From: Sulfurovum sp. | Lineage (GTDB): Bacteria > Campylobacterota > Campylobacteria > Campylobacterales > Sulfurovaceae | Reading direction: 5' to 3' | Assembly (NCBI GenBank): GCA_002733355.1 | Contig: NVVN01000001.1 | Location: 189,091 to 253,090 of the forward strand | DNA: 64,000 nt | Shown: positions 1-64,000 of the stretch, piece after piece | Numbering within the stretch: the first letter of the stretch is position 1 | Layout: every line of letters starts with the position of its first letter | Notes under the pieces: model-generated | Databases searched by the model: none | The model's input: the letters and a program-made list of their open reading frames with translations, nothing else | What the model was told of the DNA's origin: nothing | Translations under genes and position numbers: made by a program

Positions 1-69
1 CTCTACTGTTCCCTTCACATGAGCAAATAGATTCTCATTGCTGATGAACCCTAAATTATATTGATACAT
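1..69 (-). CDS. Probable type II restriction endonuclease (Eco47II/Sau96I-like), N-terminus only; runs off the window
   Basis: Not in the ORF track. ATG at 69 reads MYQYNLGFISNENLFAHVKGTVE..., overlaps the MTase stop, and resembles Eco47II-family N-termini from memory. Confidence 0.6.
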   Translation of the reverse strand, partial: MYQYNLGFISNENLFAHVKGTVE

Positions 70-1153
70 TATCTAGATTTTCTATCTCATTAAGTGTCTG
101 TACAAGTGAAGTACCCAAAGCAAAAGCCAAGTTAACAGGCACTGCATTACCTATCTGTTTATACTGTTGTGTCATAGAACCTTCAAATACCCACTCATCG
201 GGGAAGGTCTGTATACGCGCATATTCTCTTACTTGAAAAGGGCGTGTCTCTTCAGGGTGACAACGTTCTGTCTGTTTTTGGGCAGGAGAACAAGTGAGTG
301 TAAGGCAAGCTTCCTCCCATGCAATACGTCTTGCTATTCCTGTTTTCCCTCCACCAAGATAAAAACTCTTCATCATATACTCTTTTTGTAACTCAAGTGG
401 TAAATCACGCCAATAGCCCCCTGCAGGTACAAGGTCAAGTATTTGCTTTTTCTTTTCTGGATAGTGTTGTCCTTCTGATACTGGTACATCACTTGCAAAA
501 AGTGTCCCTTTTTTTAGGGCATCTTTGAGTGTATAAAGTTTGTCGCTCTCTTTAGGCCAAGTAAAACTAACTTTAGAGGCATACTCTTTTTTAATTCCAA
601 TAATAAACACTCTCTCACGTTTTTGCGGTACATGATAATGAATGGCCTTTAATACTCTAGGCTCTAAGATTTCATAGCCCATAGATTCAAATACCTCTAC
701 CATTGTTTGTAGTGTTCGTCCATTATCATGAGAGAAAAGTCCTTTGACGTTTTCAGCTAAAAAAAGTTTAGGCTCAGACTCTTTAAGTGCTCTAGCAAAC
801 TCATAAAAAAGTGTCCCACGCGTATCTTCCATTCCCATTTTTTTACCTGCATAAGAGAAGGTTTGACATGGAAAACCACCTGTCAGTACATCTGTCTTAT
901 CTTTGTAAGGTATAAAATCTATCTGCCCCACATCACCATGAATCACATCCCAATGAGGTCTATTTGTTTTAAGCGTTTGCGTAGCATATCGGTCAAAATC
1001 ATTAAGTAATAAATGATGTAGTCCTGCTTTCTCCATCCCCAGTGCCATTCCACCAGCCCCCGCAAAAAGTTCTATACTTTGATAGTCACGTAAAGGCCGT
1101 ATGAGTGTTGATAAATGACTTGACAGTTCTATAGTAGATTGTGATTCGCCCAT
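56..1153 (-). CDS. DNA (cytosine-5) methyltransferase, Sau96I/Eco47II-like (GGNCC inferred)
   Basis: Motifs ELFAGAGG, GGFPCQ, ENVKG, QKRER, QIGNAVP; PAQKQTERCHP segment. Likely start MGESQ at 1153 with an AGGGA RBS; the ORF extends to 1225. Confidence 0.9.
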   Translation of the reverse strand: MGESQSTIELSSHLSTLIRPLRDYQSIELFAGAGGMALGMEKAGLHHLLLNDFDRYATQTLKTNRPHWDVIHGDVGQIDFIPYKDKTDVLTGGFPCQTFSYAGKKMGMEDTRGTLFYEFARALKESEPKLFLAENVKGLFSHDNGRTLQTMVEVFESMGYEILEPRVLKAIHYHVPQKRERVFIIGIKKEYASKVSFTWPKESDKLYTLKDALKKGTLFASDVPVSEGQHYPEKKKQILDLVPAGGYWRDLPLELQKEYMMKSFYLGGGKTGIARRIAWEEACLTLTCSPAQKQTERCHPEETRPFQVREYARIQTFPDEWVFEGSMTQQYKQIGNAVPVNLAFALGTSLVQTLNEIENLDNVSI

Positions 1154-1352
1154 AACATCCCTTCGTGAATTATTAATTAGGCATATTATACACTGTCTGA
1201 GATTATAAAATGAAAAATATGCCATATTGTCATGTTTTTAAATCATTTCTAGAAGAATAAGAACCCCACCACAATAACTCTTTTTAAACACAGGTTCATA
1301 CACTATTTCTTCTATAAGTGAGCATAAAAAAAGAACCTTAAACGGTTACTAT

Positions 1353-1715
1353 TTACCGACCACCTTGAAAATCTTTCTTTTTCAAGTCACCATTGTAAAT
1401 GATGTCACGGACATCAACACTATCCATATTTAACATATCAGGAACCACATCAGCCTCTTCCAGTTCTTTTATGGCAGTTTCTAACTCTTCTTGATACGTT
1501 TGCATCATATCTGCAGCTATCACACCTTTAGTCGTCTGAATATGTACAAGTTTTTTAATTTCCTCTTCCACACCTTCACCTTCTATCGTCACTATCATTT
1601 TACCTTTTTCTTTATCGCCAAAATGATAATCACAAATGCCTGAGTCTTCCAAATCTTTTTTTACCATATCATAATTTTTTGCTAATACCTGTATGACTAT
1701 ACTTGATATATTCAT
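1353..1715 (-). CDS. napD: NapD chaperone
   Basis: MNISSIVI..., GKMIVTIEG motif; last gene of the nap operon. Confidence 0.9.
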   Translation of the reverse strand: MNISSIVIQVLAKNYDMVKKDLEDSGICDYHFGDKEKGKMIVTIEGEGVEEEIKKLVHIQTTKGVIAADMMQTYQEELETAIKELEEADVVPDMLNMDSVDVRDIIYNGDLKKKDFQGGR

Positions 1716-2254
1716 GTTATTTCTCCTACTGAGTTATCTATATCTGCCATCGTTACAACCGTAAAGTCAATCGCCTGCGTAGGACAACGATTCAAACAAA
1801 AGCCACACCCTGTACATTTTTCCATATCTATCACAGGATTAAACATCCCATTGAAAAGTATAGCATCATCTACACAGGGTTCTTTACAGGAGAAACATAT
1901 CACACCATGATGTGCCACGCACCCCTCCAGGGATATACGAAATGTGGCATTGAGTTTTTGTGAAGTTTGCTTATTTTCCAAGCTTAAAATATTTGCTTCA
2001 CAAGCATTCGCACATTCTTCACAAAAAGTACACCCACCTTTTGCAAAATTTATCATCGGTGTACCGTCATCTTGTATCACAATAATTTCTTCATCACAGG
2101 AAGTTACACATGCCTTACTTTCACACATCACACACTCACTCTGAAAAAGAGATTCATTGAAACCATAGGGAGGTCTCACCACAAGGGGTAAATGCTCCCT
2201 ATGATGTGTCAACGGTTTTCTCCATACATTTAAAAAGTCTCGTCTGCTTGCCAT
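1712..2254 (-). CDS. napF: Ferredoxin-type protein NapF
   Basis: RRDFL N-terminus, RPP motif, four Cys clusters (e.g. CTGCGFCLNRCP). Confidence 0.9.
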   Translation of the reverse strand: MASRRDFLNVWRKPLTHHREHLPLVVRPPYGFNESLFQSECVMCESKACVTSCDEEIIVIQDDGTPMINFAKGGCTFCEECANACEANILSLENKQTSQKLNATFRISLEGCVAHHGVICFSCKEPCVDDAILFNGMFNPVIDMEKCTGCGFCLNRCPTQAIDFTVVTMADIDNSVGEIT

Positions 2255-3213
2255 TATTCAACACCTTCATTCATTGCATCTGCCAATGAAGAGTGTGACT
2301 TAAACTTGGCTTCTTTAAAGTCAGGCACAAAAGTATTGGCAACATCCGTTTTGGTTTTAGACTGTGGAGCATGACACTGAGTACAGTTAAAACGCCCCTG
2401 ATACAGAGTATCACCTTTTTTTACTTTTGCCAACTTGACATCTGATGTGTTGCCCAGTTTCCCTCCTAGCTCTTTTCCTTCTTTTAATACTTTACCATCC
2501 TTCATCATAGTCTCTGGTCTATAGTTTGTAAAGTGTGTCGGAGGGATAGGTGTTGAGCCGACAGATGGGGCGACATCAGGCATATGGCACCCAAGACATT
2601 GATGATTGTTTTTTGTAATGGGTAACAATCCTTCTACTGAATGTGGTATCATTGGTGGTGCATCTTTAAAAGCTCTTTCAAACTTCGTAGATGCTCCAGG
2701 AGCTGGTCTACTGTAATCAGTCACATCACCTTCAGCTTTATCTTCACTGTATAAATCAGTTTTTCTAAGTCCGAACTCTTTTTCAGAAATCTCTTTTTTA
2801 CCCGCTAAATCTTCTTCTTTTATACGCTTTGCATCTGATGCACCTACATTTAAATCAATACGTGTAACTTTTGCTACAGCTGCAGCTTCTGCAAATCCAG
2901 NTGACTCCTGTGACTTTACACCACTTCCTGATTTGATAAGTTTTGCGATAGCTTCTATATATTTATCATCCAAATCTTTGCTTTGTTGACGCATTATGTC
3001 TACTAACGCTCCAGTGGCATTACCATCTCTGTACCCTTTAAGTGCTTGGATAATATCATGTTCAGACATATCTTTGACTACTTTTGATGTCCCCATTGCT
3101 ATCTTTTCAAAATGTTGTCCATGACAGCTTGCACATTGTGCAACACTTGCAGCATAGACACCTGATGTTACAAATAATGCACCAAGTGTCATTGTTTTAA
3201 TCAGTTTTATCAT
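2254..3213 (-). CDS. napB: NapB cytochrome c subunit with an extra N-terminal c553-like domain
   Basis: APPMIPHS, CLGCH and RFNCTQCHAPQ are NapB motifs; an additional CASCH follows the signal peptide. Confidence 0.9.
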   Translation of the reverse strand: MIKLIKTMTLGALFVTSGVYAASVAQCASCHGQHFEKIAMGTSKVVKDMSEHDIIQALKGYRDGNATGALVDIMRQQSKDLDDKYIEAIAKLIKSGSGVKSQESXGFAEAAAVAKVTRIDLNVGASDAKRIKEEDLAGKKEISEKEFGLRKTDLYSEDKAEGDVTDYSRPAPGASTKFERAFKDAPPMIPHSVEGLLPITKNNHQCLGCHMPDVAPSVGSTPIPPTHFTNYRPETMMKDGKVLKEGKELGGKLGNTSDVKLAKVKKGDTLYQGRFNCTQCHAPQSKTKTDVANTFVPDFKEAKFKSHSSLADAMNEGVE

Positions 3214-3288
3214 CTATTTCCTCCTTTTAGTGATCTTCAAGAATGAACAAATTCCAATTTCCAGTGCAGGGTCAAAATATCTCATCAT
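3214..3288 (-). pseudogene. 24-codon ORF filling the napA-napB gap; possible scar of a napGH deletion
   Basis: Reads MMRYFDPALEIGICSFLKITKRRK*, with the stop abutting the napB ATG, at the usual napGH position. Confidence 0.4.
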
Positions 3289-3290
3289 AC

Positions 3291-6107
3291 TTATGCCTTA
3301 TAAAGCTTCACTGCACATTTTTTAAAGTCTGTCTGTTTTGACATTGGACACGTCGCATCTAAACAAACTTTATTGATAAACACTTTTTCATCAAACCATG
3401 GTACAAAAACAAGCCCTTGAGGCACACGGTTACGGCCCCTGGTCTCTACTCTTGCTTTTACTTTACCGCGACGTGAATCAACCCAGATAAGCCCACCCTG
3501 TTTAAACCCTTTTTTCTTCGCATCCTTAGGATGCATGTAACAAAGTGCTTCNGGNACCGCNCGGAAGAGTTCAGGCACCCTCATCGTCATCGTACCAGAG
3601 TGCCAATGTTCTAAAACCCTACCTGTACATAACCAGTAATCATAATTTTCATCTGGCATTTCTGGTGGATCCATGTATGGTCTGGCGAAGATTTTGGCTT
3701 TGTTTTTAAGTGACTTTTTGTTTTTATCTTTGATGCCTGTCAAATCACCTTGAGCAAGTGCCTTAGCCAATGTTCCATAAAATGCAAAATCAGTAGCCCC
3801 AGTCTCCTTAGCTGCTTTAGCTGCATACGGGTCATATTTTACATTAAATCTCCATTGTGTCTCTTTACCATCAACCACCGGCCATTTCAGTCCTCTTACT
3901 TTATGATACACTTCAAATGGAGCCAAATCATGCCCCTTTCCACGCCCAAAAGATGCATACTCTTCAAAAAGGTATTCATGCATCATATATCCATACCCTT
4001 TCCATGGTTTACCATCAGAACCGAGTACATTTCTGCTATCTCCACGAGATTCAGTATCGTCATACCCTTGTTGCGGGAACTTACTTGTATCTACTTTATA
4101 TGATTTTGCACGCTCATTCGCAAATAAAATCTCATACATAGTAGTGTCTTCGTTGTATCCCATCTTTTGTGCATCATTCATAATATCTGGTAGCTTTTTA
4201 CCATTTCTAAGCGTAGATTCACCCCAAAGGTCTTTGACTGTAAATCTCTTAGAAAGCTCTACCCACTGCCAAGTATCAGACATCGAATCACCCACTGGAA
4301 GTACTTGCTGTCTCCAGTGCTGTGTACGACGCTCTGCATTACCATATGCACCCCACTTCTCATATATCATTGCCGAAGGTAGTACAAGGTCAGATACTTT
4401 TGCAGAGATACCCGGATAAGCATCACTTGTTACAATGAAGTTATCCATCTCTCTAGCTGCTTTTATCCAGTGGGAAGCACTTGCCGTATTTTGGTAAGGG
4501 TTACACACATTCACCCATGCAAATTTTATGATTCCATCTTCGATATCTCTATGGATCTTCATAAGGTGCTGGTTTCCAACGGGGTTAATCGTCCCTTCTG
4601 GTACCATCCAAGTTTTTTCAGTAATCTTTCTATGTTTAGGGTTCTTTACCATCATATCTGCTGGAAGTCTGTGAGAGAATGTACCTACTTCTCTAGCTGT
4701 ACCACAAGCAGACGGCTGACCAGTGAGGGAGAATGCACCAGAGCCTGGTTTTGCTTGTTTGTTGAGTAAAAAGTGTACATTGTACGCAAGTGTATTAACC
4801 CAACTACCGCGTGTATGCTGGTTCATCCCCATCGTCCAAAATGAAACAACCTTTCTGCTTTTTGCTATGTACAAATCTGCCAAGGCTTGAAGTTTATTCT
4901 TAAAGACTTCAATGTCCTCATTCGGATCACCTTTAGACACTTTAGCTGTATATTCTAAGGTATATGGCTCTAATGATTTTTTATACTCTTCAAAAGAGAT
5001 TTCCCAGTGCTTAAGCGTTCCCTCTGTATGATTCATGGTATCGCCCTCTTTATACCCGTATGGGTTAAGTGCAGGTGCTTCTTTTTCCGAAACCTTTTTA
5101 GACATCTCTTTAGAAATAATTTCTATTTCTAATTTGGAGTATTTACCGCTTTCAAGAGACGTTTCGCCTTCTCTTCTCATTCCATAACCTATATTCACCG
5201 GACCTGTAGCAAAAACCATATGCTGTTTTACAAAATCCCAGTCAATGATGTTCTCTTTTTCATCTCTCATCACGATTTCACGAGCAATATAATTCCATAA
5301 CACCAAGTCAGTATTTGGTGTAAAAATAATCTCAATATCTGCGATATCTGATGTTCTATGTGTATAGGTAGAAAGATTCACCACCTTGACTTTACCAGGG
5401 TTAGAAAGCTTTCTGTCTGTCACCCTTGACCATAAAATGGGGTGCATTTCTGCCATGTTTGCACCCCACGAGATGATGGTGTCTGTAAGCTCAATATCAT
5501 CATAACATCCACTAGGCTCATCGATACCAAAGGTTTGGTAAAAGCCCACAACCGCAGAGGCCATACAGTGACGTGCATTTGGATCAATAGCGTTTGATCT
5601 AAANCCNGCNTTCATCATNTTNTGAGCAGCATACCCTTCCATNACTGTGTATTGCCCCGATGCAAATACACCTACACCTTCAGGCCCANNNGCTTTNAGT
5701 GCTTTTTTAATATGCACTTCCATCTCATCAAAAGCACGCTCCCATGAGACTGGTTTAAATTTGCCTTTTTTGTCAAACTCACCTGTATTATTCATACGAA
5801 GTAGTGGTGTTTTAAGTCTGTCCGCCCCATACATAATCTTTGCATTAAAATACCCCTTGATACAGTTTAGTCCTCTGTTTACAGGAGCTGCGGGGTCACC
5901 TTTAACGGCAACGATACGCCCATCTTTAGTTGCAAGCATAATCCCACAGCCCGTTCCACAAAAACGACAAGCCGCCTTGTCCCATCTCCAAGCTGATTCT
6001 GCCTTGACCGCTGCTGCCTGTGCTTCTTGAGGCACGCTAATTCCCACTGCTCCAGCTGCTGCAACTGCTGCAGAATTTTTTAAAAAATCACGTCTATTTA
6101 ACGACAT
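3291..6107 (-). CDS. napA: Periplasmic nitrate reductase catalytic subunit
   Basis: Tat motif [14 protein letters not shown] 4Fe-4S motif, [24 protein letters not shown]. Confidence 0.98.
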
Positions 6108-6180
6108 CTTTCCTCCCTTACATCATTTNTAAGATAATAAATACATACAACAAGAATAACATGCTTCACAGTGAAAAAAG

Positions 6181-6194
6181 TTGATATATGTCAA
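6181..6194. promoter_or_regulatory. Crp/Fnr-family (Fnr/Nss-like) box upstream of napA
   Basis: TTGAT-ATAT-GTCAA matches TTGAT-N4-ATCAA at 9/10 positions, ~75 bp upstream of the napA start. Confidence 0.55.
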
Positions 6195-6483
6195 AAAAGT
6201 AATAAATTACATAAAATAAAAACAAGAGTATTTCAGTCTTATTTTTCAAGCTGCATATCTTTAGGAAAAAACATCAATAAAATTGATATTGAAGGTTTCA
6301 TAAAGGTCTCCAAGTTTTGCACTTCTTTTTTCGCACTTCAGCCACAAGTTACACTATGCTATAATCCCGCCCATAAAACATCTTTTCGCCCCCTCTTCTT
6401 AATGATAAAGAATAGGTTAGATGTCTACACTGATATATGGCAATATTATGCTATATTAAAGTAATAAATATAAAAGGTTAAAT

Positions 6484-7209
6484 ATGGATGTAAGTGTAAG
6501 TTATCACCCCATAACAAAAGAACAAATGCAAGAATGGTATTTTGATATTTTTGAAGATATGGGCGCAGCCTCAGAATTAAAATTGAGAATACCAAAAGAG
6601 CAACTTAAAAAGCATACGCTCGAAGAGCTTGAAACATACTACAAAGACAAATATATCACGATCATGAAACGTTCCAGAGATCTCGATTATGATAATTTCA
6701 ATAAATGGCATGCTTATTTCATAGCTATCGCACAAGGTTTCTTCGAAAAGTTTTACTTTGTACATGGAAGTGCCATCTCCAGTATCATTGACCCAGAATT
6801 TCACAACACATATGTCACAGCATGGGAAGAGGTTATACCAAGTGACTACATTGAAGGTTTATCTACTTCCAAGAAGCTTGATGGTGCCTTCAGTGCTGGT
6901 GCATACATTTCACCAGGCCAAGTCAAGAAACTTTTAAAAGACTATGAAAACGATAGTGAAATAAAAGACCTTCTTAATGGACAGTTTGTAGGTAGTAAAA
7001 TAGAGGTACTGTTAGCTGCGCTTAACTATGCAAGCAAAAACAATCAAGGCTTACTTGAAGCAACTAAAGTGATTGATCAAAGCACAGAACTCTTTGAAGA
7101 GCCTTCATGTTTTAGCAATGTTTTCAACTGTGATGTTTTAAGTGCTGCTGTATATACATCAGATTTGGCTAAAAAGTTTGATGAAATATACAAAGGTACA
7201 GGAGATTAG
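6484..7209 (+). CDS. Hypothetical acidic cytoplasmic protein
   Basis: 241-aa ORF with an AAGG RBS; no recognised motif. Confidence 0.75.
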   Translation: MDVSVSYHPITKEQMQEWYFDIFEDMGAASELKLRIPKEQLKKHTLEELETYYKDKYITIMKRSRDLDYDNFNKWHAYFIAIAQGFFEKFYFVHGSAISSIIDPEFHNTYVTAWEEVIPSDYIEGLSTSKKLDGAFSAGAYISPGQVKKLLKDYENDSEIKDLLNGQFVGSKIEVLLAALNYASKNNQGLLEATKVIDQSTELFEEPSCFSNVFNCDVLSAAVYTSDLAKKFDEIYKGTGD

Positions 7210-7213
7210 TTCT

Positions 7214-7591
7214 GTGCTGTCAAAAAGCATTAATGAAGACAATATTGAAAGTCTTGTAAGAAGCTTTTATCGCCAAGTATTACAAGACACTCTTTTAGCT
7301 CCTTTTTTCATAGAGAAACTTGGAGACAATCTTCAGAACGAAAAGTGGGAAGAGCACCTTCAACTTTTAACAGAGTTCTGGAAATTTGTCGCCTTAGGCT
7401 ATGAAGAATACAAGGGCAACCCACTCCAGCCTCATCTTCATATACAAGGCCTAAGCCGTGAAGCCTTTTCACAATGGCTAAAACTTTTTCATCAAACCGT
7501 TGATCAAACCTATATCCCTTCAGCCGGTAAATATTTTAAACAAAAAAGTACTAATATCGCTGAGAACTTCATGCGTAAACTAAACTTGTAA
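7214..7591 (+). CDS. Group III truncated haemoglobin (trHbP/Ctb-like)
   Basis: LVRSFY, D.LLAPFF, WEEHL..LTEFW, Y.GNP...H, F.QWL.LF. GTG start at 7214 after GGAG; the ORF opens at 7142. Confidence 0.88.
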   Translation: MLSKSINEDNIESLVRSFYRQVLQDTLLAPFFIEKLGDNLQNEKWEEHLQLLTEFWKFVALGYEEYKGNPLQPHLHIQGLSREAFSQWLKLFHQTVDQTYIPSAGKYFKQKSTNIAENFMRKLNL

Positions 7592-7872
7592 AAATCTGAA
7601 TAATTTATTATGTTTCATTTTAGCTCAGTTATATTGTAAATATCTATTCACTGGCGTATCGCTAAGTATGTCTTTATAATTTTAGCTATGATTCTTAGAG
7701 GATAAAAATTCATAGAGTATTAATTAGTGAGAAAACTAATGCAAAAATATATGTTACAATTTGCTTGTGTACTTTAATATATATTGTTAAGAAATGGACT
7801 AACTTGAACTATCAAATCAAGCTTTTTATGTCTTAGCAATGTGTCTTTAACTTATATAATGGGGGTTTTGTA

Positions 7873-9483
7873 ATGGAAAAACTAGTTTTATTCATTCCGT
7901 TTATACCAATTTTAATCGCTTTTTCTCTAGGATTTATAAAGCAGAAAACTTTAATGCCTAAGGTCAGTATATTTTTCTCAACTATGGTAGCCATTTTAGG
8001 ACTTTATGGCACTTACTATGTCATGAGTAATGATGAAGTCATCCATGGTTTTGGCGGACTCCTTGTTTACAATGAACTCTCAGCGATTCTCGTACCCTAT
8101 GTAGCCATACTAGGTCTAGTTATCCGTAAATATGCTACCAAGTATATGTGGGATGAACCTGGGTATAAAAGATTTTTTATACTTTTAAATTTCATTTTTT
8201 CAGCCATCTACTTACTTGTCATGAGTAATAACCTTATTATTCTTACCATTGCATGGCAACTTATGAGTATCGCTCTTTATCTACTTATTACCTTTAATGT
8301 TGAATCAAAATCTGCCATTAAAAATGGTGGATGGACGATGCTTGTTCATAAACTAGCTGACCTATTTTTCATTGTGGCTGTTGTACTTACCTACAAAACA
8401 TTTGGAAGTTTTGATTTGTCAGAGCTTAGTGAAACATGGCTAAAGATGTCCGAATCTGGACCTATTGACAATCCTATGATTTATATTATTGGCTTCTTGT
8501 TTCTATTTGCAGCCATGATGAAATCTGCTATTATGCCTTTTCATCTTTGGTTACCTTATACCTCTGAAGCCCCTACCCCTGTCTCTGCACTNATGCATGC
8601 TGGNGTTGTCAANGTTGGTGGTATTTTACTCAATAAAATNGCTTTCTTACTACTTCTAACCCCTGCTGTNCTTAATGTNGCNTTTGTTATGGGGCTTGTN
8701 ACTGCNATTGGTGCATCANTNCTNATGTTAGCNGTCTCTGANATCAAGCGTTCNTTGGGTTATTCTACTGTAGGGCAAATGGGNTACATGATTATGGAAG
8801 TAGGACTGGGTGCCTTTAGTCTTGCCATCTATCANTTAATGGTNCATGGTATCTTTAAAGCTNCTCTCTTCTTGGAGTCTGGTTCACTCATTAACNTNGC
8901 TAGAAAAGCACCCAATGTNGCCAAACGACTCTCCCATGAACTATTTTGGGAAGAGAAGCCACAATACAACAGTAAAAACATGTTCCGTCTCATCGCCATA
9001 TTTACCGTGCTACCCGTCATAGTGTTTATTGGGGTTAAATATGCACTTACCGATGAGTTTATTGAATTCAATGCTTCTATCGTTATCCTAGCTTTTGCTT
9101 GGCTTACAGGAACACAACTCTTTTTATCATTCTTTGAAGTTTCCAAGGCAAACTCGCCTAAGATTATTCTTACCTTGATAAGTTCTTTCATTATTGTCTT
9201 TTTTACCTATGAATTTGTNGGCTTATCTCTTGAGCATTTCTTGTATGGNGAGCATGGTNTACGATTCTTTGAAGCAGCTACCATGAATGTAACCTCTGGT
9301 ATGTCCATCTTTATGTTAGCTCTTATTTTGGTTATTGGTTGGCTTTTTACTTACAAACAACATTATGTAAATNTTCCTNTAGGTNAGCATAAACCTAACA
9401 AAGTAAAATGGCGATCCTACAAGTTTCTGGCAAAAGAAGGCTACATCTCAGATATGTATGTCAAATATTTTAAAATATTTTAA
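7873..9483 (+). CDS. dabB: DAB/DAC inorganic carbon pump membrane subunit (NuoL/MrpA-like)
   Basis: KSAIMPFHLWLP..EAPTPVSA.MHA, YSTVGQM, HGIFKA; adjacent to a DUF2309 gene. Confidence 0.88.
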   Translation: MEKLVLFIPFIPILIAFSLGFIKQKTLMPKVSIFFSTMVAILGLYGTYYVMSNDEVIHGFGGLLVYNELSAILVPYVAILGLVIRKYATKYMWDEPGYKRFFILLNFIFSAIYLLVMSNNLIILTIAWQLMSIALYLLITFNVESKSAIKNGGWTMLVHKLADLFFIVAVVLTYKTFGSFDLSELSETWLKMSESGPIDNPMIYIIGFLFLFAAMMKSAIMPFHLWLPYTSEAPTPVSAXMHAXVVXVGGILLNKXAFLLLLTPAXLNXXFVMGLXTXIGASXXMLXVSXIKRXLGYSTVGQMXYMIMEVGLGAFSLAIYXLMXHGIFKAXLFLESGSLINXARKAPNXAKRLSHELFWEEKPQYNSKNMFRLIAIFTVLPVIVFIGVKYALTDEFIEFNASIVILAFAWLTGTQLFLSFFEVSKANSPKIILTLISSFIIVFFTYEFXGLSLEHFLYXEHGXRFFEAATMNVTSGMSIFMLALILVIGWLFTYKQHYVNXPXGXHKPNKVKWRSYKFLAKEGYISDMYVKYFKIF

Positions 9484-9496
9484 AGAGGGGGAAAGC

Positions 9497-10231
9497 ATGT
9501 TAACAAATTTTATTTTACTGTTTTTATTTTCAGGATTACCATATTATCTTTATTTAGAAAAGGACAAAAAATTATCTTATGAGAAAATATTTTTTCTCTC
9601 TGCCTTTTTAATTGTTTGTGGGATGACACTTTTAACACTTAAGAGCCAAGAGGTATCTATAGTCGTTGTGATTGTTGTATTTATAGCTTCTTTAGTTTCG
9701 CTTTACAAAGCGAATAAAACAACTAATCTCTATAAACTAAGCTACTATATCTTATTCTTTAATGCACCTATGCTCCTTATGTTTGAGCTCAAAGCTAGTA
9801 TTTTGTATGGTATCTCTTTACTCTTTACCTTAGTTGGTCTTTACCTTATGGGAAAATACTATGAACGACAGTATGGAAGTGCTAACTATCAGTCTGTTAC
9901 AGGAATTACCCTTGTTACCCCTTACGCTGGGTTTTTCTTGACCATTTATTTAACCTCTTTGGCACTTTACCCACCATTTCCAAATGCCCTATTATTTTTT
10001 AATGCCATACTCTCTTCAGAGACAAGTCCACTATGGTACCTTATTGTGCTAGTCATATTTTTTGGAAACTTCCTTATTGCTATGAGAGTTATGGCAAAAA
10101 CGGTCTTTGGGAAACCTAACGACAATGTACATTACGTTGACCTGTCCAAAAAAGAAAAAGCCATACACTATGCAATGTTTGTCATATTATTAATCCTCAG
10201 TGTTCTAGGGTTTCAGGAGGTTCTATCATGA
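9497..10231 (+). CDS. Second membrane subunit of the DAC (antiporter-like fragment)
   Basis: Multi-TM protein with an LALYPPFPN motif, between dabB and dabA; start after a GAGGGGG RBS. Confidence 0.7.
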   Translation: MLTNFILLFLFSGLPYYLYLEKDKKLSYEKIFFLSAFLIVCGMTLLTLKSQEVSIVVVIVVFIASLVSLYKANKTTNLYKLSYYILFFNAPMLLMFELKASILYGISLLFTLVGLYLMGKYYERQYGSANYQSVTGITLVTPYAGFFLTIYLTSLALYPPFPNALLFFNAILSSETSPLWYLIVLVIFFGNFLIAMRVMAKTVFGKPNDNVHYVDLSKKEKAIHYAMFVILLILSVLGFQEVLS

Positions 10232-13101
10232 GTATTTTAGAAAAATTAAATGCTGTTAAAGACACGGTGCCACATTATTGGCCCATAGGTTCTTTTATTG
10301 CACATAACCCACTCAAAGGTTTTGAGCATCTTAACTTCAAAGAAGCTCTAGATAAAGCCCAAAGTATCTTTGGTGGTAAAGTATATATGGATCCTGACTA
10401 CTATATTAACCTTTATAATGAAGGTAAAATTAGTTCAGAAGCTTTAGAGGAAAACCTAATAAGACCTTTAAAAGAACATAATTTAGAAGCATTTTCCAAT
10501 GAAGCCAAAACTTTTATGTTAGAGATAAGTCCAAAATGGAATGGATTAAGGTCTTATCAAGAGTTAAAAATAAATGAGATAGACGAAGATCTTCATGCCT
10601 ATTTAGAAGAAAACTCCCTCTACATGAATAAAGAAGCATGGGTTGAAAAACTTACTACCCACATGACCTTTTATGAAATTCATGATGCCCTCTTTGNTAC
10701 CAGNGAAAAAGAACTTATAGAAAAAGATGTTATAGAGTTTATCTCACGTTTTCTTGACCAAGAACAAACTACCCTTAGTATGTCAGATAGAGACCTAGGA
10801 ATGTTTGGTGTATTTAAACTCTATGAAGATATTGACCATGAGGGTGACTCTTTAAGTTATGTAGAAAAACTTTTANCCAAACTCAAAATTAAAGATGTCG
10901 AAAAATATTTCTTAACACACATCCTTAAACTTCATGGTTGGGCTGGGTTTATTAAGTATCGGTCTGAAGACCCCGACTACTATAGTCAACAAAAGCACCC
11001 TTCGTCACTCATGGATTATATGGCAATCAGACTACATTTTGAGCTCAAATATATAGGAGGAGAAGTCATCAATAACTTTGGTATACTTGATGCCTATATT
11101 AAAGAAAATTATGCTTATACCATTCTAAAATTCTTACAAGCAAAAGGTAAACTTACAGGTACATACAATGACTTAATGGAAGAACATAAAGAGTATGATG
11201 AAATTTTAGATGCCTATGTCAAGGATGAAATCAATCTAAATTCTCTACGTGTTCAACTGGCAAAAAAAGCCTTACCAGCCTTAAAAATGTCACTTATCGA
11301 GTTTTCAAACTTTGCTGATCTTCTTAAAAAAGAAGAAGGTNACCTTTGGCTAAAGTCTTTAGAAGACACTTATATCACGCAGTATGTAGATGAGTTTACT
11401 ACCCAACATGTTTATAATGAGAAACCTCTATCCTCAGCTATTTTTTGTTTGGATGTACGTTCAGAAGTTATCCGTAGAGAAATAGAAGCTTCAGGTCCCT
11501 ACGATACCTATGGTGCAGGTGGTTTCCTTGGTCTACCTATTTCTTTTGTAGAATTTGACAAACCCAATACCCTCGCTTTAGCTCCTGCAGTCATTAAACC
11601 TAAAAATATTGTTTTTGAAATACCCATTGAAGACCACGAAGAGTATAACAGTAAAAGTAATTTTGCCAAAACGACCAAAAAAGTTTTAACAGACTTGAAA
11701 AATAATCCTTATACTCCTTATATCATGGTAGAAGCCATTGGTTGGATGTTTGGTCTTAAACTTTTTGGAAAGACATTTTTTCCAGAAAAAACTGCAAAAA
11801 TATTTGGTAAACTTAAAGCTAAGAAGCCTAAAACTACCTTTACACTAGACAAACTAAGCAGTGATGAAATAGAAAAATATGTTAAAAAACTTCATATTAA
11901 TATTATTAATGAGGTACTCGTAACACAATCAGATGATGTGCTTAATGATGAGGAGATTGATGCATTGTGGGAACATTTAGTATTTAACAAAACACTCNGC
12001 ATTGAAGTTTCCAACAAAATGATTGAAAACCTTAGGCATGCCTACCACATCAATAATGAAGATTATGAAGAACAAAAAGAGAAACTTAGCCGAGTTGGAT
12101 TTACTTTAGAGGAGCAAGTTATGTATATCGATAACTTACTCAAAATGATAGGTCTAGTTAAAGATTTTCCTCAGTTTGTAACTATCATAGCACATGGTAG
12201 TGTCTCTGATAATAACCCTTTTGAATCTGCCTTAGACTGTGGTGCTTGTGGCGGAAATATTTCTTTACCTAATGCCAGAGCCCTTTGTATGATTGCAAAC
12301 AAAAAAGAAGTGCGTGAAAAACTAAACAATAAGGGACTAAAGATACCTGATAATGTTACCTTTATACCTGCTCTACACAACACTACTACAGATGAGATAA
12401 CATATCATGATACACATATTCTTAAAGATAAAGATTCTGAAACATTTAAAAAAGTAATGGATGATTTCAAAAAAGCATCTTATGCTTCAAGAGAAGAGAG
12501 AATAAAAGTTTTACCAAATACTCAAACACAAAATGATATTTTTATTAAAACAATGGACTGGTCTGAACCAAGACCAGAGTGGGGCTTGTCTAGGAATATC
12601 GGAGTCTTTGCAGGTCCAAGAGATACAACAAAACATCTAAACCTTGAAAATAGACTGTTTATGCACTCATATGACTGGCGAATAGACAACGATAATGCTG
12701 ATATACTAACACGAATATTTGATGGTCCATTAATAGTCGGTGAGTGGATTAACTTAACACATTATTTCTCTACAGTTGATAATAGTATTTATGGAGCTGG
12801 TTCAAAAGTCTACCATAACATAGTTGCCAAAGTTGGTGTTTACAATGGAAACTATAGTGACTTAAAAATTGGTCTTCCAACACAAAGTGTCATTTCAGAA
12901 GGTGAAGCATACCATGAACCTGTTAGACTTCTTACATTTATGGAAGCACCACTAGAAAAGGTTGGTAAAGCAGTTGAAAACTCACTAGCCCAACCCTTCA
13001 TATTAAATGAATGGATAAGACCCATTATCATAGATAAAGAGGCGAAAAAAGTATACTCTTATGAATATGGTGAATTTATCGTAATTAAAGAACTGGAGTA
13101 A
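10228..13101 (+). CDS. dabA: DUF2309 / DabA Zn beta-carbonic-anhydrase-like subunit
   Basis: WPIGSFIAHNP, FCLDVRSE, HGS, LDCGACGG (Zn ligands C, D, H, C), DWSEPRPEWGL. Confidence 0.95.
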   Translation: MSILEKLNAVKDTVPHYWPIGSFIAHNPLKGFEHLNFKEALDKAQSIFGGKVYMDPDYYINLYNEGKISSEALEENLIRPLKEHNLEAFSNEAKTFMLEISPKWNGLRSYQELKINEIDEDLHAYLEENSLYMNKEAWVEKLTTHMTFYEIHDALFXTXEKELIEKDVIEFISRFLDQEQTTLSMSDRDLGMFGVFKLYEDIDHEGDSLSYVEKLLXKLKIKDVEKYFLTHILKLHGWAGFIKYRSEDPDYYSQQKHPSSLMDYMAIRLHFELKYIGGEVINNFGILDAYIKENYAYTILKFLQAKGKLTGTYNDLMEEHKEYDEILDAYVKDEINLNSLRVQLAKKALPALKMSLIEFSNFADLLKKEEGXLWLKSLEDTYITQYVDEFTTQHVYNEKPLSSAIFCLDVRSEVIRREIEASGPYDTYGAGGFLGLPISFVEFDKPNTLALAPAVIKPKNIVFEIPIEDHEEYNSKSNFAKTTKKVLTDLKNNPYTPYIMVEAIGWMFGLKLFGKTFFPEKTAKIFGKLKAKKPKTTFTLDKLSSDEIEKYVKKLHINIINEVLVTQSDDVLNDEEIDALWEHLVFNKTLXIEVSNKMIENLRHAYHINNEDYEEQKEKLSRVGFTLEEQVMYIDNLLKMIGLVKDFPQFVTIIAHGSVSDNNPFESALDCGACGGNISLPNARALCMIANKKEVREKLNNKGLKIPDNVTFIPALHNTTTDEITYHDTHILKDKDSETFKKVMDDFKKASYASREERIKVLPNTQTQNDIFIKTMDWSEPRPEWGLSRNIGVFAGPRDTTKHLNLENRLFMHSYDWRIDNDNADILTRIFDGPLIVGEWINLTHYFSTVDNSIYGAGSKVYHNIVAKVGVYNGNYSDLKIGLPTQSVISEGEAYHEPVRLLTFMEAPLEKVGKAVENSLAQPFILNEWIRPIIIDKEAKKVYSYEYGEFIVIKELE

Positions 13102-13103
13102 TA

Positions 13104-13352
13104 ATGGAAAAAGAAAAAATGTATAAAGTACATATTGAAAATGAATGTAACTGTTTTAAGAAATCTTCATTTGAAAATAACTTAACCTATAAAGACAAAG
13201 CAGATGCACAAATGAAAGCCAAAGTAATGGAGTGTCGTATGAACCAAGAGTTCTGTCACACACATTATTTTGAAGCAGAAGATATGGGTGATGAAATTAT
13301 TCTTAGAAGTGTTGTGCGTGCAGATTTTGAAGATGAAGAGGATGACTATTAG
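13104..13352 (+). CDS. Small Cys/His-motif protein (paralogue 1)
   Basis: ECNCFKKS...MNQEFCHTHYF; acidic tail; starts 2 nt after the dabA stop. Confidence 0.75.
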   Translation: MEKEKMYKVHIENECNCFKKSSFENNLTYKDKADAQMKAKVMECRMNQEFCHTHYFEAEDMGDEIILRSVVRADFEDEEDDY

Positions 13353-13417
13353 CTTTAATATCTCTTTAAGCTCTAATCGCTATTATCCATTACTAATTAA
13401 TAATACAAGGATGTTAT

Positions 13418-13660
13418 ATGTTTAAAGTAGAAGTTGAAAAAGAATGTGGTTGTTTCAAAAAAAGCGAGTATCAAAAAGAGAAATCATTTGAAAGTAGAGA
13501 TGAAGCACTTCTTTATACTGAAGCTATCACAGAACTTATGAATGAAGAGTTTTGTAGTAAACATTACTTCTCAGCACACAAAATGACTGAAAATGAGTTT
13601 GTAATCAAAATGAACGATGGTCAAGGTGGCGGATGTTGTGGTGGTGGACACTGTTCATAG
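13418..13660 (+). CDS. Small Cys/His-motif protein (paralogue 2) with a CCGGGHCS tail
   Basis: ECGCFKKS...MNEEFCSKHYF...GGCCGGGHCS; AAGGA RBS. Confidence 0.8.
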   Translation: MFKVEVEKECGCFKKSEYQKEKSFESRDEALLYTEAITELMNEEFCSKHYFSAHKMTENEFVIKMNDGQGGGCCGGGHCS

Positions 13661-13674
13661 TAACCATACACAAA

Positions 13675-13695
13675 GGAGTCAAAATTTTGNACTCC
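13675..13695. terminator. Hairpin between convergent genes
   Basis: GGAGTCAAAATTTTG-N-ACTCC inverted repeat. Confidence 0.4.
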
Positions 13696-13717
13696 CTACC
13701 TTCACAGAAAATCTCTA

Positions 13718-14689
13718 TTACTTNTTAATTGTAAACTTCGGTANATTTAAAATATCAGACTTATCACACAACTCTATCACATCTTTCTCTATATTTTCAC
13801 CTATAAATATCAGCAATGACTTATCTNTATAATCTACCAACTCCTCAAACGAAACATCACCAAATGAGTAATTGATAAAAATAGCATTAGGTACATCTGT
13901 TACCCTTACCACACCTTTAACCCTATAAATGTTTTCAGGGAGATTTTCCAATATATCGTCAACATCTTGAAATACAATATCTTCTTTTAAATATGCGACC
14001 TTCTGAGTCAAGGAGTCTTTTATCGTATGATCGAGGTGTTTATAGTCTTCAGCAAATTTAATGACTTCCTCGACCCTATATATACCTTCAAACACTTCTT
14101 TATTAACCAAGCCTTGCTCTGCCCTATGTAGAACATAATTTTTGAATATAGGCTTACCTGTCATCGTGTTTTTAATATTATACTTTTCTTTTACTNCACG
14201 TATCTCAGNTTCNACANNANTNGCTTCATCTTCACTGATCAAATCAGTCTTATTCATCACGATAATGTTAGAGCCGCCAAGTTGATACTTTGCAGTAGAA
14301 TTATCTTTATACGCATCAAAGTTTTTGCTGTCTACCACACATATAATGCCATCGACCTGTATACCTAGGTTTTGTAACGATAAAAATATCGGGAAAGGTT
14401 CAGAAGCACCAGAAGTCTCTACAAATATGATTTCAGGATTATATTTTTCAATAATNTCAGCAACACCACTCTCAAACTCTTCTGCAAGNTGACAACAAAT
14501 ACAACCTTCTGAGATTTCAAGTACTTCACTNTANACATTGGTAAGTATCTTGCTGTCTACTCCAATGTCACCAAATTCATTNACNACNATAGCNATTTTT
14601 TTATCTGGAAAATATTGTTTGACGCTATTTGTAAGCATAGTTGTTTTACCAACACCTAAAAATCCTGTGATTACAAAAGAGGAAATCAT
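13718..14689 (-). CDS. COG0523/CobW-family G3E GTPase (metallochaperone)
   Basis: GFLGVGKTT Walker A, NEFG, GCICC metal motif, ETSG, NKTD, C-terminal R.KG CobW_C-like segment. Confidence 0.92.
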   Translation of the reverse strand: MISSFVITGFLGVGKTTMLTNSVKQYFPDKKXAXXXNEFGDIGVDSKILTNXXSEVLEISEGCICCXLAEEFESGVAXIIEKYNPEIIFVETSGASEPFPIFLSLQNLGIQVDGIICVVDSKNFDAYKDNSTAKYQLGGSNIIVMNKTDLISEDEXXXXEXEIRXVKEKYNIKNTMTGKPIFKNYVLHRAEQGLVNKEVFEGIYRVEEVIKFAEDYKHLDHTIKDSLTQKVAYLKEDIVFQDVDDILENLPENIYRVKGVVRVTDVPNAIFINYSFGDVSFEELVDYXDKSLLIFIGENIEKDVIELCDKSDILNXPKFTIXK

Positions 14690-14779
14690 ACTTATACCTT
14701 AAATATTGGGGATGTTTGCATAAAAGAGTTAAATGCTAGAAAAACACAACGTGATATGTTTTTATAGTATTTATGTACT

Positions 14780-14805
14780 AATGTCTGTGCCGAAGCACAG
14801 TCATT
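14780..14805 (-). terminator. C(UUCG)G-capped hairpin after the last por gene; no U-tract, so a stabiliser or weak terminator
   Basis: Minus strand reads AAUG-A-CUGUGC UUCG GCACAG-A-CAUU. Confidence 0.55.
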
Positions 14806-14806
14806 A

Positions 14807-15517
14807 TTACGCGCTAACAGGTTCCATNGTTTCAAGCATTTGCTCAAGACCAACTTCTTTAGCCCACTCAGCTGTCAAATCATATGCAGCAGATGCAGTT
14901 TCAAGGTTTTTTTGAATCAAATCTCTTTTTTTCTTAAACTTTTTCTCGATAACTGAGTCAAGTGATGCAGTACCACCAGAAGCAACATATTTCTTAAGGA
15001 ATCTATCTTTGATTCCTTCTTCAATAGCTTCTTTACTAAAGTTACCAAGCGCACCAAAGAGTGCACCTAGCATTGCCATGTTTGTTGCAAGTTCAGTTCC
15101 TGCGATTTCGATAGCAAACTTTGTAAAATCTCTTGTTAAAACTTTAACATTTTTAGACTCTAAAAATTTTCTATCAACATCNGTTAAAAGATCAATATCA
15201 CTGTTGATGATTACAAGACCATTTTCTTTAATACCTGCGTAAAAAGGCATAGTATATGATTTACCCATAGTAATAACTTGTGGGTGGTATATCATAACGA
15301 TATCAGGATAAATAACTTCCCCTCTATCGTAGATAGGTACTGTACCTATTCTTGTATAACTCTCAGAAGGTGCCATTCTTTTTTCAGCACCAAAAAATGG
15401 ATTTGAAACTGCATAGTAACCTTCAGTATCAGCCGCAGTAGCAGCAATATGAGCTGCTGTAACCGCACCTTGCCCGCCTAGAGCAGGCATTCTTATTTTA
15501 ATCGAATCTTTTGCCAT
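14807..15517 (-). CDS. porG: Five-subunit-type 2-oxoacid:ferredoxin oxidoreductase gamma subunit (probably Por)
   Basis: ALGGQGAVT, PFFGAEKRMAP, NMAMLGA. Confidence 0.85.
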   Translation of the reverse strand: MAKDSIKIRMPALGGQGAVTAAHIAATAADTEGYYAVSNPFFGAEKRMAPSESYTRIGTVPIYDRGEVIYPDIVMIYHPQVITMGKSYTMPFYAGIKENGLVIINSDIDLLXDVDRKFLESKNVKVLTRDFTKFAIEIAGTELATNMAMLGALFGALGNFSKEAIEEGIKDRFLKKYVASGGTASLDSVIEKKFKKKRDLIQKNLETASAAYDLTAEWAKEVGLEQMLEXMEPVSA

Positions 15518-16386
15518 TATACAAGTCCTTTCTTCTTACATTCTTTTAAGTATGCTTCAGCTTCTGGAGTAATATATTTAAAGTCAGTAAATCTGTCTTT
15601 ATCTTGCTCTTTCATTTCCCATAGACCTTCATTGGCTGCAAGACCAATTTCAAGAATACAAGGAGTGTAAAGGTGGATATATGTTGGTCCAAGTTCTCTT
15701 GCGATCAAAATCGCTTCTCTAAGTACTTTTGCAACTTTTTTAGGTGCAGATGCTGTAAGTTTAACAGAATATTGACATCCTGAAGTTACNGCAAGTTCCC
15801 ACATAGGTACTTTTTCAAAAACTTTTCCTTTAGGAGCCATTTTAAATACTTGACCTTTTGGTGTTGAACCAGACTCTTGTCCACCTGTGTTTGCATATAC
15901 TTCGTTNTCAAAACANATAGTCGTNATTTTTTCTTGTCTAAAGAATGACTGTAAAGTATAGTCAAGACCGATATCGATAGTAGCACCATCACCAGCAAGA
16001 ACAACAACATCTTTAACTTTATCTGGGAATCTCCACTCTAAAACTCTTTTGATACCTGATGCAACTGCATTTTGGTTACCAAATAGTGAGTGCACAGTAT
16101 GTAGTGCAATATGTGGAAACATCAATGAAGTACAACCAGTTGAGTTAACAATGATTGTCTCTTCTGGCGTAGGAAGTGCAGCAAGAATGTATCTCAATGC
16201 TGCTGCTTCTGGACAACCTGCACATAAAGAGTGTTCTTCTAGAATCTCTTTTTTATCTGTAAGGTCATTAATTCCACGTTTTTCAACGCTTTGGCCAGCC
16301 CAAGTTGCATTATCCTCGAGATCGATGATCTCTTGAGGCATAATGTCTCTAAACTCTGGATTTATTTTGTAAATATCAACTGACAT
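15517..16386 (-). CDS. porB: 2-oxoacid:ferredoxin oxidoreductase beta subunit (probably Por)
   Basis: HSLCAGCPE, GDG TPP-binding motif, NEVYANTGGQ. Confidence 0.85.
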   Translation of the reverse strand: MSVDIYKINPEFRDIMPQEIIDLEDNATWAGQSVEKRGINDLTDKKEILEEHSLCAGCPEAAALRYILAALPTPEETIIVNSTGCTSLMFPHIALHTVHSLFGNQNAVASGIKRVLEWRFPDKVKDVVVLAGDGATIDIGLDYTLQSFFRQEKXTTXCFXNEVYANTGGQESGSTPKGQVFKMAPKGKVFEKVPMWELXVTSGCQYSVKLTASAPKKVAKVLREAILIARELGPTYIHLYTPCILEIGLAANEGLWEMKEQDKDRFTDFKYITPEAEAYLKECKKKGLV

Positions 16387-16387
16387 T

Positions 16388-17590
16388 CTATGCCCCTTTC
16401 TCTACGTTAACGTGTTCTAATACTTCTTTAAGTATAGCTTCAACAGGCATACTCATACCACCAGCAACTCTAGGTCTTCCAACGATTTGCGCATCACACT
16501 TACCATAAAGTGATGTTGCCACTTCTTTATCCAACCAACCAACAACATTGAACTCAGGAACAAAAATGTGTTTTGCACTTTTTGTAGCTTCAAGGAGTTC
16601 TTTATGTGGGAATGGTCTTATCGTTCTTAATTTAAGAACTTTTGACTTAATCCCAAGTTTTGTAAGTTCTCTATTTGCTTCTTTAGCTTGGTGTGAGGCA
16701 GTACCACAAGTAACAAATACAATCTCTGCATCAGCATCACCAGTTGTATGTATTAAACCTTTTAAANAGTGTTCAGCATATGGTCTTGATCTTTCTACTG
16801 CTGATCTAACTTCCCACTGCCAAGAGGCATGTGTTGCATAAGAGATGTAGTTAGATTTCATAACAAATGGATCTCTTAAAAATCTACCTGGAGGCATCTC
16901 TGAATCTATTGGAGGTAGTGGTGCTGCATATGGGTCATAACGTCTTAACGCTATATCATCATCTGGAAGCATAACTGCTTCTCTTGTATGTGATACAAAG
17001 AAACCATCAACCACAGTCACGATTGGTACGTGAACATCTGGCATTTCAGCCACTGTAAACGCTGCGATACTCATGTCAAATAATTCTTGAACATTTTCTG
17101 CATACCAAATCATACAACCTGTCTCAAGCATAAATGTAACTTCCAAGTTATCTGGCTGAATAGTAAGTGGTGAGTTAATACCTCTTGCCATTAAACATAG
17201 TTGTACAGGTATTCTTGTACCTGACCACATTGGAAAGTTTTCCATTGCTCTTAGTGTTCCTGGTCCTGAAGTTGTTGTTACTGTTCTAGCACCTGCCATT
17301 GCACAACCGGCAACTTCAGACATAACACCAAATTCGTTTTCACCTCTAAAGTATACACCTATATATCCCTCTGCCCATAGCTCACCAATAAGGTGNGCTG
17401 CTTCTGACTGAGGTGTAATAGGGTAAGATACCGAAGCATCTACCGTACATCTTTTCATCGCTTCTTTAAGCACTTCTGAACCTGTCATAAAGTGTTTTGT
17501 TCTTGGGGCCTCGAAAAGTAAATAGTCAGTCGAAACCATTGTTTGACCTGACCAGTTTTTTTCTGCCACTTCTTGATTTTTTACAGTCAT
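16388..17590 (-). CDS. porA: 2-oxoacid:ferredoxin oxidoreductase alpha subunit (probably Por)
   Basis: YPITPQSE, TTSGPG, DGFFVSH. Confidence 0.85.
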   Translation of the reverse strand: MTVKNQEVAEKNWSGQTMVSTDYLLFEAPRTKHFMTGSEVLKEAMKRCTVDASVSYPITPQSEAXHLIGELWAEGYIGVYFRGENEFGVMSEVAGCAMAGARTVTTTSGPGTLRAMENFPMWSGTRIPVQLCLMARGINSPLTIQPDNLEVTFMLETGCMIWYAENVQELFDMSIAAFTVAEMPDVHVPIVTVVDGFFVSHTREAVMLPDDDIALRRYDPYAAPLPPIDSEMPPGRFLRDPFVMKSNYISYATHASWQWEVRSAVERSRPYAEHXLKGLIHTTGDADAEIVFVTCGTASHQAKEANRELTKLGIKSKVLKLRTIRPFPHKELLEATKSAKHIFVPEFNVVGWLDKEVATSLYGKCDAQIVGRPRVAGGMSMPVEAILKEVLEHVNVEKGA

Positions 17591-17606
17591 AGTAACCTCC
17601 TAAGCT

Positions 17607-18176
17607 CTATTTTGAAAGTTCTTGCTTAACTTCTTTAGCAATTTTGATGAACTTTGCCAACTCTTCAGTATGCTGGTCCCTAATGGTAGCCATAGCATCT
17701 TCGTGTCCTGAAAGTCCACAGATAGCTGCTGTGTAACAGTCTGTTTCACATCTAATCATTTTTAATGCAACATTTGCATAGTGACAATGTACACCAATAA
17801 AGATACATGCCTTAATGTCATTATGCCATATTGTTAAATTTGGATGGTTAGGATTAATCTCAACTTCTGGATCAATCTTAGGATATTTTGGTCTATAATC
17901 ATACATAGGTATCATTTTAGCATTCAAAACTTCCGCCATCTCTTTAATAAGTGTTGCTTTTTTCTTAGCTTCATCATTCCAAGCGTACAGTACCTGTGGT
18001 CCTGGGAAGATTGTAGCATTTTCACTTGTTAACATCACTCTAGCAATTTCTCTCATTGCTACTTCTTCATCAACCACATCAGTTAATAATATTGCTTTGC
18101 CTTCTGGTGGTGTTAATAAACCATCATAGACTGCAACCGGGTACGGTGCATAATAAGCTGGGCCTAAATTAGCCAT
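17607..18176 (-). CDS. porD: Five-subunit oxidoreductase delta subunit (probably PorD)
   Basis: TIFPGP, DYRPKYPKIDPEVEINPNHPN, GVHCHYAN. Confidence 0.8.
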   Translation of the reverse strand: MANLGPAYYAPYPVAVYDGLLTPPEGKAILLTDVVDEEVAMREIARVMLTSENATIFPGPQVLYAWNDEAKKKATLIKEMAEVLNAKMIPMYDYRPKYPKIDPEVEINPNHPNLTIWHNDIKACIFIGVHCHYANVALKMIRCETDCYTAAICGLSGHEDAMATIRDQHTEELAKFIKIAKEVKQELSK

Positions 18177-18202
18177 TTTTTCTCCTAAATATTACTTGTA
18201 AT

Positions 18203-18351
18203 ACTGTCATACCATGCGTATAAAAATTAGCCCTCATTAAATAAAAAAATGAAGGATGATTTTTATACGCATGGCAGAACAGTGATTCCTCTTCCTTATA
18301 CAAGGAAAGAGTGATTAAATTCTTATCTGGGGAGAATATCCCCAAAGATAA
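18203..18351. other. Three consecutive intergenic hairpins between the for and por clusters
   Basis: ~36-bp imperfect stem with a perfect 16-bp core (CCATGCGTATAAAAAT / ATTTTTATACGCATGG), then CTCTTCCTT..AAGGAAAGAG and TTATCTGGGGA..TCCCCAAAGATAA. Confidence 0.7.
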
Positions 18352-18358
18352 AAGTTTA

Positions 18359-18601
18359 CTAGTCTTCCGTAGATACCATCGCCATTTCGATACAGTTTCT
18401 TTCAAGAAGATCAGAACATACGTATACACAAATTGCACAACCTTTACATCTGTCTTCATCAACCCATGAAGTACCATGATCGTTACCGTGTTTCTTTTCT
18501 TTATCATACATCAAGGTATTTGCCTCTGGGCAATAAAGTGTACACATGTTACACTTGTATGTTGAACACATTTCTGAATTTACTTTTGCTACATAATACA
18601 T
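18359..18601 (-). CDS. forE: Ferredoxin-like epsilon subunit
   Basis: MYYVAKV, CxxxxCxxCxxxCP and CKGCAICVYVC. Confidence 0.85.
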   Translation of the reverse strand: MYYVAKVNSEMCSTYKCNMCTLYCPEANTLMYDKEKKHGNDHGTSWVDEDRCKGCAICVYVCSDLLERNCIEMAMVSTED

Positions 18602-18615
18602 TATTTATTTCCTTT

Positions 18616-19320
18616 TTATACTGTTAAGTGTGTTATAAGTTCGCCATCATCTAAGTTAATAGTACTAGCCATCTCGAAAGTTGCATTAATTACTTCCATG
18701 TTCTTCGCAAGAAGATCTTCTTTTTTCTTAAACTTTTTCTCTATAGCTGAGTCAAGTGATGCTGTACCACCTGAAGCAACAAATGAATTACCTAAGAATC
18801 TTTCTCTAACCGCTGCTTCAATATGTTCTTCAGTACAAAGTTGAGTCAATCCAAGTAACATACCCATCATAGACATGTTAGTTGCAAGCTCAGTACCAGC
18901 AATTTTAAGTGCCAATTCTGTTGCATCAAATTGAACTACTTTAGCATTAAGATTTCTAAGTACTTCCATATCTTCTGGCTCAAGTACATCATGAGCAGTA
19001 TTGATAATAACCAAAGAATTTTTCTTTAAACCTGTATAGAAAGGCATTGTGTATGACTTACCATGTGTTACAACTTGTGAATGGTAAATCAAAATAATAT
19101 CAGGGTAAACCACTTCACCCACTTCATAGATAGGCTCAGAAGATGCTCTTACGTACGCTTCAACTGGTGCCATTCTTTTTTCAGAACCAAAAAATGGTAC
19201 CAAAGAAGCATATTTACCTGCATTGTCCATACATGATCCAAGGATGTGGGCAGAGGTAACAACCCCTTGTCCACCAAGTCCTGAGATACGCATGTTATAT
19301 CTTTTTTTATCTGCTGCCAT
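18616..19320 (-). CDS. forG: Oxidoreductase gamma subunit (probably For/OGOR)
   Basis: GLGGQGVVT, PFFGSEKRMAP. Confidence 0.82.
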   Translation of the reverse strand: MAADKKRYNMRISGLGGQGVVTSAHILGSCMDNAGKYASLVPFFGSEKRMAPVEAYVRASSEPIYEVGEVVYPDIILIYHSQVVTHGKSYTMPFYTGLKKNSLVIINTAHDVLEPEDMEVLRNLNAKVVQFDATELALKIAGTELATNMSMMGMLLGLTQLCTEEHIEAAVRERFLGNSFVASGGTASLDSAIEKKFKKKEDLLAKNMEVINATFEMASTINLDDGELITHLTV

Positions 19321-19321
19321 A

Positions 19322-20197
19322 TTAACTTACCTCTCTTTTCTTTTTAGATTCAACTATAGCGAATAAATCTTTCGCTTCAGGTGTCATAAATTCTTCAAAA
19401 GCAAAACGACCTTTTTCCATCTCTTTAGCATCTCTAAATACATCAGGAGTTGGAATAGAATACTCAATGTTACACGATGTGTATACATGGATGAATGTTG
19501 GTCCAAGTTTTCTAGCTGCGAAGATTGCTCTTCTTATTGCNTTNGCAGATTTGTTAATGTTTGTCGGTGACATTTTAACAACATACACACATCCAGCAGT
19601 GATCGCTAGTTGCATTGCAGGCATCTTACCAAAGTTTTTACCTTTTGGAGACATTTTAAGTACAGCACCTTCGATACTCATACCAGACTCTTGTCCACCT
19701 GTGTTTCCATACACTTCATTGTCTAGCATGATAGTCGTAAATTTTTCACGTCTAAACCAAGCATGCATAGTCATAGAGAAACCGATATCCATCATACCAC
19801 CGTCACCGGCGATTGTNATAACATCTTTTTGAATGTCTGGGAATCTCAATCTAAATGCACGAGTCATACCAGATGCCATNGCATTTTGGTCACCGTAGTT
19901 ACCATATACAAATGGAACAGCCGCTTGTGAAATAGCAAGTCTACCACATCCAGCTGTACCGATTGTTACAGTGTTTTCAGGGTTTGGAAGTGCTGCAAAG
20001 ATGATCTTAATGTAATAAGCCATCCAACAACCAGAACACATTGGGTGCTCTTCAACTAACTCTTTAAATGTACCCATGTTTTTAACGCCTACTTCAGAGT
20101 AGTCTTTACCAAATGGGCCGTAATCTACCAACTCGACATAATCTTTTGGTAAATATTTCTTAAATTTTGATGCTGGGATCATATATCTTAAACTCAT
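19322..20197 (-). CDS. forB: Oxidoreductase beta subunit (probably For/OGOR)
   Basis: HPMCSGC, GDGG, DNEVYGNTGGQ. Confidence 0.82.
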   Translation of the reverse strand: MSLRYMIPASKFKKYLPKDYVELVDYGPFGKDYSEVGVKNMGTFKELVEEHPMCSGCWMAYYIKIIFAALPNPENTVTIGTAGCGRLAISQAAVPFVYGNYGDQNXMASGMTRAFRLRFPDIQKDVXTIAGDGGMMDIGFSMTMHAWFRREKFTTIMLDNEVYGNTGGQESGMSIEGAVLKMSPKGKNFGKMPAMQLAITAGCVYVVKMSPTNINKSXXAIRRAIFAARKLGPTFIHVYTSCNIEYSIPTPDVFRDAKEMEKGRFAFEEFMTPEAKDLFAIVESKKKREVS

Positions 20198-20208
20198 TTT
20201 CTATCCTT

Positions 20209-21378
20209 TTATGCTTGTAATGTTTCTGATTTCATGCCAAGAGCGTCATATATCTCTGTCATGATCAATTCAACTGGTAATGTCATACCACCATATACTC
20301 TTGGTCCCTCTATAACATCTGCACTGTTAGGTATAGATGCTTGAACTTCTTTACATAACCATCCGATTATGTTGTGCTCAGGAACGATAATTGCTTTTGA
20401 ACCTTTAAGTGCTTCTCTGATTTCTGCTTTTGGCCATGGTCTAATAGCTCTTACTTTAACAAAACCAACACTTAACCCTTCTTCTTGAGCATATCTGTTT
20501 GCTTCTCTAGCTTGTGCAGCTGCACAGCCTGAGGCAACAAGCATTACGTCAGAACCTGGATTTTGTACTTCAAGTGGTCCACCAAGGTATTGGTAGATGT
20601 ACTTCATTGCTCTTGAGTTTGAATCCCAAATCTCTTGTTGCCATACTGAGTGAATCAAGTAAGACATAAAGTTTGATTTTTGTACAGGCGCATCTCTTTG
20701 GATTCTTGCCGGTGGCACTTCGTTATCCATTGCTGGAACTGGTGCATGGTAAGGATCGTTTTCTAGGAATGCTAATTCTTCAGACATCATTTCAACGTAA
20801 CCTTTTGCATGTGTTACAAAGAAACCTTCTGTTGAAACAGATACAGGAATATATACATCTACTTTTTCAGTAATTGCAAATGCAGCCAATGTCATGTCAA
20901 ATGTATCTTGCTGATTTTCAGCATGCAACATAACAATACCTGAGTGCATAAGGTATGCCATCTCGATGTTATCTGGTTGGATTGAAAGAGGTGCATTAAT
21001 AACACGAGTCAGTACGCCTAGTACACATGGTACTCTGTGTCCTGGCCATGAAACGATTGCTTCAAGTCCTCTTAGAAGTCCTGGTCCTGATGTTGCTGTA
21101 AACAAACGNACACCTGCTCTAGCNGCACCTGCGATTGCAGACATTGTACCAAGCTCTTCTTCTGCTCTGTAGTACTCTTTAATNTGACCTTGTGCNAANA
21201 TATCACCAACAAGGTGCATAACTTCTGACTGTGGAGTAATAGGATAGGCAATTGCCATATCAACACTTGCTCTTTTTACAGCTTCAGACATTGCTTGCGC
21301 ACCAGTAATAAAATGCTTTTCTCTTGGAGCCTCATTTAAGAGGTAGTCCATATCTACTAATTTTTTATTTAAACTCAT
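20209..21378 (-). CDS. forA: Oxidoreductase alpha subunit (probably For/OGOR)
   Basis: YPITPQSE, ATSGPG, EGFFVTH. Confidence 0.82.
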   Translation of the reverse strand: MSLNKKLVDMDYLLNEAPREKHFITGAQAMSEAVKRASVDMAIAYPITPQSEVMHLVGDXXAQGXIKEYYRAEEELGTMSAIAGXARAGXRLFTATSGPGLLRGLEAIVSWPGHRVPCVLGVLTRVINAPLSIQPDNIEMAYLMHSGIVMLHAENQQDTFDMTLAAFAITEKVDVYIPVSVSTEGFFVTHAKGYVEMMSEELAFLENDPYHAPVPAMDNEVPPARIQRDAPVQKSNFMSYLIHSVWQQEIWDSNSRAMKYIYQYLGGPLEVQNPGSDVMLVASGCAAAQAREANRYAQEEGLSVGFVKVRAIRPWPKAEIREALKGSKAIIVPEHNIIGWLCKEVQASIPNSADVIEGPRVYGGMTLPVELIMTEIYDALGMKSETLQA

Positions 21379-21394
21379 ATATTTCTCCTATATC

Positions 21395-22108
21395 TTATTC
21401 AACGTCTGCTACGTGTTCACCTTTTCTACTCATGATGAGACTTCTATACTCGCCATAATCCGCAGGTGTAAGTGAACCCCAATCTTCATCTGGTAAAGAT
21501 GGATTTTGTGGTGGCATTGTTGCTGTATGTTCGATACCTAGTTCTTTTCTAACTTCTACTAGAACATCTCTAAATCTTAGAATATCCGATGCATGCACAT
21601 CTCTAATAGATGCCATTGCTTCTTCGTGACCCATCATTGCACACATAGCAATCGTATAACAATCAGTACCTGCTCTAATCATTCTTAAAGAAAGGTTTGC
21701 ATAATGACAGTGTACACCAATGAAAATACAAGCTTTAATTTTATTATCTAAAATTGTCAAGTTAGGGTGATTCGGATTAATTTCTGCCTTCACATCAATT
21801 TTTGGATATTTAGGTCTATAATCTGGCATAGGAATAATTTTACAACCTGGTATCTCTGATGCCAACTCTAAAATAGCTGCTGATTTGTCTGCAACGTCAT
21901 CTCTCCAATCCCATAATACTTGTGGGCCAGGGAAAATCGTTGGATTCTTCATTGTTAGCATTGCTTTTGCAGCATCTCTCATTGCCTCGTCTTCACTTAC
22001 GACATTTCCATAAAGTAGTGCTTCACCTTCGGGTGAAAGCTCTACCCCCATAGATGGTGCTGATTGCGGCATATAACCTACCGGACCAACTGTTATTTTC
22101 TTTGACAT
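21395..22108 (-). CDS. forD: Oxidoreductase delta subunit (probably ForD)
   Basis: TIFPGP, DYRPKYPKID, GVHCHYAN; DABGE gene order as in Hydrogenobacter for. Confidence 0.8.
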   Translation of the reverse strand: MSKKITVGPVGYMPQSAPSMGVELSPEGEALLYGNVVSEDEAMRDAAKAMLTMKNPTIFPGPQVLWDWRDDVADKSAAILELASEIPGCKIIPMPDYRPKYPKIDVKAEINPNHPNLTILDNKIKACIFIGVHCHYANLSLRMIRAGTDCYTIAMCAMMGHEEAMASIRDVHASDILRFRDVLVEVRKELGIEHTATMPPQNPSLPDEDWGSLTPADYGEYRSLIMSRKGEHVADVE

Positions 22109-22481
22109 ATTCGATTCTCCTTAATATAATGTAATCAAACAATAAAATTTGACTTCAAGCATATAAGCTTAAAAGCATCCTATCTAAAATAGACACATAC
22201 CCTCATGAATAAGAATATGCGAACATTTTAAAACCCGATAAGTGTGTAATATGGTAATGTATCTCTACCTTTTATTATTACATCTTAATTCTATTATAGC
22301 GCAAAGAAAAAACTAAAAAATCTTTGTCTCTGTCTATATTAAAAACCTTATACTGCAATTTAGTCTTTGTATATTTAAGTAAAGGTTAAAGCGATTATAG
22401 CATTCTTGAGATTTTTTCATTTTGTGTATATTCGTCACATTTTTATCTTNCTAAATAATGCTATCTATACTTAAATATTTT

Positions 22482-23048
22482 TTATTTAAAATGTTTTAAA
22501 AAATATGTTTCAACCATAGATTCAAAATACTTCATACGTTTTTTACCTTTTGGCATAGTTGTACGTAAACCTTTCATCTTTTCTAAAAATGAACCCACCG
22601 AATTTGGGATGACTTTTTCAAAATGTTGACGCATCTTCTTTGCAAAAGCAGGTGAAGCACCTCCAGTAGATATGGCTATCGTCAAATCTCCTTTTTGGAC
22701 AAATGAAGGGAAGATAAAATCACAATAAGCTGTATCGTCTACTGAATTGACAAGTACCCGAGAGTCTCTACACTCGTCATAGATTGCCTTGTGCAAATTT
22801 ACGGTATCTGTCGCCACAATAACCATATCAAAACCTTTAATGTCTCCAACCACATAAGCTCTTTCGTAAAGCTTTAGCTGATGTGTATCCACAAGTTCTT
22901 GCATGCCCTTTTCTACTCTTAAAGAGATAACNGTTATCTCTTTTGTAAAAACAAGTAACTTTTCAAGTTTTTCTATAGCAATATAGGAACCACCTATAAG
23001 AAGGATTTTCAAATTACTCATATCCATATATATCGGAAAATATGCCAT
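22482..23048 (-). CDS. Precorrin-2 dehydrogenase / sirohydrochlorin ferrochelatase
   Basis: YFPIY, LIGG, VNSVD...CDFIFP, ISTGGASP. Confidence 0.9.
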   Translation of the reverse strand: MAYFPIYMDMSNLKILLIGGSYIAIEKLEKLLVFTKEIXVISLRVEKGMQELVDTHQLKLYERAYVVGDIKGFDMVIVATDTVNLHKAIYDECRDSRVLVNSVDDTAYCDFIFPSFVQKGDLTIAISTGGASPAFAKKMRQHFEKVIPNSVGSFLEKMKGLRTTMPKGKKRMKYFESMVETYFLKHFK

Positions 23049-23779
23049 TACAACCCTTTCATGAGCGCTTCTCTCACCTCAATCACCCTACCCACAACGA
23101 TTAGTACAGGCGTAGGTAAATCTTTAGCTTCTTCNTAAATATTTCCTAAAGTAGAAATAATCACTTTTTCATCGAGTAGTGTCCCTCTACTTATAACAGC
23201 GATGGGGTATGCGTCGGGTTTACCAATACGCATGAGTTGTACACAGATATTTTTTAGCTGATGCAAACCCATCAAAAAAATAATAGTTTCATCTTGCTTA
23301 AACGTTTCCCAGTCAAGNTGAGCATACCCTTTCTCTGGTGCTTCATAGCCTGTCACTACGCGAAAAGAAACTGATTTTCCCCGATGTGTGATGGGAATGT
23401 TTGCCATCTCAGGTACAGCGATAGCCGAGGTAATCCCTGGTATAAATGCAAATGCAACGCCACGACTTGCCAGATAAAGTGCTTCTTCGCCTCCACGCCC
23501 AAACACGACAGAATCGCCGCCCTTTAAACGTACAACAATATCGTTTTTTGATGCCTTCTCATACAAGAGTGCATTAATTTCATTTTGAGGTAAAACATGA
23601 TGTTTGTTCTCTTTTCCCACATAAATACACTCACAGCCCTCTTTCACTTCTTTAAGCATCTCAACATTAACAAGTCTATCGTAAATAAGCACATCTGCCT
23701 GTCGAATCAAACGCAAGGCTTTAAGTGTCAGCAGTTCCACATCGCCAGGCCCTGCTCCTGTTAAATAGACTTTACCCAT
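23048..23779 (-). CDS. cobA: Uroporphyrinogen-III C-methyltransferase
   Basis: GAGPGD.ELLTLKA, RLKGGD...FGRGGEE. Confidence 0.93.
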   Translation of the reverse strand: MGKVYLTGAGPGDVELLTLKALRLIRQADVLIYDRLVNVEMLKEVKEGCECIYVGKENKHHVLPQNEINALLYEKASKNDIVVRLKGGDSVVFGRGGEEALYLASRGVAFAFIPGITSAIAVPEMANIPITHRGKSVSFRVVTGYEAPEKGYAXLDWETFKQDETIIFLMGLHQLKNICVQLMRIGKPDAYPIAVISRGTLLDEKVIISTLGNIXEEAKDLPTPVLIVVGRVIEVREALMKGL

Positions 23780-23902
23780 AGGTCTTATCCTTAATATTTT
23801 TTATATTTTATCCTATAATCAACTATTAACAGCTTTTTAGCTAAAATAATCCATTAATTTTTATGGGCTTATTAAAAAAGTCTGTCGCGGAGCAAGCATT
23901 GA

Positions 23903-24823
23903 ATGGATAAAGCAAAATATATATGGATGGATGGAAAACTTACGCCTTGGGATGAAGCCAAGGTACACGTTCTGACCCATACATTACACTATGGTAACGG
24001 TGCCATCGAAGGTACAAAAGCCTACAAAACTGTAGATGGCAGATGTGCCATTTTTAAACTACAAGAACATACCCAAAGGCTTCTCAATTCATCTAAGATG
24101 ACTCTGATGGATGTACCTTATACAGCAGAAGAACTTAACACTGCACAAGTGAAACTTTTACAAGAAAATGAACTTTTTGACGGTGCGTACATTCGACCAC
24201 TTGTATACCTGGGGTATGGTGTTATGGGTCTTTATCATAAAGATTGTCCGGTGAACGTTTCGATCTCTGCATGGAAATGGGGAGCATATCTTGGTGAAGA
24301 GGGTCTTACAAAAGGCATACGCCTTAAAATATCATCTATGACAAGAACACCAAACACTTCTGGTATGGGTAAAGCCAAAGCTGTTGCCAATTACCTTAAC
24401 AGCCAAATGGCAAAATTTGAAGCAGTTGAAGCCGGTTATGATGAAGCACTTTTACGTGATGACCAAGGGTACATTGCCGAAGCATCAGGTGCATGTTTTT
24501 TTATGGTAAGAGATGGGAAACTTATCTCTCCGCCATCAGACAACACACTGGAGTCCATCACCCAGCAAACAGTCATCGATTTGGCTACAGACATGGGTAT
24601 TGAAGTGATACGTCGCCGTATCACTAGAGAAGAGATTTACATCTGTGATGAGTGTTTCCTTACAGGAACTGCCGCAGAAGTTACCCCAGTACGTGAGGTA
24701 GATGCTCGTATCATAGGGGCAGGAAGTCGTGGACCGATTACAGAGAAATTACAAACAGCCTATTTTGATGTAGTTGCGGGAAAAAACCCTGACTACATCC
24801 AACATTTAACCTATATAAACTAA
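23903..24823 (+). CDS. ilvE: Branched-chain amino acid aminotransferase
   Basis: HTLHYG, EG.KAY, KAVANY, GTAAEVTP. Confidence 0.95.
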   Translation: MDKAKYIWMDGKLTPWDEAKVHVLTHTLHYGNGAIEGTKAYKTVDGRCAIFKLQEHTQRLLNSSKMTLMDVPYTAEELNTAQVKLLQENELFDGAYIRPLVYLGYGVMGLYHKDCPVNVSISAWKWGAYLGEEGLTKGIRLKISSMTRTPNTSGMGKAKAVANYLNSQMAKFEAVEAGYDEALLRDDQGYIAEASGACFFMVRDGKLISPPSDNTLESITQQTVIDLATDMGIEVIRRRITREEIYICDECFLTGTAAEVTPVREVDARIIGAGSRGPITEKLQTAYFDVVAGKNPDYIQHLTYIN

Positions 24824-24832
24824 GGATAGAAT

Positions 24833-25927
24833 ATGCCAACAGATATGAACGATTATTTTAAAAAGAAAAAACCAAGCGGAAACAACAACAGCGGTGGAAA
24901 TGGTGGAGGTAAGAACTTTGAAAACCCACTTAATAATATGCCAAAAGGATTACCAACTTGGCTAATTATTGTGGGTGCTATTTTTTTAGCATTATTTTTA
25001 CTCAAACCATATACTATTATCAATTCAGGTGAAGTAGGCATAAAAGTAACCACGGGTAAATTCCAATCAGAACCACTTTATCCTGGTCTTCACTTTTTCA
25101 TTCCTGTATTACAAAAAGTGATTCCTGTCAATACGCGTGTCAGACTCATCACCTACACCAATGATGCATCACCTGCATTAGGGGATAGATATAAAGGATT
25201 TGAAGGAGGCTTACGTAAAAATAAAGCCATCCCTGTTCTAGATAGACGTGGACTTACAGTAAATATAGACCTTGCTGTTCAATACTCTCTAAAAGCAGAG
25301 TCAGCACCAGCAACCATCGCTAAATGGGGATCAAGCTGGGAAGAAAAAATTATTAACTCTAAAGTGAGAGAAGTAGTACGTGATGTTGTCGGTCAATATA
25401 CAGCTGAACAACTTCCTGAAATGAGAAATACCATTGCAACTGCTATCCAGACTAAAGTAACAGAAAAAGTAGATGCACTCCCTAACAAGCCTGTAATACT
25501 CTCATCGGTAGAACTTAGAAACATCGTACTTCCCCCAAAAATTAAAGAGAAGATAGAAGAAGTGCAAGCAGCAAAGCAAGATGTAACCATCGCAGAGCAA
25601 GAGAAAGAAAAAGCAAAACAACATGCACAAAAAGCAGCAGAGATTGCACGTGGTCAAGCTGAGAAAAACCGTATCGAAGCACAGGGTGAAGCTGACAAGA
25701 TTCGTATTGAGGCAGAGGAACAAGCAAAAGCGAACACACTCATCTCTAGTTCACTTACCCGTGAACTTCTTGAGCTTGAACAAATCAAAACACAAGCGAA
25801 ATTTAATGAGGCATTGAAAGTAAATACAAATGCTCAAATATTCCTAACTCCTGGTGGAGTAGTACCTAATATATGGGTGGATGCTAAAGGAAGAGGACAA
25901 AAAGCTGCAACTGTTACTGCAGAATAA
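24833..25927 (+). CDS. SPFH/prohibitin-family membrane protein
   Basis: One TM helix, PGLHFFIP, coiled-coil AE/AQ-rich region. Confidence 0.88.
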   Translation: MPTDMNDYFKKKKPSGNNNSGGNGGGKNFENPLNNMPKGLPTWLIIVGAIFLALFLLKPYTIINSGEVGIKVTTGKFQSEPLYPGLHFFIPVLQKVIPVNTRVRLITYTNDASPALGDRYKGFEGGLRKNKAIPVLDRRGLTVNIDLAVQYSLKAESAPATIAKWGSSWEEKIINSKVREVVRDVVGQYTAEQLPEMRNTIATAIQTKVTEKVDALPNKPVILSSVELRNIVLPPKIKEKIEEVQAAKQDVTIAEQEKEKAKQHAQKAAEIARGQAEKNRIEAQGEADKIRIEAEEQAKANTLISSSLTRELLELEQIKTQAKFNEALKVNTNAQIFLTPGGVVPNIWVDAKGRGQKAATVTAE

Positions 25928-25971
25928 TCTCATAGGGTGCTAACGCACCTTACGCATGGAGAAATTTACAC

Positions 25972-26640
25972 ATGACCATAAACTGGAATAAAAACCCCCT
26001 CATCCCTGTAATAGCACAAGATTATGAAACCAATGAAATACTTATGCTAGCATATATGAATGAAGAGGCATACAACCTTACTTTAGAAACTACATATGCA
26101 CACTATTTTAGTAGAAGTAAGCAACGCATCTGGAAAAAAGGTGAAAGCTCTAGCCACACTCAAGAAGTCAAAGATATACTTCTTGACTGCGATGCAGACA
26201 CTGTTATACTTAAAATAAAACAAAATGGTGTGGCTTGTCATACAGGCCGTAAAAGTTGCTTTTTTACTTCAGTGATGCAAGATAAAATTATCTTGGAAAA
26301 AGAAATAAATACCGATGCCATTTATGGTGTAGTCGATACACTTTACCATACTATATTGGAACGTAAAAATGCTTCTGATGAAGCCAAGTCATGGACTAAG
26401 AAACTCTTAGATGACAAAGAACTTATGCTGAGTAAAATTCGTGAAGAAGCGGATGAAGTTTGTGTAGCCATAGATGAAGAAAGTGATGAACAGGTCATCT
26501 ACGAATCTGCAGACTTACTCTACCACACTCTTGTAGGGCTAGGCTACCGTGACATCTCGCCTGATAGAGTCAAACAAGAACTTGCAAGAAGATTTGGAAT
26601 GTCTGGAATATCTGAAAAAGAAAGCAGAACAACAAAATAA
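25972..26640 (+). CDS. hisIE: Phosphoribosyl-AMP cyclohydrolase / phosphoribosyl-ATP pyrophosphatase
   Basis: KGESS, DCDAD, ACHTG..SCF, KIREEA.E, ESADLLYH. Confidence 0.95.
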   Translation: MTINWNKNPLIPVIAQDYETNEILMLAYMNEEAYNLTLETTYAHYFSRSKQRIWKKGESSSHTQEVKDILLDCDADTVILKIKQNGVACHTGRKSCFFTSVMQDKIILEKEINTDAIYGVVDTLYHTILERKNASDEAKSWTKKLLDDKELMLSKIREEADEVCVAIDEESDEQVIYESADLLYHTLVGLGYRDISPDRVKQELARRFGMSGISEKESRTTK

Positions 26641-26643
26641 TGA

Positions 26644-26673
26644 TTAGAGTGTTATCTCTCTAAGACACTCTAA
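26644..26673. terminator. Probable bidirectional terminator between hisIE and purF
   Basis: TTAGAGTGT...ACACTCTAA inverted repeat between convergent genes. Confidence 0.55.
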
Positions 26674-26678
26674 ATCTC

Positions 26679-28046
26679 TTAGTTACTAGAACACCCTGGG
26701 CTATCTGCATTACCACCAGCAAAATACTTCCCATCAAAACTGACCAAAGAATAGCTTCTATCATCACCGAGTGACTCTTTTAGACCTTCTAAAGAAAGAA
26801 AACCTAAAGAGTCTGCACCCATGTTCTTAGCAATCTCTTCAGGTGTAAACTTGGTAGAGATCAACTCATCTTTTGTTGGTGTATCGATACCATAACGACA
26901 GGGAAACTTTATCTCAGGAGCAGCGATGCGCATATGCACTTCTTTTGCACCTGCCTCTTTAAGCATACGTACAATCAGTTTAGACGTTGTTCCTCTCACT
27001 AAAGAGTCATCGATGATTGCTACTCTTTTGCCCTCTATGAGATGTTTTATAGGAGAGAGTTTTAGTTTTACTTTAAGATCACGTATCTCTTGTGTAGGCT
27101 CTATAAAAGTACGCCCTACGTAATGGTTACGTACTATACCCATTTCAAAAGGGACACCTAAAGCATCTGCGTAACCTTTGGCTGCTGCCACACCTGAATC
27201 TGGCACAGGAAGGACAAGGTCTATATCTGCAGGTGTTTCTTTCGCCAATNTTTTACCCATCTCCAAACGCATTTTATANACATTTTTACCATCTATGATG
27301 GAGTCTGGTCTTGCAAAATAGATATACTCAAATGCACAAGGATGGTAGTCAGCTTCAAATATAATTTCAGAAACCGGCTCTTTGCCTTTTTCAAAAATAA
27401 GCATCTCTCCTGGCTCTACATCACGTACAAATACTGCGCCTACAAGTTCAAAAGCACAGGTCTCAGAAGCTACGATGTAGCCACCATCTTTTAATTTTCC
27501 CAAACTCAAAGGTCGAATACCAAAACGGTCACGTATAACAAACATTTTTGTACGACTCTGTATCGCTAAACAATATGCGCCTTCTATCTTTGTNAGCATA
27601 TCTTTAATACGGTCATGCAAAGAGTTTTTTTGAGATTTGGCGATGAGATGAATGATGTTTTCTGTGTCCATATCTGTTTGGAAAATCGCACCTCTGTCTA
27701 TGAGCTCATTTCTGACTTCAAGCTTATTGATAAGGTTACCATTGTGTACTACAGAGATTTCTCCTAGTTTATACTTAGCAAATACGGGCTGCGCATCCCC
27801 AGCAGATTCACTCCCTGCCGTAGAATAACGGTTATGTCCTACTGCACATGACCCTTCCATGCTATCAAGTGTNGCTTGCGAAAAGACATCTGCGACCATC
27901 CCACGTTTTTTATAAAGTTTTATCTTCTCGCCATTGGCGACAGAGATTCCTGTCGCCTCTTGACCACGATGTTGCATAGAAAAAAGCGAATAATACGCAA
28001 CTGTTGAAGCTTTTTTAGCACCAAATACACCAACGATTGCACACAT
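26679..28046 (-). CDS. purF: Amidophosphoribosyltransferase
   Basis: N-terminal MC, QHRGQE, GHNRYST, DDSLVRGTT. Confidence 0.97.
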   Translation of the reverse strand: MCAIVGVFGAKKASTVAYYSLFSMQHRGQEATGISVANGEKIKLYKKRGMVADVFSQXTLDSMEGSCAVGHNRYSTAGSESAGDAQPVFAKYKLGEISVVHNGNLINKLEVRNELIDRGAIFQTDMDTENIIHLIAKSQKNSLHDRIKDMXTKIEGAYCLAIQSRTKMFVIRDRFGIRPLSLGKLKDGGYIVASETCAFELVGAVFVRDVEPGEMLIFEKGKEPVSEIIFEADYHPCAFEYIYFARPDSIIDGKNXYKMRLEMGKXLAKETPADIDLVLPVPDSGVAAAKGYADALGVPFEMGIVRNHYVGRTFIEPTQEIRDLKVKLKLSPIKHLIEGKRVAIIDDSLVRGTTSKLIVRMLKEAGAKEVHMRIAAPEIKFPCRYGIDTPTKDELISTKFTPEEIAKNMGADSLGFLSLEGLKESLGDDRSYSLVSFDGKYFAGGNADSPGCSSN

Positions 28047-28047
28047 A

Positions 28048-28815
28048 TTATATTCCTAAACAGTCATTAATAGAGTAAAACCCACTCTCTTGGCTGACTA
28101 ACCATTTTGCTGCTCTTATGGCACCTTTTGAAAAAGTCTCACGTGATGTAGCCGTATGGTTAAGCTCTAAAAACTCACCATCATTATAAAACCCTACAGT
28201 ATGACGTCCCACAATGTCACCTCCGCGCAATGCCATTACTGCTATTTCATCTTTGGTTCTCACACCTATCTGCCCATCACGACCACTGACGCGTACTGCA
28301 TCAAGATCTAGTCCTCTACCTTTGGCAGCAAACTCACCTAAAGTAAGTGCCGTACCCGAAGGCGCATCTACTTTATGTTTATGATGCTGTTCTACTATCT
28401 CTATATCAAAGTCTTGCAGAGTACGTGATACCTGTTCTACAAGTTGTTTAAGTAACGCTATACCTGCAGACATGTTTGATGCATAGAGTACTGGCATTTG
28501 TGTAGATGCTTCCATCATGAGATTGTTCTGATGTTCCGTAAATCCTGTAGTCGCAATCACAAGTGGCGTAGGGTTTTCTAGTGCTGCCTCACAAAGTGCT
28601 TGTGTTGCCACTGGAGCAGAAAAGTCTATCACGATGTCACAATTTTCTAAAAGTACTTTCATGCTGTTGGTTACAAGTATATCAGAAGGCAAATCTTTTT
28701 TTAACTCATCAAATACATGTACCGCACTTAAAGGTAAAATATCATCATGCAATAAAGAATCTATCAAAAGATTTCCCACTCTACCTGTACTACCTACTAT
28801 ACCAACTTTAGCCAT
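28048..28815 (-). CDS. dapB: 4-hydroxy-tetrahydrodipicolinate reductase
   Basis: G.TGR.G, E.HH..KVDAPSGTA. Confidence 0.96.
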   Translation of the reverse strand: MAKVGIVGSTGRVGNLLIDSLLHDDILPLSAVHVFDELKKDLPSDILVTNSMKVLLENCDIVIDFSAPVATQALCEAALENPTPLVIATTGFTEHQNNLMMEASTQMPVLYASNMSAGIALLKQLVEQVSRTLQDFDIEIVEQHHKHKVDAPSGTALTLGEFAAKGRGLDLDAVRVSGRDGQIGVRTKDEIAVMALRGGDIVGRHTVGFYNDGEFLELNHTATSRETFSKGAIRAAKWLVSQESGFYSINDCLGI

Positions 28816-29756
28816 TATTGTTGCTCCTGTATATATGAAATTACTTGTAATGCTGCGATAGAACCATCTCCTGCTGCAGAGACTACTTGTTTTGGAGCAT
28901 CTATGCGTAAATCTCCTGCGACAAAAAGACCTTCAATCGATGTATTCATCTTCAAGTCTACAATTACTTGATCTAAGCTGCTCATGTCGCAAATGAATGA
29001 GCCTTTGTCATCTTTAAGTACATCATTCTTTACGTCTTGCCCCACAAAAACAAAAAGTCCTGTGTTATCCATGTGTGTTATTTCATCTGTTTTAACATTT
29101 CTAATATCTACACCTGATAACCCCATAGCATCACCCGTGGCATCTTCTATGACTGAATCAGTAATAAGATGAATATTCTCTTTTCTCATAGCCCTGTCTA
29201 GCGTTGGAGGCGCTGCTCTAAACTCATCACGTCTATGAACCACATACACATCAGAACAAATGTTTGAAAGAAAGAAAGCTTCTTCTAGTGCAGTATCTCC
29301 ACCACCTAAAACTGTAACGGGTTTATCTTTGTAAAAGAACCCGTCACATGTGGCACATGTACTCACNCCTCTACCAAAGAATTCATCTTCACCCTTAAAG
29401 CCAGCACGTTTTGGTACAGCTCCGGTGCAGACTATCACCGTTTTTGCTTCAACCGTATCTCCACCTTGAAGTGAAACAGTAAAATATTCACCTGTTTTAG
29501 CAATGGATTCTACTTTTTTCATCTCATGTTTTAAGCCAAAACTAAAACACTGTTTCTGCCAGGTATCCATAAAATCTAATCCCGTTTTTGTGCTATCAAA
29601 AAAACCTGGGTAATTCTCTATCTCAGAACTTTTTGTAATTTGACCACCAGGCACTCCCATCTCAAAGAGAGAAACATTTTTTAATCCACCACGTGTNGCA
29701 TAGAGTCCNGCCGTAAGTCCTGCAGGTCCGCCACCGATGATTGCACAATCTAACAT
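28815..29756 (-). CDS. trxB: Thioredoxin reductase
   Basis: GGGPAG, CATC, GGGDTA; start MLDCAII after AAGGA. Confidence 0.96.
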   Translation of the reverse strand: MLDCAIIGGGPAGLTXGLYXTRGGLKNVSLFEMGVPGGQITKSSEIENYPGFFDSTKTGLDFMDTWQKQCFSFGLKHEMKKVESIAKTGEYFTVSLQGGDTVEAKTVIVCTGAVPKRAGFKGEDEFFGRXVSTCATCDGFFYKDKPVTVLGGGDTALEEAFFLSNICSDVYVVHRRDEFRAAPPTLDRAMRKENIHLITDSVIEDATGDAMGLSGVDIRNVKTDEITHMDNTGLFVFVGQDVKNDVLKDDKGSFICDMSSLDQVIVDLKMNTSIEGLFVAGDLRIDAPKQVVSAAGDGSIAALQVISYIQEQQ

Positions 29757-29908
29757 TTGATATTCCTTTAAAAAAGTAAAATTTTTAATCAAATAGTACT
29801 TATTATACAGTGATAATACTTGGTTAAAAATTTTAAGAGATTGTATCTAAATAAAGTGTAAAAGAGGTGTAGTAAAGAGGGGGGAAATCCCTCTTTTAAA
29901 TGTATAAC

Positions 29909-30226
29909 TTACAGTTGTGCGTTTATTTTTTCTGCAAATGCATCTTTAGAAGCTGCACCTACCATTTGGTCAACCATTTCACCATCNTTAAAGAAAAGAA
30001 TCGCAGGGATAGATCTGATACCGTATTTTGTAGCGATCTCTTGTTGCTCATCTGTGTTTACTTTACAGATTGTTGCTTTTCCGTCAAAATCTTCAGCTAG
30101 TTCTTCGATAACGGGAGCAATCATTCTACAAGGTCCACACCATGGAGCCCAAAAGTCTACCATTGTTACACCTTCTGCTATTGTTGCATCAAAGTTGTCG
30201 TTTGTTAAATCTACATATTTTGCCAT
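29909..30226 (-). CDS. trxA: Thioredoxin
   Basis: WCGPC active site. Confidence 0.97.
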   Translation of the reverse strand: MAKYVDLTNDNFDATIAEGVTMVDFWAPWCGPCRMIAPVIEELAEDFDGKATICKVNTDEQQEIATKYGIRSIPAILFFXDGEMVDQMVGAASKDAFAEKINAQL

Positions 30227-30341
30227 ATTTATTCCTTTAAATGTTTATTTTGTCATTATACAATAATTTCTATAATAGAATTATTGTTATAGCTTATCTT
30301 TTTTATTTTGTCAACTTTTTTGTGTGTTAAAACACAACTTT

Positions 30342-31145
30342 CTACGATTTATGCGTAGAACTGCTATCTAAAACTATCTCGTCATACTTTGAAGAGCGTG
30401 TGTTCCCGATTGTTTTNTTACTATGCCCTTTCACTGTATAGACAAAAGATATTTTAGGTGTATCTGTACTGTTTTTGTTGGCACGGTGTAGTAATTTACA
30501 GTGAAACAGCAGTACATCCCCTTTTCTCATAGAAAAGCTTACTTTTGTAGTGATAATATTCTGATTAACTTCTAGTTCATCAGAAAAATACTCTTTTTCA
30601 TCAAACTGAGACGCCTCAAATGTCATCTTGTGACTTCCTGGTATAAACTCCAAGACACCATTTGCATCATCTTCTGCATCTAGTGCAAGCCATATACTTA
30701 CAAGATTGTCATTTTCAAAATTCCAGTAACGAAAGTCCTGATGCCAAGAGGTTACTGTAGAAGTGTGTGGTATTTTTGTCATGATGGAATTATGATGCGC
30801 TATAGTTATAGTAGGGTCTTCTCCTAATAGTTGCTTTAAGACTGGACGTATTTTTTCATTTTCCATCCATTGCTTAAAAACAATATCACGATGATATACC
30901 TGTCGTAGTCGTCTTACAGTTAGGTGTGTGTCCTCTTGCTCACTTTTTGCATCAGAAATACATTTTCTATCTTCTTTGTTTTTACCTACATATTCAGACT
31001 CTGTTTCTATGGGAGGGATTTTATGTTTCAGATGTACAAGCGCTATATCTGTAATCATTTCACATAGTTTAGCATCTGCAAATTGTGGCAATATAAGAAG
31101 TCCGTCAGTATTGAATCGTTCTAATTGTGCATCTGTAAGTTTCAT
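30342..31145 (-). CDS. PhyH-family Fe(II)/2-oxoglutarate dioxygenase
   Basis: WHQD (HxD), WLALD, PGSH, GD...FH...LH; N-terminal LT..Q...F..DG. Confidence 0.85.
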   Translation of the reverse strand: MKLTDAQLERFNTDGLLILPQFADAKLCEMITDIALVHLKHKIPPIETESEYVGKNKEDRKCISDAKSEQEDTHLTVRRLRQVYHRDIVFKQWMENEKIRPVLKQLLGEDPTITIAHHNSIMTKIPHTSTVTSWHQDFRYWNFENDNLVSIWLALDAEDDANGVLEFIPGSHKMTFEASQFDEKEYFSDELEVNQNIITTKVSFSMRKGDVLLFHCKLLHRANKNSTDTPKISFVYTVKGHSXKTIGNTRSSKYDEIVLDSSSTHKS

Positions 31146-31176
31146 CTAGCCATCTTTGAAAAAATATTGTCAAAGA

Positions 31177-31518
31177 TTATAGCGTAACATTCTCTATAAA
31201 CTCTACCTCATCATAACGTATAATCAAGGCATCTATGGAAAATGCCATATCAAGTTTTTTACTTTTCATATAGTAGTGTGACGAGTTAATGACTTTTCGT
31301 AATTTTGCTGCTGTAAGGTTATAGACTGGATCAAAATCAGCTTTACCTGATTTGACTTCTATGAAATGTAGTACCTCTTCTTTTTGGGCAATAATATCGA
31401 TCTCACCTAATTTTCTGGCAAAATAGTTACGTTCTAATATCATAAAACCTTCCTGCTCTAAAAACTGTGTGGCAAGGTCTTCACTCTCATCACCGAAAAT
31501 TTTGGGAAGTTCTCTCAT
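31177..31518 (-). CDS. yraN: YraN-family protein
   Basis: G...E..A..FL, GEIDIIA, FIEVK. Confidence 0.9.
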   Translation of the reverse strand: MRELPKIFGDESEDLATQFLEQEGFMILERNYFARKLGEIDIIAQKEEVLHFIEVKSGKADFDPVYNLTAAKLRKVINSSHYYMKSKKLDMAFSIDALIIRYDEVEFIENVTL

Positions 31519-31704
31519 AGCTACTCCTATATATTCTAAGTATAAAGTATAAAATCAAAAGGCATGTAAAATATGTCAAATTGTCAGTATTTTCTATGAT
31601 ATTACTAAGAAAATAAGAGTAAATTTGTCCTCATTATATGTGAACTAAAGTTTATTTAAGTATCTCTAGCTATTATCAGACAAAATTATATCTAAAGGAT
31701 TACA

Positions 31705-31956
31705 ATGTCAACAATAAATATAGCCCAAGAATGTGGATGTTTCAAAAAAAGTGATTTAGTGAACAATGTCGCATTTGAGAACAAAGATGATGCGATGATA
31801 GAAGCACTAAGTATAGTAAGTCATATGAATGAGGCGTTCTGTGGTAAACATGGTTTTGAGCTTAGTGAAAACGGTGATGATTTTGCCATTGCTATGAAAG
31901 CACCTCAACAAGCGCAAGCTTCAAGTGGATGCTGTGGCGGTGGACACTGTAGTTAA
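31705..31956 (+). CDS. Small Cys/His-motif protein (paralogue 3) with a CCGGGHCS tail
   Basis: ECGCFKKS...MNEAFCGKHGF...GCCGGGHCS; AAGGA RBS. Confidence 0.8.
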   Translation: MSTINIAQECGCFKKSDLVNNVAFENKDDAMIEALSIVSHMNEAFCGKHGFELSENGDDFAIAMKAPQQAQASSGCCGGGHCS

Positions 31957-32047
31957 ATAGAACGCAAAATGAACAAAGTTCATCTTTGCTACGCTAACAC
32001 TGGGTTTTCTTCAGCAGAAAGCTCACGTGACTAGTCACGTTAAAAAT
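31957..32047 (+). repeat. Three-hairpin structured repeat, copy 1
   Basis: Aligns with 46313-46403 (minus strand) with compensatory stem changes; contains the perfect palindrome ACGTGACTAGTCACGT. Confidence 0.75.
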
Positions 32048-32078
32048 ACCTCAAATCAGTAATCCAAAAATCAATCTA

Positions 32079-32576
32079 TTATTTAAAATTCCCAAACACA
32101 AGCGGCGCTTTTAAGTCCAGCTTCTTCACTTCAGCCATTACGGTTTGTAAATCATCTATTTTTTTCCCAGATACTCGTACTTCATCACCTTGTATGGACG
32201 GAGTTACTTTCACCTTCAAATCTTTTATGGCTTTTACTATCTGCTTCGCTTCATCTTTGTCTATGGTATCTACGATACGGTAAATCACCTTTGTGTTGCC
32301 ACCAGATATACCCTCCGTTTTTACCTCTTCCAGTGACTTTCCAGCGATGCCACGCTTGATGAGTTTAGAGATAAGTATATCTTTGAGTGCATCTATCTTA
32401 GAGTCCGTAGATGAACTCAAAGAAAGTGTCTTCCCTGCTTCGTTAAAGTTTATCTCTGCTTTTACACCCTTAAAGTCAAAACGCGTAGCTATCTCTTTTT
32501 CTGCCATAACTATCGCATTTTTCATTTCCATCATGTCTAGCTTTGCTGTTATATCNAAATAGTGGTCTTTTGCCAT
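32079..32576 (-). CDS. yajQ: YajQ-family nucleotide (c-di-GMP)-binding protein
   Basis: RFDFKG, SIQGDEVRVSGKKIDDLQ, F.NF C-terminus. Confidence 0.95.
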   Translation of the reverse strand: MAKDHYXDITAKLDMMEMKNAIVMAEKEIATRFDFKGVKAEINFNEAGKTLSLSSSTDSKIDALKDILISKLIKRGIAGKSLEEVKTEGISGGNTKVIYRIVDTIDKDEAKQIVKAIKDLKVKVTPSIQGDEVRVSGKKIDDLQTVMAEVKKLDLKAPLVFGNFK

Positions 32577-33244
32577 TATTGTTCCTTTTTTATGTTTAAC
32601 GAATTATCTAACCCTAATAAAATGTCATTTGTTAATTGCTTAATCATCTCATCGCTTATGTTCATATCTTCTATTGTTTTTATATTACTCAACCATAAAA
32701 GTGGAAAAGATTCTAATCTATAGATTAAAGTTTCTTTATCAAAAACAGATTTTTCATTAGCTATCTTTAAAATAGTTTCCCAATTAAATGATTCATGTTG
32801 AGCCAAACAAAAAAGATCAAAAAAGTCCTTTTCCTCATCTCTACCAATAATCGCAGTTACTTTATTGGCTAAGATATTTATCTTATTATCAACTCTAATG
32901 TCATTAATTATTTTACTTTTNCCCTCACGATGAACCCTGTCATTTACAAAGTCCAATTGTAACAAATCATCAACCATTATTCTATGGAAATCTTTAGTCT
33001 TCACTGTATGATTGACATCATAGTCTTTTTTTATTAGTGCATCTATTACTTCATTTACAGATTCGCCAAATATATTATCATTATAAGAAAAAAAATCTAA
33101 ATCATCAGAATATCTATAGTTATAGTAAAAACGATGCAATGCTGTTCCGCCTGTCAAGTAAAAAGTATTTTCTAAGCCAAATACTATTTCCAACACTTCA
33201 TCTTGTAAAAGATAAAGCTTCTTATAATCTATCTTTTTTTCCAT
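32576..33244 (-). CDS. AbiEii-like nucleotidyltransferase toxin
   Basis: GGTAL..FY...R.SDDLDF, NK..A...R...KD.FD. Confidence 0.85.
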   Translation of the reverse strand: MEKKIDYKKLYLLQDEVLEIVFGLENTFYLTGGTALHRFYYNYRYSDDLDFFSYNDNIFGESVNEVIDALIKKDYDVNHTVKTKDFHRIMVDDLLQLDFVNDRVHREXKSKIINDIRVDNKINILANKVTAIIGRDEEKDFFDLFCLAQHESFNWETILKIANEKSVFDKETLIYRLESFPLLWLSNIKTIEDMNISDEMIKQLTNDILLGLDNSLNIKKEQ

Positions 33245-33552
33245 GCTAAACTTTCTATATGGTTTTTTTCACCTAATAGTATGTTTTTTAAAATCAAAAC
33301 ATGCTTATCTATGTATTTTTGATTGTAGCTTGAGGTAAATGTAGAAAAAAGTTTTGCTAGCGTCTCTTTATCAAATAGCCGATGTAAAGTTCTTGCTTTA
33401 TCTGTAGAATTATATATTATTTTTGAAAATAGTTTTTGTTTTGTTCTTAAGTCATCAGAATGAAGTATATTGGCAATATCTTTTTCATCTACATTATAAT
33501 CCCAAAAACAGTCTTGAATAATTTGGCTATAGTCAACTAAATTTTCTACCAC
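33229..33552 (-). CDS. Putative cognate antitoxin of the AbiEii-like toxin
   Basis: Small ORF with an FWDY motif, overlapping the toxin start. Confidence 0.65.
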   Translation of the reverse strand: MVENLVDYSQIIQDCFWDYNVDEKDIANILHSDDLRTKQKLFSKIIYNSTDKARTLHRLFDKETLAKLFSTFTSSYNQKYIDKHVLILKNILLGEKNHIESLAWKKR

Positions 33553-33601
33553 TTTTTGCCTTCCTAGTATTCATGTGTGCATTATATCATTTTAAAATAT
33601 T

Positions 33602-33988
33602 TTATTTTTCACATTTTGTCATGACATCTTTGTCAAATGATATTTTGCCATACCCTTGCAATTTACTCTTTGAACATATGAGAGCATCTACATAATCTAT
33701 ATTTTTTTCAATCATCATATCTAACGAATTAATTAAAATATATTTATTTTTANTAACAACACCTTCTAGGCGTAAAATAGTCTTTAAATCTTTTACAATC
33801 TCCCCGAGTGGTACCTTATAGTATTTTGTCATTATAAACAAAATTTCCATAATAACTTCACTTAGAATTTCTACTTTTAATTCATTTTTTTCTATCTTCG
33901 CAATGATGTCTATGCTCTTACTATAAAGGTTGCTATCTTCTTTGACAAAAAAACGAATAATAACATTGGTGTCAATCAAGGAAATCAT
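33602..33988 (-). CDS. vapC: PIN-domain (VapC-like) toxin
   Basis: IDTNVIIR, E at helix, D.VDA, SFD acidic residues. Confidence 0.88.
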   Translation of the reverse strand: MISLIDTNVIIRFFVKEDSNLYSKSIDIIAKIEKNELKVEILSEVIMEILFIMTKYYKVPLGEIVKDLKTILRLEGVVXKNKYILINSLDMMIEKNIDYVDALICSKSKLQGYGKISFDKDVMTKCEK

Positions 33989-34241
33989 ATTTCTCTTTCA
34001 TTGCTTCCATCATTGCTTCTTCTTTAATTTGATCAAAGGGTTTATTTACATCTACATTCTTTGCATATTTATTAAACTTTCCTGCCAACTCATCAACTAC
34101 ACTCTTTTTTTGTTGACCCTGCATAGGATAAACAATAGCTATCTCTTTATTTTTACGCTTATCTACGATAGTAAGTGCCTCAGTAAGATGGGTCAATATC
34201 CCCATATTTTTCTGAAGTTCACCAATGCCTATGGTTTGCAT
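33972..34241 (-). CDS. Putative antitoxin (Phd-like N-terminus) of the PIN toxin
   Basis: 89 aa, IGIGELQKN, overlaps the toxin start. Confidence 0.7.
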   Translation of the reverse strand: MQTIGIGELQKNMGILTHLTEALTIVDKRKNKEIAIVYPMQGQQKKSVVDELAGKFNKYAKNVDVNKPFDQIKEEAMMEAMKEKYDFLD

Positions 34242-34270
34242 ACGGACTCCTTTTATATAAACTTGGTTTT

Positions 34271-34299
34271 ATTATATATAAATAGAGGAGGTTTGTCAA
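34271..34299 (-). promoter_or_regulatory. Consensus sigma70 promoter of the vapBC-like pair
   Basis: Minus strand TTGACA-N17-TATAAT (ttgaca aacctcctctatttata tataat). Confidence 0.7.
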
Positions 34300-34312
34300 A
34301 TTTAGCACATGT

Positions 34313-34468
34313 TCAATTTGAAATATCAATTATTTTAACATTACCATCAAAATCTGTATAATCTAATACCACTTCTTCTCTAAAATACATATCTTCTACT
34401 TCAGATATAGCTTCATCTACAGAAATGACTCTTGTCAATATTTCTTTTACTTCTATATTAACTTGCAT
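34313..34468 (-). CDS. DpnD/PcfM-like small protein, diverged copy with an internal deletion (possibly a relic)
   Basis: MQVNIEVKEILTRVISVDEAISEVEDMYFREEVVLDYTDFDGNVKIIDISN; paralogue of 35937-36113. Confidence 0.6.
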   Translation of the reverse strand: MQVNIEVKEILTRVISVDEAISEVEDMYFREEVVLDYTDFDGNVKIIDISN

Positions 34469-34482
34469 ACAGCAACCTTTGC

Positions 34483-34596
34483 TTAGAAATTTTTCTTAAT
34501 TAATTGTTGCATAAATTTTGTATTTAACCAAAAAGATTGTTTGATAATACTATTACCCAATCCATCTTTATCTCTATCATTTGAATCTCTACCATG
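34483..34596 (-). pseudogene. Relic 3' end of a second Sau3AI-like REase
   Basis: HGRDSNDRDKDGLGNSIIKQSFWLNTKFMQQLIKKNF* versus intact HGRNSNDRDKDGLGNSIIKQSFWLNTKFIQQLIIKNL. Confidence 0.85.
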
Positions 34597-34715
34597 CTGT
34601 AATAATTAATTTAGTTATAAAGTAAGCCAATTATTTTCCTTCTATTCTGGAAATAAATCTGCATCATACAGACTGATTTAATGATTATTTACCTATGTGA
34701 ACCTGCCCAACCATA

Positions 34716-35214
34716 TTATTTAAAATTTCCAAACACAAGTGGTGCTTTTAAATCAAGTTTCTTTACCTCAGTTATTACAGACTGTAAATCATCTATTTTC
34801 TTACCAGATACTCGTACTTCATCCCCTTGTATAGATGGTGTTACTTTTAACTTTAATGCTTTAATGGCTTTGACTATCTCTTTAGCCTCATATTTTTCAA
34901 TACTATCAACAATTTTATAGATTATCTTAGTATTACCCCCCCCGAAATTCCCTCAGTTTTCACTTCTTCCAGTGACTTTCCAGCGATGCCACGCTTGATA
35001 AGTTTAGAGATAAGTATGTCTTTGAGTGCATCTATCTTAGAGTCTGTAGATGAGCTAAAAGAAAGCGTCTTCCCTGCTTCGTTAAAGTTTATCTCTGCTT
35101 TTACGCCCTTAAGTCAAAACGCGTAGCTATCTCTTTTTCTACCATAACTATCGCATTTTTTATTTCCATCATGTCTAGCTTTGCTGTTATATCAAAATAG
35201 TGGTCTTTTGCCAT
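34716..35214 (-). pseudogene. yajQ: Frameshifted full-length second copy of yajQ
   Basis: Colinear with 32079-32576; 1-nt deletion near 35111 and a G8 tract (C8 at 34936-34943). Confidence 0.9.
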
Positions 35215-35215
35215 T

Positions 35216-35542
35216 TTAGTTCTCCTTATTGTATTGTTTAACGATTATATCTATCGCAGCATCTGTAATATTTTCCATTTCACTTTTCGTATATATGTCT
35301 ACTAAAAATATTTCATCTTCGATAACAGAATAAGTAATAATCCTATATCCAGCACTTTTACCTTTGTTATTATCACTATTTTTAATACGAACTTTGTATA
35401 GCCCTTTTGATAGTTCCACTCCCTGCTTTGGTGTGTCTTCTAAACTATTTAAAAATAATTGAAAATCTTTTTTAAAGTTCTTGTAACGCTTAGCTAACTT
35501 TTTAGCGCTCTTTTTAAATGCTGTAGAATAAAGTATATCCAC
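35216..35542 (-). CDS. RelE/ParE-family toxin
   Basis: F.K..KKL.K.Y, YKVRI......GKSAGYRII.Y. Confidence 0.88.
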   Translation of the reverse strand: MDILYSTAFKKSAKKLAKRYKNFKKDFQLFLNSLEDTPKQGVELSKGLYKVRIKNSDNNKGKSAGYRIITYSVIEDEIFLVDIYTKSEMENITDAAIDIIVKQYNKEN

Positions 35543-35838
35543 TAAAGTTCATCCCATAATGTATCTATAGGATATGCCTTCTTTTTACCTGCTTTTATCA
35601 ATTCTAATTCATCTAAAGAATCTGTGATTCTAGTTTTTAATTCTTGAAACTCTCGAAATGCCACAGCATCTCTCATGTCTTCATACTCTTCTTTAGAAAC
35701 CAGTACTGCTTCTATACGATTATTTTTGAGCACTGCCAACTTATCTACAGTATGATCTTTTATCTGAGCCAAATATGTCCCAAACTTCTTCGCAAACTCC
35801 GAAGAAGGTATAAGCTCATCATTTTTATACGCTACCAC
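35542..35838 (-). CDS. Phd/YefM-like antitoxin
   Basis: SSEFAKKFG.YL, VLKNN..EAVLVS..EYE; coupled to the toxin; upstream palindrome ACGGAA-agta-TTCCGT. Confidence 0.82.
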   Translation of the reverse strand: MVAYKNDELIPSSEFAKKFGTYLAQIKDHTVDKLAVLKNNRIEAVLVSKEEYEDMRDAVAFREFQELKTRITDSLDELELIKAGKKKAYPIDTLWDEL

Positions 35839-35936
35839 ACAAACTCCTTTTACGGAAAGTATTCCGTGTTATTTTGTGTATTATAGCGTAATTGTATTAC
35901 TTTAATATACTTCAAGATACCTTTAAGTGTTCATAA

Positions 35937-36113
35937 TTAATTATTTACATCAATAATTTCAATACTAGATTCACCTTCAAAATCTGCATAATCTAATACA
36001 ATTTCTTCATTTTTGTACATATCTTCTATTTTTAAAATAGCATCTTCTTTTGATTCTACATCAACAGTAATTATTCTCGACAAAACTTCTGTAATCTCAA
36101 TATCAACCNNCAT
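35937..36113 (-). CDS. DpnD/PcfM-like small protein
   Basis: 58 aa, below the ORF-track cutoff: MXVDIEITEVLSRIITVDVESKEDAILKIEDMYKNEEIVLDYADFEG...; starts 3 nt after the REase stop. Confidence 0.7.
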   Translation of the reverse strand: MXVDIEITEVLSRIITVDVESKEDAILKIEDMYKNEEIVLDYADFEGESSIEIIDVNN

Positions 36114-36116
36114 AAT

Positions 36117-37523
36117 TCACCTTTTCAATAAATTTTTAATAATTAACTGTTGTATAAATTTAGTATTCAACCAAAATGATTGTTTGATAATACTATTACC
36201 CAATCCATCTTTATCTCTATCATTGGAATTTCTACCATGAGGTCGTATATGTATGATTTGGGTTGCAGATTCTTTTGATAGTTCACTTACCTCTTTATAT
36301 CCTCGCTTAGTTTTATTTGCTATTTTAGTTACCCTACATTTACCATTATTCACTTCTCTTTGGTAATTTAGCCATTCTTGCTTAATAATATCAAATTCAC
36401 TATTACTAGGTGTCCAAAAAAATGCTTTTCCAAGATAAAGTTTATCTAAATCTTTAATATCTTTATATGCTTTATAAATAGGTATAAATAGGATTTTGCT
36501 TATCATGGGTAAAAAGGTGGATTCTTCCCACTCCTCCAAAACAAACTCTTCTAACTTCATTGCAGGAAAAGATATGGCTTCCATCGGACGACAATCTTTT
36601 TTTCGTACATTAATCATTTTTATTTCAATACCCAATTGTTCAAACTCTTTTATTTTTGAACGGACACTTTTAAAACCTATTATTTTTTTCATAACCGCAG
36701 CAACTCTACTTTTACTCTGTCCAATTTTAACATCAAATACTTCAGATAATTCTAAAATTGATTTGCCTTGTAATAAATTTATTTTCTCTAAAATTGCTTG
36801 CTCAAAACTATCCAAACTAGTAATATTTAAAGTTTCAATTATTGATTCAAATTTAACTTGATTAATCTCTTTCCATCTCTGATTAGTAAAAGGTTGTTTA
36901 AGGGAAAAGGCTCTTTTCTGTGCGGTATCAGCGTATATTGTATTGAACTGTGGTACTTGTTTTTTAGTTCCTGCTGGTGAAGCTTCAAGCGAGTCAGTAT
37001 CTCTACCAGATAGTTCATGTGCATACCCTGTAATAACCTTATTTTGAATGAAATGCCAATCATCTTTGAGAAATAATTCCCCCGCTTCTTCAGATAATTT
37101 CCATAAATCAATTTTTAAAATTTTAGATTTTAAAATATCTGAACTATCAGGAAAATAATACACAAAAAGAATTTTATTTAATTTTTCTTTAGTATGTGAT
37201 TCTTCCCATTTTTCATCATGCAAAGTCATATAATTCATACTACAAATTTTAGTACGCTCTTTAACCACTATCCCATTTTTAGTTTTTTTTAGTGGGATAA
37301 TTTTTAATTCAATACCTACTTTATCAAAATCAGGTAGTTGTGATGAGTTCTGTTCTATACCAAACCATTCCTTTTCAATAATGAGTCCAGCTAATCCTTT
37401 ATTCTTTAAATTAATTGTTCTTGTAGTTGAAGATAAATCTAAAATTTCTTGTAAACTTTTTCCAATTAATTTTTTCGCATAAGTAACTATAGATTTTTCT
37501 GAACTGTCATCATATTTAATCAT
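36117..37523 (-). CDS. MutH/Sau3AI-family restriction endonuclease
   Basis: NKG..G..IE..WFG, PDF...GIELK, KER; duplicated MutH-like domain; SFWLN end. Confidence 0.88.
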   Translation of the reverse strand: MIKYDDSSEKSIVTYAKKLIGKSLQEILDLSSTTRTINLKNKGLAGLIIEKEWFGIEQNSSQLPDFDKVGIELKIIPLKKTKNGIVVKERTKICSMNYMTLHDEKWEESHTKEKLNKILFVYYFPDSSDILKSKILKIDLWKLSEEAGELFLKDDWHFIQNKVITGYAHELSGRDTDSLEASPAGTKKQVPQFNTIYADTAQKRAFSLKQPFTNQRWKEINQVKFESIIETLNITSLDSFEQAILEKINLLQGKSILELSEVFDVKIGQSKSRVAAVMKKIIGFKSVRSKIKEFEQLGIEIKMINVRKKDCRPMEAISFPAMKLEEFVLEEWEESTFLPMISKILFIPIYKAYKDIKDLDKLYLGKAFFWTPSNSEFDIIKQEWLNYQREVNNGKCRVTKIANKTKRGYKEVSELSKESATQIIHIRPHGRNSNDRDKDGLGNSIIKQSFWLNTKFIQQLIIKNLLKR

Positions 37524-37524
37524 T

Positions 37525-38793
37525 TTATAGTTCTTCTAAAAGTGTTTTTCCAATTCTCTCAACAATCCCAATAACTAAAGCATTTCCCATTAAAAAAGCT
37601 CTCTTTGTATCTATCACACCAGCGGTATGATTATCTGGAAACATATTGAGTCTTTCTAACTCTATAGGTGTTAAACGTCTATAATTACCATTTACATGCA
37701 CTACATGTTTAAAACGTGAAGCACTTNCTCCACCTTCTCCNGTGATNATAGTCCTNGANGCTCTATCTAATCCATCAGGNAAACTCATTTTNCCTTCACT
37801 GTANGTATAGGTATGNCCTGTNGTNTTNTTGNNTCTTTCAAAAGANTTTGCACCTTTTTGATANTGCCATTTNTCAAGCTCNTTNTCATCTATATAAAAN
37901 TCTTTAGNNACATCNNNTTCATNNATAAGNATNTCACCTAATTTAGTACATGTACCTTGATACTCTGCTGTCACTCTTGCTGTATAATAAATACCTTCAA
38001 TCATATATCCACTTTCCCAAAATGCATTCTTTTTAGGGGTTTCATTATTGAAGTTATTTGTAATATATACTAAGTCATCACTAAGTTCATGAGAGATAAT
38101 AGTATCTTCTGTAATAGCGTGTATTGGAAACGTTTTTGTCAAGACCGAATCTTTATTAAATACATCTATAGGTTTTGACTTAACTAATGTTTTATAAAGT
38201 TTTGTACCTTTTTTATATGCCATAATAAATACACGTTTTCTACGCTGTGGCATACCATATTCACTTGCATCTATTACACGCCATTCAACTGCATATCCAA
38301 GCGAGTTCAATGAAGACAAAATAATCGCAAAATCTCTACCACGCTGAGAAGCCGGAGATTTTAAAAGTCTATCTACGTTTTCTAAAATAAGATATTTGGG
38401 TGCTTTAGCTTTTTTTTCTAATAAAATACGATATATTTCCCACCACAATACACCTTTTTTACCTACAATACCATGTGAATTTTTAAGTGAAGAAGCAACT
38501 GAGTAGTCTTGGCAAGGAAATCCTCCCACCAGAATATCATGTTCTGGAATATCTTGTACTATAACTTTAGAAATATCTTCATTTGAATGATTGTCAAATC
38601 CAAATCTTGCAACATATACTTCTGATGCATGTTGTTTTTTTGTAGATGGCTCCCATTGATTACTCCAAACAATATTAAATTGTTTATCTGAAGAAGAAGC
38701 TCTTTCTAATCCAATACGAAAACCACCAACACCTGCAAATAATTCTATCGTTCTCAAACATTTTGTAGTATTTGAAATCATAGATTTATTCAC
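37525..38793 (-). CDS. DNA (cytosine-5) methyltransferase, M.Sau3AI-like (GATC inferred)
   Basis: ELFAGVGG, NQWEP, GGFPCQDYS, ENVDRLL, QRRKR, MGNALV. GTG start at 38793 after AGGAG; alternative starts at 38838 and 38865. Confidence 0.9.
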   Translation of the reverse strand: MNKSMISNTTKCLRTIELFAGVGGFRIGLERASSSDKQFNIVWSNQWEPSTKKQHASEVYVARFGFDNHSNEDISKVIVQDIPEHDILVGGFPCQDYSVASSLKNSHGIVGKKGVLWWEIYRILLEKKAKAPKYLILENVDRLLKSPASQRGRDFAIILSSLNSLGYAVEWRVIDASEYGMPQRRKRVFIMAYKKGTKLYKTLVKSKPIDVFNKDSVLTKTFPIHAITEDTIISHELSDDLVYITNNFNNETPKKNAFWESGYMIEGIYYTARVTAEYQGTCTKLGXXLXXEXDXXKXFYIDXXELXKWXYQKGAXSFERXXXXTXHTYXYSEXKMSXPDGLDRXXRTXIXGEGGXSASRFKHVVHVNGNYRRLTPIELERLNMFPDNHTAGVIDTKRAFLMGNALVIGIVERIGKTLLEEL

Positions 38794-38924
38794 AGTTTCT
38801 CCTAGTTTTGTATAATTAAATAGATTATGTGCAGTCATTATATCATCCTTTGATTGTTTAATCAAAGGATGCCATAAATTAAAAAATTATCTCAAAAATA
38901 TCTCAAATTGACATATTTTTAGTG

Positions 38925-39015
38925 ATTCGTATCATTTTTTATGCGATTACTTCTCAATCCTCATCATAGCTATATCCCCACTCACAGTATCAAACTTATC
39001 AGCAGCTGTCATGGC
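38925..39015 (-). pseudogene. Diverged duplicate of the hom 3' end plus 22 nt of downstream sequence
   Basis: AMTAADKFDTVSGDIAMMRIEK* versus hom AMTALGKLDVVRGEIAMMRIEK*; matches 40257-40347. Confidence 0.85.
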
Positions 39016-39068
39016 ACAGATATATTACTATATTTTAAAGTAATATTTTACCCTAAAAAAACTAAGAC

Positions 39069-40190
39069 TCACACAACAACCCCATACCTCACATTCCTGC
39101 CACCACTTCCCTCTATCTGAACAATACACCCTTTATCTACCAACTCTTTTATATCTCTTACTACTGTGGCTTTACTCACTTTTGTCATAGCCATGTACTT
39201 TTTAGTGTTGATGCCACCTTCAAAGTTCTCATTACCTACATCCAAGACTTTGTTGAGTACTTTTACTTGGCGTGGGTTAAGGGCATCCGACCTATGGATA
39301 TCCCAAAATCTTGTTTTTTCTAAGAGATACTCTAAATCCTTTTGTGCATCTATCATCGCTTGTTTAACAGTTTCCAAGTGCCAGCGAATCCACGCAGTAA
39401 AATCAAAATCTCTATTTATAAAAAGATTGGTCGTTTTGTCTAACATGGNATAGTACTCNNTACGCTTATTATTGATAGCNGTAGAGAGNGAATAGAGTTT
39501 AAANTCTACCTGTGTGCTACCTGAGAGAATGTAGTCGGTNATAGCTCTAGCTATCCTGCCATTACCATCATCATAAGGATGTATAGAGACAAACCANAGA
39601 TGTGCCAATGCACTTTTAATATATCTATTTTCATCACTCTTTTCTATCCACTCCAAAAGCATTTCTATAGATTGGGATGGAGGTGCAATATAGTGTACTT
39701 TTTCATGCCCTATAGGTCCAGAGACTACTTGCGTATCATCATGCTCTCGAAACGAGGCAATACGAATCTTGTGTAAAAGATCATAGGAGGAAACAAAAAG
39801 GCAATTATGCCAGCCATGTAATCGCTCTTGGGTAAGTATGGTTTGGTTAGTGTTACAATCTATCAATACTTCTACCAAGGCATCAGTCTGATGGGTAGAT
39901 GTATCATTCTTAGTATCAAAATGTTGCAAAAGCTTTTTATATAACGATGCTCTTACGCTCTCTCTTTTGAGATATTCGCCCTCTATTGCCGAAGTATTGA
40001 TTGCTTCATTTACAAGTGCTTCTATTTTAATAGATTTGATATCTGTTTGATTCATTGATTTGGATATACCATGCAAAATACCATGATGATATTCTATCTG
40101 CATAAGAAGTTCTATAAGTGATGTTTTATCATACTTAAAATGTGGATAGTCAACATGTTGCCATATCCACTTTTGAGGGCTACTCTTCAT
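39069..40190 (-). CDS. Fic-family protein (DUF4172-type N-terminus, C-terminal HTH)
   Basis: HPYDDGNGRIAR Fic motif; WIWQ start; TSAIEGE. Confidence 0.92.
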   Translation of the reverse strand: MKSSPQKWIWQHVDYPHFKYDKTSLIELLMQIEYHHGILHGISKSMNQTDIKSIKIEALVNEAINTSAIEGEYLKRESVRASLYKKLLQHFDTKNDTSTHQTDALVEVLIDCNTNQTILTQERLHGWHNCLFVSSYDLLHKIRIASFREHDDTQVVSGPIGHEKVHYIAPPSQSIEMLLEWIEKSDENRYIKSALAHXWFVSIHPYDDGNGRIARAXTDYILSGSTQVXFKLYXLSXAINNKRXEYYXMLDKTTNLFINRDFDFTAWIRWHLETVKQAMIDAQKDLEYLLEKTRFWDIHRSDALNPRQVKVLNKVLDVGNENFEGGINTKKYMAMTKVSKATVVRDIKELVDKGCIVQIEGSGGRNVRYGVVV

Positions 40191-40278
40191 AACTTTACTC
40201 CAATGAGCCGTTTATTTAGAGTAATAGTATCATAATATGAGTCGATTAGTCAATTTATTCGTATCATTTTTGATGCGG

Positions 40279-41541
40279 TTACTTCTCAATCCTCATCATA
40301 GCAATCTCACCACGCACCACATCAAGCTTACCAAGAGCAGTCATAGCCTCTTGCATTTTGCTCTCTTTAGTTTTATGCGTGGTAAATAATAGTTTAGCCA
40401 TGCTAGCGTCATCTGTAGGCTTTTGAAGCATCGCTTCTATGGAGATGCCGAACTCACCAAGTGTGGAAGTGATGTTGGCAAGTGCTCCACTCGCATCTAT
40501 GACTTCTAGTCGCAGATAGTACTGAGTGACTATCTCATCACGGCTTAGGAGTTTGAGTCCTGACTCTAGCCCTTTTTTGTAGCCTAGCATAGGACCCTGG
40601 TTTCCACGTACGATGTCTACGATGTCTGAAATGACAGCTGATGCCGTAGCATCACCCCCAGCTCCAGGACCATAATACATGGTCTCACCTACACGATCAC
40701 CTATGACAGTAACTGCGTTCATTACGCCATCAACTTTTGCTATCATAGAGTCTGCTGGAATCATGGTTGCATGAACACGTAGTTCAACCCCATTACCTAC
40801 TTTTTTAGCGATACCCAAAGACTTTATTTCATACCCGAACTCTTTTGCAAATTCTACATCGGTTTGCGTGATGTTTTCTATGCCTTCTATGAGTATGTCT
40901 TCTGGTTTAGCATCTATGCCATACGCGATACTTGCTAAAATAAGAAGCTTATGAGAAGCATCAAAGCCACCCACATCAAAAGTAGGATCTGCTTCTGCAT
41001 AGCCTAAATCTTGTGCCTCTTTTAGTATGTCATCATACTGTGCGCCTTCGTTTATCATCTTTGTGAGCATATAGTTACAGGTACCATTCATAATACCCTG
41101 TATGGAGTCTATGTGGTTTGCCGAAAGTCCTGTTCTCAATGCACCGATAATGGGGATGCCTCCAGCTGTACTTGCTTCATACATAAGAGGGATGTCACCT
41201 GCTATCTCTTGGAGTTCATAACGGTGATAGGCTAGTAAGGCTTTGTTCGCTGTGACTACTGCTTTACCATTTTCTAGTGCTTTTTTTACAAGTGCATACG
41301 GCTCTTCTACGCCACCCATGAGTTCAACTACTATGTCTATGTCTGGGTCATTTACTACGTCTAGTGGATTGTCAGAGAGCTTGATACTCACGCCTCTGTC
41401 TTTGGAAAGGTTTTTAACCACACCAGATTTAACAACTATTTTTTCGCCCGCACGCGCTTCAATGATATCTGCATTTGCTTCTAAAATATTTACTACACTG
41501 GTACCTACTGTACCAACACCTAAAATCCCGATTCTAACCAT
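40279..41541 (-). CDS. hom: Homoserine dehydrogenase with ACT domain
   Basis: G.GTVG, VTANK, NGTCNY, GYAEADP, GPGAG. Confidence 0.97.
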   Translation of the reverse strand: MVRIGILGVGTVGTSVVNILEANADIIEARAGEKIVVKSGVVKNLSKDRGVSIKLSDNPLDVVNDPDIDIVVELMGGVEEPYALVKKALENGKAVVTANKALLAYHRYELQEIAGDIPLMYEASTAGGIPIIGALRTGLSANHIDSIQGIMNGTCNYMLTKMINEGAQYDDILKEAQDLGYAEADPTFDVGGFDASHKLLILASIAYGIDAKPEDILIEGIENITQTDVEFAKEFGYEIKSLGIAKKVGNGVELRVHATMIPADSMIAKVDGVMNAVTVIGDRVGETMYYGPGAGGDATASAVISDIVDIVRGNQGPMLGYKKGLESGLKLLSRDEIVTQYYLRLEVIDASGALANITSTLGEFGISIEAMLQKPTDDASMAKLLFTTHKTKESKMQEAMTALGKLDVVRGEIAMMRIEK

Positions 41542-41543
41542 TA

Positions 41544-42776
41544 TTATTTATCCTTTTTCTCTGCCTCTAAATCTTTTAAAAATTTCTTAATATTTTTTGC
41601 AGCCTGTCTAATACGTTTTTCATTTTCAATCAATGCAATACGTACATACGCATCACCATATTTACCAAAACCTATACCAGGACTCACTGCTACGCCGGCT
41701 TGAATAAGCAACCGTTTTGCAAACTCCAACGAGCCCATGTCACGTGCCACTTCAGGAATCTTCGCCCAGATGAACATAGAAGCATTTGGTTTTGCCAGTG
41801 GCCATCCAGCATTGCCAAAGGCATCGATCATCACGTCACGTCTTTTTTGATAACGGGGAATGATTTGTTCATCAGGAATATATCCATGGTCATCAAGCGC
41901 TACAGTTGCTGCCACCTGTATAGGGGTAAACATACCATAGTCCAACCAAGACTTGATACTTTGAAGTGCGCCTATGAGTTTTTTGTTACCTACGATAAAC
42001 CCTACTCTCCAGCCTGCCATATTGTAAGACTTAGACAGAGTATAAGACTCTACTGCCACATCTTTAGCACCCTCTACACTCATAATAGATGGTGTTTTGT
42101 ATCCATCAAATGTAATATCAGCATAAGCAATGTCAGAAATGATGTAAAATCGTCTCCTTTTTGCCAATGCCACAAGTCTTACATAAAATTCTGCTGTCAC
42201 CGTAGCTGTACTTGGGTTGTGTGGGAAATTCACAACTAGAAATTTTGCCTGAGGGACAGAATTGTCAAGTGCTTCTTCTACATCAGCTAAAAACCTGTCT
42301 TCATCCACTTCAAATGTCTCTTCATCAAAAATAAGATGCATTTTTTCAACATTTGCACCCGCCAAAATAAATGCCTGAGAGTGAATGGGGTATGTCGGAT
42401 CTGGAACGATTGCCACATCTCCAGGATTTGAAATAGCCTGTACCAAGTGAACATACCCTTCTTTACTTCCCATAGTTGCAACTATCTCAGTATCGGGGTC
42501 AAGATCAGCACCATATTTACGTTTGTACCATCTACTCATAGCAAGACGAAGTTTATAAATACCTTTACTGGCACTATAACCATGTGTACGTGTTTTTTGT
42601 GCAGTTTCACATAACTTATCAATAATAGGTTGAGGCGTAGGTGCATCAGGGTTTCCCATGGAAAAGTCTATAATATCTTCACCATTACGACGTGCTGTCA
42701 TTTTTAAATCATTAATCTCTGCAAAAAGATATTTTGGTAAACGATTTATTTTCTCAAATTGGATTTCATCAAACAT
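41544..42776 (-). CDS. Class I PLP aminotransferase (AlaC / LL-DAP aminotransferase-like)
   Basis: NFPHNP, SD.AY, SKSYNMAGWRVG. Confidence 0.88.
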   Translation of the reverse strand: MFDEIQFEKINRLPKYLFAEINDLKMTARRNGEDIIDFSMGNPDAPTPQPIIDKLCETAQKTRTHGYSASKGIYKLRLAMSRWYKRKYGADLDPDTEIVATMGSKEGYVHLVQAISNPGDVAIVPDPTYPIHSQAFILAGANVEKMHLIFDEETFEVDEDRFLADVEEALDNSVPQAKFLVVNFPHNPSTATVTAEFYVRLVALAKRRRFYIISDIAYADITFDGYKTPSIMSVEGAKDVAVESYTLSKSYNMAGWRVGFIVGNKKLIGALQSIKSWLDYGMFTPIQVAATVALDDHGYIPDEQIIPRYQKRRDVMIDAFGNAGWPLAKPNASMFIWAKIPEVARDMGSLEFAKRLLIQAGVAVSPGIGFGKYGDAYVRIALIENEKRIRQAAKNIKKFLKDLEAEKKDK

Positions 42777-42806
42777 TCTTTTCTCTCTTTATTTTTTTTC
42801 TTATAT

Positions 42807-43670
42807 TTACCATTTTTGCCAGCCACCTTGCGCGATATATTCTTCTCTACTTAAGTGGATAACACCCTCTTTACTTACTTTAAAATAATGTTCTTTTGAG
42901 TCATTATATTCTTGTGTCTCTTTTTTATATATAAAAGAAAAGGCCGCTGTGCTTGTAGCAAGTAGCCAACTCTTTTCTTTTACATCTATCTCATAGGGCT
43001 TTGAAATGGAAAAGTGATCTCTCTCTCCTGTACCCATTTCTACAAGACCAAACCAAAGTCTATGTTGTGGTACTAACTTTACACTTCCCGCCACATCTTC
43101 AACGGTAGTATTCACGTCAGTTACTTCTGTCTTTTTTTCTGTTTCCATACTTGTTAAAACAATATCTTTTTTAACAAATGTATCATTTTTAGGAACAGAA
43201 GAAAGGGCTTCACTAATACTTAAATCTTTTTCCACTGTTGCTTCATTTAGCATGCTATCATCTTTTAGAGAGGTAAGCTCTTGCGTTTTGTCATCTTGGA
43301 AAGGAAGCAGGGTCGTTAATGTCTTTTGGTCAAATTGCGTAAAAAAATACCATGTGGCATATGCCAACAATCCCAATACCAACAATAAAACCCATATAGA
43401 CCGTCCTCTTTTTTCCTCATCCATAGGTAACCCTACACTGATGCGATCATTTTCACTATGTGCATCATAATATACTAAAGCTTTTTCTTTTAGTGTTTTT
43501 AAATCTGCATCATAATCACGTTCAATAATAGAAATAAACCCTAAAGCTTTAGCCCTTTTCAATTCAGAAAAATCATCATTAATGAGTGCTTCAAGATTAT
43601 TTTCTGAAATATTTGTTTTTTTACTGATTGCTTTTACACTGTTTTCTTCAAGTATCTCATTTAATTGCAT
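42807..43670 (-). CDS. RodZ-like membrane protein
   Basis: N-terminal HTH-like region, single TM helix, periplasmic C-terminus. Confidence 0.6.
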   Translation of the reverse strand: MQLNEILEENSVKAISKKTNISENNLEALINDDFSELKRAKALGFISIIERDYDADLKTLKEKALVYYDAHSENDRISVGLPMDEEKRGRSIWVLLLVLGLLAYATWYFFTQFDQKTLTTLLPFQDDKTQELTSLKDDSMLNEATVEKDLSISEALSSVPKNDTFVKKDIVLTSMETEKKTEVTDVNTTVEDVAGSVKLVPQHRLWFGLVEMGTGERDHFSISKPYEIDVKEKSWLLATSTAAFSFIYKKETQEYNDSKEHYFKVSKEGVIHLSREEYIAQGGWQKW

Positions 43671-44343
43671 AACCCATCCTATGTATTAAAATCGCTGCTG
43701 CTGCACTCACATTAAGTGAATCAAAAGCATGTTTCATCTCAATAGAAACCATATGGTTTATTTTTCCCATTACTTTTTTTGAAAGTCCTGTACTTTCATT
43801 GCCCAACACCAACACTCTTTTACTACTAAAAGAAGTATGTTCAATATTTTCACCCTTCATCGCAGCACCATAAATGTTAAAACCAAGTTGTACAAGTTCA
43901 TTAAAATTATCTAAAATATTTGGTGAAATCATAAAAGGCATATCTAGCAGTGCGCCTGAGCTTGTACGTGCTACAGCTGAAAAGTTCAGTTGCTTTACAC
44001 CTGTCGCGATAATAGCATCAGCACCCAAAGCATACCCCGAACGTACAATAGCCCCTATATTTCCCACATCTGTCAAACCATCGAGTACCACAATAAAACT
44101 ATGCTGTTTTACCTCAGAAAAACTTGCTTCTTCAAAATCAGTCATTTCTATAAGTAGTCCTTGGTGATTTCCACCTTTAGCCATAGACTGTGCCCACTTC
44201 TCTTCTAAAAACTTGATATTGTCGTGATACTGATGAAACAATGCTTGGGGGAGTATGTTTTTTTTAGCCACATAAACAGTTTTAATTTTTTCAGAGTGAT
44301 GCTCTAGTGCATGCAAACAGACTTGTTTTCCATATATAATCAT
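43657..44343 (-). CDS. rlmB: 23S rRNA Gm2251 methyltransferase
   Basis: NHQG, D..N.GAI.R, LG.E..G, SLNVS.A SPOUT motifs. Confidence 0.9.
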   Translation of the reverse strand: MIIYGKQVCLHALEHHSEKIKTVYVAKKNILPQALFHQYHDNIKFLEEKWAQSMAKGGNHQGLLIEMTDFEEASFSEVKQHSFIVVLDGLTDVGNIGAIVRSGYALGADAIIATGVKQLNFSAVARTSSGALLDMPFMISPNILDNFNELVQLGFNIYGAAMKGENIEHTSFSSKRVLVLGNESTGLSKKVMGKINHMVSIEMKHAFDSLNVSAAAAILIHRMGYAIK

Positions 44344-44397
44344 AAAGAAGATTTTACCCTTTTTTTGCTTTTAGGGTGTTAAGTAAGTTCCAATCAC

Positions 44398-45207
44398 CTA
44401 TTTGATGAGCTCGTTATACCACTCTTTTATAGATTTGTCACTTAACTGTGCTAAGAGTTTTGCCTTAGGTTTTGGTGCCAAATCAAGATTTAAAACTTCT
44501 ACAAAACTGAGACTTTTCTCCAGCACTTCTTTTGCTTTTATTATCACTACCCACTCACCTCTTATTGTAAGTGTTTTAAACTGTTCGTTGAGTGACTTTA
44601 CTGTGCCTTTATAGTAGTTTTGATATTTTTTACTGATTTCTTTAGCCAAAAACAATTCTCTATTTTCATCAAGCAGTTCTATCTCTTTTAACAGTTTTTC
44701 CAGACGGTGTGGTGACTCGTAGAGTATTGTATTGTATCCATTATTCATTGCTTCACTAAGCTCAAAAGCACGTTCTTTCCCCTTATGCGGTAAAAAAGCA
44801 TAAAAAAGAAACTTCCCTTCTTCAAATCCAGAGGCAGCGTAGGCTGTAGTGACAGCTGATGCTCCAGGAAGCACATCATAATGCATGTCGTGTTTTTGTG
44901 CATAGGCTACAAGAAGTTGCCCTGGGTCAGAAATAACAGGCATGCCTGCATCACTTACATAAACAACTTCTTCTTCAGCCAACAAAGCTCCGAACTCATT
45001 TAGCCTCTCTTGTCCATTATGCTCATTAAACGAATAAAACATAGCATCAGGATACACCATCTCGAAACGTTCTTCTAGTAACTTTAAAAGCTTTTTTGTT
45101 TGACGCGTATCTTCGCAGAAAAATAGTGTTGCTTTTTCAAATGTTCGCATGGCTCGAATAGTAATATCTTGGGGGTTTCCAATAGGAGTAGGAATGAATG
45201 TAATCAT
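44398..45207 (-). CDS. rsmI: 16S rRNA C1402 2'-O-methyltransferase
   Basis: TPIGN..D, CEDTR, SDAGMP.ISDPG, YESPHR. Confidence 0.95.
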   Translation of the reverse strand: MITFIPTPIGNPQDITIRAMRTFEKATLFFCEDTRQTKKLLKLLEERFEMVYPDAMFYSFNEHNGQERLNEFGALLAEEEVVYVSDAGMPVISDPGQLLVAYAQKHDMHYDVLPGASAVTTAYAASGFEEGKFLFYAFLPHKGKERAFELSEAMNNGYNTILYESPHRLEKLLKEIELLDENRELFLAKEISKKYQNYYKGTVKSLNEQFKTLTIRGEWVVIIKAKEVLEKSLSFVEVLNLDLAPKPKAKLLAQLSDKSIKEWYNELIK

Positions 45208-45238
45208 AAAATGCCTTTAGGCAATTAAATAAATAAAA

Positions 45239-45256
45239 TAGGGACAAGAGTCCCTA
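45239..45256 (-). terminator. rpmE terminator hairpin
   Basis: TAGGGAC-aaga-GTCCCTA, followed by U-rich sequence on the minus strand. Confidence 0.6.
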
Positions 45257-45271
45257 AAAGGTAAAGATGTC

Positions 45272-45472
45272 TTACGACAATTTGTATTTGTTTTTAAATT
45301 TCTCAACTCTACCAGCAGCATCAAGAATCTTCTCAGAACCTGTGAAAAATGGGTGACATTCATTACAAATATCCACTGACATTTCAGCTTTGTTTGTTCT
45401 TACTTCAAACTTGTTTCCACAAGCACAACTTACTTTACACTCAACGTAATCTGGGTGAATTTCTTTTCTCAT
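45272..45472 (-). CDS. rpmE: 50S ribosomal protein L31 (Zn-binding type)
   Basis: [24 protein letters not shown]. Confidence 0.97.
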
Positions 45473-45617
45473 TTTTTAACCTTTAGTTTTATTGTATGAT
45501 GGACAACTAATCCATTCTAGCATTTTGCTCTTCCTTATTTTACAAATAAGTGGTATTGCAACGCTCTAGGCGAGACAATTAAGACCGTAATTCTACCGAA
45601 ATAAAGTTAAATCAAAA

Positions 45618-46286
45618 TTAGAGTAGTATTTTTGAAGCCACCGCACATACTGCTGACTCTGATTTTAAAACCAAAGGTGTATCAAAACCCACAATATCTT
45701 GGGTTTCGAAAAGTGCTACTTCCTTTTCATGAAAACCACCTTCACACCCTATGACTATAGTATCTATATCATTATTAGAAACAAAGTTTTTTTCAGAAAA
45801 ATTCAGCATTTTTGCACTTGGGTATTGTTCGACAAACGACGCTAAACCTTCTACCGCTTCAAGTACCATCATTTGTGATCTACCTGACTGTTGTGATGAA
45901 TTTAAAAGTATCTTTTTTAGCCGCTTAAAGTCAACTATAAAAGACTTTTGTGAACGTTTACAATAAATGAAAGTGATTTTTTCTACACCCATTTCATTGA
46001 GAGACGGGAGTATTTTTTCTATCTGCTTGGGGTCTATGACACACCAACCAATGTGGAGTGACCGGGAAGCCTTTATCTCACATATCATACTTTCTTGCAG
46101 CGCTAACTGTGTTGCATGTTTATCCATAGTTACGATAAGATAACGATGTAAAAGTCCATCTTCAAGATTTCGTAGATACAAAATATCATCTACTTTGTGT
46201 CTCCGTACCTTAAAAATGTAACGGTGTTCATCACCTTCTAAAGTGAGTGATGGTATACCTGCATCATTATGATATAAATATAACAT
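45618..46286 (-). CDS. rsmE: 16S rRNA U1498 methyltransferase
   Basis: E.GV, QQSGR, IG.EGG, L.SE.A. Confidence 0.9.
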   Translation of the reverse strand: MLYLYHNDAGIPSLTLEGDEHRYIFKVRRHKVDDILYLRNLEDGLLHRYLIVTMDKHATQLALQESMICEIKASRSLHIGWCVIDPKQIEKILPSLNEMGVEKITFIYCKRSQKSFIVDFKRLKKILLNSSQQSGRSQMMVLEAVEGLASFVEQYPSAKMLNFSEKNFVSNNDIDTIVIGCEGGFHEKEVALFETQDIVGFDTPLVLKSESAVCAVASKILL

Positions 46287-46312
46287 TTTAAATCCTTGAT
46301 AATAAAGTCAAG

Positions 46313-46403
46313 ATTTTAAAACTGCTCCAGCGCAGTGAGCCAACTGCTGAAGTTGACTTAGCGTCAGCGTAGTTATCTGAGCTTAGCTTACATGGCGTCC
46401 TAT
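46313..46403 (-). repeat. Three-hairpin structured repeat, copy 2
   Basis: Aligns with 31957-32047 with compensatory stem changes; begins at the stop codon of the upstream gene. Confidence 0.75.
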
Positions 46404-46828
46404 AATGATATAACACCCTTAGCCTTCAAGACCATAAGCACTACCATTGCAGCGACCAATAGAATATGAATGATAGAAATTTTGATAAATGATGATTTAA
46501 GTACTTTATGTGTATCTGCATTTTGTATGTTTGCAACCTTAATTGCTTTGTACTTTTTTATCTCGATATACATCATAATAGCCCAAACAACAACCATAAT
46601 AATAGTCGTAGTTGACCAACCTAAATCACCTGTAAATACGGCTACTATCCCTGCAAATGCAATCATCGTTATAATTGCTTGAAAGATCATCGTATAAATA
46701 AAAGAGCTTTTTCTAAATCCAAGTGGATTGCTCGCTGTGATAAAAGGAATAAGTAATCCCCCAACTAAAAAGCCTAAAAAAGCTTTTACCAACATACTGT
46801 GTGTGACTAGCATCTGTGATACTTCCAT
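46400..46828 (-). CDS. Hypothetical 4-TM membrane protein
   Basis: Four hydrophobic segments; GAGG RBS. Confidence 0.7.
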   Translation of the reverse strand: MEVSQMLVTHSMLVKAFLGFLVGGLLIPFITASNPLGFRKSSFIYTMIFQAIITMIAFAGIVAVFTGDLGWSTTTIIMVVVWAIMMYIEIKKYKAIKVANIQNADTHKVLKSSFIKISIIHILLVAAMVVLMVLKAKGVISL

Positions 46829-46917
46829 GATAATTTCCTCTGCAAATACAATTTATTTAAAAGCGGATTATACCCTAATTTGCTATAATCAACTTAACTT
46901 ATTCATAAAGGTCAACC

Positions 46918-48153
46918 ATGACTGTATCTATTACTGAGGCGTTAGATATCATATATAAAAACACCCCTGTACTCAATTTTGAAATACTCCCTATTGAAAA
47001 TGCATTAGGACGTATCATACGAGAAGACTGTATGGCGACATTTGATTTGCCTCGTTTTGACAACTCTGCCATGGATGGATATGCCATTAAATACACTGAT
47101 GCAGGCACTACGGTCACATGTACCAAAGTCATTTATGCAGGAGATAATCCTGAGATGACTTTAGAAGAAAAAACAGCCATTAAAATCATGACCGGTGCGC
47201 CTCTCCCAAAAGGATGTGAAGCAGTAGTACCTATAGAAGATGTTACGAGCAATGATACACAAATCACACTACCCAACAAGATACCAATACATGCAAACTT
47301 AAGATATGCAGGTGAAGACATTAAAAGCGGTACAGTATATATACATAAAGGTGAAACAATCACTGCTTACAGCATCGCTTTACTCGCAAGCCAAGGTGTA
47401 ACACATATAAGAGTCACACGTCCTGTTAGAGTAGCTGTATTTGGTACAGGAAATGAACTTCATCCACATTTTGACACTATAGAGGCACATCAACTTTATA
47501 ACTCAAATACCCCCATGTTCCTTGCTCGCGCAAAAGAGCTGGGATGCGAAGCACACTATATAGGAAGCTGTGATGATATTATGGATTCTTTAGAAACATC
47601 CATCCATTCTGCCCTAAATGATGATATTATCATTACCACGGGTGGTGTGAGTATGGGAGACAAAGATTTTACCAAAGATGCTTTTAAAAATCTTGGTGCA
47701 AGATTTTACTTTGAAAAGGTAGACATTAAACCTGGAAAACCAACAGCCTTTGGCATGATAAAAAATACAGTTATCGTCAATTTACCAGGTAACCCCCTTG
47801 CCTCTATGGTAAACTATGAGCTCTTTGTGCGTGCTATCATACGCAAGCTTTCAGGACGAAAAGATTATCTTCATGACACCATCAAGACTACGATGAAAAG
47901 TAACTTTGTAGTAAAAGGTGGGAAGAATACTGCTGTTCTTGGTACATTTAATGGTAAACATTTTGAACCATTAAAACCTCAAATGCCTGGTATGGTTTCA
48001 CCTATGCAAAAAGCGGATGGACTTATTCTCGTTACACCTAATGTAACGATGATTAAAGATGGTCACTCTGTTAATATGATACCGATAAAGTGGGATTGTT
48101 GCAGTATGCATGAAGAGGAATTATTTAGTCAGCAGGGACTTATCTTACTCTAA
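46918..48153 (+). CDS. moeA: Molybdopterin molybdotransferase
   Basis: NSAMDGYA, IMTGAP.P, TTGGVS.G..D, KPGKP, LPGNP. Confidence 0.95.
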   Translation: MTVSITEALDIIYKNTPVLNFEILPIENALGRIIREDCMATFDLPRFDNSAMDGYAIKYTDAGTTVTCTKVIYAGDNPEMTLEEKTAIKIMTGAPLPKGCEAVVPIEDVTSNDTQITLPNKIPIHANLRYAGEDIKSGTVYIHKGETITAYSIALLASQGVTHIRVTRPVRVAVFGTGNELHPHFDTIEAHQLYNSNTPMFLARAKELGCEAHYIGSCDDIMDSLETSIHSALNDDIIITTGGVSMGDKDFTKDAFKNLGARFYFEKVDIKPGKPTAFGMIKNTVIVNLPGNPLASMVNYELFVRAIIRKLSGRKDYLHDTIKTTMKSNFVVKGGKNTAVLGTFNGKHFEPLKPQMPGMVSPMQKADGLILVTPNVTMIKDGHSVNMIPIKWDCCSMHEEELFSQQGLILL

Positions 48154-48174
48154 AGTAAAGAAGATAACAAAATA

Positions 48175-48605
48175 TTAGAGCGTTGAGATATATGCAGCTA
48201 CTGCTTTAATCTCGTCATCACTCAGGGGTGCAATTTGACCATTCATCACGATACCCATACCAGCTACATTTCTTGTACCTGCTTTGTAGCCTGCCAAGGC
48301 TTCTTCTAGGTATGTTACTGATTTTCCTGCTATTATTTCTGATTTACTAAGTGCTTTTCGTTCAGCATTTACTCCATGACATCGAATACATTTAGAAAAT
48401 ATTACTTTACCTACTGCATTATTTTCTTTAGTGTTCATAGCTACTGTGGCTGACTTAGTAACATCAGTTAGGTCATTTGATGTGGTTTTTTAACTGTTTC
48501 TGTTTCCGTAGATACTGCAAATTTTGGTGATTCTTTAGTCTTTTCATCACATGCGGTGAACAGCATTGTCAACGCAAGTAATGAAAATAATATAACTTTT
48601 TTCGT
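48175..48605 (-). pseudogene. Split lipoprotein cytochrome c553-like gene (ACG in place of the start codon, -1 frameshift)
   Basis: Lipobox-type signal KKVILFSLLALTMLFTAC in one frame and a CIRCH haem domain in another; adding one A in the A6 run (T6 at 48486-48491) joins them. Confidence 0.7.
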
Positions 48606-48639
48606 GCCCGCTACTTTTTGGGCAGTTGGCTTATTTGCT

Positions 48640-48837
48640 TTAGTGTGTGCTACTCTTGCTTTTTGCTTCATAGTTAACTCGTGCTTCATCAGCAAGCTTC
48701 TTTAAAGCAGCTTGCTGTTCAGGAGACTGTTCGTTATACTCATATGGTGGACGATCCTTATGGTAGTCTGCTCCTCCAATACATCCTGTAAGTATAAATG
48801 CTACTGCTGCCAATAAAAGTACTGTTATATTCCTCAT
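48640..48837 (-). CDS. Small lipoprotein
   Basis: Signal peptide ending LTGC; AAGGA RBS. Confidence 0.7.
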   Translation of the reverse strand: MRNITVLLLAAVAFILTGCIGGADYHKDRPPYEYNEQSPEQQAALKKLADEARVNYEAKSKSSTH

Positions 48838-48880
48838 GTTTTTCCTTAATATATTAAATTTGTATTATATTATATTATAT

Positions 48881-49462
48881 TTAAACTTTTTTTGGGTTTA
48901 TAATTAATGTATGGGATAAAAGTTTTTCCCATAACTTAGTATCTGACCACTCTTTTTTGATTTGGCTTGAAAAAACAATATCTTCAAGTGTGATTTCACC
49001 CATACGTTTTGAATAGGCATCTTCCTTAAATCCTTGCGCATATCCCGTCTCTGTCTCATGCACAATGATACTATGAAGTGCAACTTCACGTTCTCCATTT
49101 TGCATATCTGTACATGCTAAAACACGTTCAACCAAAAGATAAATAACCCTTGAAAACTGCTCTGCTGATGGAGAGACAGGAAGCTCTACCCATCTATTAC
49201 TGTGCTGTTTCATGGCTTCTAGATATTTAGCATCATCTTTTGACCACAACGTAATACCATGATCAAAAGAGTCTATAAGTTCTTTGATGTATCGTTTTGT
49301 TAAACCAAAATCATAGACCATCTGACCATTATCAAGATAATTAGATTCAAGTAAAACTTCTATCTTGTAGGAGTGACCATGAATATTTTCAGAACAACGT
49401 TGTGTCGTACAGTCACGAACGATATGTGCATTTTCAAATTTAAAAAGTTTTCGTATTAGCAT
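48881..49462 (-). CDS. queD: 6-carboxytetrahydropterin synthase
   Basis: F.NAH, C...IHGHSY, DFG, FDH, P.AE, ET. Confidence 0.9.
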   Translation of the reverse strand: MLIRKLFKFENAHIVRDCTTQRCSENIHGHSYKIEVLLESNYLDNGQMVYDFGLTKRYIKELIDSFDHGITLWSKDDAKYLEAMKQHSNRWVELPVSPSAEQFSRVIYLLVERVLACTDMQNGEREVALHSIIVHETETGYAQGFKEDAYSKRMGEITLEDIVFSSQIKKEWSDTKLWEKLLSHTLIINPKKV

Positions 49463-49503
49463 AATGTGTATCCTTAATTAGGAGTGTAGTTATCTGATTT
49501 TAT

Positions 49504-50262
49504 CTAAACACCCTGTGTTGTGTCAAATACCCTTATGTGCAGTCTATCACTATAATGAAAATTATGCTTCATGCAAAATTCAAAAACTGCTCTGTCATTT
49601 TTCCAAATACTATCTCTACTCTCACCTACAGGCATACAATAGACCTCTACATCTGGTAAAATTTCTATAATTTCATTGATTTCATCCAATGCTGTAGTCT
49701 CTACAAGTGCTGTGTCTATAGTAAACTTCAAAAATGCCTCTTTTGCATGGGAGTGAACATTTTTAAGTGCCTGATGATGTAGACGTTTTTGGACTGGTTC
49801 TCCAGAGTTAGCTAACTTTAATGAAAGGGCAAAGGTACAGGCTTTATAAGCGGGGTACCTATTAAAATCTATTTCTATTGTCCCATTGGTCTCAAAGGTA
49901 ATTTTTACATCATGCTCTAGCATACTTTTCACTACAGCATAAAACACTTCATCTTTAGCGTACATCAGTGGTTCACCACCGGTTATAACTATATGAGGTA
50001 GGTAGCCAATATTTTCAAACTCATGCTTAAGCTGTGTGATAAGTACATCAGAAGAACTAATCTTTTCCCACGAAGAAGAAAAATGCCCATCTACAGCAAA
50101 ATAGGTATCACATCCCAAACGCACTTCACCATTCACTTCGTACTCAGCTCCAAAACCTGGACAAGATAAATTACAACCACCTGTACGCAAAAAATAGGAT
50201 GGCACACCTGCATATTTTCCTTCACCTTGTATAGAAAAGAACTGTTCTGTAAGGTAAAACAT
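49504..50262 (-). CDS. queE: 7-carboxy-7-deazaguanine synthase
   Basis: F.SIQGEG, R..GCNL.C...CDT, ITGGEP, ETNGT, RLH. Confidence 0.92.
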   Translation of the reverse strand: MFYLTEQFFSIQGEGKYAGVPSYFLRTGGCNLSCPGFGAEYEVNGEVRLGCDTYFAVDGHFSSSWEKISSSDVLITQLKHEFENIGYLPHIVITGGEPLMYAKDEVFYAVVKSMLEHDVKITFETNGTIEIDFNRYPAYKACTFALSLKLANSGEPVQKRLHHQALKNVHSHAKEAFLKFTIDTALVETTALDEINEIIEILPDVEVYCMPVGESRDSIWKNDRAVFEFCMKHNFHYSDRLHIRVFDTTQGV

Positions 50263-51239
50263 CAGCCACCAGTCTCATAGAAGGCTCGTTTAGAAATCTC
50301 TCTGTCTTCTAGCTCATCTTCTGACCAACGGTTCTCCTTTGGTTTATCTTTAAGAACCTGTGCCAAGACATCAGCAGCCCCTTGAATATCACCTTTTTTA
50401 ACTGATTCAGCAATACTCAGTGCTTCATCAAAATAGAGACAGGGAATAAGATTACCCTCAGCAGTCAGTCTTATGCGATTACAGTTCTCACAGAAATCAT
50501 GTTTATGCGGGTCAATGAGTCCAAACTCATAGTCTAATTCTTGTATAAGGTAATTAAACGAAGGGCTAGCACCCTCACGTCCTAAGGCCTTAATAGTATA
50601 TTTCTCTTTTACTTTTTCTAGTATTTCTCTACCATGCATACCCTTAAGAGCCTGATCTGCATGAACATTTTCCATGTATTCAATAAAACGTACTTTAATA
50701 TCACGTGCTCTACCATAGTCTAAAATATCTAAAATCTCATTATCATTGATACCTTTTAATGGCACCATGTTAATTTTTACTTTTAAACCAACTTCTAAAG
50801 CTTTATCTATACCTTTCATGACTTGCCCTAATACATTTTTCCCAGCAATCTTAGCTGCTACATCAGGCTTCAGTGTATCTAGTGAAATATTCAGACGTTT
50901 AAGACCTGCATCTTTAAGTCTTTGTGCTGCTTCAGGAAGTAAAAAAGCATTCGTTGTCAATGCCAAATCAAGCCCCTCTTTATAATCATTTATCATCTTA
51001 ATAAAAGTATCTAAGTCTGCACGTAAAAGCGGTTCCCCACCTGTAAGGCGAATTTTATTTACCCCAGCATCAATAGCGACCTTTACAAATAAAAAGAGTT
51101 CTTCAAAAGTGAGAAGGTTTTCTTTAGGTACCCATGAAAAAGGTTTTTCTGGCATACAGTACTGACATCTAAAGTTACAACGTTCAGTTACCGATATACG
51201 AAGATAATTGACTTCGCGACCATGTCCATCTATAAGCAT
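50262..51239 (-). CDS. moaA: GTP 3',8-cyclase
   Basis: CNFRCQYC, C-terminal CxxCNR...PC, terminal GG. Confidence 0.96.
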
Positions 51240-51354
51240 TTAAAATCCAATATATAATATTTTAATATCTTTCTTTACTTAGGGTATCTAAAAATTGATA
51301 AAAATACAGTAAAAAGTACCCTTCATTAAAGGTTTTACTTGAGTTTGTGTTAAG

Positions 51355-51443
51355 TTTTGATTGAAAGGTGGTGTGAAGTGAAGGAGCTTATTCCTATAAG
51401 CGACTACAGGAAACACCACACTTCAAGTCGAAGGTGGCGTATA
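51355..51443. repeat. ERIC-like intergenic palindromic element
   Basis: Core AGGAGCTTAT-tcct-ATAAGCGACT inside the long stem TTGAAAGGTGGTGT...ACACCACACTTCAA; ends in GTATA. Confidence 0.6.
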
Positions 51444-51456
51444 ATCATGCGAAAGA

Positions 51457-52443
51457 CTAATGAAGTCCTTTCCACATTGCTTTTTTCCATAGGAACGCAA
51501 GTACTGTAAAGATAAAGAAGTAGAAAAGAACCCATGGCCCTAATGCCTCTCTATGTTTTTTACTTGGATCACCAATTTCAGTTAAGTATTCTTTGACCTT
51601 TTCATAACCTTCATGTGAAAGTCCAACCCTAGGCATAGATGTACCTGGTAACTGTGTTTGAGGATTTTCAATAAATGTTTCCATGAAATGTTCACCTCTT
51701 GCTCTAATAATCATAGAAAGATCCGGCGGTAATTTACCCATATAGGCTTTCACTGCATCTTGCTCTTCAAGTACTTTTATTTTATGTGCCAATGCATCTT
51801 TCTCATGCTTGAATTTTGGAGTATCTCCAAGTTGTGTTATATTTGCATAACGCATAGCATGACATCTAGTACATGCTTCAGCAAAGGCTTCTTTTGGTGT
51901 AACTTCACCTGCTTTTTTAGCCATCAAATAGGCTACTACATCTGCGATAGATTGATCATCAGTAAACATAGAACTAACAGACCCCATAGGATGCATCATC
52001 GTATCTGCATATTTATGATCTACATTTGATGCCATCGCAGGATCTTTTACAAGTGCTATAAGATAATTCTTTTCATATAATGTACCTGCATGTTCAAGAC
52101 TTGGAGGAACAACACCACCCATATTTGCAGCACCATCCATATGACAACCCATACACATAGCAAAACCTGCTTCACCAGCAGTCATATTGCCTTTTAAGGC
52201 AGAGATTTTTTTAACATCTGCCCAAAAAGTCTTTTTCTTAGCAACCAATGCTGTATCACCCTTACGTTCAGCTTGTTCAATATCTCCTGAACCGTCATAA
52301 GCGAAACCACGACTTTCTATTTTAATCTCATTACCTTCAGCATCTACTTTTTTATGCATTTCATGATGTGCATATGGTTCTACTAAATAATACGTCAATA
52401 ATGAAAAGAAGACAACAACTGCTAATACTTTTAATTCTCTCAT
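51457..52443 (-). CDS. petC: Dihaem cytochrome c1 of the bc1 complex
   Basis: CMGCH and CTRCH, PPDLS, MP, C-terminal TM anchor. Confidence 0.92.
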   Translation of the reverse strand: MRELKVLAVVVFFSLLTYYLVEPYAHHEMHKKVDAEGNEIKIESRGFAYDGSGDIEQAERKGDTALVAKKKTFWADVKKISALKGNMTAGEAGFAMCMGCHMDGAANMGGVVPPSLEHAGTLYEKNYLIALVKDPAMASNVDHKYADTMMHPMGSVSSMFTDDQSIADVVAYLMAKKAGEVTPKEAFAEACTRCHAMRYANITQLGDTPKFKHEKDALAHKIKVLEEQDAVKAYMGKLPPDLSMIIRARGEHFMETFIENPQTQLPGTSMPRVGLSHEGYEKVKEYLTEIGDPSKKHREALGPWVLFYFFIFTVLAFLWKKAMWKGLH

Positions 52444-52444
52444 G

Positions 52445-53680
52445 TTATGCTCCTTTCTCTATTTTTTTCTCAAACATTGTAATAACAATCAATATAGGCC
52501 ACATCAACAAGAACAATACTGCTGATACCAGTCCGACAAATGCAAATGTTGGATCAGTTGGAGGAAGTTTCCCCATCGCAGTAAGTATAATCATGTCTAC
52601 AAGAAGTACCCAGAACCAAATTTGGAAAAGACCTCTTTTATGTGCAGGTGCTACATTTGGACTTCTGTCAAGGAATGGTAATAAGAAAAATACTACTTGC
52701 GCAAAAGCAAAAGCAATCAAACCAATATCCTTAGAAAAAGGTCTCAAAATCTCATATGACCATAAAAAATACCACTCAGGATAGATGTGTGCCGGTGTAC
52801 TAAGACCATCTGCCGGGTCAAAGTTTACAGGATCCATCGCAAAGTTAAAGTGGTAGAACACCAAGTAAAAGAAGAGTATAAAGTACACACCCATCACAAA
52901 TAAATCTTTACTTAAAAATACAGGAGAGAAAGGAATAACTTTAGACTCTTTTCTGTTACCCGCTTTCCAAAGTGCTGCTGATTCTTCATAGTCTATATCT
53001 GCACCTTCTTGATTGTTTACGTGTGGCAATCTAAGTGTACCAAAGTGTAATACTATCAACCCAATAATCACTAAAGGAATAAGTAAGACATGTAACATAA
53101 AGAAACGTGTCAAGTATGCATCACCGGGAACATAATCCCCTCTAATCCACTCTACTAAACCTACAGCTTCTAGTGATCCTCCAGCAAACAACTCTGTAAT
53201 AACCATACCTGCCCAGTAAGACATTTGACCCCATGGAAGCATGTATCCAGAAAATGCCTCTGCAGAGAATGCAACAAAAAGTCCCATACCTGAAAGCCAA
53301 ATTAACTCTCTTCCTTTTTTGTATGAACCGTAGTAGATTCCTGTAAACATATGAATGTAAATAATAAGGAAGACAATAGATGCCCCTACACCATGTATAT
53401 GTCTCCATAGCCAACCATAGCCAACTTCAGACATAATAGTGTAATTTACAGAGTCAAATGCAGTTGCTACATCCGGCTTGTAGTACATAAGTAAAAAAAT
53501 ACCTGATACTAAAAGAATACCAAATGTCGCTGCCAATACCATACCCATAGCCCATAAGAAATTAATATCTTTTGGAATCCAGTACTCAGTATTGAGTACT
53601 CTCATTAATGTGTTCAGTCCTATACGCTCATCTAACCACTTATTAGAGAATGGTTTAGCGTTTTCATCAAAATGTGCCAT
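52445..53680 (-). CDS. petB: Cytochrome b
   Basis: PWGQMSYW, PEWY, haem-ligating His residues. Confidence 0.97.
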   Translation of the reverse strand: MAHFDENAKPFSNKWLDERIGLNTLMRVLNTEYWIPKDINFLWAMGMVLAATFGILLVSGIFLLMYYKPDVATAFDSVNYTIMSEVGYGWLWRHIHGVGASIVFLIIYIHMFTGIYYGSYKKGRELIWLSGMGLFVAFSAEAFSGYMLPWGQMSYWAGMVITELFAGGSLEAVGLVEWIRGDYVPGDAYLTRFFMLHVLLIPLVIIGLIVLHFGTLRLPHVNNQEGADIDYEESAALWKAGNRKESKVIPFSPVFLSKDLFVMGVYFILFFYLVFYHFNFAMDPVNFDPADGLSTPAHIYPEWYFLWSYEILRPFSKDIGLIAFAFAQVVFFLLPFLDRSPNVAPAHKRGLFQIWFWVLLVDMIILTAMGKLPPTDPTFAFVGLVSAVLFLLMWPILIVITMFEKKIEKGA

Positions 53681-53689
53681 TTTTTTCCC

Positions 53690-54202
53690 TTACGCTATAA
53701 GACCAGCGTCTTTCATTTTTTTAAACTCTGGACCTTCTTCTCCGAGTACTAGCTTTGTTCCGTCAATTTTAAATGGTGGTATAACCAATGGTCCAGGTGG
53801 TGGTCCAAAAATTTGATGTCCACTTGCATCAAATTCTCCGCCATGACATGCACATTTAAACTTATGCTCGTTACCCTGATATGCGGGAATACACCCTAGG
53901 TGAGTACAAAGACCCACAACAATAAGAAATCTATCTTTTCCTATAATAACATCTCTGTCATCTGGTTTCATATCTGCTGATTTTTTCAAAACAAAGATAG
54001 GTTTACCTCTCCACTTTTCAACGTTAAGTACATTAGGCTGAGCCCCAGATACATCAATTTCAGTAAATCCTGCGGCTGCTACTGATGGTAAAGGATCCCA
54101 AGAACGTTTTGCAGCATACAGTGCGCCTACACCACCTACAGCAGCACATGCTCCAAGTGCCATACCCATAAAGTCTCTACGACCTTTTTCTTCTTCTTGC
54201 AT
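53690..54202 (-). CDS. petA: Rieske iron-sulfur protein
   Basis: RRDFM Tat motif, CTHLGC, CACHG. Confidence 0.97.
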   Translation of the reverse strand: MQEEEKGRRDFMGMALGACAAVGGVGALYAAKRSWDPLPSVAAAGFTEIDVSGAQPNVLNVEKWRGKPIFVLKKSADMKPDDRDVIIGKDRFLIVVGLCTHLGCIPAYQGNEHKFKCACHGGEFDASGHQIFGPPPGPLVIPPFKIDGTKLVLGEEGPEFKKMKDAGLIA

Positions 54203-54397
54203 ATTTTCTCCTAAATAAAGTATAGTTAGTAATAGTATTATATGAAATTTAGGTTGTAAGGCAGTCTATATACATCCTCTTTTATAGATGTTATATACGT
54301 TTTTATCTATGGGTGTTACTATTGGTAAGTTCATTTTTAATAAATTTTTTCTAGTTTATGATTTACATAAGTAGAAATTATTATAAATTAAAAAGTT

Positions 54398-56269
54398 CTA
54401 TTTTCTTGCTTTTTGTCTCATTTTTATATGTACATGTACTATTTCTAATGCTGCGGGTGTGACACCTGATATTTGCGAGGCAGAAAAAAGTGTGGGTGGT
54501 GTTGCAAGTTCAAGTTTTTCTATAACCTCATTACTGAGTCCTGATATTGAATTATATACAAAATCTAATGGTATCTTGATTTTAAGCATATCATCCATTT
54601 GGAGGATTTGTGCTTGTTGTTTCTCTATATAACGGCTGTATTTTGCTTCTATAAGTATTTGTTCTATCACTTCATCTTCATATTTATCAAAGTCTGGCAG
54701 TAAAGTGGTAAGTTTTTCTCTATTAATGTCTCCACGCCCTATGACATCCATCCAGCGTGTTTTTTCATTGATTTTTACTGCCCCTATTTCTTCTAGTTTT
54801 GCTAAAAAAATCTTGTTTGGGGTCACGTAGTTTTCTGACAAAAACAATAGTGCTTCATCAAGTGCAGTTTTTTTTACTTCAAACTTATCCATATAGACAT
54901 CATCTAAAAGTCCTAACTCTTTTCCATAACGTGAAAGTCTCATGTCTGCATTGTCTTCTCGTAAAAGAAGTCTATACTCAGCGCGACTTGTAAACATACG
55001 GTAAGGTTCCTTGGTTCCTTTGGTAACAAGGTCATCTATGAGTACGCCGATATAGGCTTCGTCACGTCTAAGGATAAAAGGTTCTTTGCCTTGTATATTA
55101 AGCGCTGCATTAATCCCTGCCATGAGACCTTGTGCGGCTGCTTCTTCATACCCTGTGGTACCATTAATCTGTCCAGCAGTATAAAGCCCTTTTATCTTTT
55201 TAGTTTCCAAGGTATGTTTGAGTTCTGTTGGTTGCACATAGTCATACTCTATCGCATAGCCATAACGTACTATTTTGGCATTTTCCATACCTTCTATTGA
55301 CTGTATCATTTCAAGTTGTACATCTATAGGTAGAGAAGTGCTCATACCATTGATATAATACTCCGTTTCATCCATGGTTTGAGGCTCCACAAATATCTGA
55401 TGTCGAGGCCTGTCACGAAAACGACTAATTTTATCTTCGATACTTGGACAGTAACGTGGACCTACACCTTCTATCTGCCCAGAAAACATCGGTGCTCTAT
55501 GGAAGTTAGATTCTATTATTTTATGCGTCTCTTCATTCGTGTACGTGATATAACATGGTAACTGTTTAGGATTAAAGGTTTTTTTATCTGTTCTAAACGA
55601 AAAGGGTGGAGGAGGCACATCTCCAGGTTGTTCTTCCATCACAGAAGTATCTACAGATTTTGCATCTATTCTTGCGCAGGTTCCTGTCTTTAACCTACCA
55701 ATTTCGATACCCAGACTTTTCATATATTCTGCCAGTTCAACTGAGGCAAATTCCCCTTGTCTTCCAGCAGTTTGTTTTTTATCTCCTATATGAATCAGTC
55801 CATTTAAAAATGTCCCTGCAGTAATGATGACTTTTGAAGCTTCATACGTATTACCAAGTTGGGTTGTCACACCTTTGACTATCCCATCTTCTACCACAAG
55901 CCCATCGGCTATCTCTTGCTTGACATCTAGGTTGATAGTATTGAGCACTACATTACGCATGTACAAACGGTACTTATCCATATCTATCTGTGCTCTTGTA
56001 CCTCGTACTGCCGGACCTTTGGAAGCATTGAGTGTTCTAAACTGTATACCTGTTTTGTCTGTACAAATGCCCATCTCACCACCAAGAGCATCTACTTCAC
56101 GCACCAAGTGTCCTTTCGCAAGCCCACCTATGGCAGGATTACAAGAACTGGCACCTATTTGTTCCGCTAATATAGTAATGAGTAGTGTCTTAACACCCAT
56201 ACGTGCAGAAGCCAATGAGGCTTCTATCCCCGCATGGCCACCACCAATGACGATAACATCATAATCCAT
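54398..56269 (-). CDS. mnmG: tRNA uridine-5-carboxymethylaminomethyl(34) synthesis enzyme
   Basis: [43 protein letters not shown]. Confidence 0.98.
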
Positions 56270-56321
56270 TTTAAACCTTGTGCTATAATATGCGAATTAT
56301 ATCCAAATAAATTGAGGTACT

Positions 56322-56939
56322 ATGTTTACAGGACTTATACGAGAAATAGCCAAAGTAAAAAACTATCAAAACAACATCTTAACCATCCAATCAGAGCATA
56401 AAGCAAAACTTGGAGATTCTATCGCTATCAATGGTGTATGTTTGACAGTCATAAATGTACATAGTGATGGTTTTGATCTCGAGCTCGCAGATGAAACCCG
56501 TGGCATCATAGATGAGAGTAAGATAAGTGGACAGGTACATTTGGAACCTGCGATGATGATGGGTGATCGTTTTGAAGGACATATCGTTCAGGGACATGTG
56601 GATTGTGTGGGGACAGTGAGCAAAATAACTCCTAGAGAAAATGCCACTGATTNCATTATCACTGTAGAAAAAAAATATATCGCTCATATTATCCCAAAAG
56701 GTTCTATTACTATAGATGGTATTTCACTCACTGTCAATGATGTTGGAAGCGATAATTTTAGGCTCACCATTATCCCCCATACACTGAAAAAGACTTTAAT
56801 GAAAAACTATAAAGTGGGCACAAAACTTAACATAGAAACCGATGTTTTTGCCAGATACATAGACCACATACTTTCACATCGCAGCACTAAGAAAAGTATG
56901 TCTTGGGATGATGTTGACAACATGCAAATGACTTATTAG
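56322..56939 (+). CDS. ribC: Riboflavin synthase
   Basis: MFTGL, GDSIAINGVCLTV, GH.VQGHVD, KGSI.IDG.SLT. Confidence 0.95.
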   Translation: MFTGLIREIAKVKNYQNNILTIQSEHKAKLGDSIAINGVCLTVINVHSDGFDLELADETRGIIDESKISGQVHLEPAMMMGDRFEGHIVQGHVDCVGTVSKITPRENATDXIITVEKKYIAHIIPKGSITIDGISLTVNDVGSDNFRLTIIPHTLKKTLMKNYKVGTKLNIETDVFARYIDHILSHRSTKKSMSWDDVDNMQMTY

Positions 56940-57232
56940 TGAACATCTACGATTATACCCTTCCAAAAACAGGAGAAACATTTACTACTCTGCTTGAACA
57001 CAAAAATATAAAAATCAACCGTATTACCAGTTCAAAGACTGTTGAACCGATTGAATATATTCAAGAAGAAGATGAATGGCTAGTACTTCTTCAGGGAAAA
57101 GCCACGCTGTTGATGCAAGGGACTGAAGTTGTTTTGACTGGAGGTGAAACACTTTTTATTCCTGCTAAAACACCCCATAGTGTCATTCAAACAGATGATA
57201 ATACTCTATGGTTGGCTGTACATATTTTATAA
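56939..57232 (+). CDS. Cupin-domain protein
   Basis: Q.EDEW..L..G.A, IPA...H.V, WLAVH. Confidence 0.8.
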   Translation: MNIYDYTLPKTGETFTTLLEHKNIKINRITSSKTVEPIEYIQEEDEWLVLLQGKATLLMQGTEVVLTGGETLFIPAKTPHSVIQTDDNTLWLAVHIL

Positions 57233-57284
57233 AGTTGTTCTTTGCAAAATATTTTGTTAAAATACGACATATAAAGGACACACA

Positions 57285-57797
57285 ATGATTTCAAAAAAAA
57301 TGGCCAAAGCACTTAATGAACAACTCAATCATGAGTTTTACTCTGCATTTCTTTATCTTTCCATGTCAGCATATTGTAGTAAAAAAGATTTTAACGGCGC
57401 TGCANGTTGGTTTCTCCTCCAGTATCAAGAAGAACAACAGCATGCAACACGTATTTATAATTATATTATAGATCAAAGTGCAACAGTAACACTGCAGCAA
57501 ATTGATAAGCCTGGTAAAAAATATGGAACGCTACTAGAGACATACCAACAAAGTTTAGCGCATGAACAATATATGACAAATATGTTAAATGACCTAAGCA
57601 ATCAAGCACTCAATGAAAAAGATCATGCTACATATAATCTCCTCCAATGGTTTGTCAATGAGCAGGTTGAAGAAGAAGCAACACTCAATGAAATCATATC
57701 AAAAATAAAACTTGTTAAAAATGATGGCTATGGGTTACTGATGATAGACAATGAACTTGGTAAAAGAACCTCAGCTGGTGCTGACGCAACAGCATAA
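57285..57797 (+). CDS. ftnA: Non-haem ferritin
   Basis: E..SA..YL.M, EE..HA, HE, QWFV.EQ.EEE. Confidence 0.93.
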   Translation: MISKKMAKALNEQLNHEFYSAFLYLSMSAYCSKKDFNGAAXWFLLQYQEEQQHATRIYNYIIDQSATVTLQQIDKPGKKYGTLLETYQQSLAHEQYMTNMLNDLSNQALNEKDHATYNLLQWFVNEQVEEEATLNEIISKIKLVKNDGYGLLMIDNELGKRTSAGADATA

Positions 57798-57818
57798 AAG
57801 TTGATTACTTCCCTGTAT

Positions 57819-58601
57819 TTATTCGGTGATGAGATAATTCTTATCCCGCATACTTTTTGCCTCAACGTTACGTACTTTTTTTAATTCCATATCTATATAC
57901 TCAAAATTATCTAANATTTTTAATGACGCTACAGTAGAATAGCGCATCATTTCTGCTCTGTGCACAAAGATATAAAAACCGTTTTCATAAAGTCCCAAAC
58001 GTATGGCTGCTGCGGTTGAATATGTGGTGAGGATAGCATCATCATAACACAACATCCTAATATCTGAAAACCACTCTTTTGTCCAAAGCAGTGGGTTGTG
58101 TACTGGGCTAAATGCATCTTGATACACGATGTCTATCTTCTCTTTAATCTTAGGGATGTTTTTTCTTGCATCTCCTAATAAAATTTCTATTTTAAACTGT
58201 GCATCTTCGTAGTAAAGATCCCTTGAAATAGCTTTGATAATAGGCTTGATACAATCAAATTCTGGAGGAAAATCAAATGTATCTAAAGAACGCACTAGAT
58301 CTTCATCAAACTCTGGAGAAAGTATGTGTATTTTTGTGTTTAAATCATGTTTTTTAATGTAATACAATGTTGCAAAAGTATTATAACCCAGACCAAAACA
58401 GATATCTAAAATAGTAAGTGTCTTTTTATCTGATTTAAGAGAGAAAGAGGGCTTTACATATTTTTGTAAACTTTCATGTAAAGCACCATCTTTAGTAGAA
58501 TGATANGGTTCATTAAATGCGTGTGAAAATAAAGTGTAACTGCCATCTTCACAAAGTACTAAGTCTTTTTTAGGGCTTAATACTTTATTATTTGTTTGCA
58601 T
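57819..58601 (-). CDS. MnmC/MnmD-type tRNA (mnm5s2U34) methyltransferase domain protein
   Basis: DGS.TL.S..F.E.YHS..GA, FGLGYN, DAFSP..NP.LW. Confidence 0.85.
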
Positions 58602-59103
58602 TTTTGAGTTGTTTTTTACTCATTTTTAATTTTTTATTATCCATTTTACCTATACCTCTTTTGACTACTGTTTTGGCTATCTTTTGTGCTTCATCTAATG
58701 AGTGCATCCCACAGGTACCACACTGATAGAGGTTAAGCTCTGGTATGTCACCCTCCGTTTTTACGCCCAACACATCTTCCATCGATTTTTTCCAAGCTTT
58801 AGCTACTGTTTTTGCTTTTGGGTTTCCAAGCAATGACATATAAAACCCAGTACGACATCCCATAGGAGAAAGGTCTATAATTTCTACTTTCTTGTTGTTC
58901 AAGTGCTCTCTCATAAAACCTGCAAAAAGATGCTCCAATGTATGAATACCTTTCTCAGAAAGTATCTCTTCATTTGGCACACAAAAACGTAAATCAAATA
59001 CGGTAATATCATCACCACTTGGTGTTGACATGGTCTTTGCAACCCTTACTGCTGGTGCTATCATCTTCGTGTGGTCTACTGTAAAACTGTCTAATAGTGG
59101 CAT
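58588..59103 (-). CDS. luxS: S-ribosylhomocysteine lyase
   Basis: [23 protein letters not shown]. Confidence 0.97.
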
Positions 59104-59168
59104 AGGTATATCCTTTAAATATAATGTTTATTATAGCTTTAAAATGAGCAAAAGGGTTAAAAAATGAA

Positions 59169-60797
59169 TCAAATACTATTATCATTCACTTCTTTTTCAT
59201 TGATATCTGGTAGTTTTGGTGCAGATAAAAGAAGTTTTTGAGTATATTCATGCTGAGGGTTTTGCATGACATCACTTACAAGACCCTGTTCGACTATTTT
59301 TCCTTCCTTCATCACAGCCACTTCATCTGCAACAATAGGGACAATGGACAAATCATGCGTGATAAACAGATAAGATACGCCTGACTCTTCTTGTAGTTTT
59401 TTAAGCAGTTTAAGTACTTGCACCCGAACAGATACATCAAGTGCTGATGTAGGCTCATCACAGATAATGAGTTCTGGTTCTACAGCCAATGCTCTGGCAA
59501 TACCTATTCGCTGACGTTGCCCACCAGAGAACTCATGAGGATAACGATTAACATAGTCTGCTTTTAGCTCCACCTTTAAAAGCAATGTTTTAATATATTC
59601 ATCCTGTAACACTCTTGTTTTCGGACCCACACCAAGACTAATCATACCTTCTCTAATAATATCACCAATGCTCATGCGGGGATTCAATGCTGAAAAAGGA
59701 TCTTGAAAAATAATTTGTATCTTGCGTCGATACACTTTCAAAGCCTTATTGCTTAAACGTATAAGATCTATATTTTCAAACTTTACACTCCCCTGTGTAA
59801 TAGGTATTAATGATAAGATAGCCTGACCTATTGTACTTTTTCCAGAACCCGACTCTCCTACCAAAGCAAGTGTTTGACCTTTTTTTATCGAAAATGTTAC
59901 GCCATCAACAGCTTTAACATATCCTACTGTTCGTTGTAAAAAACCTTTTTTAATGGGAAAATAAACCTTTAATTCTTTTACTTCAAGTAATGCATCTTTT
60001 TCTGTATCTGTTGTACTCTTTTCTATTTTCATCATGGCATCATTTAGCAGGCTTTGTGTATATGGATGTTGAGGATGAGTAAAAAATGTTTTACACTCTG
60101 CTTGCTCTAAAATTTTCCCATGGCGCATCACTGCTACTCTATCGGCCATTTGTGCAACGATAGCCATATCATGGGTAATAAAAAGGATAGAAAGCCCTCT
60201 GTCTTTTTGTATTTTCTTCAAAAGCGTCAATACCTGTGCCTGTATCGTAACATCCAATGCAGTTGTAGGTTCATCAGCAATAAGTAAATCGGGTTCACAC
60301 GCCAAAGCAATCGCAATCATAACCCGTTGCTTCTGCCCACCTGATAACTGATGGGGATACCAACTGTATCTCTCCTCTGGATTTTTTAATGCCACTTCTT
60401 CAAAAAGAGAGATAACTTTCTTCTTGACCGCCTCTTTTTTCAAACCCAAATGTATCTTGATTACCTCAGCTACTTGCTCGCCTATGGTCATAACAGGGTT
60501 AAGCGCAGACATGGGCTCTTGAAATATCATAGCAATTTGTTTGCCACGTATTTTTTGCATTTGTGATTCAGGCAAGGTAAACAAAGATCTGTTTTTTAAC
60601 ATGATATCTCCAGAACTTACCGATATCACATCTGGTAATAATCTCATAATAGCCAATGAGGTTAAAGATTTTCCAGATCCTGATTCACCTACCAAGGCAA
60701 ATATCTCGCCTTGTCGTATTTCAAAGCTAATTGCATTTAAAAGTTTATCATTATCGATAGATACACTTAAGTCTGTGACAGTTAAAATAATACTCAT
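59169..60797 (-). CDS. Peptide/nickel ABC transporter ATPase with duplicated NBD
   Basis: Two GESGSGKS Walker A motifs; LSGGQ and FSGGQ signatures. Confidence 0.95.
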   Translation of the reverse strand: MSIILTVTDLSVSIDNDKLLNAISFEIRQGEIFALVGESGSGKSLTSLAIMRLLPDVISVSSGDIMLKNRSLFTLPESQMQKIRGKQIAMIFQEPMSALNPVMTIGEQVAEVIKIHLGLKKEAVKKKVISLFEEVALKNPEERYSWYPHQLSGGQKQRVMIAIALACEPDLLIADEPTTALDVTIQAQVLTLLKKIQKDRGLSILFITHDMAIVAQMADRVAVMRHGKILEQAECKTFFTHPQHPYTQSLLNDAMMKIEKSTTDTEKDALLEVKELKVYFPIKKGFLQRTVGYVKAVDGVTFSIKKGQTLALVGESGSGKSTIGQAILSLIPITQGSVKFENIDLIRLSNKALKVYRRKIQIIFQDPFSALNPRMSIGDIIREGMISLGVGPKTRVLQDEYIKTLLLKVELKADYVNRYPHEFSGGQRQRIGIARALAVEPELIICDEPTSALDVSVRVQVLKLLKKLQEESGVSYLFITHDLSIVPIVADEVAVMKEGKIVEQGLVSDVMQNPQHEYTQKLLLSAPKLPDINEKEVNDNSI

Positions 60798-62164
60798 GCT
60801 TTATTCCTAGGCTCTAGCACAGTTTGAATCCTGTCAGAAAATAAATTTGCCGCCAATACTAAAATAAACATAAACACAAATGCAGAAAATAACGACCACC
60901 ATACCATAGGCTCTCTTGCCATCTCTAGTCTTGCCTGATTTATCATATTTCCCCAAGAATGCATGGTGGGATCAACCCCAACCCCCACATATGAGAGTAC
61001 CGCTTCAGCAAGTACCAAACCGGAAAAGTCCAAGACCACTGAAATGAGAATGATGTGCATAAGATTTGGAATGATATGTCTACGTATAATGGTCAATTTT
61101 CCTACACCAAAGGCTTTGGCTGCTGTGACAAACTCTATCTGGGATATTTTTAGTGTCTCTGCACGTAACAAACGACATAAGCCCGTCCAAGAAGTCACCC
61201 CAAGGATGATAATTAAAAAAAGTAAACGTAAGTCTGCACGCTCTAGCGTCGTCTCAAACCATGTTGGATTATTGTCCATCATCACTTGCATAGACAACAC
61301 ACCTGCTGCAATCAGCAAAACACCGGGGATGGAACTGAGGGTAGTATATAGATATTGAATCACATCATCAACCCAACCACCAAACAATCCGGCACTCACC
61401 CCTAATATAACAGCAACCGGCAACATAATTAACGTTGTCAATATACCTATAAGTACACCTGTGCGAATACTTTTAAAACTCTGATACAGGACATCTCCTC
61501 CTACCTTGTCCGTTCCCAGCACATGATACTCAAAACTCATACAGTACATCCATATAAGTCCCGTCACTAACAATGCAACTGTAAAATATGCCGTTCTCCA
61601 TGGCAAAACAGTTTTTCCTTTCCATATCTTTTTAAATATACCTTTAAAATTTTTACCGCCAAGCCATACTATATGACATAGTATGAGTACTAAACTTATC
61701 AATACCCCCAATCCAACCACCCTAAAAGACCTTAATACCATATCATCATTCTTTGTAACATGTTTTAATGGTATATGCACCTGTCGTGTCACACCATCTT
61801 CATCAACGACTATAGATTTTGTATACTCATGTGTGGCAAAAGGTGCCGAGTAGGTACGCTCTGTACTTTCTATGTTATGGGACAAAATAAGATCTAAAAG
61901 ACTTACAATCTCCCCTTCATACTGTACATGTTGACTTTGTCCTTTTTGCATAGAAGAAGAAAAGCGAAGATGCACAGAGTCAAGCAAAGCAAAAAGCAGA
62001 TAAAAAAGTAAAATGATAGCTGATGCCATAGCAATACCTGATCTAAAAATAGCATGCCATTGTTTTTTAACTTGTGGAGAACGAGAAATAACCCACCCCC
62101 ATATCAAAAGTGATACCACCAGTAGCCAAACCATCATATCTGTCCAAAGTAATACAAGTTTCAT
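60794..62164 (-). CDS. Peptide ABC transporter permease (DppC-like)
   Basis: LGTD..G.D, EAA-like loop (FV.AA.A.G), SWG.M. Confidence 0.92.
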   Translation of the reverse strand: MKLVLLWTDMMVWLLVVSLLIWGWVISRSPQVKKQWHAIFRSGIAMASAIILLFYLLFALLDSVHLRFSSSMQKGQSQHVQYEGEIVSLLDLILSHNIESTERTYSAPFATHEYTKSIVVDEDGVTRQVHIPLKHVTKNDDMVLRSFRVVGLGVLISLVLILCHIVWLGGKNFKGIFKKIWKGKTVLPWRTAYFTVALLVTGLIWMYCMSFEYHVLGTDKVGGDVLYQSFKSIRTGVLIGILTTLIMLPVAVILGVSAGLFGGWVDDVIQYLYTTLSSIPGVLLIAAGVLSMQVMMDNNPTWFETTLERADLRLLFLIIILGVTSWTGLCRLLRAETLKISQIEFVTAAKAFGVGKLTIIRRHIIPNLMHIILISVVLDFSGLVLAEAVLSYVGVGVDPTMHSWGNMINQARLEMAREPMVWWSLFSAFVFMFILVLAANLFSDRIQTVLEPRNKA

Positions 62165-63138
62165 GACAGCTTTACCCTTGGATCAAATAATGTATACGAA
62201 ATATCTGTAAGTATCAAACCTAAAATATACAGTACTGACCCCAAAAACACCATCGCCTTGACGATAGCAAAATCTTGTGCATTAATTGCATCAAGAGTAT
62301 AAGAACCAAGCCCGGGAATACCGAAAAAAGACTCCATAATCAAAGACCCCATAAACAACGAAGGGATAATCACTACAACACCTGTTAAGATAGGGAGCAT
62401 TCCATTACGAAGGACATGTCCAAACAGTACTTTCAATTCAGACAATCCTTTGGCTCTTGCTGTACGAACATAGTCTTGATTGATTTGCTCTAAAAATATA
62501 CTTCTATACCAGCGTACACCTGAACCAATACCCGCAAAAATACCTATCAGCACAGGAAGTATAATAAACTTTACACCNTCCCAACCAGNTTCGTACCCTG
62601 AGATAGGAACCCAGTGCCACATTTTAGAAAAAAGCACCTGCCCTGCGATAATATAAAATAATCCCGAAATCGACATAATCATCACCGCTACTACCATCAT
62701 ACTTGTATCCAAAACAGAACCTCGAAAAAGTACCAGAAGTAAGGCTAAAGAGATATTGGTAATAAGTGCAATCATAAATGTAGGCAGTGCTATCGCTAAG
62801 CTTGGTACCATTCTTTCTTTAATGTCTGAACCAATATTTCGGTTTGCATCTGAAAAACCAAAATTAAAAGCAAACAATTTTAGTGATTCCTGCACAAACA
62901 GTGTATCTGTTGCCTTTTGAATACCTTCTGCTTCGTCATTAACAAAAAGTGGTTTGTCATAACCTCTTTTTTCTTTCCATGATTGAATGAGTTTAGGTGT
63001 AACCTGCTTCGCTCCAAGTTGTGCCCTTGCCATGTCATCAGGACTGTTTACCATAAAAAAGAGTAAAAAAGTAATCAAATTTACCCCAATCAGTATAGGC
63101 ACGGCATATAAAATTCTTCGTATGATATAAGATAACAT
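62161..63138 (-). CDS. Peptide ABC transporter permease (DppB-like)
   Basis: DYVRTARAKGL, E..FGIPGLG, DPRV. Confidence 0.93.
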   Translation of the reverse strand: MLSYIIRRILYAVPILIGVNLITFLLFFMVNSPDDMARAQLGAKQVTPKLIQSWKEKRGYDKPLFVNDEAEGIQKATDTLFVQESLKLFAFNFGFSDANRNIGSDIKERMVPSLAIALPTFMIALITNISLALLLVLFRGSVLDTSMMVVAVMIMSISGLFYIIAGQVLFSKMWHWVPISGYEXGWXGVKFIILPVLIGIFAGIGSGVRWYRSIFLEQINQDYVRTARAKGLSELKVLFGHVLRNGMLPILTGVVVIIPSLFMGSLIMESFFGIPGLGSYTLDAINAQDFAIVKAMVFLGSVLYILGLILTDISYTLFDPRVKLS

Positions 63139-64000
63139 TTAAGGCTTTTCCTTATATATAGCTATTTTTTGTCTATTCTTATAAGCCAAGGAAAGAAGGA
63201 AACCCATAAGTAAAATAAACAGTACTAACAAAATCAAAGGAAAAATGACAGGCTGATTCCACTCTTGTTGTTTTTTGGCTCTCAAAGTGGCATCTATACG
63301 TTTATATTTTAGTGTATTGTTTGCCATTGCATGTGGTAACACATTTTTATACCACTGATGAGATAAGGCTAAAGACTTTGGGTGAATCCCCCATACCCAC
63401 GGTGCATCATCTCTTAGTATCTCGGTCATTTTTTTAATAAGTTGCATTCTTTGAGGAGTGTTTTTCATCGTTTTCATTTGATTAAACAGTGTATCAAATT
63501 TTTTATTTTTATAATTTGAACTATTGATACCTGCACCATCAGTATCTACTGCCGCATTACCGCCGTACAGTAGAAAAAAGAAGTTTTCAGGATCAGGATA
63601 ATCTGCATTCCAACCCCAAGAAAACATTTGTGCCTTACCTTTTCTCACTTTATCCTGAAAACGATTATAATCTGTGGCTCTAATAACCAGTTGAATGCCC
63701 AGTTTGTTAAATTGTTTTCGTCGCCAGTCCATTAATGATCTATCATCAGGACCTGTGGCGGTTGTATCATAATATAATTTTAAAGGTTTCCCTGTTTCTT
63801 TAGATACCCCGTTAGGATATCCAGCTTCTGCCAACAATTTTTTGGCAATAGCTAAAGACTTACGTACCCTTTTTCCCTTCACCCAGTCATACACAACCTT
63901 GTTGGTACCCTCTTCACCCTCTTCATAGCCAAAAATACCCGGAGGAATAACTCCTTGCGCAGCGATACCTCTTTCATTTAGAAAAATCGAAATATATTCT
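63139..64000 (-). CDS. Family 5 ABC substrate-binding protein, C-terminal part; starts beyond the window
   Basis: A..LLAEAGYP.G, WGWNADYPDPENF; the frame stays open to the window edge. Confidence 0.9.
   Translation of the reverse strand, partial: EYISIFLNERGIAAQGVIPPGIFGYEEGEEGTNKVVYDWVKGKRVRKSLAIAKKLLAEAGYPNGVSKETGKPLKLYYDTTATGPDDRSLMDWRRKQFNKLGIQLVIRATDYNRFQDKVRKGKAQMFSWGWNADYPDPENFFFLLYGGNAAVDTDGAGINSSNYKNKKFDTLFNQMKTMKNTPQRMQLIKKMTEILRDDAPWVWGIHPKSLALSHQWYKNVLPHAMANNTLKYKRIDATLRAKKQQEWNQPVIFPLILLVLFILLMGFLLSLAYKNRQKIAIYKEKP

Follow-up and report, generated by a model that had tools for sequence, protein, structure and literature searches.

A dispersed three-hairpin repeat at gene junctions of Sulfurovum and related Campylobacterales

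The DNA analysed here, referred to as the window, is a stretch of 64,000 nt from Sulfurovum sp. (contig NVVN01000001.1, positions 189,091 to 253,090). It carries two copies of a short repeat with three hairpins, and the question is what kind of element keeps its fold while its stems change, and how it came to lie at the ends of unrelated genes. Both copies reported in the initial annotation were found at 31957-32047 (+) and 46313-46403 (-), and the quoted sequences matched. The pairwise alignment showed the conserved linkers and loops as well as all three compensating changes in the stems, and each copy lies in sense at a gene end, i.e., that of an 83-aa ORF for copy 1 and of a 142-aa ORF for copy 2. 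The repeat family is best explained as an undescribed, non-coding, non-autonomous one, about 95-105 nt long, in sulfur-oxidising Campylobacterales (Sulfurovum and relatives).

The conserved core of copy 1 (31957..32047, +; covariance model 107.5 bits, E 2.9e-20) comprises ATAG with a GACG-type tag, three hairpins and a T/A-rich tail. It is flanked on one side by the 83-aa Cys-rich ORF (31705-31956, +) and on the other by a DUF520 gene in convergent orientation (32079-32576, -). The TAA stop of the ORF (31954-31956) abuts ATAG (31957..31960, +), the presumed landing sequence immediately 5' of the copy. In hairpin 1 (31965..31988, +), a 10-bp stem with a single bulge is topped by C-AAA-G. The hairpin is preceded by RACG and followed by CTACG, which read as GTAG-hairpin-CGTY on the minus strand. 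The conserved, single-stranded linker CTACGCTAACACTGG (31989..32003, +) is followed by hairpin 2 (32004..32022, +), which has seven covarying pairs and a TCAGC loop and can be extended to 32001-32025 via the conserved CTGRGT / GCTCAY. Hairpin 3 (32026..32039, +) has 6 bp and a GACTAGTC top, and is followed by TT.

The core of copy 2 (46313..46403, -; 82.2 bits, E 1.6e-14) was placed between the 142-aa membrane-protein ORF (46400-46828, -) and rsmE (45618-46286, -). The TAG of its motif (46400..46402, -) is the stop codon of the upstream ORF. The inserted segment, GACG...ATCAAG, would be 105 nt long (46295..46399, -), with bounds taken from element-free orthologous junctions. Hairpin 1 (46373..46395, -) is partly decayed here, whereas it is intact in the G048, G047, and G002 orthologues. 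Hairpin 2 lies at 46339..46357 (-), and hairpin 3 (46322..46335, -) shows two compensated pairs among orthologous copies, i.e., CTGCAC/GTGCAG vs CGGTAC/GTACCG. The folding energy of copy 1 as a single sequence was -24.3 kcal/mol (z = -3.75), and that of copy 2, whose first hairpin is weak, was -20.6 kcal/mol (z = +0.23). Single-sequence folding energy is only partly supportive of structure in the window copies, and the family-level evidence is stronger.

In the family, the unit begins with (A)TAG and RACG, and continues with hairpin 1, CTACGYTRACRCTGRGT, hairpin 2 with loop TCAGC, GCTCAY, hairpin 3 with top GACTAGTC, TT(T) and a variable tail, which ends in AG in the resolved cases. Covariation was tested on 15 copies from this genome in a MAFFT alignment made without fitting to a structure. 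Paired cells reached 77.4%, vs 60.3% in shuffles, with double changes in 18 of 23 pairs. The covariation score was 0.470 vs 0.200, a value reached by 0 of 500 shuffles, and slid controls scored at most 0.185. A larger set of 101 copies (99 distinct) was aligned to the covariance model and, being fitted to it, leans towards structure; it gave 89.7% vs 64.1% paired cells, double changes in 21 of 23 pairs, and a score of 0.613 vs 0.181 (0 of 500 shuffles). The stems vary freely yet remain paired, and the loops and linkers are nearly invariant. The CTACG right after hairpin 1 on the plus strand kept each base in at least 80% of the 101 copies. Wobble is split between the strands: cells of hairpin 1 (94 A.C vs 17 G.U) favour the minus strand, and those of hairpin 2 (121 G.U vs 14 A.C) the plus strand.

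The count of two copies was an undercount, because that view was limited to the window. The 1.94-Mb genome holds 17 nhmmer matches (E <= 1.5e-9) and 19 covariance-model matches. The covariance model matched 29 of the 41 sampled genomes, this one included, i.e., 22 of 24 congeners, with 0-53 matches each, and 6 of 16 from other genera of the order. In species-representative genomes, a scan for the exact pattern gave at least 120 matches. Among 80 records listed from the pattern scan, all carried Campylobacterota labels except two labelled only 'uncultured bacterium', and the named records with the element belong to Sulfurovum, Sulfurimonas, Sulfuricurvum, Sulfurospirillum, and Hydrogenimonas. 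The family is therefore dispersed, and its copy number differs widely among related genomes. The copies of this genome share a mean column identity of about 59%, so they are regarded as old. In Rfam 15, the window gave no match to the element at gathering scores, and seven copy-bearing loci searched at E <= 5 gave only the neighbouring tRNA and SRP RNA genes and chance-level matches elsewhere. Thus, the covariance-model search proposed in the initial annotation returned many further copies with strong covariation, and its view of a dispersed element under selection for structure, of no named family, is borne out by the family matches, the stem covariation and Rfam.

A sense ORF end was located within -25..+15 of the motif in 61 of the 114 near-full copies, and in 45 of these 61 within -5..+3. 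The host operons are unrelated housekeeping ones, e.g., leuB-purU, clpP-def, and amtB-glnB; rplL also hosts a copy, and the long ORF that follows rplL is presumably rpoB. Copies abut tRNA genes in both orientations, and head-to-tail tandem arrays of identical units were found. Orientation was compared with GC skew for 19 copies, of which 10 were leading, 6 lagging and 3 without a call. Terminator-like sites were called at neither window copy, and in S. mangrovi a separate canonical terminator lies 3' of the element. As side observations, the G015 subfamily is the sole one with extra end hairpins, which are mutual inverted repeats flanked by TA, and two overlapping opposite-strand matches were noticed (L073 and G018:C13).

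Element-free orthologous junctions, suggested earlier as a check, were found, and units have evidently been gained and lost at such gene junctions when species are compared. At the leuB-purU junction, 30 loci included five full copies with unrelated stems in different species, two copies whose hairpin 2 carries an insertion, several decayed copies and six empty sites. The copy 2 junction was filled in 5 of 30 loci and empty in 22, the other three being assigned to neither class. The copy 1 junction was filled in G000 and G008 only, and the ffs-tRNA-Ser junction was filled in three loci and empty in seven. With a caret at the borders, empty and filled sites read AAATAG^TTGTAA vs AAATAG^GACG..ATCAG^TTGTAA at leuB-purU, and TTAAG^TATCTT vs TAATAG^GACG..TTTAG^TATCTT at ffs-tRNA-Ser. 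At the copy 2 junction they read TAG^GATTATAG-ATG (as in L229, an example used to bound the copy 2 insert) vs TA(G/A)^GACG..(A/G)AG^GATTxxxx-ATG. In these three filled-vs-empty comparisons, all between species, the inserted DNA starts with GACG right after a pre-existing (T/A)AG, which is the TAG stop codon of a gene in two of the three. Because the right end is also AG, a 2-bp AG target duplication and an element-borne AG end are inseparable. Hairpin 3 lies anywhere between about 6 and 27 nt from the inferred right end. Among 99 scored copies, exact TAG was present in 22 beside a stop codon and in 19 others; the word is thus independent of stop-codon use, since it also occurs away from stop codons.

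At the copy 2 junction, core identity among five species was 80-89%, while the flanking genes reached 70-73% and the tails 26-60%, and the orthologues carry compensated pairs in hairpins 1 and 3. The core is thus better conserved than the neighbouring genes at this one junction. In the G008 ortholog of copy 1, conserved linker bases are changed and about 12 of 91 positions differ (counted by eye). This ortholog diverges as much as its own flanks; therefore, not every copy is constrained.

A linked HUH/RAYT gene, another proposed check, was searched for, and the search turned up no transposase linked to the element. All 19 copies lie far from the five Y1_Tnp genes in this genome, which have other repeats at their flanks; its RAYT-like gene carries a different REP of the GTAGGGTGCG type. 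Across 12 Y1_Tnp loci, the covariance model gave nothing better than E = 2.6. In mostly incomplete assemblies, G001 (38-46 matches), G006, and G007 have copies and no Y1_Tnp match, and G005 and G013 have Y1_Tnp and zero element matches. The only small GIY-YIG gene of the genome (83 aa, C18:22885-23109) had no adjoining copy and no hairpin repeat obvious by eye.

The most probable reading is a REP/BIME-like, structured repeat that is mobile but non-autonomous and inserts behind TAG; the host would then tolerate it or employ it as a hairpin module between cistrons. The unit would be moved in trans by an enzyme reading folded single-stranded DNA, and the best-fitting mechanism would be of the HUH/Y1 type known from IS200/IS605 and REP-RAYT systems, with insertion 3' of a short word in the target. 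Because TAG is a stop codon and spacers are only 1-30 nt in these genomes, the insertions that survive would lie exactly in the gap from the stop codon to the following ribosome-binding site, mostly in sense. The hairpin cassette so placed would be transcribed with the operon and may be tolerated or mildly useful, e.g., as a 3'-exonuclease barrier or partial terminator, which would explain purifying selection on it. The lack of a mobilising enzyme in the searches, the mismatch between genomes with Y1_Tnp and genomes with the element, the variable right-end distance, the ambiguous AG ends, the weak GC-skew orientation bias, the strand-split wobble and the divergence of the G008 ortholog of copy 1 count against this reading, and the copies in this genome, being old, may no longer be mobile. 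Between the options first offered, i.e., an RNA motif or sRNA and a REP/MITE-like element, the latter is favoured because of the presence and absence at orthologous junctions, the tandem arrays and the antisense placements, with room left for an added RNA role. A bolder proposal is rather doubtful: the core would be a mobile post-transcriptional cassette that a novel enzyme acting on single-stranded DNA pastes precisely behind TAG, homing to stop codons, and that hosts retain at operon junctions as an RNA or ssDNA module recognised by proteins. Such a transposition system would seek out stop codons and would lack inverted ends, target duplication and a linked transposase. Its two halves would be read on opposite strands, the minus strand for hairpin 1 and the plus strand for hairpin 2.

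The conservation at the copy 2 junction, with its compensatory changes, would also suit a host cis-acting RNA, i.e., a 3'-UTR or intercistronic motif bound by a conserved protein or RNase that primarily sets mRNA stability, processing or termination, with dispersal secondary. Such a role fits the prevalence of sense placements between co-directional genes (37 vs 17 antisense, 54 in total), the invariant loops and linkers on variable stems, as in protein-recognised RNAs, the sense-strand G.U excess in hairpin 2, and the presence of at least five T among the 8 nt past hairpin 3 in 42 of 101 copies. However, the 17 antisense placements, the tRNA genes abutted in both orientations, and the wobble of hairpin 1, which favours the antisense strand, do not suit an RNA motif, and no canonical terminator was called at either window copy. 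Further evidence against it comes from four orthologous junctions at which the element is either present or absent, decayed copies included, and from leuB-purU, where independent copies whose stems are unrelated occupy one nucleotide position. The tandem arrays and the range of 0-53 matches among congeners also speak against it, and this primary role is considered unlikely. Independently transcribed small RNAs in a multi-copy family are far less probable still. In size and fold the copies resemble small RNAs, and one copy is located, in several species, between the genes for SRP RNA and tRNA-Ser. However, most copies sit in operon junctions at 0-5 nt from a stop codon, so there is no room for an own promoter, and their flanks are not conserved. 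The promoter-like site scan found none at copy 2; near copy 1 there were four vs 1.5 expected from shuffles, one of which (+, 31941-31970, 9/12) ends inside the start of the copy.

The tags of hairpin 1, GTAG 5' and CGTY 3' on the minus strand, are of a kind known from REP superfamilies, and together with wobble that implicates both strands they would fit a DNA-level site for a host protein acting on folded ssDNA or cruciforms. This protein could be an Ssn-type site-specific ssDNA nuclease, as with Neisseria NTS/dRS3, or a recombinase, and the site would modulate recombination or transformation without transposition. CGTC-tagged repeats are reported to lack a transposase (Di Nocera et al. 2013, PMC3733652), and repeats of this kind have since been linked to Ssn nucleases of the GIY-YIG type (Chenal et al. 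2025, PMC11893778). However, NTS/SRM carry CGTC 5' of the hairpin and flank ssnA, and the order is reversed in this element. The single small GIY-YIG gene on C18 lacks an adjoining copy or obvious hairpin repeat, attC-type pairing of both ends is absent, and insertion polymorphism exactly after TAG is left unexplained. A purely DNA-level site is thus held to be improbable, and the REP/BIME-like mobile repeat stays the preferred reading.

Few parts of bacterial genomes are as poorly understood as small structured repeats of the REP, BIME, REPIN, and NTS types, and enzymes of such repeats (RAYT and Ssn) were recently turned into tools. The present element is widespread in ecologically important sulfur-oxidising Campylobacterales of vents, sediments and the subsurface, and has an unusually clean covariation signal, a fixed three-hairpin grammar, invariant loops and landing at stop codons. 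It offers a genome-runnable model for annotation and for explaining MAG assembly breaks, a natural experiment on how compact operons cope with 100-nt insertions that separate a stop codon from the following ribosome-binding site, and a handle towards a new nucleic-acid-recognising protein. If it were only a decaying selfish repeat, it would be an ordinary addition to the catalogue.

Among known systems, Correia/NEMIS MITEs of Neisseria and BOX of Streptococcus pneumoniae are small, non-autonomous, co-transcribed gene-junction repeats. Like them, the element is modular, with internal insertion and deletion variants, and is inserted at gene junctions. Unlike classical MITEs, its main family has no terminal inverted repeats or defined target duplication; inverted repeats longer than 10 nt with one mismatch were absent from five copies examined, and none were seen by eye in other flanks. 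An integron attC site folds as one long imperfect hairpin, formed by pairing of its 5' R''/L'' with its 3' L'/R' boxes, and its GTTRRRY core is 3'-terminal. This candidate was rejected, as the 5' ATAGGACG is unpaired with the 3' end, the three hairpins are separate, and the copies are dispersed and not in cassette arrays.

The IS200/IS605 group, including IS605/IS608 of H. pylori, inserts by short target preference. The element resembles this group and its gene-less derivatives (PATEs) in having subterminal hairpins, no terminal inverted repeats and no clear target duplication, and in apparent insertion 3' of a short specific word, here (A)TAG, in fixed orientation. It differs in its dissimilar left and right hairpins, in the variable distance from the last hairpin to the right end, and in having neither a TnpA/TnpB link nor ends in common with a TnpA-bearing autonomous element; its replication-strand bias is weak, whereas that of IS200/IS605 is strict.

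According to Chenal et al. 2025 (PMC11893778), NTS consists of one 28-nt hairpin, which has CGTC at its 5' foot and flanks the nuclease gene, and the Ssn/NTS (SRM) motif is defined as CGTC-hairpin-CYRG units flanking the small GIY-YIG ssnA gene. NTS/dRS3 and SRM are, like the element, CGTC-type tagged hairpin repeats, dispersed and clustered between genes, and NTS is recognised as single-stranded DNA. The element departs from them in its reversed tag order (GTAG-hairpin-CGTY, minus strand), its three hairpins, and a small GIY-YIG gene not flanked by its copies.

The element is also unlike REP, a single palindrome or inverted doublet, in having three different hairpins in fixed order, and unlike REPINs in that its copies are single or head-to-tail, with inverted pairs rare. 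REPINs and RAYT (Y1 HUH) transposases are a known pairing in E. coli and Pseudomonas (Bertels and Rainey 2011), whereas no RAYT gene is flanked by the element and it does not co-occur with Y1_Tnp. As in the REP/BIME/REPIN-RAYT system, the repeats are short, structured, non-coding and intergenic, lie at gene ends and inside operons, and keep their stems by compensatory changes. An unpaired GTAG stands directly before a hairpin, as in REP (here hairpin 1, minus strand), and the unit is a mosaic of several hairpin modules, as in BIME. Like REP/BIME, it differs in copy number among relatives, and its persistence appears to be long and mainly vertical.

The repeat, i.e., a three-hairpin element of about 95-105 nt opening with (A)TAG|RACG, was read back at both window positions, 31957-32047 on the plus strand (copy 1) and 46313-46403 on the minus strand (copy 2). 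The placement and sequences reported in the initial annotation were borne out. In pairwise alignment, the copies share the linkers and loops ATAGRACG, CTACGCTRACRCT, CTTCAGCAG, GCTCAC, and CTRG, and the compensating differences described earlier were recovered, with paired changes separating the copies in all three stems. The sense placement at gene ends also holds for both. Copy 1 follows an 83-aa Cys-rich ORF without a Pfam match (TAA stop, 31954-31956), and its downstream neighbor is a convergent DUF520 gene. In copy 2, the motif TAG (46402-46400) is the stop codon of a 142-aa membrane-protein ORF, and the rsmE start lies 8 nt beyond the inferred end of the insertion. Folding energy alone was mixed, i.e., z = -3.75 for copy 1 and z = +0.23 for copy 2, where the first hairpin is weak. 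No terminator was called by scanning the two window copies. The promoter scan found no promoter-like site at copy 2, and four such sites near copy 1 against 1.5 expected from shuffles.

The two copies belong to a larger family. Iterated nhmmer recovered 17 copies in this genome (1.94 Mb, 22 contigs), and 15 of these were used to build a covariance model. The model search that had been proposed as a check returned 19 matches in the same genome, of which 17 had E <= 1.3e-5 and the other two, both partial, had E-values of 5.4e-4 and 1.8e-3. The selection for structure claimed from two copies was upheld by stem covariation in both larger sets. In a structure-blind MAFFT alignment of 15 copies of this genome, 77.4% of cells were paired versus 60.3% in shuffles, and double changes occurred in 18 of 23 pairs. 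The covariation score was 0.470 versus 0.200, which 0/500 shuffles reached, and slid controls scored at most 0.185. Across 101 copies (99 distinct) from many genomes, paired cells were 89.7% versus 64.1%, double changes were found in 21/23 pairs, and the score was 0.613 versus 0.181 (0/500 shuffles); this alignment was fitted to the model and so leans towards it.

Hairpin 2 can be extended by three further pairs through the conserved CTGRGT/GCTCAY, which show no covariation. Pairing of the linker GCUG with the loop CAGC of hairpin 2 as a pseudoknot was rejected because the linker bases sit in this extended stem and do not covary with the loop. The attC and Xer-type sites were ruled out by the anatomy of the element. 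Rfam 15 gave no match at the gathering or E-value thresholds tried, in agreement with the earlier statement that no named family was recognized. The wobble cells differ between hairpins: hairpin 1 (94 A.C vs 17 G.U) folds better on the minus strand, hairpin 2 (121 G.U vs 14 A.C) folds better on the plus strand, and hairpin 3 is neutral.

Genomic context was scored for 114 near-full copies, drawn from 174 nhmmer hits across this genome and the fetched loci. A sense ORF of at least 60 codons ended within -25 to +15 of the motif in 61 of them, and within -5 to +3 in 45 of these 61. Positions peaked where the motif TAG is the stop itself (14 copies), at TAA-ATAG (12), and at TAATAG (6). The remaining copies lie 3-14 nt from the CCA 3' terminus of a tRNA in sense, next to an antisense tRNA-Ser at its 5' end, or 10-25 nt from an antisense start codon. 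By flanking ORFs, 37 copies were sense co-directional, 17 antisense co-directional, 5 convergent, and 2 divergent, and 53 had one side unresolved. The hosts in this genome are unrelated housekeeping junctions, among others leuB-purU, clpP-def, atpE, amtB-glnB, and cdsA, a class-V aminotransferase gene followed by a hisZ-like gene, and rplL followed by a long ORF, which we take to be rpoB. In one congeneric genome (G018), three successive genes of one operon each carry a copy behind them. The exact TAG was present in 22 copies beside a stop codon and in 19 others (99 scored; 15 lacking the ACG anchor or containing N were left out), so ATAG is independent of stop-codon use. The T at position -3 was conserved in 73 of the 99.

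Orthologous junctions were compared among congeneric genomes (G-numbers; G000 is this genome), and empty sites of the kind suggested as a check were found, between species, at leuB-purU, the copy 1 and copy 2 junctions, and the junction of the SRP RNA gene (ffs) with tRNA-Ser. At leuB-purU (30 loci), full copies lie directly behind the TAG stop in G000, G012, G018, G045, and G047, with stem sequences unrelated between lineages. Copies with a ~47-nt insertion in the hairpin 2 loop occur in G017 (locus L177) and G002 (L185), an internally deleted copy in G008, and remnants without hairpin 1 in G006, G011, G016, and G046; six loci are empty. The copy 2 junction was filled in 5 of 30 loci (G000, G048, G001, G047, and G002), without the element in 22, and unresolved in 3; the 22 show a stop codon, 0-10 nt, and a start codon, or overlapping genes. 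The copy 1 junction was filled in G000 and G008 only, and short element-free spacers were seen at three loci. The ffs-tRNA-Ser junction was filled in G012, G023, and G018 and empty at seven loci, three of them with just 11-13 nt between the RNA genes. G000 has a copy beside tRNA-Ser, but its ffs gene is inverted with respect to this tRNA.

Three pairs of empty and filled junctions delimit the insert, i.e., AAATAG|TTGTAA versus AAATAG|GACG...ATCAG|TTGTAA at leuB-purU, TAG|GATTATAG-ATG versus TA(G/A)|GACG...(A/G)AG|GATTxxxx-ATG at the copy 2 site, and TTAAG|TATCTT versus TAATAG|GACG...TTTAG|TATCTT at ffs-tRNA-Ser. In these three comparisons, the inserted DNA starts with RACG directly behind a pre-existing (T/A)AG and ends in AG. 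A 2-bp AG duplication may accompany insertion. Among DNA contigs of four runs, one X7 contig connects 31950 to 32080 and skips 129 nt, which is ambiguous for an empty allele; the other contigs simply end inside the element. Many scattered single N or ambiguity positions were seen at 29367-39597 of the window, dense at 37727-37933 and 39449-39597, which points to a consensus of mixed strains.

Other inserts occupy some of the same junctions. At the copy 1 site (orthologous to window 31957-32078), another conserved block of ~110 nt, also structured, follows the CCGGGHCS gene in 14/30 congeneric loci (L261, L264-L266, L269, L270, L273, L274, L276, L277, L279, L283, L284, and L288). It is composed of a GTCGTGGC...GCCACGAC stem and a GCTTCGTTTTTT...AAAAAACGAAG hairpin, had no Rfam match at E <= 1, and may represent a further unclassified structured RNA or a terminator module. 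At leuB-purU, at least three further types of small repeat, all with terminal inverted repeats, were found (L175, L188, L190, L191, and L192), e.g., GTAGGGTGGGTTTTCTAACCCACC... and CTCTCGTTCCCA...TGGGAACGAGA; small inserts of various kinds thus collect at this stop-codon junction, a general hot spot. Linkage of ffs and tRNA-Ser is seen throughout the genus (L289-L309; G000 contig C20, 89655-90026), with only 11-13 nt between the two genes in G005, G013, and G021, and an unrelated ~120-nt insert (..GAGATGAATTGAAAGATTAGCTTTGCTGATTTTCAAGAAGACA..) fills the gap in G001, G016, and G019. Six genomes (L214, L216, L222, L231, L234, and L236) have overlapping membrane-protein and rsmE genes at the copy 2 junction, with a GTG rsmE start inside the upstream gene. 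This overlap resembles the outcome of a deletion between GTGTTATAT and ATGTTATAT, short direct repeats on either side of the element in this genome.

Resident copies show signs of constraint. At the copy 2 junction, the five orthologs have hairpin sequences in common, with compensated pairs in hairpin 3 (CTGCAC/GTGCAG vs CGGTAC/GTACCG) and at the lowest pair of hairpin 1 (C-G vs T-A). Relative to the copy of this genome, their cores are 80-89% identical, the tails 26-60%, and the flanking genes 70-73%. By contrast, conserved linker bases are altered in the copy 1 ortholog of G008, which differs by eye at about 12 of 91 positions overall and diverges as its flanks do (87% identity). Several copies at leuB-purU are decayed. 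Constraint on resident copies is thus real but not universal.

Subfamilies were also recognized. Identical units form tandem arrays in G015 and G025. In the G015 subfamily (L243-L247), additional hairpins lie 5' (GAGTTCTTGCAGAACTC) and 3' (AGACTTCTTGTTTTGCAAGAAGTCT) of the core; these are mutual inverted repeats bounded by TA. Two of its copies are 97.7% identical over 131 nt, and its tandem array has a period of 104 nt. The ~47-nt loop variant, whose extra nucleotides form two small hairpins, is a subfamily and not a one-off insertion, because it was found in three species at different loci (G000 contig C21, 15228-15377; L177; and L185).

Of the 24 congeneric genomes sampled, 22 were matched by the model (0-53 matches per genome, zero in G005 and G013), as were 6 of 16 other genera of the order. 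A strict pattern search of species-representative genomes gave at least 120 stretches. Among the 80 matches listed, the labels were Sulfurovum/Sulfurovaceae, Sulfurimonas/Sulfurimonadaceae, Sulfuricurvum, Sulfurospirillum, Hydrogenimonas, Helicobacteraceae, and unclassified Campylobacterota, and two were labeled only 'uncultured bacterium'. Viral contigs gave no pattern match. The plasmid collection gave one, an unannotated unit on a 395-kb Sulfurovum mangrovi replicon, which begins TAATAG|GACG where the reading frame of a c-type cytochrome ends. Cultured carriers include Sulfurovum mangrovi ST1-3 and Sulfurovum sp. CS9.

The observations are consistent with a mobile repeat of the REP/BIME type that is non-autonomous and depends on its structure, has a new architecture, and prefers to land behind TAG. 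Of the options in the initial annotation, the REP/MITE-like element is thus favored, by gain and loss at junctions, arrays, and antisense copies. Where co-directional genes lie 0-30 nt apart, insertions would survive only if they fall downstream of a stop codon and ahead of the following ribosome-binding site. Such a filter, together with the TAG preference, would explain why copies sit in sense immediately behind stop codons. The hairpins would be retained because a putative mobilizing enzyme needs them. A pure cis-regulatory RNA is less likely, since such a role does not fit the antisense and tRNA-adjacent copies, the presence/absence polymorphism, the tandem arrays, and the bias of hairpin 1 to the antisense strand. 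Resident copies may still have an RNA role, and the host seems to benefit at some sites, because the core is conserved beyond the flanking genes.

The linked HUH/RAYT gene proposed for such an element was not found: this genome has five Y1_Tnp genes, all away from the copies and flanked by other repeats, i.e., a GTAGGGTGCG-type REP or inverted repeats. A Y1_Tnp search of this genome and 40 relatives showed no association with the element, 12 Y1_Tnp loci scanned by the model gave nothing better than E = 2.6, and Y1_Tnp presence did not track copy number. One of the five regions (G000 contig C11, 5921-6421) encodes a 166-aa Y1 (RAYT-like) protein with GTAGGGTGCG...GCACC hairpins on both sides; this REP-RAYT arrangement is classical and not related to the three-hairpin repeat. 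Two Y1_Tnp proteins of 256-258 aa with a C-terminal extension (contig C8, 2937-3707; contig C15, match 17794-18126, minus) are encoded between inverted repeats (GGGGTCAGGTGA...), with many ambiguous bases. Orientation against local GC skew was not informative (10 leading, 6 lagging, and 3 undetermined among 19 copies).

An Ssn/NTS-type link, for which PMC11893778 gives a precedent, was rejected, as the only small GIY-YIG gene of this genome is not flanked by element copies. In searches of the literature on REPs in Sulfurovum, miniature inverted repeats in Sulfurimonas, and REPIN/RAYT in Epsilonproteobacteria, and among the papers listed for the linker 10-mers, no description of the motif was found. 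Di Nocera et al. (PMC3733652) list Sulfurovum sp. NBC37-1 as carrying both GTAG and CGTC repeats, and hairpin 1 may be counted among them in that study. On the minus strand, hairpin 1 reads GTAG-hairpin-CGTY, and these are the two tags of the REP superfamilies described there.
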